Shown: positions 1 through 64,000 of the stretch, one piece after another
How positions within the stretch are numbered: position 1 is the stretch's first letter
Layout of the letters: each line of letters begins with the position of its first letter
Assembly (NCBI GenBank): GCA_965178125.1
Contig: OZ237735.1
Location: 248,001-312,000, forward strand
Direction: 5' to 3'
DNA length: 64,000 nucleotides
Origin: Bilabrum cf. latius
Taxonomy: Eukaryota
Made by a program: the position numbers and the translations under genes
The notes under the pieces: model-generated
Database searches by the model: none
The model's input: the letters and a program-made list of their open reading frames with translations, nothing else
What the model was told of the DNA's origin: nothing

Positions 1-473
1 TTGGCCCCCGGGCTCAGCACCCGCAGGTGCGTGGACGCCACCAGCTCCGCGCCCCCGCCCAGCGCGTGCCCCTCCACGAGCGACACCGTGGGGATGCACA
101 GCCCGCGCAGCCGGTCCAGCGCCCGCGTCATCACCCGGCTCATCGCGTCGCCCACCTCCGGGGTCGGGCCCACCGAGGATAGGTCGGCGCCCGAGCAGAA
201 CGTGCCGTCGGCGCCGCGGAGCACGACGGCCCGCGGGTGCAGCCGGCCGACGGCGCCCAGGTCCGTGGCAGAGGCGCACTCTGCGAGCGCATCGATGATG
301 CCATCCAGCTCGCACATCATGGATCCGCTGATGGCGTTCTTCCGGCGCGGGTTGCACAGGCAAAGCACAACTGCAACCGACGGCAGCTGCTTGCGGGGTC
401 CGGCGAGCCACGCGACCCTGTACCCGCGCACGGTGCCCCCTGCGAGAGACCGCAGCACGCTGCGATGCGCCAT
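1..473 (-). CDS. Enoyl-CoA hydratase/isomerase (crotonase) family, second copy, 5' part only (runs off window start)
   Basis: Bases 1-473 are near-identical to 2356-2828 (offset 2355). ATG at 473 and the frame is open to the window edge. Confidence 0.75.
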   Translation of the reverse strand, partial: MAHRSVLRSLAGGTVRGYRVAWLAGPRKQLPSVAVVLCLCNPRRKNAISGSMMCELDGIIDALAECASATDLGAVGRLHPRAVVLRGADGTFCSGADLSSVGPTPEVGDAMSRVMTRALDRLRGLCIPTVSLVEGHALGGGAELVASTHLRVLSPGA

Positions 474-638
474 CGAGCAAAAGGGGGGATGGAAACGGTG
501 GGGGGGGGGGCAGTTGCCAGGGATGGGGGAAACCTCGATGGGCTGGGTGGTCCCGGATGGGAAGCGGCGTCTACGACCGGTGCTGCCTGTGATTGCGCGT
601 GGTGGTCTGGATGCGGTGCGCAGGCCCGATCACCACAA

Positions 639-688
639 GCCCTCTTAGCTCAGTCGGTAGAGCGGACGACTCTTAATCGTCAGGCCGC
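639..688 (+). pseudogene. Truncated tRNA-Lys(CTT): 5' 50 nt only, no T-arm or 3' acceptor strand
   Basis: Identical to 2985-3034 (GCCCTCTTAGCTCAGTCGGTAGAGCGGACGACTCTTAATCGTCAGGCCGC), then diverges abruptly. Confidence 0.85.
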
Positions 689-739
689 TGGTGAGAGCGT
701 CGGCGGTGGACGCCATGGACAGGTCAGAACGAAGCATAT

Positions 740-1206
740 GATCAGCGCGAACGTCTCTGAGTTCTTCTCGGTGGAGGTGCATTTGAAACCACGCAGCTCT
801 GACGCCCGCACCCCTGCCTCTTGCACTGCTGGGCGAAAAGGCCTCCGCCGGTGGAGGAAGGCCGACGCAAGCTTTGCGCTCTGATCTGCGGCGGAAAGCA
901 GGCGAACCATGTCTGTGTAGCCGCCCCCAGAACATCAGGCAACTTGGCTCGAAGCAAGCAATCGGTCGTGCTGCCAAAGAGTCTTGGCCCCAAGACCCGG
1001 ACGGGCACCCCGCCTGGCAGCATTGGCCACCAGCAGCCCGCCGGGCCAGTGGCAGGGCTCCCTCCGCAGGGCCGGCCAGGAGCAACGCAAACGATCAGCG
1101 CGAACGTCTCTAAGAGTTCCTCTCGGTGGAGAAGCATTTGAAACCATGCAACTCCTACGCCCGCACCCCTGCCTCTTGCGCTGCTGAGCGAAAAGGCCTC
1201 CGCCGG
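740..1206. repeat. Imperfect direct repeat of about 113 bp (740-851 and 1093-1206)
   Basis: Both copies read GATCAGCGCGAACGTCTCT...GCATTTGAAACCA...CGCCCGCACCCCTGCCTCTTGC...GCGAAAAGGCCTCCGCCGG. Confidence 0.8.
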
Positions 1207-1475
1207 CCTCAGGGGGAGCCTCACCTCTCGTGCGCGCTCTAGGATTGCACTGTACTTGCACGCAATCCCAAAATAAGTTTTCTCTGCATAATTCCATTTT
1301 CTTTTTGTGAAGCAAAGTCGCCACCGCCCGCGCGGCACGGCTGTGCACGTGGGCCCCCCCCCTCTCGCAGCCGGCCCCTGTCTGCCACGTCCTCCACCCA
1401 CCCCCTACTGGCCCGGACTGGGCTGGCCTGGGCTGGCCTGGCATCGTGCCTTCTCCTCGGCATGTGGCGCAAGAC

Positions 1476-2828
1476 TCACAGCCGGCCCGCCTCCCGCAAA
1501 GCCTCCAGGTTGGCCTCCCCTCCCCACAGCGACAGGAACGCCTCCCTCTCCCCGTCGCTGCTCTCCTGCTCCCCGCGCTGCCGTTCCCTGCCGGACCCGC
1601 CCACCATCGACCGCTCCCGCCCCCTCCTGCCTCCCCTGGCCGCCGCCTCGATGGCTCGCATGGCCCCCCACAGGGGGGCGGGGTGCGACCCCGGGCCCCC
1701 CAGCAGCCGGTCCAGCTCGGCACGCACCGCCGCTGGCAGCAGAGCGTCCGCCATGCCGCCGCCGCTGCCGATGTCCCCCGCCCGCCCGCCCGCGGCACTG
1801 CCGCCGGAAGCACCACCGGTGCTCGGCAGCCTCGAGGAGGAGGAGGAGGAGGGGGCTGGTGCTGCTGCCAGCGGTGCTGCTGCTCGTGCTGCTGCTGCGT
1901 CGTCGGTCCCTGCCGCCGCCGACAGCAGCGCCTCCCCGCCCCCATCGCTCTCCCGCGCCGACGACCCCGCCCGCTCTCCTCTTCCTCCCGCTCCATCGCC
2001 ACCGTTCCCATCTCCAACCCCCGCCCAGAACAGGGGCAGCTGCGGGAGAGGCATGGCGGCGCCTCCTTCCCCGCCGGCGGGGGAGGCGGCAGAGGTGGAC
2101 TCCTCGCCGCCGCCGCCGCTGCCGCCGCCGAAGCATCTCCCGCCACCAGCGGCCGCGAGACGCTCGGGGGCCAGCGGCTCGATCTCGGACCCGAGCACCG
2201 CGTCGGCGAGGCCGACCCGCAGGGCGGCGCCGGCGTCCAGCGGGGGGGAGCCCAGCAGGAGCCTGCGGGCGGCCTGCTCGCCCACCAGGGACACCAGCCG
2301 CTCCGTGCCGCCCCAGCCCGTGCTCACGCCCATCTTGCGCTGCAGGAACCGGACCTTGGCCCCCGGGCTCAGCACCCGCAGGTGCGTGGACGCCACCAGC
2401 TCCGCGCCCCCGCCCAGCGCGTGCCCCTCCACGAGCGACACCGTGGGGATGCACAGCCCGCGCAGCCGGTCCAGCGCCCGCGTCATCACCCGGCTCATCG
2501 CGTCGCCCACCTCCGGGGTCGGGCCCACCGAGGAAAGGTCGGCGCCCGAGCAGAACGTGCCGTCGGCGCCGCGGAGCACGACGGCCCGCGGGTGCAGCCG
2601 GGTGACGGCGCCCAGGTCCGTGGCAGAGGCGCACTCTGCCAGGGCATCGATGATGCCATCCAGCTCGCACATCATGGATCCGCTGATGGCGTTCTTCCGG
2701 CGCGGGTTGCACAGGCAAAGCACAACTGCAACCGACGGCAGCTGCTTGCGGGGTCCGGCGAGCCACGCGACCCTGTACCCGCGCACGCTGCCCCCTGCGA
2801 GAGACCGCAGCACGCTGCGATGCGCCAT
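1476..2828 (-). CDS. Enoyl-CoA hydratase/isomerase family protein (ECHDC1/ethylmalonyl-CoA decarboxylase-like), with low-complexity insertion
   Basis: Motifs NPRRKNAISGSMM, FCSGADL, EGHALGGGAEL, KMGVSTGWGG. 450 aa, TGA stop. Confidence 0.85.
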   Translation of the reverse strand: MAHRSVLRSLAGGSVRGYRVAWLAGPRKQLPSVAVVLCLCNPRRKNAISGSMMCELDGIIDALAECASATDLGAVTRLHPRAVVLRGADGTFCSGADLSSVGPTPEVGDAMSRVMTRALDRLRGLCIPTVSLVEGHALGGGAELVASTHLRVLSPGAKVRFLQRKMGVSTGWGGTERLVSLVGEQAARRLLLGSPPLDAGAALRVGLADAVLGSEIEPLAPERLAAAGGGRCFGGGSGGGGEESTSAASPAGGEGGAAMPLPQLPLFWAGVGDGNGGDGAGGRGERAGSSARESDGGGEALLSAAAGTDDAAAARAAAPLAAAPAPSSSSSSRLPSTGGASGGSAAGGRAGDIGSGGGMADALLPAAVRAELDRLLGGPGSHPAPLWGAMRAIEAAARGGRRGRERSMVGGSGRERQRGEQESSDGEREAFLSLWGGEANLEALREAGRL

Positions 2829-2984
2829 CGGGGGGCGGGAACGGGAGGTACGGGGTTAAACCTCGATTTTGGGCTGGGTGGCCCGCGAGGTTGCGGAGGT
2901 TGGGAAAAAGCGGCGTCTACGACCGGTGCTGCCTGTGATTGCGCGTGGTGGTCTGGATGCGGTGCGCAGGCCCGGTCACCACAA

Positions 2985-3057
2985 GCCCTCTTAGCTCAGT
3001 CGGTAGAGCGGACGACTCTTAATCGTCAGGCCGCGGGATCGAGACCCGCAGGGGGTG
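2985..3057 (+). tRNA. tRNA-Lys, anticodon CTT
   Basis: 73-nt cloverleaf: acceptor GCCCTCT/AGGGGGT, D-stem GCTC/GAGC, anticodon stem GACGA/TCGTC with CTT at 3018-3020, T-stem GCGGG/CCCGC. A T-run follows. Confidence 0.92.
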
Positions 3058-3062
3058 ACTTC

Positions 3063-3115
3063 TCTTTTTTCTTTTTTTCCGTCTGTCGCTTTTTTATTTA
3101 TTTTTTTATTTTTTG
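3063..3115 (+). terminator. Oligo-T Pol III terminator tract after tRNA-Lys
   Basis: Several T6-T7 runs directly 3' of the tRNA in otherwise GC-rich DNA. Confidence 0.6.
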
Positions 3116-3258
3116 AAAGGATGGAGAGTGAGTGGTCCTGGCGTTTACTCGTTGCAGAGGCCTGAAGTGATTCGTTTGGTAATCGCAGCAAGGTACTCTC
3201 CCATTCGTCGTGAACTTCCTTTGTTCGACGCGTTGCACGGAAACACAGGGCGGGGCAG

Positions 3259-4878
3259 ATGGAACCACCACTGCCAGTGGCAGCAGCACTCGCCACCGAT
3301 GGCGCGGCCGCGCCTCTGGCCCGCGGCACCCTGGTGGTCTGGGACTTTGACCACTCGTACGTGAACGAGAACAGTGACATCTTTGTGTTCGAGAAGGACG
3401 CCCCGGGCCTCTTGGCGCGTGGCAGGAAGCTCGCGGCGAGCCACCAGTTCACCGACCTGATCGCCGCGGTCCTGCGAGCCGCGGCCGTTCGCGAGGGCGT
3501 CTCGGTGGAAGCCCTAAAGGCCCGGCAGGAAGAGATCCCCACCTTTCCGGAGTGCGTCCAGCTCGCCAAGGAGCTGCGAGCGGCCGGCTGCCGGCAGCTC
3601 GTGCTCAGCGACGCAAACACCTGCTTCATCGACTGGATCACCGAGGCGCACGGCACCCGCGGCTGCTTTCAGGACGTCATCACCAACCCTGCCGAGCTCT
3701 GCAGCACAGACGCGATCGATCCGGCCGCGCGAGCCGCCGACGCGGAGCTCTTCGCGCCCGGCGGCGGCGGCGTTCCGGCGGCCGAGGCGGCCGAGGCGGC
3801 GGCAGCCGCATCCTCCTCCTGCTGCCGCTAGCAGGAGGCGCCACAAAAGGCCGCCACCTTCGTCAAGCTGCAGCGGTACCAGCCCGCCGCCCGCCCGCAC
3901 CGCTGCACCGTGTGCCCGGTCAACCTGTGCAAGGGCCGCGCCCTGGCCGCGTGGCTCCTCCGGGGCCGCTGGCTGGGGGGAGCCACCGGCGGAGAGGAGG
4001 AGGAGCGGAGGAAGGAGGAGGAGGAGGAAACCAGCAGCCGCGCTAGTGCCCGTGCGGCTGCCGAGCCCGCACCCGCGGGTGCGGCAGGGGCACCGGCACC
4101 GGCGGTAGCAGGCGCAAAGACTGGCACTCCCCCCGGCACCATAGTCTCCGGCTCCTCAGGCACCAGCAGCTGGGACGGGGGCTCCGACCCCTAGTTCCCC
4201 TGCCCCTCGTCCGAGTGGTCTTCCTGGAGGCTCCCCCCTGGCAACGACGGCGCCAGGGGGCCGGGGCCGGCCGGGTCCCAGGCCGGGACACCAGCTGAAG
4301 GGGGTCCTGCCGGGGGAGGGGAGGAGGCGGCTGCTGCTCCTGCTGCTGCTGCTCCTGATGCTGCTGCTCCTGCCGCCGCCGCGGGACGTAAATGCGCCCC
4401 CTCTCCCCCTTCCCTGCCGACCACCATCGTGTACATCGGGGACGGGGGCAACGACGTGTGCCCCGTGGCGAGACTCCGAGGGGGGGGCGCCGACCTCGTG
4501 TGCGCGAGGGAGGGCTACAGGCTCGCCTCTAGGCTGCAGGGACTCCATGAGGGCGCGCCTGTGCCGCACCGCCGCGCCGAGGCCGAGGCCGAGGCCGAGG
4601 CGGAGCCAGCGGCTGACGGCGGCAAGCCCACGGAGGCCGCGGGGGCCGGGGCGGGGTCTGCCGCGCCGGGCAGCGGCCAGCCGCCCGCTGCTGGCCCCGC
4701 CCTCGCCAAAGAAGGGATCAGCTCGAAGGAGAGCGTCTGGGAGACGCCCGTCCGGGCCCAGGTGGCCACCTGGAAGGACGGGGCCCAGCTGAGGGAGGCC
4801 GTCCGTGGCTTCCTCGAGGCCAAGGGGGTGCGACTGCCGGTGGTGGCGGCGGGGGGCACCACGCCGGGGCCCGGCTGA
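3259..4878 (+). CDS. PHOSPHO1/PHOSPHO2-like HAD phosphatase, ~539 aa with 2 in-frame TAG
   Basis: ORFs 3259, 3910 and 4429 share one frame, separated only by TAG (3829, 4192). Family motifs are spread over all three pieces: WDFDHS, LSDANTCFI, HRCTVCPVNLCKG, VYIGDGGNDVCP. TGA stop. Confidence 0.88.
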
Positions 4879-4978
4879 TGCTGCGGGCCGGGGGCTGCCG
4901 CAGTCCGCGAGCTGGCTCGTGACGTGACGAGTGCGACCACCGTTCTTTCTCGCATCACAGCCCGCCAATTCCCCATGT

Positions 4979-5065
4979 CCCCGCGTTCGGCGTGCAGCCA
5001 GACCTGTCCACTTCTTCCCCCGCGTTCGGCGTGCAGCCAGACCTGTCCACTTCTTCCCCCGCGTT
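4979..5065. repeat. 39-bp tandem repeat, about 2 copies
   Basis: CCCCGCGTTCGGCGTGCAGCCAGACCTGTCCACTTCTTC repeated. Confidence 0.8.
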
Positions 5066-5154
5066 GCTGGTGGTGTCTGCATGCGCCCTGCCTCTGTGCC
5101 CGTCCCTGCGTGGCACTTCCGACGAAAGACCCCCGCAACAACACACGCGTTCAT

Positions 5155-5560
5155 CCCTCTCCCTTCCACTCCTTCTCCCGCTCCCCCCCGTCCCCTCTCC
5201 CTTCCACTCCTTCTCCCACTCCCCCCCGTCCCCTCTCCCTTCCACTCCTTCTCCCACTCCCCCCCGTCCCCTCTCCCTTCCACTCCTTCTCCCACTCCCC
5301 CCCGTCCCCTCTCCCTTCCACTCCTTCTCCCACTCCCACACAACCCCCCGCTCCCTTTATCAGCCGAGGTCCCCTCCACCACACCCTCAGCCACACAACC
5401 CCCCGCCCCCCCTTCTATCAGCCGAGGTCCCTCCACCACACCCTCGGCCACACAACCCCCCGCCCCCTTTATCAGCCGAGGTCCCCTCCACCACACCCTC
5501 AGCCACACAACCCCCCGCCCCCCCCTTCTATCAGCCGAGGTCCCTCCACCACACCCTCGG
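5155..5560. repeat. Compound C-rich minisatellite: 38-bp unit x ~5 (5155-5335), then ~57-bp unit x ~4 (5336-5560)
   Basis: Units approximately CCCTCTCCCTTCCACTCCTTCTCCCACTCCCCCCCGT and TATCAGCCGAGGTCCCTCCACCACACCCTCAGCCACACAACCCCCCGCCCCCCTT. Confidence 0.85.
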
Positions 5561-6559
5561 CCCCAGGTGCACGCCCGGAGCCACCACCGAGTTCCTCACC
5601 AGCCCCGCGGGGTGCAGCCGCCCCGCGACACCCAACCCCCCCTTGCCGAACCCCCCGCCACCGTCACCGCCGCCGCCGCCACTGCCCACCCTCGCCGCGT
5701 CCAGGCCCCGCTCCACCGCCCCGATGGAGCCCCTCTGCAGCTCCCGCCTGGCCCCCTCCGGGCCCCCCCTCAGCAGGCCCCCCGCCAGCCGCGCCGCCAT
5801 GCCGAGGGGCGCCATGCCGGACCGATCGAAAGAGAGGATGGAAGGAGACAAAGCGGACGAAGACCCCTCGCCCCAGCCAGGTGTTCCCTCCACCGCGCGG
5901 AGGGCCTCCAGCTCCAGCATGCGGCACTGCGGCTCGGTGAGCGGCTGCGCCAGCTGCCTCGACAGGATCTGCCTCGCCTTGGAGCACACGATGCGCTCGT
6001 CGAAGGGGCGCAGCTTGGGCCCGGAGAAGGTCTCTTCCAGGAGCATGTGCTCCCCGCGCACGCGCACCACGAGGGCGGCGTGGTCAAACTCGGAGCCGGA
6101 GACGGCTTTCTGCGCCAGGATCCACGCCGCGCCCAGCGGCAGGTACAGCGCGGGATCCCGGTTGAACACGACAATGTCGCCCGGCCGCACTCCCTCCGAC
6201 TGCAAGTCGTCTGCGGAAAACAGCAGCGGGATGATTGGGTGGAGGAGGGGGGTAGGGCTGGCTGCGTGTCAAGGGGGGGCGGTGGCTCTGACGGCTAGCT
6301 GGTGGCGAGCTCTTCTTGCTGCGCGCGCGGGCTGGAAACCACCAACACGCGTGTGCTGCTGCCTCCGGCCCAAACCTAGATGTAACGTTTTCTTAGCTAG
6401 CGCCCGCACAATTGGCGGCTGCCTCGACTCACCCGCCGAGCCAGGCGTGAAGCGCCTTCGCCTGCCCTGCGGCAGCACGGACCGCGATCGCATGACGCTG
6501 TACGAGTACCATCCCACGGCGGCGGTAGCAGCCGCGGCGCCGAGCTTTAGCTGCAGCAT
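5531..6559 (-). CDS. Hypothetical protein with permuted papain-like/NlpC-P60 (YiiX-like) N-terminal motifs; exons 6559-6433 and 6210-5531
   Basis: VRPGDIVVFNR...SEFDHAALVV...LLEETFSGPKLRPFDERI. GTGAGT..TTCCGCAG intron joins in phase. No clear catalytic Cys motif, and the 3' end (TGA 5531) lies in the minisatellite, so it is uncertain. Confidence 0.55.
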
Positions 6560-6649
6560 GGTGTTTTTATCTGCCGGGCAGACCGCGCCGTTCTCAGCCG
6601 CCCAAACGGCCAATAGACGCAGCGGTTGTTGCGTCCTCCGATAGGCATC

Positions 6650-6859
6650 TGTGTGAGGCATCTTTTTGGGGTCGAGTTGATCGGAGCAGCAACACGGAGC
6701 TGATTGTTTGTTTGCGGTGGTTTTGCCGGTGCGGCAGGCCCGCTGGGCCGATGGAGCGCGCCGAGCGCCTCCCGCGATGTCTGTGCCTTCGCTGACCGCG
6801 GCGGGTCCTGGAGAAGGCCACGGGCGAGACGCGCCTGGGCAGCTTGTACACGAGACGCA
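6650..6859 (+). pseudogene. Degenerate duplicate of the upstream region and first codons of the LRR gene (8988-9195)
   Basis: Shared TGTGTGAGGCATCT...GATCGGAGCAGCAAC...CCGAGCGCCTCCCGCGATGTCTGTGCCTTCGCTGAC...GGCCACGGGCGAGACGCGCCTGGGCAGCTT. The copy has a +1 frameshift after MSVPSLTAA. Confidence 0.8.
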
Positions 6860-7275
6860 AGAGAGACTAAAAAGTACCCGATCCCGAACGAGCCGCCTCC
6901 AAGCTACTGCAAGAAGGCAAAGCATTCGGGAGCAGGTGCGGCTTCTGCGTACATGGCCGTGCTCAATGGGGGCACGGACGGCGGCCCACGTACGCCCCAA
7001 ACACCAGCTTCACGCAGGCCCCCGTGGGAGGCAGCAGCGGCGGCAAGTCACCCACCCACCGGCGGTGGCAGCGAATCGGACCGAACAGGGTGCGAGCGAG
7101 GAGATGAGAGGATGCGCAATGTTGGAGGCTCCGCGCACAAACAAGTCCGCTGCCTCTCCGGGGAAGGAAAAAACCATCTGCCGGCTCCATGATCCGAGTG
7201 TGCGTTCGCCGAGTAGCTTGCAAACCGGACGCGGCAATACAATGGAACGACCGGGACGACGATGCCCGCCCGGTT

Positions 7276-7421
7276 GCATCGCACTGCATCGCTTCATTCG
7301 CACCTGCACCCGGCAGGCCCGCCCACCCTGCCGCTGCTCCAGTGGATGCAACGCACTGCATCGCTTCATTCGCACCTGCACCCGGCAGGCCCGTCCACCC
7401 TGCCGCTGCTCCAGTGGATGC
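7276..7421. repeat. ~71-bp tandem duplication including the stop codon region of the glycosidase gene
   Basis: CGCACTGCATCGCTTCATTCGCACCTGCACCCGGCAGGCCCG(C/T)CCACCCTGCCGCTGCTCCAGTGGATGCA twice. Confidence 0.85.
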
Positions 7422-8904
7422 AGGGCGTCCCCGGCCCCGCGCCCCCAGACTCGAGAGCCAAGCAGGCCTTGGTGCCCGACGCGAATGACCGAGACAGGCT
7501 CGTCTCCCAAGACGTCACAACAGCTCCATCGCCAGCCGCAACAGTCCCGCACGCGGAGGCAGCGCCTTTCGCGATGACGGCACCTGCACTGGAAGCTCCG
7601 AGGCGCGAGCGGTGACGACGTGCGACCAGCGCCGCATCCGCCAGAGTGGCGTTCCGAGCAGCCAACCTCCCCACCCGGCCCCCCGGGCACCGCAGCTCAG
7701 CCCTGATCGCCGCAGTCGCGCCAGACAAGGGAGCTCCCAAGGGAAGGTCGTACTGGGGGTACCAGTGGTCCCACCCACTCGTCACGCTCCAGCCGGGGGT
7801 GCAGCCAAAGTAGGAGTAAGGGCCGGCACCCATGAGGAATGCGGCCAGCGAGGCGTTGAACGCGTGCGGATTCTCATCGTTCGGCTCCCCGTGTGCCTCT
7901 GCTACGTGAGGGTACGAGTAGTTGGTGGACTGCTGCTGCAGGTCGCGGATGTCGGCCAACAAATCAGCCCTGTCGAAGTCTTTGTCCCCCCATCGCTCGT
8001 ACATGCGGCCGTTCACCTGAGATACGTCAGCAACACACGCATACCACAACGGGCGAAACAGGGAGTGGGCAGAACAACACGACTATGCGCAGGCTTTGCG
8101 GTGCTTTTCTGTTTCTCACGCCCGGGTTGTTGGCGTTGTTTAGGATGACAACGCCGTCTGCGAAGATCTCCTGCGCGCCCCTCTCGATCAGATCGTGGCC
8201 CTCGTCCCAGGCCTTTCGGCGGGCTGGAGAGAGGTTGCGGACGCTGGAGCCGTAGTAGTTCCCGCGGTCCAAAAACGCGCCATCGATCGCTCCCGACTGT
8301 TTGGCCTGGGCCAGGGTGTCCAGCCAGTACTCGCGGCAGCTCTCCTTCGAGTGATCGAACACGTACTGCCCCACTACTTTCACGTAATCGCCATTGTCGT
8401 CCTTGAGCCAGTTCTCCGGGTGGGCCTCCATAGTCTTGTGCAGGTTGTACATGTCCCAATCCATGATGGAATTGAGGTAGAAGAGCACCTTGGCGGTCGG
8501 GATGGCCTGCTTGATCTGCTTGGCTTCCCTTACTATTTTGGCCTCGGCATCCGTGCCAGCCGGGGCGACATGCGAGGACATGCCCTTTTCAATTGTTATC
8601 TGCGGCAAGGAGAGCACAGTCCTCGTTGCTATTGGTTGGTGTTGCCTCTCGACGACGTTTCACAATAGCTGTCGACTTTGTATCGTGGTGCGGTTAGCGA
8701 GCGCGCGAGACTGATTTGCAACAGTCTCACTAACGGAAATCGGTTCCCAATGAACGAGAGCTACGCTGGTGAGAATGGGCCAGATGCATTCGCGGAATGC
8801 CAGAACAGCGGGACCGTATCCCACGAGAAAGACGGGTAGTTCGACGGTACCGCAGAACCGAAGGCAGAATACGCTGCAAGCACGCAGATAGCGGTACTAT
8901 GCAT
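7366..8904 (-). CDS. Secreted glycoside hydrolase, GHL15/GH168-like; exons 8904-8731, 8599-8120, 8016-7366; ~434 aa, 1 in-frame TAG
   Basis: Signal-like MHSTAICVLAAYSAFGSA, then YPSFSWDTVPLFWH..FSPA*LSFIGNRFPL|ITIEKG, AKQIK..PTAKVLFYLNS, IDGAFLD, LAAFLMGAGPYSYFG, WYPQYDLPLGAPL. Two GTGAG..CAG introns join in phase. TAG at 8761-8763, TGA stop. Confidence 0.75.
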
Positions 8905-9117
8905 GGAACTAATGGCGGTTCAACCGGGTGACTGGCTACTGGCTGGCTTGAATAATGAAGCAACACGACCGACTTGCAGTTGCAGTGTGTGTGAGGCATC
9001 TGCGCCAGCGGTCGCGATGATCGGAGCAGCAACCTCGGTTTTGACTTTTGGTTGCGCTGGTTTGCCAGTGCGGCAAGCCCGCTGGGTCAAAACGAAGCGC
9101 ACCGAGCGCCTCCCGCG

Positions 9118-12100
9118 ATGTCTGTGCCTTCGCTGACTGCGGCGGTCCTGGAGGAGGCCACGGGCGAGACGCGCCTGGGCAGCTTACGAGACGCAGAGAT
9201 TATTTTCACCAACGTTCAAACGCTGGCCGGCGGCGGCCTCGATTCGTGCACCTCGCTTTCGAGCCTCACGCGTGAGTTCTCTTAGCATTCTTCGGACCGA
9301 GCGCCCCATTCCTAGCCGCGCGTACGAGCGGTGCCCCTCGGCGCGCCGCCCCGACCTTTTTTTGGGATCGCGAGGACTAGCTAGCTCGAGCTCCTGGTAG
9401 CAGCTACGCAGGTCCCGCCGCCCGCCGGATTCGTTCTTTCGTACAAGCACAGCACACAGCCATGCGCGCACGTCCTCGTCGAACCGCCTCCCGTGTCCGT
9501 GCGCGCGCACCTCTCTTTCGCTCGCAGTCATCGACACCGGGCTCCAGTCGCCGCTGTGCCGAGGCCCCGAGCTGTCCGGGGTGTCCGCGACGCTCGCCAG
9601 GCTCTGCATCACGGAGCAAACGTCGCTCAAGCGGCTCGGGTCGCTCCGGCTGCCGGCCCTGCGAGACCTCTTGCTGCACTCGAACGGCCTGGAATCGCTC
9701 GAGGGCCTCGAGGGCTGCCCGCGCATCCAGCGCCTGTGGGTGTGGGGCAACCGGCTGCGCAGCCTCTCGGGCCTGCACGCGCAAGCAGACCTGCGAGAGC
9801 TCTGGGCGCAGGACAACCGCCTCGAGCGCGTGGCCGGGGTGGAGCACCTCGTGTCCCTGCAGGTCCTGGACGTCGCGGGGAACCCCGTGGCGAACCTTCG
9901 CGACGTGCAGAAGCTCGCGCACCTGCCCCGGCTCCGCTCCGTCTCCTTCTCGGACCCCCACTTCGGGTCCTGCCCCGTCGTGAGGGCGGCGGGCTACCGG
10001 CAGTTCGTGCTCGCGTCGCTGCCGGCTCTCACGCACCTGGACGGGCGGACGGTCGGCCCCCAGGACAGGGACGGCGCAGACGAGGCCTTCTTGCGGCAGG
10101 CGGAGGAGTTCGAGGCGGCCAGGGAACAGAGGGAGGGGGCCTTCGACGAGGTGCTGGACCGCCTCGCGGCGCGGGCGGGCTCCGCGGCGGACGCGGAGGC
10201 GGCGGCGGGGGAGGAGCTGGCCGCGCTGGTGCGGGGCCTCGAGGGGACGGTGCGCAGGGGCAGGGCGGCGGTGGAGGCGGAGGGCGCGCGGGTGGTGCGC
10301 GTGCAGGCCGAGGCGAGGCGCGAGCTGGAGCGGAGCGCGGGGGCCATCGAGGGCATGAGGGCGGACTGGGTGCGGAGGGCCGAGGCGGCGGGGGAACAAG
10401 CCCTGGCCGGGGAGAGGGAGGCGCTGGGGTGGTGCGAGGTGGAGGACGCGTGCCTGCGGGCGTTCGAGAGGGCCTTTGTCTCCTCCGCGGAGGAGGGGGA
10501 GGGGGAGGAGGACGAGGAGCAGGGTGGTGCAGGGGCACGAGCAGACGGGGGGCAGGGCGGGGCGGCGCTCTCGAGGCAGGGCAGGAAGAGGGGGGGAGGG
10601 AGCAGCAAGAAGGCAGCGGGCGGTGGAGAGGGAGAGGGCGAGGGCGGCTCTTCCTCGCGGGCGGGTGCCGCTGCTGCTGCTCCTGCTACTGACGCCGCGA
10701 GAGACCGAAGCAGGGGTGAAGGACAAGACGGGGAAGGCAGCTACTCCGAAGACGAAGGGTGGGCAGAGGACGATGAAGATGAAGATGAGGAACAGGGCAG
10801 AGGACGAGGAGGAGCCGTGCCCGGTGGGGGCGGCCGGTTCGTCCTCCCGTCGCTTCCGCTGCTCGTGGCACAGCTGCCCCCGCACGCGCCCGACGCCAAG
10901 GCCGTCCTCGCAGAGGCAAGGACGGCCTGCGCGGCCGGCGCAGCGGACCTGCTGCGGTGCGGAAGGTGCCACTCGCCCGTGGCAGAGGCCGCGCTCGAGG
11001 CGGTGGCATCAGCGCGGGCGGCGGCCGAGGAGGACGAGGGCGTGCGACCAGTGGAGGTGCCGGCCGCTGCGTTTGGGAGTATGAGTGGGCCGGGGGGAGG
11101 GGCGGGATGGGCGGCGCCGCGGTTGTGGGTCCGCGGGTCGGCGGGGTTGGAGCGCGTGCCGCGAGAGGGCTGGCTCGTGGGGGCGCCGGCAGCGGTGGCG
11201 TCAGTGCTCAGGATCGGAGCCGGTGGCGGAGCTGGCGGCGCCTTGCGGGGAGGAGAACCGGCGGGCGATCGCGGCAAGGGCTGGTCGGGAGGGGCCGTCT
11301 TTGCGCCCACTCTAGAGGTGGCGCTAGAGGCGGCGCGGGAGGCCGGGGCTGGCCTCCGCTGCGCGAGCAGGCCAAGCCCTGCTGCTGCCACCGCGGTAGC
11401 CGCCGGCCGTGTGCAGAGCGCGCTCGCAGCGTGTGCCTGCAGGTGCGAGGTCCTGGGCCTGCTCGCTGATGGCGGTGCAGCAGCAGAGTCGCCGATTGCG
11501 CAGCCGTCATCGACCGGAGCACCGGGGCTTCCGGCAGCGCCTGGTTTTTCTTCGTCCCCGGCCGGTGCTGCGGAGGGGCGGCGAGGGCCGGGTGCCGCGC
11601 TCGCTGGCGGGCTGCGGTGGCTGCAGTCGTCCGGCGGCGGCAACGCTGCCCTGGTGCCGCTGGACGGAACAGGCTCGCACGGCATCGCGTTCCGGGGCGC
11701 TACGACAGACACCAGTAGGTCGGCTGCGTCGTTGCTGCTGCTGCTGCTGCCGGACGCGATCGCCACCCTCGCGGTCAGGCTGCCGGGCCCCGCGGCGCCC
11801 GAGGTGCCTCGGCTGGCCGACATGCGCGCGCGAGCAGAGCAGGCGGCCGGTGCGCCGCTGCTGCTGCCGCCGCCGTCGTCGTCGATTTCGACCCAGGGGT
11901 CGAACTCTCGGGCGGAGGGTGACGAGACCGGCATTCCTGCTTCGTTCGCGGGCATGTTTGCAGAGGCGGAGCTGGCCGCCATGCAGCAGGCATGCAGCCG
12001 GCGGGAGTGCTCGGACGGGGGGGCTGCGGTGTGCGAGGCGGCGGAGGCCGCGGTGGCCGCCACGCGGAGGGACTACGCCATCGCGGTGCTGCACGGGGTG

Positions 12101-12313
12101 GCGGCCCCGCTCGCGCAGTCGATCGGCAAGGCCAGGGCGAGGGCGGGCAGGTCAAGGGCGGAGGTGGAGCGGGCCATGGAGGCCGCAACAGCAGAGCGGG
12201 CCCTGCAGCAAGCGCTGGTGACGGCGCTGCAGGTGGAGGACGCGCCAGTGTCGCGGGTGCTGCCGGCGCGGCTTGCTCCCGTGGGGCTCGGAGGTACAGC
12301 GGAGGAGCACTGA
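9118..12313 (+). CDS. Leucine-rich repeat protein resembling the LRRC9 N-terminal region; exons 9118-9271 and 9528-12313; ~979 aa
   Basis: SDS22-type LRRs (LRDLLLHSNGLESLEGL, LRELWAQDNRLERVAGV), LRR cap FSDPHFGSCPV..YRQFVLASLPALTHLDG, then coiled-coil. GTGAGT..TCGCAG intron in phase, TGA stop. Confidence 0.75.
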
Positions 12314-12459
12314 AGGGCAGACTGTCGTATGGAGTACTCGCTTGTTTGGCAAAAGTAATTCATGTTGTGGCACAAAGTACAGTTCGTAACGTCTTCTTGT
12401 ATGAGCTTGAGTCTACGATAAAAGTATGCTACAGACTGTGGGCAGCAACCTGCACCGCG

Positions 12460-15400
12460 TCACTCAGAATCCGAGAAGCCGCCAGGGCTAGTCGAGCGAG
12501 AGCTGGATTTGCTCGGCGCTGCCACACCCGTGCTGCCAGGCTGCCTGGCCTTCACCGCCTGGAACCTTGCCATGATCTGCTATTGGAACGACGACCCTCT
12601 CGATGCCTTGGGTACCCGCTTGCGCCTTTTCGTACCCTAGTCTGCTGCGGGTGCGGCCTCCGCCGCCTCGGCCTTGCGCCTTGCGTCCAGCGCAGCTTCT
12701 GCCTCGGACAGCTGCGACCCAAGTCGGAGCTGCCGAGCTCGCTTGCGGAGCAGAGACAGGCACGAGCTGTGCGCGCGGAGTAAGGCAGCGCATAGCCGGG
12801 CAGCGCGTTCCGAGGCCGCGTGGATGTCTCCAGGTGCCGCCGCCCCGCCCGACCCACTGCTAGACGACGCGGCCCCGTGCCCGCCGCCCTGCACGAGGTG
12901 CATGCACCGGTCGAGGCCGGTCTGCATCATGCGGTACTGCTGCTCGGCACTATGCCGCACCCGATCAAGGGCGCCCACACCTTCTCTGAACGCTGCGATG
13001 GCGCCGTCGGGAGTTTCGATCCCGGTACCGGGAGGCATGACGCAGACAGCCGCTGCCTCGTCCTCGCCCGGCGCATCGTCCCGCGCGGCCTTCACGCTGG
13101 CCTCAAGCCAGCGCAAAGGATCGTCGGCACGGCTGCTGCCAGTTGCTGACCGCAGGCGCGCAGTCCCCGCCAAGTCTTCGAACGCCTCGTGGCCGGCGCG
13201 CACGCTCGACTCGACGGCCATGAGCGTCGTGAGCACCGAGCTGCCCCACTCACTTTCGTCGGGGATGGCTCGAACCGCGGCTTCCACAGGACTGGCGTCC
13301 CCTTCCGGCAGGAGCGCATCTGCCAACGCCCCTGCGCGAGCGACAGCCCCGTGCAGATCCTCGTCACCGTCCAGCTGCAGGGTATGCGAGACGTACCGCG
13401 AAAGCTCGCCGAAGGAGGATGCACTCGTGGACCGTTCCAGCGTCTCGGCCACGGACTGCACGGCAGCCACGCCCGTGCGAACGCAGCTAAGCATGGCAAG
13501 CATCTCGATTGAACGCTGCATGCGGCTGAGCAGCCGACTGAACCGGCCGGCGCCGAGCGACACGGCACCCAGGATCAGAGTCCGCACCGGTGGGTTGACT
13601 CCTGCGAGCAGCGCTCCGGCAGCTCCCTTCGATCCTCCCTCGGTGGAGCCCGCAACTCGCAGGACGGCCTCGGTGAGTGCGTCGGCGAGGGCCGCGGGCG
13701 GCAGGGCTCGTCGGGCGGCCTCGATGGAGCCGATCGCCAGCGCGCGGACCTCTTCCGGGGTCTTGCGCGAGCGGGACACCACCTGCACCTGGTCGGCTCC
13801 CGAGGAGCTCCCACCGCCCGTGGACGCGCCGGCGCCGGCGACACCTTCGCGCGATTTGCCAAAACCTGCGGACAGCCTCATCAGCTCCAAGAAGCGCCCG
13901 GTGACCAGGTCGCGCACGAAGTGGCTCAGGAACGGGTCAAGTTTCCTCCCGGGCTTCGCGGCCGCACTCGACGGCGGCCCGCCCGTGCCCGCACCAGAAC
14001 TCGGCCCTCCCCGCGCGGCGCTCGCATCGACGAATTCTGGCACCTCGAAGTGCTTGCAGGCCCCGACCGCCGCCCTCGCCTTGGTCTTGGCCGCCTTGGC
14101 GCCCAGCTCTGCATCCATCCCGCCTCGGTTGGACATGATATGCCGCTCGATTGACCCGACGGCGTGCTGCAGCTGCGACTTGGGCGTAGCGGGGGCAGTC
14201 GGGGCGCCGCGGCTGCGAGCCGCTTTCCCCGCCTGCCTCTGCACTTCATCCAGCAGCGACGGAGCCTTCCTACGGGGTCCTGCTGAGGGACCCGAGGGAG
14301 GTCTTCCGGGCCTGCCTGGTCTTCCGGGTCTGCCAGGTCTGCCCGGCCTTCCCGGCCTGCCAGGGACTCTGGGTCTGCCGGGCCTTGGTTGGGAAGGAGT
14401 TGCCCCTGCAGCCGGGCCACTGGGTCGTGGACCTGGTCGTGGCCTGGGTCTTGGTCGAGCCAATGTTGACGCTAGTGCAGGAGCTGGTGCAGGTGCTGGT
14501 GCAGGTGCAGGTGCTGGTGCAGGTGCAGGTGCAGGTGCAGGAGCTGGTGCAGGTGCAGGTGTCGCACCTCGATTATCGTCTCCAGTGCTCAGACCCCCGA
14601 GGCCAGATACACTGCTCGTGTAGCCCCCCAATGAGCCCTGTGGGTCGCTTGCCCAATCTGCAGCAGAACCGGGCCCTGCAACCACCCCTGCATCAGGCAT
14701 GTCGGGCCCAGGGGGCGCGGTGGCCCCATAGAAAGCTGGTGCCGGCGGATGGGCAGGGGCAGGGGCTGTTGCTGGTGCTGGTGCATGTCCCTCTGTGCCT
14801 GTGAATGATGCAGTTGCTGGTGCTGGTGCTGGTGCTGGTGCTGGTGCTGGTGCTGGTGCTGGTGCTGGTGCTGGTGCAGTCGCTGGTGCTGGTGTCGCAC
14901 CTCGATTATAGTCTCCAGTGCTCAGACCCCCGAGGCCAGATACACTGCTCGTATAGCCTCCCAATGAGCCCTGTGGGTCGCTTGCCCAACCTGCAGCAGA
15001 ACCGGGCCCAGCAACCACCCCTGCATCGGGCATATCGGGTCCAGGGGGCCCACGACTAGAACCATCCAACTGTGACGAGCCTGGTCCGGCTTGGCCGTCA
15101 GCTCCGTGCTCGGCGGCAAAGCCGGTTGCAGGCAAGGCGCTGCCCCACGGAGGAGGGACGGCTGACCCGCCCTGCCCCTAGAGCGCGGGTACGCCCCAAC
15201 CACCTCGATCACTAGGAGGAGCGCGTCGCACGATGGAGAGGAATGTCAGCGCGTCGCTCTCCTGCGTGCGCACGAGCGCTGGGACCTGCCTCTCCTCTGG
15301 AGATGGCATCGTCACCGACTCCTGCTTTCCAGCCTTACGTTCTAGATCGACGGCGATAATATCACTGGTCTGCACGATCACGTATTCGTTCGGGTTGCTC

Positions 15401-18400
15401 ACGCCTTGGCCCGGCATGCACTGTTCCAGATAGGTTGGGGTGTGGCGGCCTCGGCCTCCCATGCAGTAGCACACGCAGTACCAGGACTCTCTGCTCGGAA
15501 GTCGAGCAGTCCCGGAGAGCCTGGCCTCTTCGCTGCTTTGCAACGAGAAGCTGTACGCTCCAAGCCCGTGCACCTGCGACTCGCAGTAGTAGTACGACGG
15601 ATCTCGCAGGTTCACCACCCTAATGGAGCCGGTGCTCTGCGCGTACTGCGCCACCGCTAGAAAGTCGCCGCGTGATGATGGTGACTCTCGCTTCGATGCC
15701 TCGCCCGCCCCCGCTCCGGATGCGGCACCGTGCGGTTCGCCCTCACCGCCCATGCTAGGATCCCCGTATCGCGAAGCCGGCAGTGCCGTGATTTCCACCG
15801 TGGCACTGGCTTTCATGCTCGATTGCTTCGCCTTGACACTGGATGCAGCGGATGCAGCCTGCTCACTTTGGCGCTCACCAGACTCCTCCGCATTTTTGGG
15901 CGGATCTTTGTCGAGTGCGGCGTTGGTGACCGCCATGGGACTGAACTCGGGCCCCTGGACGTGGAAGGGCGCTGACCACGCCATTCGAACCATCTGCGCC
16001 GGCGCGCTCGAAGGCTCGGATGCGTGCGTGGGGTAGCCCCAGTATTCGAAGCGCCAGATCCCGGGCAGACTGGGGGCCTTGCCCTCACCTTCGAACGTGA
16101 CGCGCTGCACGGCACCCCCACCTCTCTGCTATCGATTGACAACGCGTAATCTACCGCCGGACACGGACACAGACTTCGCGTCGTGCGCCTGCCGCAGCCG
16201 TCCAGGCACAAGGCTCTCGTACCTGGGCACCAGGCTGGTTCGCAGCTCGGCCTGCTGTCCCGTTGAAGTACCGCCGTACGACCTCTAGCCTGGCTAGCCG
16301 TTTGCGGCAGCAGTAGCGGGGGGCAGGTCGGTGCTCTCCTTTGCCCTCGGGTCCATCCACCTCTGCCACTCCGTCTCTCGCATGGATGCAGTCCTCGCCT
16401 GGGAGGATGATGCCTTGGGACCGACCTGGCTGGGATCGAGCACGTCGGATACACTGAGCTGAACCCGGTTGCCTTCTCTCGCAGCATGGACCACTCCATG
16501 ATCTGCAATGACACGAAATTTGCTGGACTCTGCCACGCGCACTAACCTCACCTCGTCACGCCGCCCCTCATCCCTCGGTTGCACAACAGCAGAAGCAGTC
16601 CCAGGCGCATACCCCTGGGTTGGGGGACTCGACTTGGACATTAGGGCATGCGCCGACGTCCAAACCGTGGCCTGCACATCCTCGGTCCACATCAACCGCT
16701 GCAATTGCGGCTGCATGGCTGCAATCGTCTGCGCGTCGTGCTCGGAGCGCCGCCGCTCATCGTCCTGTTCATAGACGTCAAGTGGCAGCTGTGGGCGTAC
16801 AACTGGAGGAGGTTTCTCCTGGCCAGCAGCTCCGCCTCCACGCTGTTTCTTCGCACCCGCGCCCGCACTCCCCCCCCCGTGTGGCATGCGGGCGTGCAGC
16901 CTCAGGTAGGGGCCCAGCACAACAAAGGGCAGACTCAGCTGCTGCACCTCGGCACCAAAATTATCCGTGTGAAGGTAGCCGATCATGCGCCGCTCAACAG
17001 CGTATCCAAGCCTGTAAATGCCAGGCAGGGGAGGGGCCAGCAAACCGCCAAGCTGCCCCTTCACCTCGCCAAGGCGGGCCAAGGCGGCAACTTCCGCGGC
17101 GCGGTCGTGCATGGACCCGGGATCGATCGGACTGATCGGATCTGCACGCTGTCTAAACACGGTGCCGACGCTGTCCATGCTGGCTGCGCCGGTGTGCACG
17201 GTCATGACCCAGGACTGCCCTGCCTTCCTGTCGATCGACGCTCCCTGCTCCTGCGTCGCGCCAGCACCATCGTCTGGAGCGCTCGACGGTCGCGGCGCTC
17301 TGGAGAGCTGCACCGCATGCGGGCTGAAGCTGCTGGAGCCGTCTGTGCGAGGCAAGCCAGCCGACCGCGCGAAGCTGCCGACGGTTGCCTGGCATACCAC
17401 CTCGAGACGACTGGCAGCGCCTAGCTCATCTGCACGATCGTGCACGTCGTCGCTGTCGGGCAAGAGATTGTACGCAGATCTAGCAGCCCGAATCAGCTGG
17501 AATACATCCGCGGTGAGGTTTTGGCTACCCTCGAGCGAAGTGAAGGGCGATGCATACCTGTCCGTCGCTGCGGCATCTGTCCACACGGCGAGTCGTCGAG
17601 CCGCCTCTGCAGACACATAGGCAGCCTCCGGGCCTGCTACTCGGTACAGCCTAATCAAGTGCCGCTCCTCCACCCCAGTCGCAGGGTCCTGCACCCACCC
17701 GCTCGCTTGCTCCAGTCGGTCCGAGGGGCAGTACACCGTGCTCCCGGGCGCCAGCGGGGCGCATCGCAGCCGAAAGGAAACTGGCTCACCGAACAGGGTG
17801 GCGGTGCCTACTGCCTGCGCCACGTCAAGAGCTGCTTCCATGTGGAATTTGGTCCGGACTGCGGGGATTTCCTCGGGAATGCTGGGGTCGGGCGGCGGGA
17901 GGCACGCGAGGCCCCCCGTGGGCCGGAGCACCGGCGGCACCACAGACACGACCGTGGAGCGAGCCAGGCTAACGCTGTGCTGCCGGCCACGGTCACCCTC
18001 GCACGTGCACACGTACATGGCCAGGTAGAGACCGGGCTCTTGAACGGCGGCTCCCGGAAAGGTCACCCACCCCGTCCCATCGGGCCGCAGCACCGCGGCC
18101 CGCGGATCGAAGGCCTCTCTCGCCAGCTACTCCGCTGCGGTTCTCCGAGGCAGCTGGTAAGCCGCGGGGCCAGCGTCCTCCGGCAAGGATGAGGCTTCGC
18201 CCCACTCCTGGTCGTGGTCGTGCTCGGCGGCACTCGCGGGCGGCGCGCTGGGGTCCCCATCGTGCAATGCACCCCCGCGGCTGCTCAACCTCCACTGCTC
18301 CCAGGTGTCGCGTTGGCTCCCGCGGGAGCTCTCTCTCGACCCCGCCTAATCCGCGCGCTGCACGTCCTCCTCCTGCACAGATGGCAGGCGCACCTCGGCC

Positions 18401-21400
18401 ACGATCGACGAGGCGCCCAGGGCATCACTGGAAGCAAGCGCCTGGCTCCAGTGGCCCGATGCCTTGCTGTCCACGGCGCGGTCCTCGTCGAAATCGAAGG
18501 ACGCCGGCAGCAGCAGCGGGGGGGAGGTCTCGCTGGACAGGCAGTCGTGAGTGTTGTCTTCCACCCTAGTGAGGGGAGCGCCCGCTGGCGAACCCGCTCC
18601 CCGCATCAAGGCATCGAGCCGCTCCTTCGTGCCCCTGCCCAGCCGGGCCTCGCGCTGCGAGACGCGCTTTAGGCATGCTTCGGTGCGCACGGCAGCGCGG
18701 TCGTGATGCGCCACCTCCTCGGGCTGCACGGCCCTGTCACTCACCTGGAAGTGGCTGCCACGGAGACGCACGAGGACCACTCTGTCAGCGTCGGCGGGGG
18801 GCAGCGATGCGCCCGCCCCGCCTGCAGGGCCGGCTGCCGCGGGCCCCTCCGGCACGCTGGTGGAGAACCACACGCGGACCGGGGCCCCTGCCCAGTGCCG
18901 CGACACCGGCTCGGGCTGCGTGGGATCCGCGCTCGCAGCGGTCAGGCCGGCGGCGAGTTTCGTCGCCCCGTGGTGGTGCGCCAGCTGCGGCGGGGGCTGG
19001 TCCTACAGGCTCCCCCCGCGCGCCGCCCCGGGGAGGGCGCGCAGCGGCCCCTCCAGTGAGAGCCTGGGGCCCGTCGCGAGGACGGGGCGGATCAGCGTGC
19101 CGTGCGCATCCCTCCAGCCCTGCAACACCCTGTCGATGTTCTCCAGCCTGTAGTGCTTCTTGAGGAACTGCTTGTCCTGTGCGCTGACGGGCTCGCCGAA
19201 GCGGCTCAGGCGGCCCTCGTGCAGCGTGTACCGGACGTGGTACGCACCCGGCAGCGGCGGACGGAACCACGGTTCCTGCTTTCGTCGGAGGCCCCTTCCA
19301 ATCGTCATGAAGCCCCCGCTCTCCTCCAGCAGCGCGTAGCTCCTCTCACCAGCTGGCTGCAGCGCTGCAACACAGTCAGCGATTGCGCGCCGGGCCGTGC
19401 GATCGGCGTCTGTTCGGGCGTTGGAGTCGGCACCGGGCAGCAGGGGTAGCTCCTCGAGGTGGCTGCTGCCCACGGAGCTGGGGCTCCCGCCGCGTCCGAC
19501 CCACGCTGGCTCGAGAGCAACAGCGTCTCGCCGCAGGTGGTCGGGTCCCCTCGCCGCGCGGGTGCGCGCACCGACAAACACGCGCGATCTCCAGGGAACA
19601 ACGAGTGGTCGGCACTCGGAGCCGTGCAAGGCCGGCAGCACCTGCCCTCGCTTCGCCACGGGGGGCTCCCCCAGCGCCCTCCGCACGTCCTCGGGCAGCG
19701 CCACGAGCTGCCGCCGCCAGCCGCCCCCCTCCCAGGGTCTGGCCCGCCCCTCCACCTCCAAGTCACGCAGGGCCTGCGCCCTCTCGGAGTCACTGCGCCG
19801 CATGGCCTCGTGCCCGTACCTCCCTAGAGCAACGCGCGGGGGGTGCACCTCCAGCAGCATGCAATCAATCACCTCGGAGCGCTTGAGCAGGCCGTGCTGG
19901 GGGGGCAGCGCCGGCTCATCCTCCCCCTGCGTGGCTGTCGCCGTCTGATCGCGCACCGCGGGACGTCTAGGAACAACGGTGAAGCCACGAGGCTGGCCCC
20001 GCAGCTCACCGCCGGTCCCCGCCGGGATGCAGCCCATCCTGGCGGCGAGCCAGCCCAGCCCGCAGCAGCACCTCCTGTGCCACCGCTCGGCCTCGTTGCG
20101 CCTGGGCACTGCCCTCACCCACCTCACGACCATGAAGCCAGCCCTGGAGGCGCGGAGGAGCCGCTCGTGCACGTGGTGGCGATCCTTGTCCTTGTCGCTG
20201 TCGAAGCGCTTCATCTCCACGCGGGCGGTCTCGGCCAGCGTGGCGCTCGGAGTCGGCGGCAGCTGCCCGTCGCCTCCCGCGCGGATGCCGTTGTGCTCTC
20301 CGCCCGCCCGCAGCAGCAGGTGCACCTCATTCCTGGGGACGTGCCAGCACTCGAGCACGTCGTCGCCGTCCAGCTTCAGCGGCTCGCAGATCTTGCGCAC
20401 CTTCTCGGCGAGGTCCCCGGATAGCACCCTGCCCGCCCTGTCTGCCTCTCGCAGCGACCGCACAGCGGCCGCTGTCCAGCTGAGCGGGGGCGCTGCCTGC
20501 CCCACAGGTTCGGTGCCCGGCGCTGCGCCGCCGAAAGTATCATCGCCATCGCCGCCCCCGGTGCCATGGGTGTGCCCCTGGCCCACGCCGTGGCCTCCAC
20601 CCAGCCGCAGCTGCTCAGTGGGCGGCTTGTGGTACACGCCCACCCGGAGCGGCTGCTCCTGCCACACAGGCACGACGTCCACGCGCCGAATGCCCGAGGT
20701 CGCGCGGTGCGGACTCTTTGCAGATGCAGATGCAGATGCAGATGCAGACGCCAGCGAGCGTGCGGACGACAGCGCAGACTTTCCCTACTCCGACTCGCTG
20801 TCAAATCCTAGTTGGCTGCCACCGTCCTCGTCGTCGGCCGAGAGCCGCAGCAGCACGGCATTGGGGTTGTCGATGGGGATGCCGTCCGAGTACCTGTTGT
20901 CCAGATCTGCGTCTCGAGCCGGGGCGGATGCAGCGGCAGGAGCAGACCCCCCCGCCGCTTTGCGCCTAGAGGAGGTCCCGCCCGCAGTTCCCTTGCCGCG
21001 CTGCTGCTGCTGCTGCTTGTTCCCTCGACCATCCGCCGCGCCGGACTCCTGATACCCCCTGTCGTCGCTGTCCATCTCACCCCTGTCGCATAGCTCCCTC
21101 GGCAAGCCCGCGGTCGGGGGCGGCCCGTCCTCCCGTTCGTCCAGGAGCAGTGCCAGCCGCACCTGCCCGCGGGGGGCTGTCGGTGCTGCTGCCCTGGCCA
21201 GGTAGCGCTCGTCGGGGGCGCTCTGGTCCGAGTCTCGAGGGGTGCAGCGGGTGCAGCGGGCGCAGCAGCTGAACAAATCGCCCCAGAAATCCGCGTCGCA
21301 GCAGCAAGAGAGGACGAAGAGCACGGCCATGAGAATCGAGAGGGTCACGAACGCGGCGGACTCCAAGGTCGACCACAGGCCTCCGGGCGCATCCTCGCCT

Positions 21401-22998
21401 AGCAGCAGGGGGTACTACTCAGCTTCTGTCGGTTTCTCTTGGTCGGGCCCTCGCTGCTTGTGCCTGTGAGGATGGGGCTGGTGCTGGCGCTGGCGCTGGT
21501 GCTGGTGGACCTGCGCGGGGGCCTCGTCGATGCGCGGCGGCGTCTCGCCAGGCGATTTGATGCGACCTTGCGCGCCGCCCGGGAAGATTTCCAGCGTCTC
21601 AATGCCGTCGTCATCACCGTCATCGATTTCAGCTGCGTTGCCATCCTCGATGATACTGCCGCTGGTTGCGGTGTTCACTCCACTGCCGCTGGTTGCGGTG
21701 TTCACTCCACTGCCGCTGGTTGCGGTGTTCACTCCACTGCCGCTGGTTGCGGTGTTCACTCCACTGCCGCTGGTTGCGGTGTTCACTCCACTGCCGCTGG
21801 TTGCGGTGTTCACTCCACTGCCGCTGGTTGCGGTGTTCACTCCACTGCCGCTGGTTGCGGTGTTCACTCCACTGCCGCTGGTTGCGGTGTTCACTCCACT
21901 GCCGCTGGTTGCGGTGTTCACTCCACTGCCGCTGGTTGCGGTGTTCACTCCACTGCCGCTGGTTGCGGTGTTCACTCCACTGGGGCTAGGAGCCTGCACA
22001 GCACGCCCCTGGCCCTGCCCCTTGTCCTGCTGCTAGTCCTGCCTGCTGGCTTCCTACTGCTGCTGCTGCTGCTGCTGCTCTCCAAGGGGCTCGTGCAGCG
22101 CAATGACGTCTTCTACTTCTTCTACTAGTACAGCGGGGACCGGGTCAGGCTCCTCGCCGTGCCCCCCCTCCTCACCCTGCTCCTTGCCATTCGTCGCGAT
22201 GGCCTCGTCTGCCTGGCTGCGTGATCTTCCCGCTGCCTTCTCGTTGTCGGCGTCCTGTGGCTAGAGGGCTGGGCGTGTCCGCGGCGACTCGGGTGCGCCC
22301 GTCGCTACGAGGAGTCCTGCCTACTAGCTGCCTCGCTCGTAGGCGTCATCGCCGGGGGACGATCGGCGCGATGTGGTTGGACCGCCGTTCTACTGCTACG
22401 GGTGTACGTTTAAAATCTTGGCTTGGGCGTGGGCATGCGCCTGCCCACTCTTTTGCCCTTGCGAGCGCGCAGCTCGGTCCGCGTGCACGACGTGCGACGA
22501 CTGCCCGGGTTCGACGCGGTCCCTGTTCACGGCAGACTCAACTGCTTCAACAGCATCAACTGGGCCAGTACTATCCAAACTTTGCGATTCGTGGCCGCCG
22601 GATCTCTTGCTCTCCTCGTGGTTGTTGCTGGCGTCCAATTCAAGTTGCGAGCTTGCAAGCTTCTGCGTTTCGCCTCTGGAATTGGCATACTCGGGTCCAG
22701 CCACGAGCACCGCTTGTTTGACAGCCATTCTTTCCCTCTTGGATTGGCCGTATTGACCATGCATCGCAGCAGATTCGCGTGGTTGGCCAAGCGATGCGGT
22801 AGGCACCAGTTCTGGGACATCTTCAACTGGTTCCAAAGAGGGTTCGTCGGCACTAGGCTAAAGGTTACGGTTAAGAAGGGATATTGTTTCTTTTTTCGAG
22901 GGTTCTGCTGGCTCATTAGGTTTCATTCCAACGGAATGCCCGCAGGCCCATGTGGACAAGCAACAAAGGCCAACGAGAATGCTACAAGCCAGTCGCAT
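12460..22998 (-). CDS. Giant single-exon predicted type I membrane protein of unknown function, ~3,512 aa with 19 in-frame TAG
   Basis: Eight listed ORFs (12637, 15178, 16294, 18346, 19003, 20785, 21415, 22396) share one frame. I read the gaps and found only TAG. Signal-peptide-like MRLACSILVGLCCLSTWACGHS at 22998, hydrophobic helix at ~21300-21360 followed by CCC, Pro-rich tract at ~14280-14900, TGA at 12460. Confidence 0.8.
14475..15050. repeat. Coding internal duplication (~14560-14715 vs ~14890-15050) with (Pro-Ala)n hexamer runs
   Basis: GPDMPDAGVVAGPGSAA.WASDPQGSLGGYTSSVSGLGGLSTGD.NRGATPAPA occurs twice, beside (GCAGGT)n and (GCTGGT)n arrays. Confidence 0.85.
21655..21981. repeat. Perfect 27-bp coding minisatellite, ~12 copies (GSGVNTATS on minus strand)
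   Basis: ACTGCCGCTGGTTGCGGTGTTCACTCC tandem, no spacers. Confidence 0.95.
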
Positions 22999-23854
22999 TC
23001 GCGCCAGCCACTCGCTTGGATCAATTCAAGACACCACTGCGATGTACAACTTAGAAAGCTGGAAGCTCAAGCACGGCTTCTACGCCTTCAAAAGCCGGGT
23101 GGCAAATGCTGGAGGCTGCGGTGCGAAATCTTGGCGGCTTGGCGCACGATTTGGCTTACCAGGAAGGTAGAAACTGGTCGGGTGGCACTAAGTTTGATGT
23201 GATCTTAGAGCACGCTTCGTCCTCAGGGTCTGGTTGTGAATCGAGCACTGCAAGCAGTCTGCTTATTGGTCGGGGGTGGCGTGCACTGCACGTCCGCGCA
23301 AAAAAATTTCAACCTAGGTCTAGATCTATCTCCCGCACCAGCTGCAACATCTTGCCGCGACTACGAGCGTTGAACTGATCTCGCTGGATTCATTGTTTGT
23401 GCCGCTGGTCTCGTTGGCAGCTGCCGTCTGCTTGCTTGGAAGCATCGAGATCGTGAGACCCACGCAAAAGCCTGCAGGGCCGCGCTGCACTTAACACAGA
23501 GTCAACAGAGCATACATTGAGTGCCAGACTTCACTTTAGCAAACCAATGGAGGACTGCCTAGGCGTCTGAATCGCGGAAAGTTCATCCGCAGCAACGGCG
23601 ATGGCGGTCTCTGTGGATCTTGTCGATGATTCCAGTGACGCTAGCAGCAGCGGCAGCATCAATAGCGAGTCGGACAGCACAAGCTCGCGGTGCAAGTCAA
23701 ATAAAGCGGTGACGGAGCTTGGTGGTGACCGAGAGGCCGTGGCAGTCGCGGGACAGCCAGTCCGCAGCAGCAGTGCCGCTGAGCACCCTGCCGCCAGTCA
23801 CTCTGTTGGTCCACCAAAGAGTCGGCGATAAGCATATCCAGCGCAGAGGCAAAA

Positions 23855-23886
23855 CAATTAGTCCCTGGTTCGATTCCGGGTGTCGA
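23855..23886 (+). pseudogene. Isolated 3' fragment (32 bp) of tRNA-Tyr
   Basis: CAATTAGTCCCTGGTTCGATTCCGGGTGTCGA is identical to 24063-24094. Confidence 0.85.
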
Positions 23887-24023
23887 ATTGTTTTGGCGGG
23901 CTGGGATTCCCTAGAAAAAAAAGTGTCACGAGCAAAGGGAATGAGCGAAGGGAATTCACGACTATGGGACCCATGTAATCTTTCACAGTATTTGTATATA
24001 CACAATCGTACCCTCCCATATAA

Positions 24024-24096
24024 CTCGACATAGCTCAGTTGGTAGAGCGGTTGACTGTAGTTCAATTAGTCCCTGGTTCGATTCCGGGTGTCGAGA
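24024..24096 (+). tRNA. tRNA-Tyr, anticodon GTA, intronless
   Basis: 73-nt cloverleaf: CTCGACA/TGTCGAG, GCTC/GAGC, GTTGA-CTGTAGT-TCAAT, CCTGG-TTCGATT-CCGGG. T-runs downstream. Confidence 0.92.
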
Positions 24097-24379
24097 TTGC
24101 TTTTTGCTCCTGCTAATTTTCTTTTTTTCAAGCAAGCGTCGCGCCGCCTCCCGCCAGCTTCCACGCACCGCGGTGGTGAGAAAGAGCGTCGGCCTCGCTC
24201 ACACTGCTCTGGAGCAGGGATCACTCATGTGCTCGGGCCTTGTGTGGTTCTTTCTGGAGCGTGAGCGTGGAGCTTGGGCACAAGGCCGGGCCTTCTGGGT
24301 CGGCCTCTGGGTGCGGGGGACTGCCTTGTTCTCGGCTGGCTGGCAGGCTTGAGGGACACAGGGGGTGCTGGCGGGTTGG

Positions 24380-24440
24380 GATAGAATTACAATCGATAGA
24401 ATAACAATCGATAGAATAACAATCGATAGAATAACAATCG
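24380..24440. repeat. 15-bp AT-rich tandem repeat x4
   Basis: GATAGAATAACAATC repeated, downstream of the hydrolase stop. Confidence 0.85.
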
Positions 24441-24491
24441 ACGAATCGTGTACATTTCAACGCCACTGTGAGTACAACCAGGTGTACCGGG

Positions 24492-27400
24492 TCACAGCAC
24501 CCACCCGAGCGTCTGGAGCGCGGCATCCACTCTCCGTTGCTCCCTGTTGGGCCACGGTCCGTTGTGACCCGCCGAAACACCCACCGCGAGACCCTCGGGC
24601 CGCAGCGCCCTGTGCGAGTCCTGCAGGGCCTGGATTGCGCCATGCACCGTGCCGTGCACTCTTGCCTCGGGACCAGGATCCTCCCCCCCTCCGTCCTCGG
24701 GGCCATCCTCGTCGTCCCCGCTCGAAACCGACCCGCCGTCGCTGTCCGTGCCGTCCGAGTCCTGGTCCCACGAGTCCAGCCCGTCAGCCCCCCCGTCCTC
24801 CTCCATCGACTCGTCCGCTCCATTGCCGATCACCCCCTCACCCCCGCCCCCATTCCACCCCAACAACCCCTTCGCACGCTTCGCCACCCAGCGCACCGAC
24901 CCCACCCGAGCGCTCAGGGGCAGCACCTGCCCGTGCTTCGTCCTGCTCCCCCCCTCGCGCCCCCCCTCCCCACCAGGCACAGCCCCTCCCCCGTACGCCC
25001 GCGCGCTGCCCCACAGCCCCGCCACCAGCCGCAGGCACCGCATTGCTTCCACCTGCTCCGGCTCTCCCGTGCCCCCGTGGGTGGGCACTCCCCCTGTACC
25101 CCCTGTACCCCGCCCCGGGTGAGAGCCGCGCCCGCCCTCCATGCGGCCCGGCTCGGCCCGGGGCCTCCGGCTCGCCGCTGCCAGCTCGGCTACGGTCATC
25201 GCACTGCGGTGCAGCGCACGCAGGCGCCTCTCCGGGGCGCAGCGCACGTGCTCCGCCACGGCGGCCAGACCCGGACCCGGACCCACTCCCGGACCTGCCC
25301 CAATCCTGGCCCTCATCCCGCGGGCGCCTGTTCCCTGGCCCTCTCCCTCCGTGGGGTTGCCGCCAGCGCCATCGCGCGCAGCAACCCCTCTTGCGTGCGC
25401 CGCCACTGCTGCCTCCCCCAGGGCTTCCTCTCGCGCGAGAGCCCAGGCGCTGACTGCCTCGCCGTCGGGACCCACCCACGGCCATCCGTGCACGAGGCCG
25501 GACGCCAGCCATGCCCGCACCGTCTCTGGGCCCTACCGCACGGCCTCACCCAGCTGCATCCCCAGCCCGTTGTCCACTGCCAGGAGGGCGGCGAGGGCTG
25601 CAGCCGCCCCGTCGCCGTCGCACCGCCGCAGCAGCGAGCCAGCGTACAGCCGCTGCGCCTCCCTGCCCCTGGCGGCACGGCACACGGACGGCCGAGCTCC
25701 GGCAGAGGTGGGGGCCTCGCCGGCTGCGGCACGGGTCGACGACCCGAACTCCGACTATTGTGGCTCCGAATCCGATCGTGGCTCCGCGAAGTTACCACGA
25801 GAGCCCGGTCGCGACCCGGCGGTCACAACTCTATCATCATCTTCGCTGCTCGCGTGAGCTAGCACCCAGCTGTTGTCCGATTGCTCGGCTGCCTCGGCCA
25901 CACCGAGCAGCCCCTCCACCAGCGCGCCCTCGTCCATCGCAGACTCGTTCTCGTTCTCGTTCCTGCTCTCCGGATGGCTCGCACTTCCCGCCGGGTATGG
26001 CTCCAGCTCCTGCATCATGCGGTGGTAGAGCCCGGCGGCACGCAGCGCGGCGCCTGCCTGCCTCTGGCCCTGCGAGTGCTGCCCGTCGGCTGCGGCTGCC
26101 GCCCCTGCTGCCACCGCCGCCGCCTCTGCGGGCCGGCTGGGCTTCCCAGTGCCCTTCACGTCGTCGGCCCGCGCCAGCCCCAGCCCCACCAGCACGTCCG
26201 CCACCTGCCTGCCGGCCAGACCCGCCTGCTTCAGCGCGGACTGGATCACGGCGTCCTCGGTGTCCTTCGCCACTGACCTCGACGGCAGCGCGTGGTGCAG
26301 CAGAGGAGGAAACGGGGCCCGGAGGCGGTCCCCCCAGCGGCTCTTGGGGTCGAAGGGGTCCGCCCGCTCCGCATCCTTCTCCCGCTGGGTGCTCTTGCGG
26401 AATGGCTGCAGCCCGCCCAGGCCGAGGAGGCCCGCGGACTGGCAGGGGAGCGCGTGGTGCCTGTTCCCTGGGGGCCAGGTGCCCCCGAGGGCGTTGTCGT
26501 TGTCTCTGCCTCCAGCCCCCGAGGAGCTGGGCTCCCTCTCGCACTCTCTCAGGTGCACGGCAGCGACCTCGTCCCTGCTGTAGCCCAGTGCGCGAAGAAG
26601 GGCGTCCATCTCGGCGTCGTGCGCGGGGGAGGAGGAGGAGGACGAGGACGAGGACGGAGGGGTGGAGTGGGAGGAGAGACCAGCCGTGTCAGAGTCCGGC
26701 TCCAGCAGCTCCTCGCTGCCGCCCTTACCCCTCGGCAGCCAGTCCTAGTCGTCGTTGTCCTCGCCTGCCTCCAACTCCTCCTGCTGCTGCTGCTGCTGCT
26801 GCTGCGCCTCACCGCTGGTGTCGCTGTCGGCATCCCGCCGTCGCAGCCGGCGGGCGCTGGCGCGGGAGGTCCCGGTCCCGGTGCCTGAGCGGGCGGCAGC
26901 AGCAGGATCAGACACCTCGGCAGCCACCGCCTCCCCCCGTGGCGCTGTTCCCCAGCGCTCTGTTCCCCAGCGCACCCTCTCCTCTGCCCTCCGCTCCGAG
27001 ATCCACCGCGGGTCGTGGCGCCGGCGGAACAGCCCAACGCGGGGCAGCCGCAAGTCGCTCACGGGGCCGCACATGGCCAGCACGTGCAGGGGCAGGAACC
27101 GGTGAGCGCGCGACAGGCACAGGCGGCGGACGGCGTCGTGCAGCCGCTGCGCCGCGGTAGCCAGGCCCCAGGGCCCTCCTGGCACTAGGACGGGCGCCGA
27201 GGGCAGCTTGTTCCCCGGACCCAGCAGGCGCGGGAGGGGTGCCCCACCGGGGAACAGCAGCTCCGCCGTCTCATGGCGCAGCAGGTCAGCTGCCGGCGAG
27301 CCCTGCCCCTGGCCCCGCGCGGCCGCTGCCGCTGCCGCTGCACTGCCCCGATCCGCGTCCTGCTCCCGCCCCGCTCTCAGGCCTCCGTCCATCAGAGGCA

Positions 27401-30130
27401 TCCCCTGCGCGGCGAGGGCGGCCTGTCTCCAGCCAGCCAGCGAGCCGGGCACGGTGGTGGGAGTCGCGGCGGCGCCCACGGCTCGGCCTAGGCCAGGGCC
27501 CGGTCCCGCCCACTCCGGCTGCGCAGAGGAGGAAAGCAGCGCCGCGTGCCGGGCACCCGACTGCCGCAGACGCCTGGAGGCCTCCTCTGCGGCCGCGCGC
27601 CTCTTCCTCCTCCTCCTCCGTCTTGTTGTCTCGCCCCTCGCCCCGTCCAGGGCGGCGGCAGGGGGCGGGGCAGAACCAGGAGGGGCAGCAAGGCTCCCGC
27701 CCGCCTCTCGCGCTGACCCGCCCTGCGCGTGGCACTGCGTTCCCGGCATGGGCACGCCGTCGCCCGCGATCCACGCCCGCGCCGCTTGATCGGCGACCCC
27801 CGCCGCGAGCGAAGCCGGAAATTGGATGACTTCGTCCCCCGCAGGCGCTGCCACCATGATGCGGGGGCACGCGGTCGAGGGCACGGAGACGGCGGGCACG
27901 TTGGAGCGGGTCCATCCCGAGACGACCTGCATGGCCCACTGCGCCCACGCGCCCATCATGTACCTCGCGGACAGCGGCAGCGTGGAGAAGTTCCTGTCCC
28001 CGATCATGAGCCCCACCATCCCCCGGGCGGCCAGCCCCGCTGCCACCAGCCCGCCTATGGACGTGCCGTGGCTGAGGACCCTCCTGGCCCCCTCCTCCTC
28101 GATCAGGTACCGCGCGATGGCAGCACCGTCCGATTCCACCGTGTCCGGGGAGGGGTACCCCGAGGACCTGCCGTATCCCCTGTAGTTGAACACCGCCACG
28201 TTGAAGCCGCGCTCCCTGAGGTCACGGATGGTCGTGTCGTGCGCGTGCATGAGCTCCATCATGCCCCCGTTCGGGTTGGACACGATCACCGTGGGCCTGC
28301 CCGCCAGGTCCAGCTCGGGAAGCCTCGTGGGGCGGCGGCCGCGCGCCGCCTCTTCGGAGCTCGCCGCCCCAGGGGACCTAGCTTCCACGTCTTGGATGGT
28401 CCCAAGGGGATCGGCCACCTCCCCCATGGTGGGGACATCCCCCCACCAGGGCTCCTCGTCCTCGTTGGCGAGCCGCTGCATCAGCGCGGCGCCCTTGGCT
28501 CCCTGGCTGCCATCCGCCTCCCGCTCGTCCACCGTGCCCCGCGGCACTGGCCCCAGCTGCGGCCAGCCGCCGAGCGCAGGCCGGTCCTTGCCCCCGAGCA
28601 CGGGGCTCTGGTTGCTGCTAGTCCCGCTCTCAAGCCTGCGCCGCGCTGCTCTCTTGGAGCGAGAGGAGGAGCCTCCGCCCCCCTCCGCCTCCAGCAGCGG
28701 CGAGGCGCTCTCCCGGCGGAACCGCTCTTCTGCGGCGGTGCCCGAGCCGTCCCGCAAGGACGGGTCGGCCCGCCCGGCGCGGCCGCCGGCGCCCCCGCCC
28801 GCCGCGCCCGTGCCTCGCCCCCCCTGCCTCAAGGACCCCGCTCCGTTGCGGCCACCACCTGATATCGATTCGCTCCCGTGCACTGTAGGCAGCCACAGGC
28901 CCCTCGAGGCGGCCGCCTGGGAGCCCCTGGCACGGACCATGGAGCTGGCATCGGGGCGGGGCGCCTGCGGTGCCGCTGGGATGAGGAGGCAGTCGATGAC
29001 GGCCCCGTCCGGCCTGCGGATGTGCAGCTCCTTGGCACCCGTGCCCAGCCGCATCTCCCTCCGGTGATAGTCCCACCCGCCCACACCGCTGGGGGCCCAC
29101 TGCTCCAGCCACACCCTGTGCATCATCGAGATCGTGTCCAGCACCTTGCCGCTCACCACCACGATCGACCCAAACACCCCAGCATCCTCTTCACTGCCAC
29201 CTTGCCCCTGACCCGGGGCCTGGGCCTGGGCCTGGGCCTGCGGGGCCTGCGCGCCGTCGCCCACCGCACCGGATACCGCCCCGCCGCTCGCCGACTCCTG
29301 CGCCTCGGTTGGCGAAAGCCGCACCTGCACGCCGCTGGGAGCCACCGCTGCCGCGGCCAAGCCTGCACTGTTCTCCGCAGAGTGACCCGGTGACCCGCTC
29401 GAGGCGGCGGCACCCGGTCGGACGACGTCTCGGACGGCCTGCATGGGGGGTGCGGGCCCGGGGAGCGACAGCGAGGGGCAGGGTGCCATGGGGACCGCCC
29501 TGTGGTCCTTGCCGTGCGCATCGTGGAGAGCCCCGTACGTCACGAGCTCCGTGCCCGCCATGGGCTCCACCGTGTAGTCGTCCGGCAGCGCCCTGCCGCA
29601 GCACAGAGGCCAGCCACCGCAGCAGAAGCCCCACCAGCTGGGGCACTCGCCCGCGCAGGGGACGGTGCGCCAGGCGGTGCTGCCCCTCGCCCTCGCCGCG
29701 GAGTCTGCGCCGGTGTGACGAGTGCAGCACGCGCAGCCCGCCGCCCTGCAGCACCGCGCAAAGTCCAGGCAGGGGAGCGCGCCGAGCACGCAGCCCACTG
29801 CCCCTCGGCGCGCGCACGAGCGCCCGCACGACCGGCAACACCCGGCTGACCCCCCCGCCATGCCACTGCCGCTCGCGGTTGGGTCAGCCCGCGCGCCCGT
29901 GCCTTCCTCCTCCTCGTCCTCCTCCAGCCAGTCCCCGTCCCCCTCCGGCTGCCACGCGAGCCACTGAGACGCCGCGACCACGCGCAGAGCCGCCCTCCTC
30001 ACCCGCCTCAAGACCTCTCTGGCGCTTCCCCGCAGCAGCGCCCGCACCTCTGCTCGAACCAGGGCCTCGTCCTCGGGGTATTCGCCCGCGTCCGTGGGGA
30101 CCAGACCGGCCGGCATCCAGGCGGGCGCAT

Positions 30131-30165
<35 letters not shown>

Positions 30166-31538
30166 TGCTGGTGCTGGTGCTACTGCTCGCAGTGCGGGGG
30201 CGGCGGCGTCTGCTCGTCCCCTTGCCTCGCCTGTCTCCTCGCGCGCCCCGCGCTCCCGTCCGGTCGCGGCACCGAGGCCACAAAGGCCCTGAGCAGCAGC
30301 CTGGGGGGCAAGGGACTGGAAAGAGAGCTGCAGGACGGGACTGGTGGCACCAGCGCCGCACCACCATCGGAGGTCGCACTACTGGCACCGCCTTCGCCGC
30401 TGCCGCTGGTCTCCCTGGCCGCCTGCAGGGAGGGGAGGCCTCCCGGCACCTCCTCGATTGCTTCTCCTTCTCTCTCGGGGGTCCGCAGCGGCAGGTGCTC
30501 CTGCTCCACGGGCGGCATGGCGATGGAGGTGCTCGTGGTGAGCACGCCGCTGTAGTGGTGCAGCCGGCGCACCGCAGTGGCCGCGGCGCGCAGCACCCGC
30601 AGCGCGTGCAGCAGCCTGCGTCCCTGCTGGGAGAGTGCGTGCTCAGCCCGGAGACTGGCGAGCGTGTCGCGGGCGGTGGAGATCTGGGTGCATGCCAGGT
30701 CCAGACACTTCGCCAGGCCCCACGCCTCCAGCTCCGCGGCGGGCGAGGGCAGCTTGCCCTGCATGAGGGCCTCGTCGGAGGTCGGGCGGGCCGGGCCCGG
30801 CGCGAAAGGCCCCAGGATCCCGAGCTCTCTGTCCATCGAGTTGGAGGCCGGGGGCGCATTAGGCTAAAGCGTCTTGTCGCCGTTTTCATCCTGGGCGGCG
30901 CCCGGGCTCGCATCGTCGAAGGAAGAGTCCCTCCGGGGGTCTCTCGTCCAGGCGCCGCGCTGCGGGCCCGCGAGCCCTCGCTCCGAGCCCTCCGCCGCCT
31001 CTCGCCACGCAAGCTCGGCATTCTTCGAACCCTGCGCAAATGCAACGCGAAGGGAATCCAGCAAGGCGTCCTGGCGGCGGCTGAACCGATCCTTCTCGCG
31101 TTCTGCGAGGAGGAGGGCCTTCGCCTAGCACGCGACCAGGCTGGCGGCCTTGATGAGCTGCATGCGCCGCTGGAACGCTACTTCTTTCTCCATGCTTTTG
31201 GAGACCAGCGTCACAGACATGGGAAACGCGGCCAGTCGCAGAATGAATCTTGCGAGCAGCAGGACGCCGATCACGAATGCCGCAAGGAAGCCCCAGCCGG
31301 TCAGCACAACGATGCCGAGCTCGACGAGCCCGGCAAGCAAGAAATACACGATGATAGCGCACGCGTACACAGCCAAAGCAATCCAGGGGTGCACTAGGAG
31401 CAGGGTACAGACTGGGCTAGTGGCCCTTGAGCTCCAAGAACGGTAGGGAAGCTGCTGGCTCATGCACCACCCGATTCCGCCGCACGAAGCGGAGCAACAG
31501 CTACCAATGGAACTCATGCAGGTATTAAGACAACTCAT
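24492..31538 (-). CDS. Membrane-anchored alpha/beta-hydrolase family protein, ~2,348 aa with 6 in-frame TAG
   Basis: ORFs 24492, 25755, 26745, 30180, 30864 and 31125 are in one frame, separated only by TAG (also 25533). N-terminal hydrophobic helices, NPNGG, FNYRGYGRSSGYPSP, nucleophile motif GTSIGG, DRNF, and C-terminal GHNG. TGA stop. The exact start Met is uncertain. Confidence 0.8.
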
Positions 31539-31768
31539 GCCCCGTGTGGTGCGCAAGATACAACAGGAGGGACGAGCCAAAGGAGTATTTGTGTGCGACC
31601 TTGGCCATTCGATTCGAGTGTCGAAGGTTCGCTGTGCGACCTCTCGAGCGGAACCTACCGCGCAATTGCGTTGCTGCCGAACGGACCCACCAACTACCGG
31701 CCGATCTACGCCTTCAAGAGGCTCCAGGCATGTCATCGAGGGCTACAGGGTTGTGCACTAATGTAAAA

Positions 31769-33671
31769 ATGGGCGTGTTTGAGAAGTTTGCGCAGGCACA
31801 GTCTCCTGGGCCACAGTACGCGCCCAGCATAGCGGCCGACAGCCGAAAACCTCGAGCTCCGGCTTTCTCCATGACTGGTCGTCATCCTGAAAGGGCAGGT
31901 AAGTGTTTTTTGTAGTAGATTTGGCGGGCGGAGCAGCGGAGCCCCCGGCAAGCAGATGGTCGTAGGAGCCAGCATGGATGGGTCCCCTCAGCTGGCTGGA
32001 CAGATCTTGCCTGCGCTGGCCTGGTGCGGCATCCCGAGAGCACGCTTGGCGTGGCAACCCAGTTCATGATGGATATTTGTATGCAATCAAACTCACCGCA
32101 GGAGATGGGGGCCCCGGACCGGCGGACCACTTCCGAGACGGTGCCGTCGGGTCGCTGTCGACCTCTCGCCGAGGAGCCACCACCCGGTTCGGTACCTCGG
32201 AGCGCGGGGACCAGTTCGCGGACCGGCGGGCACAGGAAATTCCCGGGCCGGGTGCGCACGCGGGAGCAGGCGCCGGGGCGCTCGACAGCAAGTACCCCAA
32301 GGCTCCTCGGTTCTCAATGGGCACCTCCAAGCGTGACGACGACTTTGCCCGCCGGTCCGGTTCCCCGGGCCCGGGGGCCTACGGGCTGGCCGATTCCGGG
32401 TTCGACTCCCGCAGGCCGAGGAGCGCCCGCGCGAAGTTCGGTACGAGCGACAGGGTGGATCGTTTCGCGGACAGGCAGGCGCGGGACATGCCGGGGCCGG
32501 GGGCGTATGCTGCCCCCTCGCAGATGTCGGCCGCGCAGCAGGACTCGAGGAGACCCAATGCGCCTGCCTTCTCCATGGGCACGAGCAAGAGGGACGGAGA
32601 TTTCGCGAGGAGGTCACAGAGCCCCGGGCCGGGGGCCTACGGGCTGTCCGGGGGCACGGGGGCGCGCGGGTTCGATTCCCGGAGGCCAAATTCCGCAACG
32701 GTCCGATTTGGTACGAGCTAGCGAGGAGACAAGTTTGGAGACAGGCAGGCTAGAGACATGCCAGGTCCCGTGAGATTATTCACTGGAAGCCTAAGCTGCT
32801 TGCCTTCGCGTCGCTGCTGCACCTTGCTCGTTTGGAATCGCTGGTTGTGAAGTCTGCTGTGTGTGCTGGCCGCCTGGTTGTGCCAGAGTCTGCCCCGCCC
32901 CTGCAATGCACCCCATTGTCGCTGCCTTTAGGAAAACCCTTGTCGCTACCTCGCTTGTTGCTTAGCATTCCACCGCAGGGTGCATACGGTGCCGCGCGCA
33001 CTGACCGCACGAGCACGCATCGCGCGGCGCCTAGGTTCGGGTTCGGGAAGGGCCGCCGAGACGCGGGGGAGAGGAAACAGGACGGACCGGGGCCGGGGGC
33101 GTACGGGCCGGACGGGGCGAGCGCGGGGAGACAGGCGCTCAGCACGAGGCCAAACTCCGCGAGGCCGAGGTTCGGCACTGCCAGGCGAGACTTTGACCTT
33201 GGAGGGCACAGGGACACGCCGGGTCCTGCCTCGTACGGGCTGTAGGACGGGATGGGGGGCAGGTCCAGCACGGGGAGGATGCGGAGCGCTCCCGCGTTCG
33301 GGTTCGGCACGTCGCAGAGGGGGGAAAGGCGGAGGGACACGGGACCCGGGCCGGGGGCGGCGATGCTCGGCGGGGTGGGCCTGCGGCAGGCGGACTCGAG
33401 GAGGAAGAACGCGCCTGCGTTCGGGTTCGGTACGAGCGCCCGCGCACCCAGGTCCAGGGACGGGGACACTCCGGGGCCCGGGCACGTGGGCAGGCTCGGC
33501 TCCTCTTTGGGGCACAGGGCCATGACCACGGAGACGAGGAACGCCCCTGCGTCATCGTTTGGGACGGGCCCCAGGTTTCCGAAGCGAAGGGACTCGGGCA
33601 CGCCGGGGCCCGGTGCCTTCCGCCGGCCGGACCAGAGCCGAGGGCCGGCATTTACGATGCGCGGCAGGTGA
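31769..33671 (+). CDS. SHIPPO-1/PGP-repeat (ODF3/STPG-like) ciliary protein; exons 31769-31898, 32102-32769, 32979-33671; 2 in-frame TAG
   Basis: Many P.FS/FG.GTS.R ... PGPGAY repeats. Both introns (GTAAGT..CGCAG, GTGAGA..CGCAG) join in phase and the second restores PGP|GAYG. TAG at 32719 and 33243. The final TGA overlaps a possible donor (GGTGAGT), so another exon is possible. Confidence 0.85.
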
Positions 33672-33813
33672 GTATTGGGCTGGGGTGGGTGATTCGATTC
33701 CATTGCGCACACGAATCGTGCGCAATAATGCGCTGTCTCAAAGAGTGGTGCTAGGTGCCCATAGATGTTTATTAGAGCTTTTCATCTGTATTCCTGGTCC
33801 GCCTGCACGGCTA

Positions 33814-35649
33814 TCATACAGAGCCACCTGCTTGCCCGCTCGACGCGTCAGGCACATCGGCAGCCGCGCTGCTCTTGCTGGCTGTGGCTGGCTCCTCGGC
33901 ACCTGCAGCCCCCTCAGAAGCGCCCAGCTTGGAAGGGGCAGGAATTTGCCCGTAGTACAGGGGAGTGCCATCCTGGTTGGTGGTCTGTGGCGGTGGGGCC
34001 TCCGGGGCCTCCGCGGCCTTGCCCCGCCCCTTCCTGGCGGCAGCCTTGTCCAGCTCGTGCTGCATGGCCGTGTGCGGCATGGCGTAGCCCCGCAGGCTTG
34101 CGTAGTCCTGGGCTGGAACCACGGATACGAAGGCGTTGATACCCACTGCTTCCACCACCACGGCCCACTTTGCATCAGAGACACCGACTCGTCCGTCTAC
34201 GCGCAGATCTGCGCCCGCACCGTCAGGCGCGGGAGCAGCCGCATCGCCCGACACTGCACTGGTGCTGCTGCTGCTGCTGGTGCTGCTGCTGCTGTTGGCG
34301 GACGCCGAGGATAACTGCTTGCTCTCTACACTCGCCTCGGCTGCTGCCCGAGTCAATTCCCTCTCCTCCCACTTGCGGTTGCCCGACCTCAGCGACATGC
34401 CCTCCCATATGACCCCTATCCTCCCTGGGGCCTTGACGATCGGGTGCCTCTCAGCGATGACCGTGTCCGCGAGGCGCGCAGCCAGGGCCTGCCTGGACAT
34501 GCCCCTGGAGTTGTTGTTGCGGACCCTCACGTGCAGGAAGAAGGGTGTGGGTCGCGAGGCTGCGTCCAGCAGCCCGACCGTCTGCCTGCGCACCTCCTCG
34601 GAGATGGCCTCGACGGAGGCATGCACGACAGCCCTGCATGGGATGATGCGCTGGCACGCCCTCCCATACCCCTTGCCCTTCTTGTAGTCCTCGTACACCC
34701 TGTCTAGAGTGGATCGCACAACAGAGACAGGGTCCAGCTCCGGGAAGTTCTCCAGCCGGCAGGGGGGTTCCCCTGTGGCCATAGAGGCAGGCCCAGGCTA
34801 CGACGGTGCCAGTAGTTGGTGTTCTGTCCCAGCCGGTGCAGCTTCGGGTTTTGCAGTCGTTCCTGCTCCGGAGGAGGGCTCTGCTCCATTTCCATCTCTT
34901 GCTGCATCGGACTACTAGGGCGCAGAGGACGCCGAGGAAGACGAGGCCGGCGGTGTGCTCGCGGTCATGCCACTAGTGGGAAGTGAAGCAGATGATGCAC
35001 CCTCCTTAGCTTCCGCCGCACCTTTCTATGCCTGAGGCTGGGCCACGGTCGGCGGATCGTGTGAGGCTGAGGCTTCCTCGCCAGAGGCGGCAACGCCTTG
35101 GCCGAAACGCCTCGCGGCAGGCTATGTGGCAGCCAATCCATCCAATGCACGCTAAGACACGAGGAGCTCGATGCCTCTGGCTCCTGTATCGAGCCAACGG
35201 AGGCGTGCGAGCCGGTCCGCCATCCCGCGTGCGCCTGTCGTGCCAGCACCCTTCATTTGCTGGAGCTCCCCGGCAAGCTCCGCAAGAATATCATCGTTAC
35301 TACTTGACCTTTCTATTGATCGTGCTGATACGGTGGAACTTCTTGCGGTAAGCTCTTGCCCAAGGCGATCTCGGATAGTCTCGAGCTGGCGTTCGATTTC
35401 CTCCCCGACCAAGTGCTGCGCCTCGCGGACGGCTTCGTGTCTGGATTTAGGAACAGTCATTACTATGTAACCCCAGGCACCCCTTGCGTCGGATGCGCTT
35501 CTTTTCATGGACCGGACCTTCTTGCTCGGGGGACCTCCACTTTGGCCCTGTTGTCTCCCTCGTTTTCGACCTCCCTAGGAAGACCCCTTCCATCGTCTGG
35601 CCCCCTCACTGCTCTGACCAGCTTCTTTAGATGCTGGCGCACTCTACAT
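33814..35649 (-). CDS. THUMP-domain protein (THUMPD1/Tan1-like tRNA-modification adaptor), ~611 aa with 8 in-frame TAG
   Basis: ORFs 35152 and 33814 are in frame with only TAG between. GYIVMT..R.EAVREA..LVGE, CQRIIP, VRVRNN...SR, VVVEAVG..AFVSVV..DY..LRGY. TGA stop. An alternative start is at 35508. Confidence 0.78.
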
Positions 35650-35808
35650 CGCTACGTCTTATTCTTGTCGAGTGCGACTTTGATGAAGACAAAATGTCCC
35701 GTGCCGCAAAACAGGAAGTGGAATCCCGACCACAGCTCAATCAATTCTGGTGTGACATTTGTGAATTCCGAGACTACCAGAACACACTGAATTTGTCTAT
35801 TTGCAAAC

Positions 35809-36969
35809 ATGGCTGCTGTACCCGATGGTGCCAGCAAAGAAGACAAACGTGACCCAACAGTAATTGCTCTGTTCGATGTTGACGGAACCCTCACAGAGCC
35901 CAGAAAAGTAAGTGAAGAGTTTGTGCAACGTGAAAGCAACAACACTAAGATCATGAATGTCTGGCTGGCTTGAATTTGTCACGGTGGCTGCCGCATCTGC
36001 GTGTTGGCCTTGTGGCCGAGGAAGCTGCTGGAATAGCAACGTGTTCAGAATCACGAAACGCACCTCGGAATGTTCTTTAGTAGCGCTTCAATTGTGTGCG
36101 ACAACATATTTCACATTTAAGGCCTGTATAGCTGGAGAACTTTTATTGCATTTCTCTCGCCTACACCGTGTGCAGAGGGCGGACCCGAAGATGTTGCAAT
36201 TCCTCCGGGACCTCCGAAAAAAGATGTATATTGGAATGGTAGGCGGCTCTGATCTTGTTAAGCAGAAGCAGCAGCTTGGAGACGATGGTGAGGCTGCGAC
36301 CCGAGCTAGCCCTCTGGCAAACCGAATCGGCTGCACCGCATCACGGACGCAACACAGACTCGGCCTCGCCCCACCGTGCCACCAACCCCCCCATCCCTCG
36401 CAGTTGTTGACATGTTTGACTACGTGTTCGCCGAAAACGGCCTTCGGGCCTACAAGAACGGCGCCCTCCTGGCCGAGCGCACGATCAAGGACGAGCTCGG
36501 GGAGGACAACCTCAAGGCCTTCGTGAACTACACGCTCAAGTATCTTGCCGACGTAGAAATCCCGGTGAAGCGAGGCACTTTCATCGAATTCCGCACGGGC
36601 ATGCTGAATGTGAGCCCGGTGGGCCGCAACTGCTCCCAGGAGGAGAGGGACGCCTTCGAGAAGTACGACGCCGAGCACGGCATCCGCAAGGACATGGTCA
36701 AGGCGCTCGAGGCCGAGTTCGGAGAGAAACTGAACCTCAAGTTCTCAGTCGGGGGCCAGATCTCCTTCGACGTGTTCCCCAAGGGCTGGGACAAGACGTA
36801 CTGCCTTCAATTCGTGAAGAGGGACGGGTTCAAGACCATCCACTTCTTCGGGGACAAGACATATGAAGGTGGGAACGACCATGAGATCTTCGCCTCTGAT
36901 GAGACTGAGGGGCACACGGTCGTCGGCCCCGAGGACACGCTCAAGCAGTGCGGCGAGATCTTCGGGTGA
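35809..36969 (+). CDS. PMM: Eukaryotic phosphomannomutase; exons 35809-35907, 36176-36287, 36404-36969; ~258 aa
   Basis: [94 protein letters not shown]. Introns in phase, TGA stop. Confidence 0.97.
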
Positions 36970-37210
36970 TGCGTGATTGCAGAGTCCGGTGCTGGTCGTG
37001 CGCCTGGGGATACCTAGCCGCACTCCGTGACAATACGGAATCACTGCTATCGTCATCTTGATTGCTGCACCGGGCGCGACAGGGTTGCTTCCGTCGAAAA
37101 TGAGATTTGGTTTGCGGTAGCAGTACCGTGTACTTTCAAACTCGCGATCCTGCTAGTGCCATCTAGCGGTGATCAGAAAGAGCTGCTCAGACCTCGAACT
37201 CATAGAGAGA

Positions 37211-40200
37211 ATGGCAGCATCTGCTGGCATGCCTGCTGCTCTGGCTCGGCAGAGAAGCTCTGCAGCGGAGGACGATCGCGGACGGCCATTCTTGCCGTCA
37301 CAACTACATTCTGCGTTGCCGAGCGAGGCCAGAATTGGCGATTCTCTCCCAGAGCATGAAGCTTTGCAAAGCATCAAGAAGTCTGCTAAACCTATCGAAG
37401 AAATTGATGCCACCGTATTCACTGTTGATCTGAACTCATCACTGGAACCCCATGCTGTCGCCGAAGCGTAGCGGCCTTCTCGGGTAGCCCACGTTCTCGA
37501 GCTTCAACCCCCTGTGAACAAGGTCGGGAGGCGCAGTCGAGACCAGCAAGTATTAGAGGCAGTGCTGCATGAAACTGCGGTCCGTCTCACGCTCGCAGAA
37601 AAACGAGTTGCCCAGCTGAAATCTATCAAGGTAGGATAGCTTGAATCTTAGGATGCGGGATCGAGCAGCGAGTAGGCATCACCAGAAGGAAGCGCTGCGT
37701 TCGATGAGATTGATGATAATGGACCACTATTGGACGCCAACGAGTTCTCGATGGCTTCGATAGCCAGTGTGGCACTCTCTTCCATGGAGACCGCTTCGCA
37801 GGGTGGTGAGAGATTCAGCATTGCAGGCTGGACCATGGATACGCGCTACATCAGGTGCCTAGAGTGTTGGTTCAGTTCCTACTACACACCGCAGATCCCC
37901 AACTGCTCAGCCGCGTGGCCCAACGCCTCGCCTCGCAGCTCGTCCGATCCAAGATGGGGCCGTCGAGCAGCACGACGGGCGCGATGATCATCGAGTCGGT
38001 GCGTGCGGCGGCAGGGCGCAAGTCCAGCGAGTCCGGAGGCGCAGCACCGTCGAGCGAGGAAAGCCTCACTCCGGCTCTCCTCGCAGCAGAGCTTCTTGTC
38101 CTGGCCCAGGCCGTCGCGAAGGATGACCTCATCGCCGCACTCTCCTCCATTGGCGCTCTGCTGCGATGTCCGGCCGAGGTACCTTGTAAAGGGACCGAGG
38201 CGAGCTCCAGCTCCGTTCAGATGGACCTCGTCGCTGCCTTTATGCATCGGCTCGGCACCTGGGAGCCGCGGGCGAACGGACAGGGCAGGCCCACCTGGCT
38301 GCACCCATCCCTCTGGCTCAAGTCGGCCGTCGTGGCGAGCTTCGAAAACCCAAGGGTCTAGGTGCGCACCCTGGTGGGAACAGCAGAGCAGCAGACCCCT
38401 GACTCGCTCGCCACCCAGGTGGGGCGGTTCATGGCGGTGGGCGAGGGCGTGCTGTTCCTGTCGGGCGGCGAGGACGAGCCGAGCATCGTCAGGCAGGGAG
38501 CCCTGGATCTGGTGGGTGGCACCGGGGGAGACGCCCTGACGGACGCGGGCAAGAAAATGATCCAGGAGCGCCGCGAGAGGCTATGTCTCAACGAGGCCGC
38601 GCCCGCTGGTGTGGAAGCGGGCCCCGGATCTGGCTAGCAAGCGAGCAGCAGCAAGTCACCCGCCTCTCTGCTGGACGAGTACATCCAGCGGCAGGTATCT
38701 GCGGCCTTTTCAGGAGCCGCGTCGGATGGCGTTACCATTGCTAGCCTTCTAGCCAACGCACCCGGGGCGCCTCTGGTGTCAGAAGAGTCGGCGGAGAAGC
38801 TGCGCGTGGCAGGCCTGGCAGTTCTGGGCGGCTGGCTGTATGTCCGTATCGGTGCAGGCACGCAAGCGACCGCGGCAGAGCTACCCAAGCGCGACAGAGA
38901 GCTGCTTTCGCGCGGGCCGATCATCCTCAAGGTGTCTATCGGAAACGATGCCACCGTCACTCAGGTACTCCAGGTGGATGCAGCCTGCGACCCAGACTGC
39001 GGCGGGCTGTGCACCGACGGAGAAGTCCTAATCGTACCCGTGGCGAAAAGTGACCATTCACAGCTGGTGCTCGTCTCTCCAAAGGCGGCTTCGCTCAGAG
39101 ACCGCGCCGCAGAAGAGGGCGGGGCTGCCAGTGGCGCCGGGGCTGATACCGCCAGCGATGCGGATCTCCTGCAAGCAGACCCGCTCATGACCCTGCCCTT
39201 CCCTGCCCTGCGGCGGGCCGCAGCGGCTTGGGGCGTGAGACCAGCGGATGCCAGCCGCTGCGTGGCCTTGCTCAGCGACGGTGTAGAGCTGCAGGTGGTC
39301 TGCCCCCGAGCACCTACCCAGGACGAGGGGCTGCTGCGGGCCTGCCAGATCAGCAAGTCCCACCCCGTCATGCTGCAGCTGGACCTCGCCACTGGTGACT
39401 TCTGCCGATCAGGGGAACAGTCCGCCTCGTCATATGCCAGCATGGACACGGACTTTGTGTTCGGGGGCGAGGCTGCGAAGGTTGTCTACAAGAGCGATGG
39501 CTCATTATCGGTCAGCAGTGGCCGTGCTGTCTCGCTGGCTGCTGCCAGCGAAGGGCAAATGCGGCTGCAATTCCGTTTCAAGCCCAGCTCTGGCGGAGAG
39601 CCCTTGCTTTCGTTTGGTGTTTGCCGCGCGCCGCTAGAGACAAAACAGGTGGACGTCAAGAGCGGCTACTGGTGCGACTAGCACGCCGATACAGCTGCCG
39701 TGTTTGAAAAGAGAGAGAAGCACGTGCAACCTGACCCTAGGTTTACGCTGCAGCCGGGCGACGTCGTCGAAGTTGTGCTCGACATCGGTGATGGAAGCGG
39801 GCCGGCGACGCTGAGTGTTGGCTGCCAGCGCTTCCCGTTGCGCTGCCTGACTCGAAGTTTGAAGAGGGAGGACGGCACAAAGTGGCATTTTATCATTGGA
39901 AGCAGGAGCCCCACTGGCTGCAGCGTCGAGGTTCTCGGCATCCAGCGCAGGCCCCACAAACGAGAGCACGGGGTGGTGGGTCAGCCTGTCGCCCAGCGGT
40001 GCGACGCAGCTGCGTTCGATCCCGCCAGCGGGCTCGCGTACGCTGCGGATGCAGTGACCGGTGCCATCCGTGTGCTTGCCCCGCCAGACCTCGCTGCACG
40101 CGACGCTATGAACGTGGTCGGGCGTTTGCACGAGATCTTGAACCGTTAGACCACAGCGTTGAAGCAAGATGCCTCCACGCTCGTTGCATCGATGCCTGGC

Positions 40201-43200
40201 GGGGTAATGACTCGCATGCTTGCCTCTGGCATGAGAAAGGCACACCTAGCCGCTGCATCGAGCGGCCGACCGCTCGGACTGCCGCCTAGGCGGTTCGCGC
40301 TGCTAGTCCTGAGCGGATTGGTGCAACGAGCCACGTATCTGACGCAGCCCGACGCGCTCCAGCCGCTCTCGATGCCATCCTAGCTTGAGACTCGGCAGTC
40401 TGCCGGGGACTCGAACCTTGCTGCTGCCGCTGCCGCTGGAGCAGAGTTATCCGCGCGACACGCCTGGGAACCGTGCTCCGACGCTTCCGTTGTGTCGACT
40501 GGCAGTCAGCTGGAGAAGCTTGTGCTCGCAGTGGAGGAGACGGAGTAGCGCGGCGATGTCGCGGCGTTCTCAATGCTTCTCAGCCTCGCCTGCAGCAGCG
40601 CATCAGATCTAGTCCGCGTGCAGCCTTCCGCCGAGGCCATGGATGCCCTCGCCGGTTCTGCGTGGGCGAGCCGTCTGCGTGCACTGCTGATGCGGATGGT
40701 TAGCGGCCAGGGCCCGATGATGGCTTCTTTGCTGCGAGATGGGCTGCAGGAGCCCAGGAATCTGCTCAAGTCGCAGGCTTTGTGGGCTCTGCTGCGCTCA
40801 TCCACGCACGACCCCCTCGGAATCCGGCCGGAGGAGCTTGGGGTGCTCGTGGCAGCCTCACTGAAAGACGTGGCTGGAGCGCTACGGGATGGAGGAGACG
40901 GTCACGGTTTGGACGCCTCTATGGTTGCCCAGCTGGAGGAGGTGCTGCAGTCCGCAGTCGCCACTCCGGCCCTCATGCTCTCGGCCGTGCAGTCCCTTGT
41001 GCCGAAAGAGATCGACGCAGACGAGACGGGTGGCGGCACCGCGATCGATGCCAGCGGTCTCGAGGACTTGTACGCGGTTGTAGCTGCGGTGCTGCGGGCC
41101 AACTCCAGGAGCCTAGTGCTGGCCGAGGACAGCACGCCTACAGACTTGCGCATACTCCCGGCCGCTTCTGTAGTGCTGCGGTTCTTTAGCAAGTTTGCGA
41201 GCAGCGTCGTGGCTACGTGCTGCAGCTATGCCTCCCAGTCTCCGCTTCGGGCGGGTGTCGCTGCCGCTCGCGTGCTCTCACTGATGAGAGGTGGAGCTGT
41301 TACGCTCATGGACGGGGCCGAGAGTTTCCTGGTCGGCGCTAGGGCGGGCACACGGACAAAGGCAGGCACGGAGCTGCCGTTTGATGCACTACGGGGCGGT
41401 GCTGCTGTCCCCGCCATGCTGTTGCACCAGATTCTGGGACTCTGTGATGCCGCCGTCGCTGTGTATGCGGACATGCGTGCGGGGATGCTGAACCAAGGCC
41501 TGCTGCCCGTGCTAGACATGCTGCAGGAGCGCCTGTCCCGCGTGAAGCACGCGGCAGGGGCCCTGTCCTTCGATTTCCTGGATGACGCCAAGCGAGCCAT
41601 CCGCCACTCTCGCAAGATGCTGGCACGGTCTCGGGAACTTGCGCTTGTGCTGATGATCGGGACAGCCCCGATTCGGCGGAGCAGGGTCATTCCGCCAGTC
41701 CTGCACGCGCTGCAATCGCCGCTGCTCTTTGGGGGGCTGCTGCATGACGAGGAGCAAGACAAGCTTACTCACAATCTCAGGACAACCCTAGATACTCAAG
41801 TGTCTGCTGGACGATCCGAGTTGGATAGCTCCATCTCAGCAGCACTCTCAGATCCAGCTCGAACAGCTGATTCGGTCGAGCCGCTGCCGGAACAGGCTGT
41901 CGGCTTTTCATCTTAGCCATCACGATAGGCGCGCAAGATGTTGCTGGGTCTAACCCAGCCGAAGCGCAAAGGGCTGTCCTCGTCTTTCCTAAAAGCCCTC
42001 AAGCTCACGTCCGCGTGCAGCGGCGTCACCCGAGGCTGCTCCAAGGAGCAGCTGCCTGCCAAGCTTTCGCTCGCTGCTGCTGCTGTGCTGCACTGCGGCC
42101 TGGCAGACGCTGCTCTGCGGCTTGCGCAAGCCTACCGCGCCGCCAAAGATGACGCGGAAGGACAAGCTAAGGCCGCGGCAGCGTGCCCCTCAGGCTTGTC
42201 TGTGATGTTTGCCCGCGTAGCAAACGAGACGATGAGGCGGATTGGCGAACTAGGCGCCACTACATCTCCTAAAGCGTTGCCTGTGGTTATTGCGCGTGCG
42301 AGATTGTTGCTGTCAGCCGCAGTTGTGTTCCCTAGAGGCGGAATGTCGGTGTGGAGCAGGGTAAGAGCGGCATTTCTCCACTTTGCCGGGCTGTCGCCGA
42401 CACTCCGGGCTGAGATCGCCGCTCGGGCCAAGGCCCAGGCAGTTGGAACAGCGGAAGACCAGCCAGCGATGGGTGGATCGACCGCCGTTGAATCATCGCA
42501 AGGCGAAGAGACTGCGAAGAAGATCGCAGATAAATCGGGTGGCTCGCTGCACACCGCGCTGCGCGCCGTCAGCAGTCGCAGGCAGGCGCAGGCGCTATCG
42601 AAGCTAGTGCGGGCAGCCAAGATTGGGAGCTCGGCCCAGCGCATGGCTGGATTTGACCCCGTAAATGCAGTTCTGGCCTTTGGGCTGAGCTTTTCTGCGC
42701 TGAGACAGCATGCAGTGGACGGAGGCGACGGAAGCGGGCCTGTTGAGGCTTCTGGCACAGATGCGGACGTGGACGATTCTGGGGTGTAGGCGAACGGCGA
42801 ATCAGATGCGAGCGATTCGACTGAAGCCGCTGACCCTCTTGCGCAGGGAGCACGGGAGGAGATGCTTGCGAGAACCAGGGCAGCGCTCGTTCGAGCTGCA
42901 GCGTTCCGCGAGACGGTCATCTCGCTGCGTCGCTTCATCGACCGTGGTGACGTCAGCATGGTCACGTCGACCTTGAGCGCCATTATCGCAGGGCTCCGCT
43001 TCCCTCTCGCGCGATCGGTGCTGGCAGGCAGCGGAGGAGGCGTGTCTGGCCTTACAGGGGCCAGCACATCTGGTGAGGGGCCTTCCTCGGCCTCGGAGGG
43101 CATCTCCAGCGGTAGCGGTCAGGCAGGGCGGATGACCGTCGTAGAGGGCGAGGTCACGATCGACGTGAATCCGCTGGCTGGTCTCGAGGGCTGCAGCGCG

Positions 43201-46200
43201 CACGCACGCGCAGAGCTTAGAGCTGCGATTCGGGAGGTGGTTCGTTTGGCGGTGCAGGTGCTCAAGTCAGGTGTCCCAACGGCAGAAGAAGGCGGTTCTC
43301 CTGGCCGTCTGCTGCAGCCAACGCCATTGACAAGGTTCTCAAGCGTCGGAGGTGCCAGTGTCGCAACCGTCGCAGACGAAGAGGAAGAAGAGGAGGAGCG
43401 CGGGGAAAAGGCCCAGCTGGCTGCCCGCCACGCCGCACTACTAGCCATCGCTCAGGATTACAACATTGGTGATGCGCCGATCCTGCTCGACAGTGGGGTG
43501 CTGCCGGTGCTTCGCGCGCTTGCCTTCATGCGAAGTTCAACTCCCTCCGCCGAGACTCGCGTATCGCAAAGCCATAGCACTGGCCCGTCTTCAGGAGCGG
43601 GCGCAACGGAAAGCAAAGAAGCCGATGAGGATAAGGGTGAGAGCAAGGAGGAGACCGCGGCTGGCGATGCCGGAAGCGAAGTGCACAGGTGGAAGAGCGC
43701 CCGGGTAGTCGCGTAGTAGACATATGACGACGCCATCCGTCGCGAGGTGGCTCCAGGTGCCTCTGAACTCGCGGGTGTAGCGACTGCTGCGCTTCGAGTC
43801 ACTGTCGTGCGTCTGGTTGGGATGGCCCATCAACTGTCTGCTGACGCCCTCAGCTCTGCATCAGGTGCATCCGCCGAGAGCGTGGCCCGAGTGTAGCGAT
43901 TGCTGTTCGCTGAGACGACTGAGGCGCTTGCCAATGCAGCTTGGAGGGCAGGGATGACTCGCCTTGCGCTGTCTGCGTATCTACGCCCGGCCTAGTCTCC
44001 CCCTGCCGTGGCTATCCAAGGAGCAACTCCCGCCGCATCCAAGGCAGGGAGCGCGGCACCTGTTGATGACGGTAGCGAGCTTGCTCTGGTCCCGTGCATC
44101 TCGAGCACAGAAGCAGTCCCTGCTTTTCTCGACAGTGCGCCTAGGATTGTTCCTGGTGTGCCTCTGTCGAGCCGCTTCACTGTATCTGCTTGGGTGTATC
44201 CTAGCACGGCCCCTCTGCACGAGTAGGCTAGGCTTGCGGCGCTGAGGGCGAGCGACTTGGCCTCTGTTGACTCTGGCATGGGATCTGGTCCTGAGGCGCA
44301 GAGCTTCGTGCTGGGTGCTCTCGTGAGGGCAGCAAGGGACTAGCAAGCCCAGAAAGCTGCCCGCAGCCGCAAGCTCGGATCCATCATTGTTGGCAGCGGG
44401 ACAAGCGAATCGATGGCAGCCGAGGGCGGCCTTGGAGACCTATCGAAAGCAACGCTGCAGTCGTTGCGGGAGCATGAGGTGCGGAGGGCGCTGGGTGGCA
44501 CTGACGAGGCAGTGGCTATCAGGCTCCTTGCAGGCGCCCCTACCAAGCAGGACCAGCTGATGGAGATGCGAGCAAGTCTTGCCCGCTATGGTATTTCTGC
44601 TGGGATTGGTGAGTTGCAGGACATGGCTGATAGCCTCGGCATCCAGTTGCAGCCGGCGAGAGCTTCACGGGCCGTCAGCGCCGCCTTACCTGCAGGTTCG
44701 CACAGTGCTACCGCAGCAGCGGCCGGCCCGCCCTGTACTTTTGACTTTGGCAGCATTGCTGGCGGAGCTGAACCGCTAGATGGCGACCGATCAGGATTTT
44801 TGACGACGGCGCGCAGCACTGTTCGCGGCTCGCACGCAATCAGCCGGGGAGTGCTGGAGTGGGACATCGAGTTTCTGCTGGCGGGCGACTCGCAGCGCAG
44901 GCTGATCGGTGGCATTATCCAGGGCAACCCACGATCTGTGGAGTACTAGAGCAACGGCGCAGGGTGTATCCTGGTTGATTTCTATGACGGGGAAAGGGTA
45001 ATCAATGGGTCCAGTAGCGGAAACGCCGAAGCGCGATTCCTGCCAACTGAGACAAGGCGATTCAGGCTCGACATGAACGACGGAGGGTCTCCTGGCGAGC
45101 TCAGCGTGAAACGCCCAACCTCCGATGATTGGGAGATAATTTCTAACAACGTGGCGCAAGGAGACTGGTACCCTTGCGTCAACTTCAGAGAGTCGGGGTA
45201 CTCGTGCAGGATCATGAACGTTAGTGACTCGAACTTAGTCAGCGCCACCGCGCCAGCGGTCGCTGTTAACTCGCAAACTGCTACAACAGCGTTCGGCAAC
45301 CGGCTCACGGGCATCGTGGGCACTTTTGACCCTCGAAGGTCAGCCGAGATGGTCTCTGCCTTCCAGAGCACAAAGGGGAGCGGAAGCATAGACTCCACAG
45401 ACCCGAGTCTGTTTGAAGCCTCTGGAATCTGCGCGGCAGCTGCAGTTGCAACTGCTTCGGATGGCGTGCTGGAATGGACCGTCGAATGCCGGGCCTCGAG
45501 CGGAGACCACATCGTGGGGGCTATCAGGGAGGACCTCCGCAATGCTTCCATCCAGCAGCGAGGGGTTACTATCCGCGGGAGGGACGGCAGAGTGTACCGA
45601 GATGGGCGCAGGCTTCGCCTGGAGCACGCTGCCGACCTCAGGTTCCATAGCGGGGACTCAGTCACATTCCGACTCGAGCTTGGTGACGGAACCAAGGACG
45701 ACGGTGTGCTGAGCGTTCGCACGTCTGGCGACTTCGTGAAGGTGGTCAGTGACCTGGAGAAGGGTCCTTGGCGACCCATGGTCATGACGCACCTGCCCAC
45801 TTCGACTGCTACTTTCCACATACTTGACGTCTTCTACAGAAGCAGCATGTCAGTGATTCGCGTGAAGGGAGGGAGAGGTGCTGCCGCCAGGTAGCTCGTT
45901 GCAGCACCAGGGGTAGCATCAAGGCGCGGTGCGGTTGCAAGAGGCACGACGCTCACTAATGAGCTGCACCAGGCATCTAGGAAAGGCGACGGCGTGTTCA
46001 AGGCCATGAACCGAGTCACAACATCAAAGAACTTCTTTGTTCGTTCCAGGGCCGGCGTGACAGAAGGCGGCATGGAGTGGTCCATCAAGTATGTGGACAA
46101 CGACACTGCCTGCAACGTTGCATTTGGGGCCATCAATGGAGACCCAAGGAATGCTGCGTTTCGCTCGAGCGACAACAAGGCAGTGCTTATCTGCGGATCG

Positions 46201-49200
46201 ACGGGCAACCTATTTATCAACGGCAGCTCGCAAGACGCGGACTCTACAAGGCAATTCAGCCCTGGTGACACGCTCTATTTCCAGCTGCGGGTTGGCGACA
46301 GTTCAAGGCCGGGGACTCTGCATGTGCGGAAGAACATGGGCAGAAAGATCTGCCTTAGTGATGCTCTCGAGGCGGGTGGGGAATGGCACGCCGCTATTGC
46401 ATGCTTCGGCACCAGGCAAACAGTTGAGTTGCAGTCTGTCATGGAGGTACCCATCGGGTCGCCGGCTGCGGATCTCGGCAGCGGGTCGGATGCGCTTGGT
46501 GGCCCAGGATCATCTGCCACCCTCGCATAGCTGATGAGGGCTCGCGCGATTCGCGAAGCTGCGCTGTTGCCAGACATTTCTGCGGGTGGCAGCGCGGTAT
46601 CTAACATGGCGGAGCAGCCGCTTAGCACCGAGTGGGACTGGGACACTGCGATGGGCCCAATCCTGCCGAACGAAAGCCCATCGAAGACAAGGTGCAGGCT
46701 CAAGAATGATTGCGCCATCAGGGCAAAGGCTCGTGTATCATTTGGCAAGGCTAGGTGGACTATTCGGTACCTGGAGGGGTCCGTCAAGCACCCCAAGACT
46801 GTCATGGGTATATTCCGCGGCACGCTAGACACCGCGGAATTCGATAAGCCAGGGGGAGCGAATCACTATGCAATTGTGAACGGTAGCAACTCTGGCAGGC
46901 TCCTGGTCGAAGGCAAGGACTGTGGCACTGTTGCTGAGCGCCGCTGCAGCCCTGGGACTGATATTTGCTTTGAGCTTGATATGGACGCTGGCGTTCTCAA
47001 GATGAAGGCGGCACGTGGCAAGTGGGTGATTCTTTGCGACCATGTGCCCGCAGGGGAGTGGAGCCCGATCCTTTACACGTTTGGAAAATCGGAGAAGGTT
47101 GAACTGGCCGACTTTTGCCACGTAGAGATAGCAGGCGGAGTCGATGAGGATCCAGCCGTGCCGAGCTCAATTAGCGACGCCCCGAGGCGGCGGCGAGCAA
47201 CTGGCGCCAGCGCTGGCGCTGCTGGGTCTTCTGCGAATGAGCTAGCTGGTGGATCTCCTCCGCCCGACTTGGTTGCACAGGCTGCAGGGACAGAGCTCGC
47301 CGCGCTAGTGGTTGACGCCTCTGTTCCTGTGCGAAATCGTCTCCGGGCTGCCATGGCGGCCCCTGTGCCGCAGGGCGTGGACGAGCTATTGGACGTATGC
47401 AGCGAGGGCTAGGCCGATTACGAGCTGGACCTGAAGGCCGCAGAGGGCGTGCTCCTGGAAGGCGTGTCGACGGTGTCCGAGTCCTCCTACAATCCACGCA
47501 TGTACGAGTCTGAACACAACTACCGCTCCAACATGAACGGGATTGACCACACAGCTAAATTTGATCATACCAGGCAGGTCCTAGTGAGCTTTACCGACTC
47601 CACTCGGACTGAGGGCGGGTGCGATATCGTGACGATCCTGAAGGGCGATGGCTCTAGTCGGTCAAACCGTTGGGGCGAAGAGATGAGCGGGTCTTCCTTC
47701 CCTGGGCAGCCTGCCCGGAACAATGCGCCTCTGGTCGTGGAGGATGACAAGTTTTGCGTGCATTTCCGATCTGACGGCAGTGTGGAAGAGTGGGGCTACC
47801 GCCTGTTTGCTTGGCCAGTGTCTAACAGGCCGGAGGTGTGCGACGGTGCTGTCGTGCTGGAGAGCCCGCACCCCTACTCAGCCAACATGGACTGGCAGCA
47901 CACCATGAAATTCCCTGGCGCGACATCGGTCAAAGTGTCCTTTGACAGCCGAAGCAGAACGGAGGGTGGCAACGATCTTGTCCGAATCCGACAAGGCGGT
48001 TCACGAGCAACGGTGCGTGGTACGTATTCTGGAACGGATTTCCCCGGGTTTGGAGGCCGTCCCGATCTAGAAATCCATGGTGACACTGTTTCGGTCTCGT
48101 TCAAGTCGGATGGCAGCAACTAGGAGTGGGGCTGGAAAATGACTCTCACGCCGCAAGGCCTAGAGTCTGCCGACTCTGCTCGTTTCCGGCCGAAGTCTGA
48201 AGCTCAGCGCGCAGCAGCTCTAGCCAGGCATGGTCTTAGCGGAGGGCTGCTCGTCGCTCCCGGCATGCTGCCAAGTACCTGCAAGTGCATAGCCGCCGCA
48301 GTTCGCACTGAGCTCGGAGAAGCCAGCCTTGCCAGCACTTCAGGAAGCACTCGAAGCATTGCATCGACAAGCCTGCTGCCGGCTGCAGTGAGTTTGTCTT
48401 AGCTCGGGGCCATCTCTACAACGCACCTGGGGTGGTCGGCGAAGCGTGGACTTCTTGCTGCAACGTTCGAGATAGGTTCTTCGACGTGTGCCGTTGGCAT
48501 CGCTGCGACTGAACTGGGCGAGAGTCTCACAAAGTACAGCTCCGAAAAGTCAAAGACAGCCGTAGTACGCGGTGACGGAAGCGTGTTTCGCAATGGCAAA
48601 GCTATCAGGTTCATTGCTTCGAGTAGCGCGTCGAGCAAGGCCGGCCCCAAAAGCCACACCCCCCTGTGTCCGTTTGGCCCAGTTCGATTCGGCCCTGGTG
48701 ACCTTGTAACTGTCGTGATTGATATGAACGATGGAACCAAGCCTGGATGTGCGGCCGTTGCCGTGAGCAGGGGACCCACCGAGGGCTGCGGACCTTTCGT
48801 GCTGACTTCTTCCATCCCGGCGGGCCGCTCTGTTCGTCCGGTCGCTTTCGCTGGGGACACGACAACCATCACAGTGGTTGAGCTAGCAAGAGATGATCCG
48901 GAGGCAAGAATGAACGCAGCAGCCTCTGTTGTTCGCCGAATCACCGAGCAGAGCTGCTCGGGTGACTCGACAGTCGTGACAACGGCTGCGAAGCGCCTGC
49001 TCAAGGACGAAGGGCGTGCTTAGATCGAGGCCAAGCCCAGCACAGCTGCACCTCATGCACTGTCTACGGGCAGGTACCCGACGCTTGCGGGGCTCGGATT
49101 GCTCGCTGGTCTCGCTGCGGATGCCGTCTCTCGATCCACGGAGGGGAAGGAAGAAACCGATGCCGCGTCTGCTACGGCCGCAGGTGCTGCAGCAGGCGGG

Positions 49201-52200
49201 GCAGCAGCTAGTGGTACCTCCGAATCCGTTGGACCCATCAGTGTTTTGGCGAAGGAGAACGTGTGTGCTCACACGGTGGCGCAAACCAGGTTTCTCCTTC
49301 CGGGAGCTAGGGGGGCTGTAGCTGGGTTACATGCTTTCATGGAAGGTCACTCGGTGCTTGAGTGCGTTTCTGTCGGCGACCGTCCTACCGGCGAGACGCT
49401 GTTGATTGGCGTGGTAGATAGCAACTAGCAATTCACTGCTGTTCGAATGAGCGACGGGGCGGTGCTCGCGGGACTGCAGGACGATGTGCTCTCCCCTGAC
49501 GGCGATGCAACCGTGGCTGGCTCCGTGGATCTTGGGGCACCCCAGGTGCGCGACGGAACCGCTGTCCGTCACATCCGTTTCGCTGCCTTACCCGAAGACA
49601 TTCATGCGGTTGATATGGCTTCAGGTTCCAATGTGGCTGTTGGGCTCTGGATTGATGGTGTATTTGCGGTCAAGCTGGCCTCAATTCCTGCCGGTGTCAA
49701 GTACCAGTGCACGGTAGCTTTCACTTCCATTGCCATTGACTCAGGGGAAAGAGCCGAGTACGAGGCAAGCTTGGATGAAGACGTCGTGGATCTCTATCTC
49801 TAGGGCCCACCCGTCGTGGGTAAGCCGAGGGTGATTGTCGAATCATTGTACACCGGTCAAGCAGCTGTGGATATGAAGGAATTCGAATCCTCCTCTCTCG
49901 GCAGGGATGCAAACGCACAGCCTGCGCAGCTCGGGCAGCTGTCTCGAGGTGGCGTGCTGCTGTCTAAGCGTTACGATCCAGGAATGATTCCTCGCACCGG
50001 AGCTAGCCGTCCATTGCAGGCAATGGGTCTCCGGTTGCTACCCTCTCGATAGCTTGCCTACGTTGCAGTGCCCCATGCTACCGAAGAGAATGCCTCAGCA
50101 AAGGAGGCACACCATCCAGTCGTGCTGCTGTCCCCCGGTGCGCTGCGTGGCCAGCAGTGGAATCACGTTGCAGTGGTACATGATGGTTTGCAGGCCAGTG
50201 TGTGGATCAATGGGATACAGGAGTGCTCCGCGCGCCTGCCTGTTGCGCTTCAGACCCCAGCTGTTGCACCCACATCCATGGTCGACGCGAGATTGCAGGC
50301 GATGGAGCTAGCAAAGCTGCCTATTCACGAACTCAGACAATCTCTACAGCGACTGTGCGGCAGTCTAGGCACGCCAGCTGTGACTGACCCCACAGATTCG
50401 AAGCATGTGCTTGTAGCAGCAACTTCTCACGACTCGAATAAACTGAAGAGCTTGTCGTCGCTGGGGAGAGCACCCGTCAAGATTTCGGGCGGCTCTTCAC
50501 TAAAGGCGGCGTTGCCTATCGGGTCTGATGGAATCGTGGGCCTACCGCAAGCCCTTCTGGGAGCAGGGACCGGGAAATGGTATTTCGAGGTACGGATCAC
50601 TCCTCATTCCGACAGCGGCACTGACAATGCTCCAAATCTTGCCGTCGGGCTGGTTCAATCGGGCAGCACGCTAGAGACGGCAGAAGGTCAAACCCAGCTG
50701 GGAGGCCCGGGCGTGTGGGCCGTGCAATTCGGAAACAGCAAGGCAGCCTGTCAAGCCGTTGCGGAGGGCAGTGGTAGGCAGTATGGCTCTCCGCTAGGTG
50801 GTGAGCGCATTTTATCGGTGGCAATTGATGCTGACCGGGACGGTTAGGTCTCGTTTGGGGTGAACGGCAGCGTATCACCCGGTTTTGGTGTGGCATTCGC
50901 CCGTACTCTCTCCGGAAAAACTGCCGTTTTCCCGGCAGTGCAAGCTGCAGGGTACGATGTGGAGTTCTTGATCGACCCTAAGGGAGCGCCAGGACCAGCT
51001 TCCTGCTCCTGCGAACCGCCTACTGACCATAAGCCGTTGGGTGTCCTCTTCGGGGCGCCAACTGGTACTGCCATCGACGAAAGGTCGCTCGCTGGTCTTG
51101 ATGCAGCGGACCTGAGGCGTGAGGCAGAGAGCCGATGCATCGGTTTGAGGCCTTCATTCTTCATGATTGGGGGCAGTAATGCCACTAAAATCCCGTAGAT
51201 TGCAAACAAGCCCGCATCGAGCGAGCTGGTAGTGTCAGCTGACGCTTCGAGCAAGCGCCGCAGGCTTGCTTGCTGCCACACGAGCTCAGTGCTTAGCGAG
51301 CTTCTCGGCTTGCTGCGGCCAGGCCCTTCGTCTGGTGCTGGCGCGGATGATGCGGATCCGAGCGGCGCCGTGGCTGCAGTTGTCGCTGCTAAAGAAATCG
51401 CCGAGCGGCTAGCCCCTTGTGGGCCGATGTCGGGCGCTTGGTACCTGGAGATTGATGCCTACGGCCCTGTAGAGGCCATGATGGCGTCTTTTGCCGGCTA
51501 TGCGTGGGTAAACGGGAGTACAGCGTCAAGTGTTGACGATTACGAGCAGATAGGCCGCGACAAAAAGCCGGTTGCCGTGTGCTTTGGCGACGGATCGATA
51601 GAGACCAACACAGCGGGGTTGCCTCGTCCCGTCCGACCACTCTCGGAAGAGAAGCGCGCTTAGACTACGCTGTCGATGCTGCTTGATGTGAACGCAGAAA
51701 GGGTTGTGGTATGCATGCTGGATTCCGCTGGCGCTGCAAGTGGGGAACGAGTCGTACCTCTGCCCGGACTAGCAGCTGGTGCGATCCTATCAGGAGGTGC
51801 TAGACTCGCCTTGGACGTCGCACCCGAGGTGACAGTATCTCTTCGTTTAGGCAACGGCCTGGGGAGCAGTCTTGTTGGTCAGATCCCGGCGGGGGCCCAG
51901 CCGTTTGGCGACCTGTTCCGCCCGGGACCGACGCGTGCTCACGCAGCACCTGCAGGTTCGCAGGAAGACTTCAGCGAGGCGCTTGCAGTGCTCGCGGGCC
52001 CACAGTCTGCCGCACCAAGTGTGTTCAATGATGCACCGATGGTGTTTGGACGCCCCTCCATGTTTGCGGGGAAGGCCACATCGTTCGGTACGTTCGGTAG
52101 GTCAACCACAGAGGCTGAGCGCAAGCACGAGAACCGAACACATGCTGCATGGGCAGGAGCTGATGCTCTAGTGTCCAAGTCATGTGTGATGCCCTTCCAT

Positions 52201-55200
52201 GCTGCTGCTGCGGAAGTGATCTAGTCCATGAGCTCTCCAGCTGCGCTACGAAACCTCTCCAGCACCCTTCGCATAAACGGGAGCGAACTGCGCTCAGCCG
52301 CTGACCCGCTGATCGAGTTCGACTGCGGCGTTGGATTTGGCCTACCTGCGTCCATTGCACTTCCTGAAATGCCGGAGCCGCGTCGTAATGCTGCTGCTGC
52401 TCTCAGCGTTGCAGCCGCCGCAGCTGCCGGGCCGCTCAGCAGCCTGTTCCTCGGCAGCGTGGAGGCACTGTCGTCACTCCTGGCCGTCTTCTTTGGTAGA
52501 GATCCGCAGGCGAGCTTTGCCGCTGGTAATGTCCTGGCGCGGGTGCTGCCGGATACGGAGCCTCAGGCTGCTGACGCGGCAATGCAGTACTTCTGGCACG
52601 CTGGCAGTGACGGCATCGTGCAGGCCGCGGATGCTCGCGAAGCTCCCAGGCATGCCAAGTCTGGTTTCGTTGCCGCTATGCTGGCTCGCGCAGGGCAGCC
52701 ATTTTGCTCGGCCGCTGGATTCAGACCGGCTGGAGAAATTATTAAGGACCCGTTCATTGCGCAGGGATTTGCGCAGCGGTGTGCCAATCTGATGCAGGTG
52801 CTCTTGATTTCTGTACAGAGTGCGACCGGGCCTGTGGCCAAGTTGTGGCGGGAGGCAATTCGGTCTTGCCTGGTGGATGCTCTCCGCACGGTTCCCGATG
52901 TGCTAGGTGGCATGCGCTCTGCGAGCCTGGAAGACTCTTCGAAATGGACCCGCGTGTCTGCCGTGTGCGGGGCGCTTATCGTGTGCGGTGCTGACCTCAA
53001 GCTCCTTCGAACTGGTTCGCAGGTGCTCATGTCTAGTGCCAGCCAGGCTGCTAGCAAGACCGACACAGCTCAGAGTTAGACTGGCATTCTGGTGTTGCCT
53101 CTTTCTGCGGTGGAACAAGGAGGACCTGGGTATCGAGTTGCAAAAGCAGCGGCCGACGGTGATGCCGCAGATTCCGAGGGGAGCAAGACTGCGTTGCCGA
53201 GCGCGTACATGGCCGACGCAGACGTGCCTTGTGCCAGTGTTACGCTGGCACCCACTCCACACAAGTTCATGCAGTAGCTCTTCCGCGCAGTGGCTCATGA
53301 TTCCGATGCTGATGAAAGCAGCATCGTCGATACCGTGCTGCGGGCTGCTGCAGCAGCCGCGCAGGCAAGCTGCGCTGATAAAGACAGCAAAGAGAATGAC
53401 AGCAGCTCGTCATAGTCTATTGAAATGTCAGACAAGCAGGTTCTGGACCGTTGCACTTATACATTTAAGCACACGAGTGGAGCCGATGACCGGGCCGTCG
53501 TGCATGACGTGCCTTGCCATGAAGCAGACCGGGTTCTCATCCGCATTTCCAAGAATGCCGGCACTGATGGCGCTCCATTGCCCCCCACGTCTGATGGCAT
53601 CTAGGTATTGGTCGGTGGAGTTCCCGTGGTAGGTAGGAATCCCGTCGAGAAGGCGCCGGAGGAATCAGCGGGTGGAGGGGAGGTCACAGTGAAGGTACCA
53701 TGGGCCAAGGCTGCTATGCCTGCGCGTGATGTGCTACCCGAGGTTTTGCAGCTTGTGCCCGTAGTGCGAGGACCAACGTGGCAGAGTGGCAACGCCGATG
53801 GCGGACCCGGGTCGCCTGGCTTGGCTCTGTCGATGGAAGGCACCCAGGTGCAGGTTATGTGGGAGAGGGGCGGTGAAATGACGACGCACACGTACGACTA
53901 CGGCACCGACCGTTTCGACGTGGTTCCCATGGAAATTTCCAAAGATGTCTTCGATGAGCGCCAGCGCGTGAAGGCTGCTGCCGCTGTGGCACCGGATACG
54001 TCTGTCGTGTCTCCCGATGAAGTGTACGCATTTGGGCAAAGCGCAGCAGCAGCGGGTATCAAGATCAAGATGCAGAGACCTTCTCTCGCTAGTAAAATGC
54101 CTGGTGAAGCCGACGCCCCTCACGAGTGCCACGTTATTGTGGAGAGGTATGTCTCCAGACAGGAGGCCAGAGAGATTGCCTCTGGGGGCGCTGCGGGAGC
54201 CTCCAGGCGGCTGCAATGCGTGCCCCGCGCGTTGCTCCGTTACATCTCCGCTCTAAGCCTTGATGCCCTCTTGTCTGCCCCGCTAGGACGAGGAATGAGC
54301 CTGGATGCAAGCCCGAACGCCGTACGGGAGCTGGCGAGAGCTCTTTCTCGGGCTGTCAAACACGCTTCTGGCGACACAGCAGTGTCCGTTGAAGTGTCTT
54401 CTCTCAACCAAGTGCGTCTGCAGGAGCGACTAGACCGTCTGCTGCTTGCGACTGGTGAGGGACCAGCTGTTCCTCGCACGAGCCTGCAGGGCGCGAGTGG
54501 CAAATTTGCACCCGAGACGGTAGTTGCAGCGGGCAAAGCTGTGATGAGCACGGCAGCAGTGGGTGAGAAACGAAGCAGCGAACCCCCGTAGCCGCCCGGT
54601 CACTCTGCAGCCACAGCTGGGCAGTACGCTGAAGCTGGCACGGTTTCGCAAGCTACCTACGGTGGCATCAAGTCTGTCAACCTGTCGAACGTATTCGAGA
54701 TATCGGCTCTCGGGTCGTGGCTCGTGCATGAGCAGGAAATTGCAACTGTAGAAGGGACTGGTGACGTCGATGTAGCAGCCTTCGACCCCACCGAGCATCC
54801 GTCTCTGGAGGTATTTGCGTCGGAAGCAGCCGCAGCAGCGAGCATGAGTGGCGTTATTACAGACAAAGAGCCAGCCACGTCGATTCCAGATTCCTAGGAG
54901 CCGAGCATCGCTGATGGGATTGAGGGCTGCTCGGGACTGCGCTGCCTCGAGGCACTCGAGGAAACCCTGCGAGTCGCAGAAGGCCGAGTCTACAGCTCCG
55001 CGCTGGCCAACCTGCTGCAGAGCCCGTTGGCTGCAGCACTCACTGAGATAGATGCGGATCTCTCGGCGGGCGAAGCCGCTAAGAAGAAGAAGGCGATCCA
55101 GCTGCTGCGGTCCACGACTGCTTTCCTTGAGGATTCGCTCAGTGCTTCCACGTCAGCGAGTTCACATGCTGACGAAGGCAGCGCTGCCACCTCCAAGGCC

Positions 55201-58200
55201 CACTCGATGCAGAAGCTTAACGAATCAATCAAGAACAGGCTGGAGGATGTGGCACGCTCAGCAGAGGACATTGGTGGCACTATCGCTATGTATGCAGCTG
55301 CATTTGCGCTCGAGAAGAAGATGGAGTCTGTCACAAGCGGCCGATAGGTCGATGAGCAAGCAGCCGACACCCTGCTCTCAGCTATGTGCATGACAGCCTC
55401 TAACCTATGCGAGGATGTAGCTCGCGGCAATGGCATGCATTGGGAGACAGCGAAAGGTATGGTTGAGGTCCTCCTGAGTCCTCGCAGCTTCAAGCTTGCA
55501 ACTGCAGCATTTAATGGGGCTACAGCAGCCAGCGGGGGCGATAGCATTGCGCTTCAGCTTGGGTCGCTGCTGCGTGTTGCAGCTGTGGCATTTGAGCCTG
55601 GGGCGTCTGCACCGTCTTGCCTTCGAGGTGAATCGCTACAGAAGGTAATGTCTTGCATCGAGCCGCTGTCTGGACGAGTTGCAAGCACAATCAAGGCAGC
55701 CTCAGGCGGTATGCTGTCTGGCAATTCCTCGAAACGTCCCTCTTTCGACGCGCAAGGCGGTGTTCTGAAGATGCTGCCCCCGGCAGCGCAGCATCTTGGG
55801 GAACAGGCGGCTCAGCTCGCCCTCGGTGTAGAGCTGTTAGGCCCCTACTTGATGGACAGCAGCAGCGAAGGCCCGGCCAGCGGGGCGGGCGCGGACGATC
55901 CCACGGGTTCTACAGTGACAGAAGCAGAGTTTGCCCACAACTTTGTTCGCAAAGCCATGTATCCGCTCATGATGCTACCTGGATTCCAGAGTCTCGTCGC
56001 GTTTGAGCGGGCGGCGATGGATCTGGCAGCGGGGCGAGCTCCTCATGCCATGATGCTGAACATGCTGCCTGGCTTTTTGCTGAGCAAGTTGTCGCGTGTG
56101 GTAGATCTGACCCCAAGGGATGGGGTGAAGGAGATAGTTATCCCCGGATCTTCCCAGGTGCGCGTGCTGATGTCGCCCGATACCTCCGTCGGCAGCGGTT
56201 ACCTGGAGGTCTCGAACTCTGCCGGTGTCACTGCCCGGGTCGATGGTACCGCGGCTCTACCCGGCGGGGAAATGAGGCTGCCAAGCGGGTTCAGCCACTT
56301 GGCAGGCGGCACCACCGCATTTGCAGTGGCCCCTCTCGCAGCTGACGACGCGACCCTGTCGCTCACTGCAGGCAACGGTAGGCTCTCCAGCTAGTTTGTG
56401 TAGGAGGCACTGCTAAAGAAAACCCCGCAGAGGCATGGCAGCAGTCGTGATGACGGCCTTTCTGGAGTCACGCCGTCGTCAATCGGAAAGCTTGACCCAG
56501 CAGACGCCCGTCTGGTCAACATGGAACCGAGGCAGTCCGTGGGGTTGGACCAGAAAGCAATGAAAGTGCACGAAGCATCTGGTACAACGAGTGTGGCTGT
56601 GCCTCGCCTCGCCGTGAGTGCTGGCAAGTGGTACTTCGAGGCAGACCATAGTACTCTCGATTTATTTGACGCCAAAACAATCGCCACGGTTGGGATGGCG
56701 TCGGCCTCGTTCAAGCCAAACGGTCCAAGCAACCAGACTGCTGGCAAGTGCAAAGGCAGTTGCGCTCTGGACGTATCAGAAGGAGTCGTTTTGTGCGACG
56801 GGGCAGTCACTCGTTGCTCTGCCAAGCAGGGACTTGGCAGTGCTTCGACCGTGGTGCAGGTGGCCGTCGATGCCGATGCGAACACTTTGACGTTTGGTTG
56901 GAACGGTAATCTCAAGGCCCGAATGTCTGAGCCAAGTGCTTCAGCCAAGATTGCTGGGACAGTGTACCCGGTTGTGTCTCTGGGGTCGAGTGAAGTGGTG
57001 AGCCTGCGACTCGGCGGGAACGCCAGCACAGCTCTCTAGCACGAACCGCCTGAGGGGTACCAGCCCCTGGGTGCTCTCTTGCGTCGCGTACGAGTAGCTG
57101 CCACTAAAGCTCCACGACTTGCTCCCATCCCATATCCGGGATAGGACTGTGTAGTGGTCGAAGACAACGGCCGGGTTGTTCGAACTCAAGGACGGCAGTC
57201 AATTCGGACAGCATGGGTGCCCGAGCTCACGGTATCTTCTGGCAAGTGGGTGTATGAAGTGAAAGTAAGCTCCAGCGGCTTTGCGCAACTGGGTTGGGTT
57301 GGAGCTGGATGCTCTAGGATTAATCTATCCACGCGCGGTGTCGGAGATGACATCAACTCTACTGCATGGGACGGATCTCAGCGTCGCGTTTTCCAGGGTG
57401 CGCAGGGCTTTTCTGCTGGCGGTCGCTGGAGTTCCGGGGATGTCGTGCAGTGTTACATCGATTGTGACACCCGCCAGGCCTTCTGGCGCTTGAACGGCTC
57501 CACCGATAGGATCGAGTGGCCGGGCACGCCCGTGCCGGGCGAAGTGCCCCTTGCGCCCGGGGTGTCCATGGATCACTCGCAGCAGCTTCTCGTGAGGCTC
57601 GGCGGCCCCAGGTCTGACCCCTTGTCGATCGAGCCCATGGCCGGATACCGTCCCATAGGAGAGTCTGTGCTGGCAACGGGTGCAGGCTCGCCTCGATCGA
57701 TGCCGAGGATTTCACCTGCAGCGTATCCCGGGCAGGGTGAGATTGCGATCGAGAACGGCGGGCGGCTCGTCACGGTGACTGGCGGAGCCGACGTGCAGAC
57801 TGCCTGGGTGCCCGAATTGCAGGTGTCCACCGGAAAGTGGATGTATGAAGTGCAGCTCTCCCGTGGCAGGTATGCGCAGCTGGGTTGGATTAAGCAAGGC
57901 TTGCAGGGCATCAATTCCACCAGTCATGGAGTAGGGGACGTTACGGAGTCCACAGCGTTGGACGGGTCCCAGAACTATATCTTCCAAGGGGGGCAGGAGC
58001 ATCGTATTCGAAATTCGTGGAGTTCCGGGGATGTCGTGCAGTGTTACATCGATTGCGATACTCGGCAGGCCTTCTGGCGCTTGAACAGCTCCACCGATAG
58101 GATCGAGTGGCCGGGCACACCCGTGCCGGGGTCTGGCCCGCTGGCGCCTGGAGTGTCCCTTGACGGTTCAGAGCAGCTGACAGTGAGGCTCGGCGGCCCC

Positions 58201-60873
58201 AGGTCTGACCCCTTGTCGATCGAGCCCATGGCCGGATACCGTCCCATCGGAGAGTCTGTGGAGTCAGAATCAGCCGAAACAGCTGACGGCCCGTCATTCG
58301 GTGCGAGCTCTGGGACTGACCCTGACCAGCTTTTCGAGATGCTGGCAGAGTCAGCTGAGCGAGTGGATCCTGCCGAGCTCGTTGCGGACGCAGAGCGCAA
58401 CACCCCCGGCGGGGGAGGGACGGGCGTAGAGGGCAAGCAGAACCTACTTTCGGATGATCTAGGAAGCCGTAAGTATCTTGATATGAGCTTCAACGGGGCG
58501 GTGTGGATGAAGATGGGCTTCGCGGATGGCTAGTCGCGCGCCGTGACCAAGGTCTTGATTCGATCTGCGAACGACTGCGAGGAAAGAGACCCGAAGCACG
58601 TTAAGATATTCGGGCGGAATGTGCAGTCGGGCAGTGAGTGGAAGCTGCTGGCGGAGGACTAGGACGTGTTCTTCTCGGCGAGGCACAGCATTTACACCAT
58701 CGACATCCCAGAGGACAAGGTGTGCGAGTGCACTGAAGTAAAGCTGCAGGTGCTTGCCACGCGTAGAGAGTGCGGCATGATGCAGGTGAACATGATTGGT
58801 ATGCACGCTGCGAGTGCAGGCAGCTACGATGCGTACAAGAAAGCCGTGGCAGGCGACTCAAGCGATGCAGGCGCCCCTTTTGAAGGGTACGGACTCCCTG
58901 TGGCAGGAAACCGCGTCACGATTCGCTGGGTGCAGGAAGATGGAGACGACAGCGGCGGCGATTCCCGAAAGCTGCGTGTGGTCGTCGTTCCCATGCTTGA
59001 GCCGGATGCGATCAAAGCGCACATCAACGGGCGATTCCAGGGCGAGCTTGAGCAGCAGGCAACGGATCGTAGGCAGGCAACGTCCCGCATTCAGAGGGAG
59101 GGCATCCGATCGGACCTTATGCACGTCTTTGAAGGCGGCGGGACGGGAGGCAGCGCTGGTACTCGTAGCGCTTCTGAGCACGCGTTGGCACGGACTGCAT
59201 ACAGAGAGCTCTTTGAGTTCCTGTAGACCGGGTTTGCAGGCACGGAGGCTGACGAGGAGCTGGTGGACTTGCTGGACGACGCGAGCCGGCGGAAGGGCTG
59301 GAACGCGGGCAAACTGTTTTAGTGCTCGTGGCAGGAGGTGCGGGATGCGTCGCAGCTGAAAGAATCACAGTTCCCCGCGCTGGCTGCTGTGCTGAATGAG
59401 GGCAATGCGGCCGAGGTGCCTGGATAGGAAGGTGGCAGGCAGCGAGTCGAAGCTCGGTTGATGCTGGTGCAGCAAGCAAACCAGAGCGTCAGGAAAGCAT
59501 TACCGTGGATCGACACCACCCGCGCTGGCGCAGACCAGGGCTCGGCAGCTTCGCGACTTGCGAGCATCGCTCACTTGATCGCGCTGGTCCTGAAGAAGCC
59601 GCTATGGGACCGTTGCTTGGAGAAGACCCAGAGCAACTCGAGGCAGTTCAACTTCACCATCGATCGCATTGCTCCGACCACCATGCTGGGCGGGGGCAGG
59701 CAGGACTCGGAAGGCAGGCACACAGTGTTCTCTCAGGCATTCCGGGCCATGTTCCGCAAGAAACCGAGCGAGCTGCGCGGCGGCCGCGGCCACCGCATGT
59801 TCGAGGTTAGCTTCCGGAACGAGGGCGCTATCGACGCGGGTGGCCCGTACCGAGAGGCCTACACGCTGCTCGCTGAGGACCTGATGAGCGACCGAATGAC
59901 TCTCATGTTGGATGCATCCAGGGCGCGACAAGCGGCGGGGACAGCGCAAGCATCCGGCGGAGCTGCTAGCGATGCGTCCGGGCCGCCGCCGCTGTTGAGG
60001 CGGCAGTCGACGGGGGCAGAAGCCGAGCAGTCGAACCCGCGCGTGGCCAACCCCGGGGCGAGCTCCGAGATCGAGGGCCGGCTGTTCAGCTTCCTGGGTC
60101 GGTACATGGGCATGGTGATCCGCCAGCAGATCTACGTGCCCATGCAGTGCGCGTCGATTTTCTGGAAGGGTCTGACGGGGGCGCGCTGCGACGAGCTCGA
60201 CCTGCAGCGGAGCGACTACGAGCAGTGGAGGCGCATCGATCAGGTACGCAGGGACGCGGGGCGACTCCCCGAGGAGGACTTCCGCAGGGAGCACCCGGAT
60301 TTGTGCTTTGAGGTACCCGCATCCGACGGGGCCATGGTGCAGCTGGTTCCCAAGGGAAGGGAGAGGCAGGTCACGAGGGGCAACGCGCACCGCTGGGCGG
60401 ATCTCGCGCTTCAGTACCGCCTGGAGCAGGAGCAGAAGGAGGCCACGGCGCATGTGCGCGGCGGGCTGGCCACCATCGTGCCGGTGCACCTGCTGCCTCT
60501 CTTCAGCTGGAGGCAGGCCAGGCGACTAGTGTGCGGGGAGGACCACATCGACATCGCTGCGCTCCGACAGAACACGAGGTACGAAGGGTACGACAGGGAC
60601 AGCCCCGTGATCCAGCGTTTCTGGTCGGCGATGGAGGCCATGCCTGATTCCCAGCGGAGGGCCTTTATCCGCTTTGCGTGGGGTAGATCGACGCTGCCGT
60701 CGGTGGAGGGCAGGTGGTCCGAACCCTTCAAGATCACGAGGCGGTCGGGTGGGGGGCTCCCGCACGCGCACACGTGTTTCTTCCAGATCGAGCTGCCGCA
60801 GTACGAGACCGACGAGGAGATGCGGTCAAAGCTAGCCTGGGCGTGCGCCGAGACGTCCATGCTGGAGGGATGA
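37211..60873 (+). CDS. Giant HECT E3 ubiquitin ligase with multiple SPRY, CUB-like and MIB/HERC2 domains; exons 37211-37805 and 37895-60873; ~7,857 aa, ~49 in-frame TAG
   Basis: About 32 listed ORFs from 37855 to 59458 share frame +1 and all but the last end in TAG. Gaps contain only TAG. HECT motifs F.NEGAIDAGGPYRE, FIRFAWGRSTLP, LPHAHTCFFQIELPQY. MIB/HERC2 VVRGPTWQSGNADGG. CUB-like ESPHPY..FRSDGS..EWG. SPRY GKWYFEV. Ends TGA TGA. An 89-nt GTGAG..CGCAG intron (37806-37894) joins the frames. Confidence 0.9.
57130..58260 (+). repeat. Tandem duplication of a SPRY-domain coding unit, period 591 bp
   Basis: WSSGDVVQCYIDCDTRQAFWRLN.STDRIEWPGTPVPG and VRLGGPRSDPLSIEPMAGYRPIGESV occur twice, with near-identical DNA in those blocks. 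Confidence 0.9.
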
Positions 60874-61088
60874 TGAGCTGAGGGTCTCCGGGCAGCACTC
60901 GCGGGTGCGGCTGGATGGCTTTCTCGCACGCGTGCGTTGACTGTGGGACGCGCACAAGTGAAGGCTTTTGCGAGGGGCCTTCGGGGTGGCATTCAATAGT
61001 GTGACTATTTGACTACTTCAATTTGTTTCAGGCCAACGCACTCATTCCGGCGGCAAGCAACCCGCCCACAACGATCACTGCAACCACA

Positions 61089-61849
61089 TCAAAGCATTCC
61101 AAACTTGGCAAGCTTGGGCGCGATCACGGCCCGGCAGTAGCCGTGCGTCTTGCCGTTCTTGTCCCAGAATTTCTGATGGTAATCCTCCGCCGCGTAAAAC
61201 GGCTTTGCATCCATCAGCTTGGTCTTGAGCCGGCCCCCGAGCGCCTTGTCCCATTCGCCCATGAGTGCCTGGACCTCCTTCTTCTGCTCCTCCGAGTGGG
61301 CCCAGATGCTCCCCATGTACTGCGGGCCCCTGTCAGCGCCCTGCCCACCGCCATCGGTGGGGTCGTGCGCCTTGTAGAAGACTTCCAGCAGACCGCGGAG
61401 GCCGCCGGCCACCTTCTTGGGGTCGAAGTGGACGTGCACGACCTCCACGTGCCCCGTGTCACGAGAGCAGACTGTCTCGTACTTGGCGTCTGCGGCTGAG
61501 CCACCCATGTATCTGCGTGAGCCGGGAAACACACTGGTGCAGCCTTCTTGCAATGGCCGTGCGAAGCAGGCGTCCGATGCGGATCGAAAACACTGTCTCA
61601 CCCAGACGTGGCATCCAAAACACCGTTGGTTTTGGACATGATAGCTTCTAAGCACCAGAAGCAACCACCACCAAGAGTTACCTGCGTTGTTGGTAACCTT
61701 GGTAGGTACGGCCGCTAAAGTTTGGCAAGACAAGATCGATGTGCAACTGCAGCCGGCCAAGGCATACTTCTCACTCTCTGGGATCCATCCTCTTCAGTCG
61801 CAGGGAGTACTTCAACTTCTTTCGCAGTAGAAGAAGCGGCAGAAGCCAT
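61089..61849 (-). CDS. msrA: Peptide methionine sulfoxide reductase A; exons 61849-61775, 61681-61602, 61512-61089; ~192 aa
   Basis: VTLGGGCFWCLE, GVLDATSG|YMGG, YETVCSRDTGHVEVV, HDPT...QGADRGPQY, FYAAEDYHQ. Two GTGAG..GCAG introns in phase, TGA stop. Confidence 0.95.
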
Positions 61850-62153
61850 ATTACCCATAAACGCGCTTGACGAGAAACACAGTGCCGGTGCAGCGTACGT
61901 GCAAGCGAAAGCCAGAGCAGACGTTAGGCTTGTACGTCTTTGGCTGGACGAACGGATGCGGAGACTAGATCTCCGAAGCGCTCGGCAAGACCTGCTAACT
62001 GCGCGAAATGAAATGATTTACCCCTCTGCAGCAATTTGAAGTGGAAAGTACGCCACGTCGGCTCGGCCAGAGTCGCGATCGTGCAGTGCACAATATTAAT
62101 ATTCCGAATCTTCACATAAAGGATTCTCAAAACTGCTAGTGTTCACTCATTGC

Positions 62154-63089
62154 ATGATGATTTCGGCGCGAATCCCTCGATTATTTGGAAGAATTTAGTC
62201 GATGCTACCGGTATAGCTGCGCTGTGGTCGAAATAACTTTTCTCATAGTCGATTCGCTTCACAAAATTCAGACGGCTTGGTTTGGGTGCGATTGAAGGGA
62301 CTTCCTAAAGCGAGTGATTCCGTAGATGTTGCCTAGATGATAGAGTCTACGGGAACACCGGTCCACGACATAGTTGTGGGGACTCGCGGTACCGTGATCG
62401 GCCCGTGGTTCGTAAAAGTCCCGGCTAACAGGGCAACAAGAGTTGGGGACCTCGGAACGAGCGCAACAGGCACGCGGTCGCTGCAGCCTGAGATTGTCCC
62501 AAATGTTCATTCTGTTCGAAACAAGCAGATAGTTCCTGTGGGAACTCCTGGCATTGTGATCAGCGGGTTCCACCCCTCCGCGACCGTCGAGGACGTGCAT
62601 GCCTTCCTGGCGCCGCACGTGTACCCAGCAACCGGAAAATCTAGCGATTCGAACCTCATGTCCCAGCTCCCGCCAGTAGTGCATGAGTCAGACCCGGTGG
62701 CGCTGCTGGACGATCGCGCCAAAGAGCGGGGCACCCCGGGGCCTTGGCTTCGAAACATGCTAGCCCGACCAGACCGCGCCAGGACAAGGCCCCTGCCCCG
62801 CGACCGCACCAACTTCTCGAGGGTCTCAATCCCCTTTGACCACCCCGTGGACGACCCCATCGAGGTGTGTGTGCACACCCTGCAGCCCGCGGGACCCTCC
62901 TGGGCCAATGCGCTGGCGACTGTGCTCTGCCGCTCACAGGCTGACGCAGTCAAGCTGCAGCAGCTCAAGCACGGGACCTTCATTCCGGCAACCAACGCGC
63001 ACGTGGAGCAGTCCGCCTCTGTCTCTCTGCAGTACAACTCTCACATTGGAAGCTCGTACAGGACCGCGTTTGTGAGACTGCTCCCATGA
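62154..63089 (+). CDS. Hypothetical protein with RRM-like segments and a possible mitochondrial presequence, ~311 aa, 3 in-frame TAG
   Basis: Reading through TAG extends ORF 62337 to MMISARIPRLFGRI*SMLPV*LRCGR...WVRLKGLPKASDSVDVA*MIES. A second RRM-like start is GIVISGFHPSATVEDVHAFL. TGA stop. Confidence 0.55.
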
Positions 63090-63307
63090 CGGTGCAAGCG
63101 GGGCATGCGGTTGGGACTGCGTTACAGAGCACCAGTGAGTTCGAACGCCTGTTCATGGCAAGAGTACGATAGCGATGGTGGAAATAACTAAATTGGTGGT
63201 CTACGGGCACAGGCAGGCCCACAATGAGCATCGCAAGACCACCGGACGGATGACCGTGGGCCAGGAACTCCTCCTAGCCAGCTCGCCCGTGTGGGCACGA
63301 GCGGCTC

Positions 63308-64000
63308 TCACCACGGCTCGTCCGCAGCGAGGCACACCCCGAGGCACGCGAGGCCCTCCCCCTGGATCACGTTATCGGCGGGGGTCACCTGCACGAGGCC
63401 GGCGGTGGCGTTCACCCTGGGCAGTTCCCACTGCTGGTCACCTGACCCTCCGGGGAAGTCGTGGCACGAGTACAGCAGCGGCGTGTTCCCAGTGGAGGCC
63501 TTCTTGCCCCCGGCGTCGAGACACAGCCCGGTCTGCTTGTGCACGATGTGGCCGGTCAGCCCCTGGATCTCCCACTGCTGGGAGGGCTCCGTGGAGTCGC
63601 ACGCGGCGCTCGACAGCACGCCCTGGCCCTCTGGCCCTGCCGAGGCCTTGGACCTCGTCTGGTTGCTCGCGCTCCCGCTCAAACATAGCTTCGAGGCGCG
63701 GAAGCCGCCCTCCCGCTGCTTCCCCTCCCCAGCCCCGGCGGTGCTCTCGTCAGGACCCCCCGAGGGAGGTGTCTGCACGGCCTGCAGGGTGCCGTCCGTG
63801 TTGAGCAGCCAGCGAGTGGCGAGGTTGGCCGTCCCGTGGTGCTGGCAGTAGGCCGTGAAGGGCTTGCCCACGACCCCGTGCCCGCCACCTTTGCCCACCT
63901 GCTGCTTGAGCAGCGCGACGTCTGCGGGGTCCGCGGCAGAGCGCACGTGGCCGGGGCAGTGGTGCAGGGGCACGGCGGCGAGGAGCTCCGTGGCCGGCAC
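63308..64000 (-). CDS. 3' end of a protein with ricin-B (beta-trefoil, QxW) lectin repeats, truncated by window end
   Basis: SKLCLS, ACDSTEPSQQW, TGLCLDA, LLYSCH....GDQQW. TGA at 63308. Confidence 0.7.
   Translation of the reverse strand: MPATELLAAVPLHHCPGHVRSAADPADVALLKQQVGKGGGHGVVGKPFTAYCQHHGTANLATRWLLNTDGTLQAVQTPPSGGPDESTAGAGEGKQREGGFRASKLCLSGSASNQTRSKASAGPEGQGVLSSAACDSTEPSQQWEIQGLTGHIVHKQTGLCLDAGGKKASTGNTPLLYSCHDFPGGSGDQQWELPRVNATAGLVQVTPADNVIQGEGLACLGVCLAADEPW

Follow-up and report, generated by a model that had tools for sequence, protein, structure and literature searches.

Background

Nuclear genetic codes that separate UAG from UAA are rare, and codes in which UAG alone has passed from stop to sense are already known in several lineages. 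In the fornicate Iotanema spirale, known from its transcriptome, UAG is described as encoding glutamine with UAA and UGA as stops, and the GTS motif of its eRF1 is altered by T32G (Panek et al. 2017, PMC5304391). For the rhizarian exLh, the same report gives UAG as leucine, with UAA ending 56 and UGA ending 15 transcripts, and describes UAG as scarce in highly expressed genes (PMC5304391). The green alga Scotinosphaera is reported to read UAG as serine and to stop at TAA and TGA (Li et al. 2021, PMC8271138). The UAG-only codes of a 2024 study, as presented there, have UAA as the preferred stop and UGA as the least used one (1.7–13.1% of genes) in genomes of 27–54% GC, and a tRNA with a CUA anticodon is stated not to read UAA (PMC11687900). 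Codes in which both UAA and UAG (UAR) encode glutamine are listed for many ciliates, Dasycladales, Trentepohliales, Cladophorales, and hexamitin diplomonads (PMC5304391, PMC8271138).

Here, we analyzed a window, i.e., the whole 64-kb stretch of DNA under study, for which a first-pass annotation had claimed that UAG and UAA are decoupled. With a probability of roughly three in four, UAG is an ordinary sense codon, most likely for glutamine, genes are terminated by UGA, and UAA, which stands for no amino acid, persists as a stop that high GC has made rare. The window is likely to be nuclear and to come from a probably flagellated eukaryote with a compact, GC-rich genome and few introns.

Results

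Gene content of the window

The window (59–71% GC) holds the following protein-coding and tRNA genes.

1476..2828, minus strand: enoyl-CoA hydratase/isomerase family gene (Pfam ECH_1, 6.1e-22), ending in TGA
2985..3057, plus strand: tRNA-Lys(CTT) (ARAGORN; Rfam tRNA, 62.6 bits)
3259..4878, plus strand: gene of the Put_Phosphatase / HAD family whose low-complexity insert carries 2 TAG, ending in TGA
5531..6562, minus strand: gene without a Pfam family; last exon 5531-6268, closed by a TGA with TAG right behind it
7366..8115, minus strand: last exon of a GHL15-family gene (Pfam GHL15, 1.8e-8, the profile's last part only), ending in TGA
9581..12313, plus strand: leucine-rich-repeat (LRR) protein gene (Pfam LRR_4, 7.4e-12), ending in TGA
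12460..23025, minus strand: low-complexity-rich open frame of 3,521 codons without a Pfam family, 19 TAG, 0 TAA, ending in TGA
24024..24096, plus strand: tRNA-Tyr(GTA), intronless (ARAGORN; Rfam tRNA, 65.8 bits)
24492..32063, minus strand: open frame of 2,523 codons with a weak alpha/beta-hydrolase match, 8 TAG, 0 TAA, ending in TGA
31705..33784, plus strand: transcript encoding a protein with PG-rich repeats (PGPGAY motifs); a spliced RNA contig with GT..AG joints gives the exons 31705-31894, 32098-32769, and 32979-33784; 2 TAG, stop TGA at 33669-33671
33814..35658, minus strand: 614-codon frame without a Pfam family, 8 TAG; TGA followed directly by TAG
35809..36969, plus strand: phosphomannomutase (PMM) gene of 259 codons (Pfam PMM, 3.2e-89), exons 35809-35907, 36176-36286, and 36403-36969 with GT-AG introns removed in RNA of three runs; 0 TAG, 0 TAA, ending in GGG TGA
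37211..60873, plus strand: giant HECT-type E3 ubiquitin ligase gene of about 7,858 codons, exon 1 to 37804, an 89-nt GT..AG intron at 37805-37893, exon 2 at 37894-60873; 49 TAG, 0 TAA, ending in TGA TGA
61089..61793, minus strand: last exon of a methionine sulfoxide reductase A gene (Pfam PMSR, 7.9e-36), 0 TAG, ending in TGA
62100..63089, plus strand: frame without a Pfam family, ending in TGA
63308..64000, minus strand: 3' part of a ricin-B-lectin domain gene (Pfam Ricin_B_lectin, 4.1e-10), 0 TAG, ending in TGA

Pfam families were found in 8 of the 18 candidate frames scanned (ECH twice, Put_Phosphatase, GHL15, LRR, PMM, PMSR, and Ricin_B), and HECT, SPRY, and CUB domains or the alpha/beta-hydrolase match occur in the giant frames. 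In the HECT gene, these matches are strong for HECT (1e-53) and SPRY (1.5e-37) and extend to CUB (1.1e-6); its start at 37211 is our best estimate, as the frame is likewise open from an earlier ATG at 37100. We take the PG-repeat gene to encode a sperm-tail PG-rich repeat protein; its one-exon frame gave no Pfam match at E<=0.01. The clusters nearest to the LRR protein in the Atlas include dynein regulatory complex subunit 3, which serves as a lead only. In the frame at 62100..63089, the first ATG (62337) comes after all 3 TAG, which are possibly non-coding.

UAG and UAA within open frames

Across the 18,293 codons of the gene models, TAG occurs in frame 88 times (about 0.5% of codons), TAA not once, and TGA only as the last codon of all 14 genes. 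Poorly conserved sequence, low-complexity stretches included, holds most of the TAG codons. A sense reading is supported by three giant frames of 7,688, 3,522, and 2,524 codons, which hold 45, 19, and 8 TAG, respectively. Counting TAA as a stop besides TGA leaves their length unchanged, and for these frames the count of in-frame TAA is therefore non-circular; with TAG as stop, none of the resulting pieces exceeds 1,145 codons. In the HECT frame, TAG occurs as late as ORF residue 7206 of 7,687, i.e., within the final 7%.

TAA is missing from these frames in the presence of many other A-ending codons, as the first-pass annotation had stated: the giant frames contain 90 CAA, 203 GAA, and 81 AAA, and the +1 and +2 frames of the same coding sequences contain 25 and 58 TAA, respectively. 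The number of TAA expected under synonymy with TAG was obtained by multiplying the count of 88 TAG by the A/G ratio observed in each of the other NNR codon pairs. It ranges from 9.8 for the most A-poor pair (TTA/TTG, 0.11) to 32.9, with 17.6 for CAA/CAG (0.20), and the corresponding probabilities of seeing none run from 5.7e-5 to 5e-15. The claimed decoupling is thus borne out by the count of 88 TAG against 0 TAA (P(0) under synonymy at most 6e-5): UAG is a sense codon and UAA is not.

UAG in mature RNA

In contigs of runs X5, X6, and X7, PMM appears without its GT..AG introns, which shows that these contigs derive from RNA. RNA is colinear with the DNA from 37894 to 43999 without a single difference, a stretch that spans 13 TAG, and likewise over 36403-37804. 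Contigs from two runs cover 34308-35698 (8 TAG) and 34308-35654, again with 0 differences, as do contigs over 25065-26766 (3 TAG) and 26816-29063, and the spliced RNA contig of the PG-repeat gene preserves both of its TAG. In all, at least 26 TAG codons are covered by spliced RNA contigs identical to the DNA; TAG is neither spliced out nor edited from the mRNA.

Related taxa with in-frame UAG

A relative was found on two metagenome contigs (loci L001 and L013, 7.3 kb; GC 54–60%), with a PMM protein 89% identical to that of the window. It has 5 in-frame TAG and 0 TAA in about 1,650 codons, the TAG being located in ECH, in the LRR gene, and around the catalytic motif of PMM (DVDGTLT-TAG-ARK), and the first exon of the window's 5531..6562 gene (near 6427-6562) is conserved in it. 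No in-frame TAA at a conserved position, which the first-pass annotation had singled out as the decisive counter-observation, was found in the window or in these ~1,650 codons. Among the relative's three gene ends, TAG occurs at none and TAA at one, that of PMM at its conserved C-terminus. The PMM end reads ...EIFGL TAA GCC TAA, identically on both contigs and hence to be counted as one observation, and full-length PMM homologs stop 1 to 3 residues past the equivalent F. This points to TAA as a stop in the clade, the example being a single gene of a different species.

A closer relative is represented by protein fragments 84–95% identical to the HECT protein, which end exactly at two TAG codons of the window (ORF residues 6445 and 7139). 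The clade thus comprises at least three taxa, all with in-frame UAG, and these comparisons indicate that the change of UAG is old.

The amino acid encoded by UAG

Aligned with the HECT protein of the closer relative, window TAG codons stand opposite Q, Q, S, and probably E, and three fragments of the closer relative have their ends at CAG, CAG, and TCG codons of the window, which gives Q 4, S 2, and E 1 at 7 informative sites. In a conserved LRR block ('APLA-Q-SIGKARARAGR'), TAG of the L001/L013 relative aligns with CAG of the window at both the protein and the DNA level, and between two recent SPRY repeats TAG aligns with Q. Glutamine also adjoins TAG at 13 of 154 neighboring positions against a background of 3.8% (P=0.006). 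Glutamate stands opposite TAG in PMM exon 1, between two CUB repeats, and in a 56%-identical fragment, and leucine never does in any of the comparisons made (LRR, PMM, and closer-relative alignments).

A simple substitution model, the outcome of which varies with the assumed transition bias and selection strength, gave 0.40 to 0.99 for glutamine and 0.01 to 0.41 for serine, with no preference if selection is absent, and a context-likelihood test singled out no residue. Taken together, the alignments favor glutamine as the probable meaning of UAG, with serine as the second-best reading and glutamate as a further candidate.

Termination and the place of UAA

All 14 stops listed by the first-pass annotation are indeed TGA on the stated strand (at 1476, 4876, 5531, 7366, 12311, 12460, 24492, 33669, 33814, 36967, 60871, 61089, 63087, and 63308), with TAA and TAG at none in this small sample. 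Homology fixes some of these ends: the HECT profile match reaches to 5 residues before the stop, the ECH ortholog on L001 has the same end as the window gene (...AGRL-TGA), and the end of the PMM family matches that of the window gene. With none in 14, TAA could still make up as much as 19% of stops (95% upper bound). The missing terminal TAA is therefore within chance and the missing in-frame TAA beyond it, and high GC, which the first-pass annotation had proposed as a partial cause of the scarcity of TAA, suffices for the gene ends.

That annotation had left UAA as either a rare stop or a nearly unused codon, an alternative that holds. In the second case, UAA would be out of use entirely, neither decoded nor terminating, and UGA would be the sole stop, consistent with the absence of TAA from both the gene ends and the 18,293 in-frame codons. 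In the non-coding DNA of the window, TAA makes up 56 of the 214 TAA and TGA trinucleotides, a composition that predicts about 3.7 TAA among 14 stops (0.74^14 = 0.015). In GC-rich genomes, however, stop-codon choice does not track non-coding composition, and none in 14 is compatible with up to 19% TAA stops. TAA is also not avoided downstream of the TGA, where the first in-frame standard stop of the 14 genes is TAA in 3, TGA in 3, and TAG in 5, with none within 50 codons in the remaining 3. We know of no eukaryotic eRF1 that recognizes UGA but not UAA with UAA also undecoded. If true, complete disuse would leave the nuclear code with one stop and one unassigned codon, UAG having been captured under GC rather than AT pressure, but we consider it unlikely. 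UAA as a rare stop appears the better reading, because a relative that itself has in-frame TAG ends its PMM in TAA at the family's usual C-terminus, with a second TAA two codons on.

UAG might instead be context-dependent, sense within genes and stop at some of their ends, as in Condylostoma or Blastocrithidia. In two genes (5531 and 33814), TAG does follow TGA immediately, and five shorter conserved genes with 1,431 codons contain 0 TAG where 6.9 are expected (P=0.001). The latter shortage hints that UAG may be decoded less well than other codons. As TAG ends none of the 14 genes, occurs within the final 7% of the HECT frame, and stands in the catalytic-motif region of the relative's PMM, a terminating role for it is improbable on this small sample of gene ends. 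Codes without any dedicated stop (Condylostoma, Blastocrithidia, Amoebophrya ex Karlodinium) were considered separately and rejected, since each of the 14 models has TGA as its last codon only and in-frame TAA is absent throughout.

The high GC content could in principle also hide an ordinary code with both UAA and UAG as glutamine (NCBI table 6 type), since the genes have a GC3 of 0.65 to 0.9 and A-ending codons are disfavored. Even the lowest NNR ratio, however, predicts 9.8 in-frame TAA where none was seen, and the less GC-rich L001/L013 relative likewise uses TAG and not TAA in frame and ends its PMM in TAA, which makes such a code highly improbable. That the in-frame TAG are artefacts of pseudogenes, missed introns, RNA editing, or assembly errors, as their concentration in poorly conserved, low-complexity sequence might suggest, is barely credible, given a 23-kb frame without TGA or TAA yet with 45 TAG, impossible by chance or decay, RNA contigs that lack the true introns and retain TAG letter for letter, and independent relatives with TAG at the same sites.

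Discussion

Under the preferred reading of UAG as sense and UAA as a rare stop, general decoding knowledge suggests that a CUA-anticodon tRNA would decode UAG. The C34 of this anticodon should pair only with G and leave UAA untouched, and UAG and UAA would come apart for this reason. On the side of termination, eRF1 would have lost or weakened its recognition of UAG and kept that of UAA and UGA, and GC pressure may have made UAA a rare termination codon. No gene for a tRNA(CUA) was found in the 64-kb window (ARAGORN, Rfam) or in the relative's 7.3 kb, the tRNAs of the window being only tRNA-Lys(CTT), tRNA-Tyr(GTA), and a truncated tRNA-Lys-like fragment. The PMM tree, a quick single-gene tree that is weak and included no fornicate, tied the organism to no sampled group.

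With the UAR=Gln codes, as they are described in PMC5304391 and PMC8271138, the window shares a stop codon turned into probable glutamine and UGA as a working stop. Those codes use both TAA and TAG in frame, whereas the window has TAA at 0 of 18,293 codons (at least 10 expected) and the relative ends a gene in TAA. The rhizarian exLh, by the account in PMC5304391, also changed only UAG, and its scarcity of UAG may parallel the TAG-free short conserved genes found here; in contrast to exLh, leucine never aligns with TAG in our comparisons, and stops are dominated by UGA here and by UAA there. Scotinosphaera, in the description of PMC8271138, resembles the window as a non-ciliate with UAG alone reassigned and TAA still a stop, and its serine is the second-best reading here, but glutamine is favored in the window (4 Q against 2 S, and Q in the LRR block) and the PMM does not fall among green algae in the quick, single-gene, and weak tree.

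The systems of PMC11687900, to the extent that they are presented there, match our reading in the reassignment of UAG alone, the retention of UAA as stop, and the same tRNA argument. The window differs from them in UGA at 14 of 14 gene ends with no UAA among them, in its 59–71% GC, in having GT-AG introns of the usual kind, and in genes arrayed in large numbers along the chromosome, with nothing ciliate-like about it. Iotanema, going by PMC5304391, likewise has UAG alone reassigned, UAA undecoded, and glutamine, here the favored residue, as its meaning, and in both cases UAG was found via homologs. A likeness of the window to its UAG=Gln code is plausible on these alignments; the window is set apart by its 59–71% GC genome and 14 of 14 UGA stops, in a comparison where the PMM tree included no fornicate. 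The code of the window is likely a nuclear one of the UAG-only stop-to-sense type, corresponding to NCBI table 15 if UAG is glutamine. With it, the few codes that treat UAG and UAA differently gain another lineage, the kind itself being already known.

Gene content of the window

GC content in the window is 59–71%, and eukaryotic genes lie closely spaced on both strands of the 64 kb. Pfam families were found in eight of 18 candidate frames, namely phosphomannomutase (PMM), methionine sulfoxide reductase A, two copies of enoyl-CoA hydratase (ECH), a PHOSPHO-type phosphatase, a GHL15 hydrolase, an LRR protein and a ricin-B-lectin protein, and Pfam also identifies a giant HECT/SPRY/CUB ubiquitin ligase. 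Introns are of the ordinary GT-AG type (89–268 nt), and four convergent gene pairs end 143–219 nt apart. The features used below are as follows; two minus-strand genes that have no Pfam family are named by their stop positions, 5531 and 33814.

1476..2828 (−), ECH gene
9581..12313 (+), LRR gene
31705..33784 (+), PG-repeat gene
35809..36969 (+), PMM gene
37211..60873 (+), HECT ligase gene
12313/12460, ends of a convergent gene pair
33671/33814, ends of a convergent gene pair
60873/61089, ends of a convergent gene pair
63089/63308, ends of a convergent gene pair

The HECT gene (37211-60873) encodes a ubiquitin ligase of ~7,860 residues, is interrupted by one 89-nt intron, and combines many SPRY-like repeats with two CUB-like domains, a weak MIB_HERC2 match, a discoidin-like domain and a C-terminal HECT domain. 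An ortholog of similar length was not found, as proteins of 4,227–13,453 residues yielded only two animal HERC2 proteins at 25–28% identity. The C-terminal 4,998 residues gave ten pattern matches and no relatives in a metagenome scan, and no match among the viral contigs scanned. A PDB search with the domain containing TAG codons 6908 and 6951 (numbered by residue of the HECT frame) returned a single match at chance level (E=0.64), and in the Protein Atlas the LRR domain fell among generic axonemal LRR clusters that offered no taxonomic lead.

A segmental duplication (positions 1-691 versus 2356-3037, 91% identity over 709 nt) takes in the 5' half of the ECH gene and part of a tRNA-Lys(CTT); the tRNA-like copy at 639-701 is truncated and lacks the T arm (Rfam 34.5 bits). 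In most eukaryotes, nuclear genes for tRNA-Tyr contain an intron. The tRNA-Tyr(GTA) at 24024-24096 (+) has none, and has a C1-G72 pair; one contig from a matching sequencing run (X5; depth 10.3 of 29.6) has G at 24068 where the window has A, which could represent a second tRNA-Tyr gene copy. The 10-kb stretch 33000-42999 occurs, in whole or in part, in eleven sequencing runs (X1-X11) from six studies, whose records carry five coded organism labels as well as 'algae metagenome' and 'protist metagenome'. It may be that the organism often accompanies or contaminates other cultures, or that it has been deposited under more than one name.

UAG as a sense codon

When all three standard stops apply, no frame in the window exceeds 1,145 codons. 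If TGA alone is counted, frames of 7,688, 3,522 and 2,524 codons emerge, which contain 45, 19 and 8 TAG codons, respectively, and whose lengths are unchanged when TAA is also counted as a stop. Both PMM introns are missing, at the exact GT..AG borders, from Logan contigs of X5, X6 and X7, which are therefore derived from spliced RNA; their RNA status was judged from these spliced contigs, since the run records do not label them as RNA. Two PG-repeat introns and the 89-nt HECT intron (37805-37893) are likewise absent from the RNA contigs, which match the window with zero differences over 37894-43999, 34308-35698, 25065-26766 and other stretches; being identical to the window, the aligned contigs carry no information on polymorphism. 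When TAG positions were mapped onto these stretches, at least 26 TAG codons proved to be present in the RNA-derived contigs, which rules out splicing, editing or assembly error as the origin of the in-frame TAG.

Contigs of the PMM transcript (36403-37804) extend to at least 37275, beyond position 37100 or 37211, where the HECT start codon probably lies, and PMM exon 3 is joined to the HECT gene on a single RNA contig of 21 kb. The PMM and HECT transcription units overlap or are read through.

TAG is concentrated in the giant, low-complexity genes. Five shorter, better conserved genes (1476-2855, 5531-6268, 35809-36969, 61089-61793 and 63308-64000; 1,431 codons together) contain none, although the rate across the window predicts 6.9 (P=0.001). 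UAG may be decoded less efficiently, or TAG may arise chiefly at unconstrained sites.

Separation of UAA from UAG

The first-pass annotation had proposed that UAG and UAA are decoupled, with every traced gene ending in TGA and TAA neither in frame nor terminal, and our counts bear this out. All 14 listed gene ends are TGA on their stated strands, and the gene models, 18,293 codons in all, contain 88 TAG, no TAA and 14 TGA codons, TGA being only terminal; some models are stop-to-stop frames, so that a few 5' UTR codons may be included. A-ending codons, which it described as common in the HECT gene, are not rare in the models (CAA/CAG 0.20, GAA/GAG 0.32, AAA/AAG 0.30 and TTA/TTG 0.11), and TAA occurs 25 and 58 times in the two other frames of the same coding sequences. 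Were TAA synonymous with TAG, 9.8–32.9 in-frame TAA codons would be expected, and the probability of finding none lies between 5.7e-5 and 5e-15; this absence is therefore genuine, and UAG and UAA are decoupled. For gene ends, zero of 14 is still compatible with TAA ending up to 19% of genes, and the absence of terminal TAA is by itself no demonstration that the codon is unused. Two genes end in TGA TAG (5528-5533 and 33811-33816), and the HECT gene ends in TGA TGA (60871-60876).

Relatives sharing the change

A search with PMM exon 3 returned one protein at 99% identity and one at 89%, all others being at most 69% identical and scattered among green algae, plants, diatoms, brown algae and cryptophytes. 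Prokaryote genome contigs gave only one unrelated archaeal-bin contig at 61% identity to PMM. A metagenome scan recovered two contigs of the 89% relative, L001 (3,053 nt, 54% GC) and L013 (4,248 nt, 60% GC). Orthologs of PMM, ECH and the LRR gene, and of the first 5531 exon, are present on them, arranged in an order unlike that of the window. There, PMM is flanked by ECH with a tRNA-Lys(TTT) (L001 1468-1541, −) and, on the other side, by the LRR gene; the neighbours of PMM in the window are the 33814 gene and the HECT gene, and its tRNA-Lys beside ECH has a CTT anticodon.

In this relative, PMM has a TAG three codons before the end of exon 1, directly after DVDGTLT (ACG TAG GCT AGA AAA|GTAAGC), and there are one TAG after the ECH start codon and three in the LRR frame; in-frame TAA is absent from ~1,650 codons. 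The ECH and LRR genes stop at TGA. The end of PMM reads GGG TTG TAA GCC TAA, identically on L001 and L013, against GGG TGA in the window; since PMM homologs of full length finish one to three residues past the equivalent phenylalanine, this TAA is the true stop. TAA thus still works as a stop in one member of the clade with the reassigned UAG; coming from a single gene of another species, this is no proof for the window's own organism.

With X standing for TAG, an exhaustive protein search using HECT-frame residues 6195-7394 matched five short proteins of a closer relative (84–95% identity, 98–186 residues) and two others at 69% and 56%. Two of the 84–95% fragments terminate exactly at window TAG codons, 6445 and 7139, which is the expected output of a standard-code gene caller if TAG is common to both taxa at those sites. 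The reassignment is therefore older than the divergence of three or more taxa. Public data already contain, unrecognised, no fewer than three related taxa.

In a PMM tree (single gene, quick search), the window sequence and the proteins of its two relatives, P0123 and P0124, form a clade with support of 100 and a stem of 0.98. The backbone to which the stem attaches is unresolved, and the clade does not fall among the sampled green algae, plants, stramenopiles, dinoflagellates, fungi and animals. With so long a stem on such a backbone the tree does not place the lineage, and it hints at most at a position outside the sampled groups.

Amino acid read at UAG

Where window TAG codons align with the 84–95% fragments, the relative has Gln at 7171 and 7206 and Ser at 6410; TAG 6198 is probably aligned with Glu, less certainly as it adjoins the called start codon. 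Three fragments terminate opposite window CAG, CAG and TCG, and a Gln codon after two of three fragment ends has P=0.004 if the ends are arbitrary. In the 89% relative, TAG corresponds to window CAG in the conserved LRR-gene block APLA-x-S(L/I)GKARARAGR, to window GAG at a position of PMM exon 1 that varies among 183 homologs (A 59, P 45, V 23, I 16, E 12, L 8, K 5, Q 5, other 9), and twice to Ala in poorly aligned sequence. Within the HECT protein, TAG faces Gln between two recent SPRY repeats and Glu between two CUB repeats, and Gln is the residue most enriched beside TAG (13 of 154 neighbouring positions, P=0.006). A one-step substitution model at seven sites against the closer relative gave Gln 0.40–0.99, Ser 0.01–0.41 and Glu ≤0.14, and does not discriminate when selection is absent; a naive-Bayes context test of TAG meaning put all residues below background and picked none. 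We favour glutamine, with a probability of about 0.6; serine is unlikely and glutamate more doubtful still. This weighting of the three residues is a judgement rather than a computed value.

Mechanism and comparison with known codes

The evidence supports the first-pass interpretation: the code is best taken to be one in which UAG alone has gone from stop to sense, probably for Gln, while UGA is the main stop and UAA a rare one. By wobble pairing, anticodon CUA reads UAG only and anticodon UUA reads both UAA and UAG. UAG would be read by a CUA-anticodon tRNA, limited to that codon, so that a reassignment beginning at UAG would leave UAA to eRF1. No CUA-anticodon tRNA was found in the 64-kb window or in L001 and L013. 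Work on ciliates makes the same argument (PMC11687900).

UAG is expected to be common as a stop in a GC-rich genome, so its loss is not attributable to AT-driven disappearance of the codon, and this loss under high GC bears on how such reassignments begin. Standard-code gene callers break the genes of this clade at each TAG; its HECT gene is present in the public protein collection only as fragments of 98–186 residues ending at TAG, and standard-code annotation of this genome would be badly fragmented.

Nuclear codes that give UAG and UAA different meanings are rare. Those described in three papers are found in Iotanema, a rhizarian (exLh), Scotinosphaera and some phyllopharyngean ciliates, and one ciliate assigns the two codons different amino acids (PMC5304391, PMC11687900, PMC8271138). 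UAG alone is reassigned, with UAA kept as a stop, to Gln in Iotanema and Leu in the rhizarian (PMC5304391), to Gln and Leu in phyllopharyngean ciliates (PMC11687900), and to Ser in Scotinosphaera (PMC8271138). The full-text literature searched, outside subscription journals, held no report of a GC-rich eukaryote with a UAG-only reassignment. In the rhizarian, UAA is the stop in 56 of 71 transcripts (PMC5304391), and in the phyllopharyngean ciliates UAA is preferred and UGA ends 1.7–13.1% of genes (PMC11687900), whereas the GC-rich window uses UGA in 14 of 14. A UAG-only code is thus already known, and what is unusual here is its setting: a lineage without a close named relative joins the codes that split UAG from UAA, at 59–71% GC and with UGA rather than UAA terminating.

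What the first reader, a model, noticed from the sequence alone, without database searches (positions are those of the whole stretch)
37895..60873. Non-standard nuclear genetic code: TAG is a sense codon
Seen: one reading frame stays open for ~23 kb if TAG is ignored. It has about 45 TAGs (hand count), no TAA, no TGA and no frameshift, and ends in TGA TGA after an intact HECT domain. Seven other genes on both strands show the same pattern (3259-4878, 7366-8904, 12460-22998, 24492-31538, 31769-33671, 33814-35649, 62154-63089), about 90 TAGs in total. Conserved motifs lie on both sides of the TAGs, e.g. the HAD phosphatase DxD and GDGxND motifs. Established: stop-to-sense reassignment in nuclear genomes is rare and best known from ciliates, diplomonads, some ulvophyte algae and a few other protists. 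Inference: this lineage has reassigned UAG, and standard-code annotation would break up or miss these genes. I cannot tell from the window whether this has been described for this organism.
Basis: partly seen in the sequence, partly recalled or inferred. Interest (0 to 1): 0.97.

Follow-up and report, generated by a model that had tools for sequence, protein, structure and literature searches.

The report
TAG codes for glutamine here
This stretch of a GC-rich eukaryote's nuclear DNA uses the usual stop codon TAG inside its genes as an ordinary amino-acid codon, most likely glutamine, so standard gene finders would break nearly every large gene into pieces.

Summary
One frame, 37855-60873(+), runs 7672 codons with 45 TAG, no TAA and no TGA. 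It ends GGA TGA TGA after a HECT domain. Across 14 coding stretches (17,649 codons) there are 89 in-frame TAG and no in-frame TAA or TGA. All 13 ORF ends checked are TGA.

The DNA is eukaryotic. A phosphomannomutase gene has two GT-AG introns. The TAGs are not assembly errors: contigs of four runs from four studies show no differing letter.

TAG is probably glutamine. In nine well-aligned comparisons with close relatives, the partner of TAG is Gln/CAG six times, Ser/TCG twice, Glu once and Leu never. TAA is not reassigned: 18 in-frame TAA would be expected if it were Gln and none is seen. A relative also ends its phosphomannomutase gene in TAA.

This is the UAG=Gln, UAA/UGA=stop code (NCBI table 15 type), known from Iotanema and a few ciliates. 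It is shared here by at least two relatives. The lineage is unresolved; the nearest named homologues are stramenopile and rhizarian. No tRNA(CUA), eRF1 or RNA evidence could be obtained. I found no publication matching it.

The parts
37855..60873 (+). Main exon of a giant HECT E3 ubiquitin-ligase gene (7672 codons; CUB, MIB_HERC2-like, 4 SPRY and HECT domains) with 45 in-frame TAG; ends TGA TGA
   Evidence: The Pfam CUB match at residues 3337-3430 spans the TAG at residue 3423.
37058..37809 (+). Coding-like stretch in another frame just upstream (6 TAG). Either 5' exon(s) of the HECT gene or a separate small gene; the junction is not resolved.
   Evidence: Coding score; sequence read. Two of its TAGs lie in a 21-nt GT...AG stretch that could be a mini-intron.
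3259..4878 (+). HAD-type phosphatase gene (Pfam Put_Phosphatase, E 1e-33, two matched stretches) with 2 in-frame TAG between the N- and C-terminal motifs; ends TGA
12460..22998 (-). 3512-codon gene of no known family with 19 in-frame TAG. Several TAGs lie in or beside poly-Gln runs. Ends TGA.
24492..31538 (-). 2348-codon gene with a weak alpha/beta-hydrolase match and 6 in-frame TAG. The frame stays open upstream to 32057. Ends TGA.
33814..35649 (-). 611-codon gene with 8 in-frame TAG, all in the N-terminal half. THUMP-domain-like by Atlas features only (score 0.88, a lead). Ends TGA.
62154..63089 (+). 311-codon ORF with 3 in-frame TAG, no family match; ends TGA
35809..36969 (+). Control gene: phosphomannomutase, 3 exons (35809-35907, 36176-36287, 36404-36969) with GT-AG introns. 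No TAG. TGA lies at the conserved C-terminus. Shows the DNA is eukaryotic nuclear.
   Evidence: 258 aa, 63-67% identical end to end with three PMMs
9527..12313 (+). Axonemal-type LRR protein gene. Its CAG at 12116-12118, in a conserved stretch, is TAG in the orthologue of relative R2 (locus L001).
7366..8659 (-).
31903..32847 (+). One TAG sits inside a repeat unit, where sister units have E, K or D.

Best explanation
The window is nuclear DNA of a GC-rich (60-70%), flagellated eukaryote with few introns. In it UAG has been reassigned from stop to sense, most likely glutamine, while UGA (and, by inference, UAA) still terminate. This is the table-15-type code. Shown here: TAG is read through in frame in all large genes; it is interchangeable with CAG between close relatives; TAA is not used as sense; and the trait is shared by two relatives. 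Inferred from what is established for such codes (Panek et al. 2017, PMC5304391): a tRNA-Gln with anticodon CUA, which pairs with UAG but not UAA and probably derives from a tRNA-Gln(CUG) copy, together with an eRF1 that has lost affinity for UAG.
For: (1) Open frames. 89 in-frame TAG against 0 TAA and 0 TGA in 17,649 codons of 14 coding stretches. The giant frame has P below 1e-28 of being open by chance.
(2) TAGs lie inside coding sequence. A Pfam CUB match spans one TAG. HAD motifs flank two. ORFs of relative R1 run without gaps across four window TAG sites.
(3) Not an assembly artefact. Contigs of runs X1 and X5 cover all of 40874-60873, and those of X7 and X9 cover parts, all with 0 differing letters. 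The four runs come from four studies.
(4) Amino acid. Window TAG against R1 residue (84-95% identical fragments): Q at residues 2014, 7156 and 7191; S at 6395; E at 6183. R1 ORF ends against window codon: CAG, CAG, TCG. R2 TAG against window CAG lies in a conserved stretch of the LRR gene. The total is Q 6, S 2, E 1, L 0 of 9. Three more window TAGs coincide with R1 ORF ends. At about 10% protein divergence, 3 non-synonymous changes in 11 sites (TAG=Gln) has P 0.09. Six changes (TAG=Ser) has P 3e-4 and seven (TAG=Glu) has P 2e-5.
(5) Context. Q is 2.3-fold enriched next to TAG (15 seen, 6.5 expected, P 0.003), and adjacent TAG-TAG pairs give 6 neighbour counts against 1 expected. An internal SPRY repeat aligns the TAG at residue 6430 with Q (translation).
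(6) Codon bias. The per-gene share TAG/(TAG+CAG) follows TTG/(TTG+CTG), the analogous T/C first-position pair (Spearman 0.59, P 0.03, 14 stretches).
(7) TAA is not sense. 18.2 in-frame TAA are expected from the CAA:CAG ratio and 0 are seen (P 1e-8). R2's PMM gene ends TTG TAA GCC TAA at the conserved C-terminus.
(8) Stops. 13 of 13 ORF ends are TGA. In PMM, HECT and MsrA the TGA lies at the family's usual C-terminus.
Against: Three of the nine close-relative comparisons are not Gln (2 Ser, 1 Glu). One internal CUB-like paralogue aligns a TAG with Glu. The more distant relative R2 shows E and S at two window TAG sites in a context of 56% identity.

TAG is under-used in the most conserved parts. 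Within the HECT gene it makes up 3 of 50 Gln-type codons inside Pfam domains against 42 of 250 outside (Fisher P 0.05). There are none in the PMM, MsrA, ECH or LRR-domain stretches. That could mean inefficient or ambiguous decoding, or it could only reflect their higher GC.

No tRNA(CUA), eRF1, transcript or peptide was seen. The window holds only tRNA-Lys(CUU) and tRNA-Tyr(GUA). No TAA-terminated gene is confirmed in the window itself. R1's stop codons are inferred from ORF ends, not read from DNA.
Confidence: 0.8

Rival explanations
1. TAG is a sense codon but stands for another amino acid. Serine (as reported for the green alga Scotinosphaera) and glutamate (as in some ciliates) are the candidates; leucine (as in the rhizarian exLh) was also considered.
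For: S pairs with TAG in 2 of 9 close-relative comparisons and E in 1 of 9. One paralogue and one R2 comparison also give E. TCG and GAG are each one base from TAG.
Against: Q/CAG is the partner in 6 of 9 and L in 0 of 9. Given about 10% protein divergence, TAG=Ser needs 6 and TAG=Glu 7 non-synonymous changes in 11 sites (P 3e-4 and 2e-5). Q, not S or E, is enriched beside TAG.
Confidence: 0.1
2. The code is ambiguous: TAG is read as an amino acid inside genes but also ends translation in some contexts, as in Condylostoma, karyorelicts or Blastocrithidia (where the dual codon is UAA).
For: TAG is rarer in the most conserved domains and genes. Two TAGs lie within the last 60 codons of the 12460-22998 gene, so its true end is uncertain.
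Against: 0 of 13 ORF ends need TAG. PMM, HECT and MsrA end in TGA at the expected C-terminus. TAGs are spread along the whole 23-kb frame, up to 481 codons before its end.
Confidence: 0.07
3. The DNA carries TAG but the mRNA does not: U-to-C editing, or removal of TAG-bearing mini-introns, restores a standard message.
For: No RNA data could be obtained. Two TAGs at about 37631-37651 lie in a 21-nt GT...AG stretch.
Against: It would take 89 sites, each edited or excised without ever touching the frame. R1 ORFs run ungapped across four TAG sites with a sense codon in place. Nuclear U-to-C editing on this scale is unknown to me (from my own knowledge).
Confidence: 0.02
4. Artefact: consensus errors, pseudogenes, or prokaryotic or phage DNA with code 15.
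For: Code 15 is common in gut phages (listing).
Against: The sequence is identical in contigs of four runs from four studies. There is no TGA or TAA in 17,649 codons. The DNA has GT-AG introns, HECT/SPRY/CUB/SHIPPO architectures and about 65% GC.
Confidence: 0.01

Closest known systems
Iotanema spirale (Fornicata): UAG=Gln with UAA as the main stop (Panek et al. 2017, PMC5304391; abstract and passages read)
   Same: Only UAG is reassigned, to glutamine; UAA and UGA are kept as stops; non-ciliate nuclear genome.
   Different: Iotanema is an anaerobic metamonad known from a transcriptome. This organism is GC-rich and has an enoyl-CoA hydratase-family gene (Pfam ECH). Its nearest named homologues are stramenopile and rhizarian, and its main stop is TGA. 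Kinship was not tested directly.
Ciliates with UAG=Gln only: Protocruzia tuzeti and two phyllopharyngean lineages; NCBI table 15 (McGowan et al. 2024, PMC11687900; Discussion passages read)
   Same: Same codon table.
   Different: Nothing ciliate-like is seen here: a 64-kb gene-dense stretch at 60-70% GC with a 23-kb exon. No ciliate appears among the named hits I looked up.
UAR=Gln codes (table 6): hexamitid diplomonads, ulvophycean green algae, Streblomastix, Amoeboaphelidium (as listed in PMC11687900)
   Same: Stop-to-glutamine change, presumably through a mutated tRNA-Gln.
   Different: TAA is not a sense codon here (0 seen, 18 expected) and it ends a gene in relative R2.
Scotinosphaera (UAG=Ser, UAA stop) and rhizarian exLh (UAG=Leu, UAA stop) (PMC11687900 and PMC5304391)
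   Same: UAG is uncoupled from UAA in a non-ciliate nuclear genome. exLh was likewise first noticed inside another organism's data.
   Different: Partner residues here are mainly Gln (6 of 9), with Ser 2 and Leu 0.

Membership tests
Nuclear stop-to-sense reassignment of UAG | In-frame TAG inside genes whose conserved parts continue on both sides, with no other stop in frame | tested here: met
   89 TAG, 0 TAA and 0 TGA in 17,649 codons. A CUB match spans a TAG. HAD motifs flank two TAGs. R1 ORFs cross four TAG sites.
Nuclear stop-to-sense reassignment of UAG | TAG not used as terminator at conserved C-termini | tested here: met
   13 of 13 ORF ends are TGA. PMM, HECT and MsrA end at the family's usual C-terminus. 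This is a small sample from one window.
Nuclear stop-to-sense reassignment of UAG | A cognate tRNA with anticodon CUA and an eRF1 altered in UAG recognition | not testable with these tools
   No genome is held. The window has only tRNA-Lys(CUU), tRNA-Tyr(GUA) and a truncated Lys copy.
Nuclear stop-to-sense reassignment of UAG | UAG present in mature mRNA and translated (RNA-seq, peptides) | not testable with these tools
   No listed run holding the stretch is on record as RNA.
Table-15-type code (UAG=Gln; UAA, UGA stop) | TAG aligns with Gln/CAG in homologues | tested here: met
   Q 6, S 2, E 1, L 0 of 9 well-aligned close-relative pairs. The sample is small.
Table-15-type code (UAG=Gln; UAA, UGA stop) | UAA kept as stop | tested here: met
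   0 in-frame TAA against 18.2 expected. Relative R2's PMM ends in TAA. No confirmed TAA-terminated gene in the window itself.
Table-6-type code (UAA and UAG=Gln) | TAA also used in frame | tested here: not met
   0 TAA in 17,649 codons, P 1e-8.
UAG=Leu code (rhizarian exLh type) | TAG aligns with Leu | tested here: not met
   0 of 9.
UAG=Ser code (Scotinosphaera type) | TAG aligns with Ser | tested here: inconclusive
   2 of 9. Disfavoured by the divergence argument (P 3e-4) but not excluded.
Ambiguous stop/sense codes | The same codon also terminates genes | tested here: not met
   0 of 13 ORF ends. The sample is too small to exclude rare use.

The most novel reading that the evidence does not exclude
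This is an independent, so far undescribed UAG-to-glutamine reassignment, with UAA and UGA kept as stops, in a GC-rich, flagellated lineage that is neither ciliate nor metamonad and may be stramenopile or another SAR group. It is shared by at least three related genomes, one of them in environmental metagenomes. It would be a clade-level code change in a high-GC genome, where about 14% of CAG/TAG-type Gln codons are TAG.
Probability: 0.45. Interest if true: 0.8.

Novelty: new member of a known kind. Interest (0 to 1): 0.7.

Why it matters
Non-standard nuclear codes outside ciliates are known from only a handful of lineages. Cases where UAG changes but UAA does not are rarer still (PMC5304391, PMC11687900).

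A further independent case would bear on how such codes arise. This one sits in a 60-70% GC genome, with heavy TAG use and related taxa to compare. It speaks to tRNA-Gln(CUG) to (CUA) mutation, eRF1 change, and whether GC pressure explains why only UAG was captured.

There is also a practical consequence. Standard-code annotation cuts this organism's genes apart: the 7672-codon HECT gene falls into pieces of at most 471 aa. The protein databases do hold its relatives only as fragments of 62-217 aa.

Tried and rejected
- Whole genome: none is held. So there was no tRNA(CUA) or eRF1 search, no 18S and no Codetta-type run.
- RNA evidence: no RNA holder is listed. Runs X5, X6 and X9 are only guessed to be RNA. 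X9's short contigs cover some TAG sites without change, but this cannot be counted as transcript evidence.
The second scan, with P0003, gave L001, the only close relative among 80 loci.
- Genome contigs and viral contigs: no close relative.
- Self-BLAST of the window's proteins for paralogue pairs at TAG sites: only low-complexity matches, discarded.
- Distant HECT homologues (21-31% identical to the window over alignment A1; P0152 33% in A2): TAG sites fall in unconserved columns (D, G, R, gaps), so they are uninformative.
- Two of L001's three TAGs lie in poorly aligned stretches (partners A and G) and were left out of the tally.
- The last word-based protein search (501-aa query with 7 TAG, 'shorter') was crowded by chance candidates and gave one hit.
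- Taxonomy. A PMM FastTree puts the window with unnamed sequences, next to a clade that holds a protein whose 90% cluster also contains an Aplanochytrium sequence, and a record labelled Batrachochytrium. The best named HECT hits are Phaeothamnion, Chrysoparadoxa, Saprolegnia and Chlorarachnion at 28-32%. Atlas searches gave only family leads. None of this places the organism.
- Earlier scan notes: nothing.
- Literature: six searches found no paper describing UAG=Gln in a GC-rich non-ciliate, non-fornicate eukaryote. The library lacks most subscription journals, and supplements were not read.
- The splice junction between 37058-37809 and the main frame could not be fixed by eye.


Full report
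**1. The observation**

With TAG read through, the window holds one ORF at 37855-60873(+) of 7672 codons with 45 TAG. It has no TAA and no TGA before the terminal TGA. Stop to stop, the frame is open from 37810. Under the standard code the largest piece of it is 471 aa.

The other five frames of the same DNA contain 11-43 TAA and 47-179 TGA each, and 44-74 TAG. At even the lowest of these off-frame rates, the chance of 7672 codons free of TAA and TGA is below 1e-28.

The product carries Pfam CUB, Laminin_G_3 (weak), MIB_HERC2 (weak), four SPRY stretches and a C-terminal HECT domain (E 4e-54) that reaches to five residues before the stop. The gene ends GGA TGA TGA. The CUB match (residues 3337-3430) spans the TAG at residue 3423.

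**2. The other genes**

All have no TAA and end in TGA:
- 3259-4878: Put_Phosphatase/HAD, E 1e-33, 2 TAG lying between the DxD and GDGGND motifs.
- 12460-22998: 19 TAG.
- 24492-31538: 6 TAG.
- 33814-35649: 8 TAG.
- 62154-63089: 3 TAG.

The remaining two are real genes but have frame changes, so their TAG counts are uncertain. 7366-8904 is a minus-strand GHL15 gene whose Pfam profile is split over two frames. 31769-33671 holds a SHIPPO-repeat gene.

A codon-usage score trained on the giant frame, followed by Pfam, found more genes:
- enoyl-CoA hydratase at 1479-2855(-);
- an axonemal-type LRR protein at 9527-12313(+);
- MsrA at 61092-61532(-);
- a ricin-B lectin ORF at 63311-64000(-);
- a phosphomannomutase (PMM) gene.

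The 14 coding stretches together hold 17,649 codons: 89 TAG, 528 CAG, 108 CAA, 0 TAA and 0 TGA. All 13 ORF ends examined are TGA.

**3. What kind of DNA this is**

The PMM gene has three exons (35809-35907, 36176-36287, 36404-36969) joined across GTAAGT...CAG and GTGAGG...CAG introns. The spliced product is 258 aa with no internal stop. It aligns end to end at 63-67% identity with three PMMs and ends in TGA at their C-terminus.

Together with the HECT/SPRY/CUB and SHIPPO architectures and 60-70% GC, this marks eukaryotic nuclear DNA. It is not prokaryotic or phage DNA.

**4. Not an assembly artefact**

Nine public runs from four studies hold the stretch. I laid four of them, one per study, on 40874-60873. 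Contigs of X1 (depth about 15) and X5 (about 28) cover all of it. Contigs of X7 and X9 cover parts. No differing letter is reported for any of them; the only difference is a one-base gap in a low-depth X9 contig. Contigs can hide rare variants, and one of the runs may be the source of the window. None is on record as RNA.

**5. Relatives**

A PMM search found a 99% match (P0002), a 90% match (P0003), and then nothing above 70%.

*R2.* P0003's organism is represented by a 4248-bp metagenome contig, L001 (60% GC). It carries the end of PMM and, on the other strand, the orthologue of the window's LRR gene. That orthologue is 80% identical over the LRR domain and 61% over the best BLASTP segment (390 aa). 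It has 1038 codons with 3 in-frame TAG and no TAA, and ends in TGA.

*R1.* A full-library search with residues 6180-7379 of the HECT protein returned short ORF fragments that are 84-95% identical to the window (P0145, P0146, P0147, P0150, P0151). All come from Logan contigs, in two near-identical variants. The same search returned 56-69% identical fragments (P0148, P0160) from a JGI/ENA contig, which I take to belong to R2. One more R1 fragment, P0297, came from the last word-based search.

That the relatives appear only as fragments of 62-217 aa is what a shared TAG-sense code would produce under standard-code gene calling.

**6. Which amino acid**

Where an R1 fragment crosses a window TAG, R1 has:
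- Q at residue 2014;
- Q at 7156;
- Q at 7191;
- S at 6395;
- E at 6183. This last rests on an ungapped extension of two residues.

Where an R1 fragment ends but the window runs on, the window codon is CAG (after P0146), CAG (after P0150) and TCG (after P0151 and P0295). Each is one base from TAG and two or more from TGA or TAA. Three R1 fragments end exactly at window TAGs (residues 2047, 6430, 7124).

In the LRR gene, L001's TAG in a conserved stretch (11 of 13 flanking residues identical) stands opposite the window's CAG at 12116-12118.

The tally is Q 6, S 2, E 1, L 0 of 9. Eleven sites were compared, with protein divergence of about 10%. Reading TAG as Gln requires 3 amino-acid changes (P 0.09), as Ser 6 (P 3e-4) and as Glu 7 (P 2e-5).

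Supporting points:
- Q is enriched 2.3-fold beside TAG (15 against 6.5, P 0.003), and TAG-TAG neighbours are enriched (6 against 1).
- TAGs sit at the ends of CAG runs in the 12460-22998 gene.
- The tandem SPRY units align the TAG at residue 6430 with Q.
- Per gene, TAG/(TAG+CAG) follows TTG/(TTG+CTG) (Spearman 0.59, P 0.03, 14 stretches). This last point fits a synonymous T/C pair, but any GC-driven bias would also produce it.

Points against:
- the two Ser and one Glu pairs;
- a CUB-like paralogue that puts E opposite the TAG at residue 3423;
- R2's E and S at residues 7124 and 7156, in a context of 56% identity.

I put TAG being a sense codon at about 0.98, and Gln given that it is sense at about 0.85-0.9.

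**7. TAA and TGA**

If TAA shared TAG's meaning, the CAA:CAG ratio predicts 18.2 in-frame TAA. None is seen (P 1e-8). In R2 the PMM gene ends TTG TAA GCC TAA, one residue past the window's C-terminus.

So UAA remains a stop in the clade. TGA is the stop seen at all 13 ORF ends of the window. No TAA-terminated gene is confirmed in the window itself. One 86-codon TAA-ended ORF at 23571-23831 scores as coding but has no other support.

**8. Unevenness**

Within the HECT gene, TAG makes up 3 of 50 Gln-type codons inside Pfam-domain spans against 42 of 250 outside (Fisher P 0.05). There is none in the last 481 codons, nor in the PMM exon 3, MsrA, ECH and LRR stretches.

Those stretches are also the GC3-richest (0.82-0.87), so mutation bias may suffice as an explanation. 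Selection against a less efficient codon, or some ambiguity in decoding, cannot be excluded.

**9. Mechanism (inferred, not shown)**

Panek et al. 2017 argue as follows for codes that read UAG but keep UAA (PMC5304391; abstract and passages of the Background and the section on molecular mechanisms read). The decoding tRNA must carry anticodon CUA, and it is most simply derived from tRNA-Gln(CUG). eRF1 is expected to be altered where it contacts the third-position G.

Neither could be looked for here. No genome is held, and the window's tRNAs are Lys(CUU) and Tyr(GUA).

**10. Who is it, and is it known**

Named neighbours are distant:
- PMM is 62-70% identical to homologues from many eukaryote groups. 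In a FastTree the window sits among unnamed sequences. It lies next to a clade that includes a protein whose 90% cluster also holds an Aplanochytrium sequence, and a record labelled Batrachochytrium.
- The best named HECT relatives are Phaeothamnion and Chrysoparadoxa (32%), Saprolegnia (32%) and Chlorarachnion (28%).

SHIPPO and axonemal LRR genes indicate a flagellate. This hints at SAR, perhaps stramenopiles, but it is not a placement.

Cases listed in the Discussion of McGowan et al. 2024 (PMC11687900, passages read):
- UAG-only reassignments: Iotanema (Gln), the rhizarian exLh (Leu), Scotinosphaera (Ser), and Protocruzia and phyllopharyngean ciliates (Gln or Leu);
- the ciliate PL0344, where UAA=Lys and UAG=Glu.

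Six full-text searches turned up no report that fits a GC-rich non-ciliate, non-fornicate organism. The library is incomplete, supplements were closed, and without a name for the organism absence from print cannot be claimed.

**11. Verdict**

The code is of a known kind (table-15 type). The lineage is probably a new bearer of it, and the trait is shared by at least two relatives.

Noticed in passing
window 639-701 and 2985-3057: A truncated copy of tRNA-Lys(CUU) (Rfam tRNA, 34.5 bits) repeats the 5' two-thirds of the intact gene 2.3 kb downstream, then diverges.
   Followed up: partly
window 24024-24096: A tRNA-Tyr(GUA) gene of 73 nt with no intron. From my own knowledge, nuclear tRNA-Tyr genes of most eukaryotes carry one.
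   Followed up: no
window 57427-57669 and 58018-58260: Two SPRY units of the HECT gene are a 591-bp-spaced direct repeat (243 nt, 88% identical). The Logan contigs of runs X1 and X5 break into small pieces exactly across 57456-58218.
   Followed up: partly
window 58218-60873: In run X5 the contig over the last 2.6 kb of the HECT gene has depth 95, against 28 for the rest of the gene. In X1 the depth is flat. Unexplained.
   Followed up: no
window 21655-21982: A perfect 27-nt tandem repeat (12.1 copies) encodes a nine-residue unit repeated in the 12460-22998 protein. Further tandem arrays lie in the intergenic stretch 4979-5562.
   Followed up: no
window 37631-37651: A 21-nt stretch that starts GT, ends AG, is in frame and holds two TAGs. 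It could be a mini-intron or could be translated.
   Followed up: no
protein P0149 (4179 aa, Logan contig of 14.8 kb): The best long homologue of the HECT protein (34% identical) is an uninterrupted standard-code ORF. A more distant relative therefore seems to lack in-frame TAGs in this gene, which makes it a possible outgroup for dating the code change.
   Followed up: no
window 23571-23831: An 86-codon ORF with a high coding score per codon that ends in TAA. It is the only TAA-ended candidate in the window and has no family match.
   Followed up: no

Follow-up and report, generated by a model that had tools for sequence, protein, structure and literature searches.

Does TAG stand for an amino acid in this genome, and if it does, for which one? 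The question is raised by the 64,000-nt stretch that we analyzed here as a whole (the window), in which long reading frames are interrupted by TAG and by no other stop codon. A first-pass annotation had proposed that UAG is read as glutamine, as in NCBI table 15. We found this reading to be supported because of three sets of data: the sites that can be compared with a sister species, the MsrA and HECT genes of a metagenomic relative, and a giant frame with 45 TAGs. The first two carry most of the weight and are new to the question. Judging from the sequence, the window is very probably nuclear DNA of a GC-rich eukaryote in which UAG has changed from stop to Gln, the genes seen end in UGA, and UAA does not serve as a sense codon. 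Its GC content is 65%, its introns are canonical GT introns of 100–300 nt, and it is multi-gene chromosomal DNA with giant genes, in which flagellar-type and housekeeping genes are present. There were no viral hallmark genes among the Pfam matches of the window. Ciliate genomes are AT-rich, and we saw no ciliate-specific features in the window.

The giant frame encodes an E3 ubiquitin ligase. Its first ATG is at 37954 and it terminates with TGA TGA. Pfam matches were found for HECT (1e-53), SPRY (1.7e-37, in four stretches), CUB (3.7e-6) and MIB_HERC2 (9.4e-4, under Pfam's own cut-off); a complete HECT domain forms the C-terminus, and the HECT, SPRY and CUB domains are intact. The closest named homologue comes from a dinoflagellate assembly (32% identity), a search for full-length orthologues gave only two animal HERC2 proteins (25–28% identity), and scans of genome contigs and viral contigs found no relatives of the HECT region. 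The frame contains 45 TAGs, no TAA and no TGA, while the other two frames of the same region hold 73 TAG, 17 TAA and 140 TGA, and 54, 36 and 179, respectively. The in-frame TAGs are far above chance. Together with two other long open frames (Table 1) there are 72 in-frame TAGs in 13,731 codons, and every in-frame stop is TAG. TAG is therefore a frequent codon inside long, homology-supported reading frames. Under the standard code, the longest stop-to-stop ORF of the window would be 1144 aa.

Contigs from four runs in three studies span the giant gene without a single differing letter. There are thus no TAG/CAG variants among the four runs that cover this gene, although identical sequence is no proof of transcription. 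One contig joint, 42442 to 55874, was taken as an artefact because its shorter side is only 24 letters long.

Table 1. Reading frames, duplicated segments and informative codons in the window (res, residue number in the giant ligase).
Feature	Position	Strand	Remark
Open frame, 3521 codons	12460..23025	-	TAG 19, TAA 0, TGA 0; low-complexity, no Pfam match
Open frame, 2523 codons, alpha/beta-hydrolase domain	24492..32063	-	TAG 8, TAA 0, TGA 0
TAG, PG-rich (SHIPPO/STPGR-like) repeat gene	32719..32721	+	Repeat name by eye
Giant intronless gene, SPRY/CUB/MIB_HERC2/HECT E3 ubiquitin ligase	37810..60873	+	7687 codons stop-to-stop
TAG in second CUB-like domain, SDGSN-TAG-EWG	48121..48123	+	Sister fragment stops here too
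TAG, res 4463	51196..51198	+	Q in both sister strains (EIPQIASKP)
CAG, Q4985	52762..52764	+	Fragments of both sister strains end in stop
TAG, res 5594	54589..54591	+	Q in both sister strains
TCG, S5632	54703..54705	+	Fragments of both sister strains end; mismatch to Gln
TAG, res 5696	54895..54897	+	K in sister; mismatch to Gln
TAG, res 5846	55345..55347	+	Fragment of one sister strain stops, other strain S
CAG, Q5994	55789..55791	+	Fragments of both sister strains end in stop
Copy 1, 591-nt SPRY tandem duplication	57112..57702	+	
TAG, res 6445, YPG-TAG	57142..57144	+	Just upstream of SPRY copy 1
Copy 2, 591-nt SPRY tandem duplication	57703..58293	+	
CAG, Gln 6642, YPG-Q	57733..57735	+	One 591-nt period downstream of the TAG
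TAG, res 7171	59320..59322	+	Q in sister fragment P0012 (KMFQCSW)
TAG, res 7206	59425..59427	+	Q in sister fragment P0012 (MPGQEGG)
CAG, Q7274	59629..59631	+	End of sister fragment P0012
CAG, Q7478	60241..60243	+	End of sister fragment P0006; P0004 begins at next codon
CAG, Gln of HTCFFQIELP, HECT catalytic-Cys motif	60784..60786	+	TAG in L001
CAG, Gln of AEDYHQKF, MsrA gene (61092-61793)	61173..61175	-	TAG in L001

The other two stop codons behave differently from TAG. None of the 13,731 codons is TAA, although the ratio of CAA to CAG (90/426) and the 72 TAGs predict about 15; TAA is not a sense codon. This count made us reject code 6 for the window. Code 6, in which UAA and UAG both encode Gln, occurs in many ciliates, hexamitin diplomonads, Dasycladales and other ulvophytes, and it resembles the window in its change from stop to Gln, for which its lineages use suppressor-type tRNA-Gln. 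TGA ends all three homology-anchored genes of the window, namely HECT (TGATGA), PMM (the Pfam profile is matched to position 219 of 221) and MsrA (the C-terminus is conserved with the metagenomic relative), so UGA terminates genes here, and no TAA was seen at these three ends. The metagenomic relative, L001, is about 58% identical and has the same HECT-MsrA gene order. Its HECT gene terminates with a TAA that directly follows the conserved SMLEG, and as in a table-15-type code UAA is probably still a stop, seen as such only in L001. Across the window (three) and L001 (two), all five anchored ends are TGA or TAA and none is TAG.

Five ends are too few to exclude TAG terminators, and the 3521-codon frame has two TAGs among its final 65 codons. 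Both points would fit an ambiguous UAG, read as Gln inside genes and as a context-dependent terminator at some of their ends, similar to Condylostoma or Amoebophrya sp. Kv. We consider this very unlikely because all five anchored ends are TGA or TAA and because in-frame TGA and TAA are lacking, unlike in the known ambiguous codes. For the same lack of in-frame TGA and TAA we rejected an ambiguous stop/sense code of the kind used by Condylostoma, Amoebophrya sp. Kv and Blastocrithidia. In Amoebophrya sp. Kv, the in-frame stops are 58% UAA, 32.3% UAG and 9.7% UGA (PMC12005148); the window shows a different pattern, and we rejected this species as the origin of the DNA.

The amino acid itself is best addressed with the sister species. 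It is represented by two strains and by predicted protein fragments only, and its stops are taken to be TAG. The fragments are 84–97% identical to the window, and ordinary aligned sites agree at 2067 of 2269 positions (91.1%). Sixteen sites with a TAG in the window or a stop in the sister can be compared, and six of them are common to both. Eight more pair TAG or stop with Gln, half of them as a window TAG facing a sister Q and half as a sister stop facing a window CAG. Non-Gln partners are Ser at two sites (at one of these, which is shared, in only one of the strains) and Lys at one. When sister stops fall outside the shared sites, four of five are on a window CAG, which is the window codon at every Gln site that faces a sister stop. 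At none of the 16 sites is the partner Glu, Leu, Tyr or Trp, the residues that would speak against Gln. Reading TAG as Gln gives identity at 14/16 sites, similar to ordinary sites (P(X<=14)=0.42); reading it as Ser or Lys gives 7/16 (P=2e-6), and as any other residue 6/16 (P=1.5e-7). Gln alone makes the TAG sites as conserved as ordinary ones. A one-step codon model puts Gln ahead of the next best residue, Ser, by a factor of 10^0.7 to 10^6.

L001 points the same way over a larger distance. It has six in-frame TAGs, three of which align with a CAG-Gln of the window and three with R, R and D. One of the TAGs takes the place of the conserved Gln in the YHQ motif of MsrA (AE.YHQ), which is Q in all three of the PDB alignments listed. 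Another follows HTCFF in the HECT domain; in the wider family of this column (n=141) the counts are S 70, Q 28 and T 25. In close and distant relatives alike, TAG changes places with CAG/Gln in the manner of a synonymous codon. The columns of distant homologues at the window's own TAG sites (148 representative matches) are variable and uninformative. A likelihood based on neighbour composition put Gln 18th of 20, with all residues but Ala and Cys no more than about 5 nats below the best; this test is crude, non-discriminating and biased by poly-Q tracts.

The first-pass annotation had relied on comparisons inside the window and held that the internal duplication identifies the amino acid. The alignment that it described is real: TAG at 57142 lies opposite CAG at 57733 in one frame with a spacing of exactly 591 nt (57133-57144 reads TAT CCG GGA TAG and 57724-57735 reads TAT CCC GGG CAG). 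A repeat search found three direct-repeat families, all spaced 591. The core of the duplication (57427-57669 versus 58018-58260) is 88% identical, the copies aligned ungapped at offset 591 over 651 nt have 63% nucleotide and 58% amino acid identity, and blastp gives 68% identity over 175 aa (E 6e-82). Because just 9 of the 20 residues flanking the pair match, we regard this single column as modest evidence that would be weak alone. With UAG read as Gln, the pair is one case of neutral drift between CAG and TAG in two copies of a gene segment. Looking at all internal paralogues, four TAG sites give seven pairings (Q 2, S 2, E 1, D 1, R 1), and the three comparisons do not settle the amino acid. 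One of them is in the PG-rich repeat gene, which has introns and exons in three frames (about 31766-33671) and matched no Pfam family at E<=0.01. The TAG of FGTS-TAG-RG is there at 32719, as reported. Its match to FGTSQRG was a selected one, because the sister units of FGTSXRGDKF carry E, K, D, K, R, R, Q and A, a variable column, and the unit most similar to the TAG unit (..DRQARDMPGPG) carries D.

The exchange of TAG and CAG among relatives would fit equally well with a standard code in which U-to-C editing of the mRNA turns TAG into CAG, so that the protein still receives Gln. We think that this is very unlikely. At least 72 nuclear codons would need a site-specific U-to-C change, always at the first base of TAG, and we know of no precedent for site-specific U-to-C editing on such a scale. 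The TAGs are also unchanged in contigs of runs that we guessed to be RNA (the kind of run is a guess). None of the sequencing runs listed is recorded as RNA. Reassignment of stop to Gln, by comparison, has arisen many times according to the available parts of two papers (PMC5304391, PMC11687900).

Reassignment of UAG to serine has some points in its favor: two TAG/stop sites pair with Ser (the window TCG at 54703 and one sister strain at 55345), both internal paralogues of the TAG at 57037 carry S, and S is the most frequent residue (70/141) in the wider-family column at the HTCFF TAG of L001. Ser is also the second-best candidate for the window, and there is a published precedent in the green alga Scotinosphaera (Ulvophyceae), a non-ciliate eukaryote in which, as the available text describes it, UAG alone is reassigned, to Ser, and UAA is a stop (PMC8271138). 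We rejected Ser, and with it the likeness to Scotinosphaera, as highly improbable, since it leaves just 7/16 sister sites conserved (14/16 for Gln) against a background of 91%. It also needs eight replacements between Ser and Gln, of which there are none among 202 ordinary differences, and in L001 one TAG stands where the MsrA motif has its conserved Gln.

A meaning of UAG other than Gln or Ser (Glu, Lys, Leu, Tyr, Trp or pyrrolysine) is no more probable. Some other eukaryotes read UAG as Leu or as Glu (PMC5304391, PMC11687900), one sister site has K, and E lies opposite a TAG in the CUB-like paralogue. The last alignment, SDGSN-TAG-EWG with SDGSVEEWG, is present, and had led the first-pass annotation to name Glu as the main alternative. 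The paralogous codon is GAA at 47785, two changes from TAG, and the column is simply variable in 77 distant homologues (N 23, T 20, V 17, S 10, Q 2, H 2, E 1, G 1). In the sister comparison, E, L, Y and W are partners at 0/16 sites, and identity for the other residues is 6–7/16 (P<=2e-6).

Finally, that the TAGs are real stops in pseudogenes, or assembly errors or sites of rare read-through, would agree with public gene calls that cut at every TAG, but is hardly credible when all 72 in-frame stops of the three genes are TAG although off-frame TGA outnumbers TAG, the downstream domains are intact and conserved to a relative about 58% identical, relatives share some of the TAG positions and swap others with CAG, and the sequence is identical in four runs.

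If UAG is read as Gln, known cases suggest how this would be done. A tRNA-Gln with anticodon CUA, which a single change in the anticodon of tRNA-Gln(CUG) would give, would decode UAG and not UAA, and eRF1, whose gene lies outside the window, would have lost recognition of UAG. Decoding would have to be efficient and not leaky read-through, because with 45 UAGs in 7687 codons even 0.9 at each would leave about 1% (0.9^45). The tRNAs found in the window and L001 are Lys-CTT, Tyr-GTA and a truncated copy of Lys-CTT, and none has a CTA anticodon; the truncated copy is the third Rfam tRNA match (639-701), which we rejected as a suppressor.

The change from UAG stop to Gln is rare and of an already known kind. 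The available parts of the cited sources hold a handful of UAG-only reassignments, namely Iotanema and three ciliate lineages (Gln) and Scotinosphaera (Ser). Iotanema spirale (Fornicata) reads UAG as Gln and keeps UAA and UGA as stops, with tRNA-Gln(CUA) and an altered eRF1 as the proposed mechanism, in the available part of the report (Panek et al. 2017, PMC5304391). The window is alike in that UAG alone would be reassigned, to Gln, and by the mechanism proposed there; UAA stays a stop in Iotanema, so UAG and UAA are decoupled. It differs in its gene ends, with UAA the primary stop in Iotanema and TGA at all three anchored ends in the window. The window also has 65% GC. Kinship with fornicates is not indicated; the closest named homologue of the giant ligase is the dinoflagellate one (32%). 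The ciliates are Hartmannula sinica and Trochilia petrani (phyllopharyngeans) and Protocruzia tuzeti, which have UAG=Gln under NCBI table 15 with UAA and UGA as stops, probably the code of the window too; in the available text UAA is their preferred stop, whereas the window has 65% GC, giant genes and GT introns of 100–300 nt (PMC11687900). TAG is likewise read as Gln by code-15 phages and, in the available part of the GVMAG catalogue, by giant viruses (PMC13524828). Those are viral genomes, whereas the window has spliceosomal-type introns and cellular genes.

Within the part of the literature covered, we came across no GC-rich eukaryote outside the ciliates that is described as using UAG=Gln. 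Tentatively, the window, the sister species and L001 may belong to an undescribed GC-rich non-ciliate clade with an independent UAG-only change to Gln and mostly UGA gene ends, and this clade would be a candidate host of TAG=Gln giant viruses; we hold this to be possible and no more.

The practical consequence is for annotation. Public gene calls break the genes of the window at each TAG and leave the giant ligase as fragments of 46–359 aa. Table 15 is needed whenever this organism or its relatives are annotated or their protein families analyzed. If the clade is not yet described, it would add a further origin of UAG=Gln, in a genome with 65% GC and UGA gene ends, and the code change would have come about under GC pressure and not the usual AT pressure. 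This would bear on the decoupling of UAG and UAA and on codon-capture and ambiguous-intermediate models, and it would provide a cellular lineage to consider as host of the giant viruses that read TAG as Gln.

TAG is a sense codon in the genes of this window. The frame of the giant SPRY/CUB/HECT E3 ubiquitin ligase is open when TAG is read through (see table), and the other two frames of the same interval hold 73/17/140 and 54/36/179 TAG/TAA/TGA. If the standard code is applied, stop-to-stop ORFs in the window reach at most 1144 aa. Domains of the giant protein are CUB, several SPRY and, at the C-terminus, a complete HECT (E 1e-53); MIB_HERC2 matches weakly. The gene ends in a tandem TGATGA (60871-60876). 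The TAGs are not assembly errors, because four public runs from three studies have contigs across 40001-60000, with 0 differing letters. The runs are labelled as three different organisms; depth is ~28 in one and 0-6 in the rest. The source organism may commonly accompany or contaminate other samples. We found no Pfam family for the protein of the second long frame. It contains a 9-residue unit in 12 tandem copies, long repeats of AP and of PGR, and a stretch of poly-Q with TAG directly after it (QQQQQQQ-TAG).

Long frames and other features of the window, and ligase sites compared with the sister species (residue numbers of the giant protein)
Feature or site	Position	Strand	Observation
Giant ligase frame	37810-60873	+	7687 codons open with TAG read through; 45 TAG, 0 TAA, 0 TGA
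Second long frame	12460-23025	-	3521 codons, 19 TAG; behaves like the giant frame
Third long frame	24492-32063	-	2523 codons, 8 TAG; behaves like the giant frame
tRNA-Tyr(GTA)	24024-24096	+	73 nt, without intron (ARAGORN and Rfam)
MsrA	61092-61793	-	tail to tail with HECT
Window TAG	4463, 5594, 7171, 7206		sister Q
Window TAG	5696		sister K
Window TAG	5846		one sister strain stops here, the other has S
Window CAG	4985, 5994, 7274, 7478		sister fragments end (stop)
Window TCG	5632		sister fragment ends (stop)
Window TAG	3438, 4618, 4805, 5090, 5846, 7139		sister fragments end (shared stop)

The window is eukaryotic nuclear DNA with 65% GC. It also encodes a PHOSPHO-type phosphatase, an LRR protein, a phosphomannomutase (PMM) with canonical GT introns, MsrA, a ricin-type lectin, tRNA-Lys(CTT) and tRNA-Tyr(GTA). 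Eukaryotic nuclear tRNA-Tyr genes usually have an intron. The 5' two-thirds of tRNA-Lys(CTT) is duplicated in a direct repeat ~2.35 kb apart (639-701 and 2985-3057). The copy at 639-701 (Rfam 34.5 bits, missed by ARAGORN) diverges past the anticodon arm and is thus a truncated pseudo-tRNA at the border of a segmental duplication; translations of 3-881 and 1311-3113 have long stretches in common. Among named proteins, the ligase is closest to a partial Symbiodinium sp. KB8 protein, which belongs to the cluster of a match 32% identical to the query; this does not place the organism.

TAA and TGA behave differently from TAG. The three big genes have 90 CAA, 426 CAG and 72 TAG codons, and no in-frame TAA was seen in them against ~15 expected if TAA were also Gln. 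Stop usage was judged from five homology-anchored gene ends, in the window and in L001, a metagenome contig from a more distant relative. TGA ends all three in the window (HECT, PMM and MsrA); TAA was seen as a gene end in none of the window genes and ends the L001 HECT orthologue. In nine of nine frames taken as genes, the first non-TAG stop is TGA.

The first-pass annotation had proposed UAG=Gln from repeats inside the window. Its main observation, a TAG opposite a CAG one period apart in the SPRY duplication, is confirmed in gap-free register (57133-57144, TAT CCG GGA TAG; 57724-57735, TAT CCC GGG CAG). A repeat search of the window gave 3 direct-repeat families, every one with a spacing of 591 nt. 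Both 591-nt units are SPRY domains (Pfam SPRY 1.7e-37, 4 stretches). In register over 651 nt, they agree at 63% of nucleotides and 58% of amino acids; identity is 88% in the core (57427-57669 vs 58018-58260) and 68% over 175 aa by blastp (E 6e-82). The copies share only 9/20 of the residues bordering the TAG/CAG pair, so this single column is modest evidence. In 60-nt bins, 57472-57531 and 57592-57651 are 95% and 100% identical to the sequence 591 nt downstream and most others ~50%, which suggests gene conversion between copies or very uneven constraint. In the PG-rich repeat gene (~31.8-33.7 kb, exons in three frames), the TAG at 32719 does lie within FGTSXRGDKF; the corresponding residues are E, K, D, K, R, R, Q and A across the sister units, with D in the most similar one. 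The CUB-like pair is confirmed, with TAG 48121 facing GAA 47785; 77 distant homologues have N23 T20 V17 S10 Q2 H2 E1 G1 in this column. All internal paralogue pairings of the giant protein (4 TAG sites, 7 pairings) give Q2, S2, E1, D1 and R1. Internal comparisons by themselves do not tell which residue TAG encodes.

The sister species does so. An exhaustive search (last 1200 residues as query) and two word-indexed searches found its proteins as short gene calls truncated at stops. They share 84-97% identity with the window and come from two strains 98-99.6% identical to each other. We infer from these protein fragments that the sister stops are TAG; in support, four of the five non-shared stops fall on CAG codons. 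With TAG read as Gln, 14 of the 16 comparable sites are identical (P of so few matches 0.42), like ordinary positions (91.1% identity, n=2269), which bears out the proposed assignment. Editing of the TAGs from U to C in the mRNA would yield the same protein, with Gln still in it, and is unlikely; ambiguous use of TAG as stop and sense is likewise unlikely. Serine, which has a precedent in Scotinosphaera (PMC8271138), is rejected: Ser and Lys each match at only 7/16 sites (P = 2e-6), and any other residue, likewise rejected, at 6/16 (P = 1.5e-7). There is no Q<->S replacement among the 202 ordinary differences, and a one-step codon model prefers Gln over the runner-up Ser by 10^0.7 to 10^6 (kappa 1-4, omega 0.1-0.6). 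In public protein collections, the ligase of this organism and of the sister species is represented solely by fragments (46-359 aa) truncated at TAG, many of which begin at a false Met derived from GTG; this is a systematic mis-annotation under the standard code.

L001 (JGI, 4056 bp, 56% GC) encodes an orthologue of the HECT C-terminus at ~58% identity; MsrA lies beyond it on the opposite strand (2388-3010, -), tail to tail as in the window. Its HECT frame has 5 TAG, 0 TAA and 0 TGA internally and stops at TAA immediately past the conserved ...SMLEG. We conclude that the reassignment is common to a clade of at least this divergence, with TAA probably a stop in it. The five TAGs face window R, Q (CAG), R, D and Q (CAG, in HTCFFQIELP, where the wider family has S70 Q28 T25 of 141). 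The L001 MsrA reads AESYH-TAG-KF where the window has CAG (61173-61175), and the Q of AEEYHQ is present in all three PDB alignments printed (3pil, 3pim, 2j89), in further agreement with Gln. Both MsrA genes have an intron with an upstream exon, which in L001 contains the GCFWC active site.

For Iotanema, PMC5304391 argues that reading UAG without UAA implies an anticodon-CUA tRNA together with an altered eRF1. Here, such a tRNA, one change from tRNA-Gln(CUG), would decode UAG but not UAA, probably alongside an eRF1 that recognises UAG less well; the window contains neither of the two genes. With 45 UAG in one mRNA, decoding has to be near-complete.

Judged from sequence, the code is NCBI table 15, with the TAA stop observed in L001 and not among the window's anchored ends. 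This code is reported in Iotanema spirale (PMC5304391), in Hartmannula, Trochilia and Protocruzia (PMC11687900), and in phages and giant viruses (PMC13524828). We found no matching report in the partial body of literature searched. The code itself is already known; what sets this case apart is a genome of 65% GC that does not look like a ciliate's and uses TGA stops.
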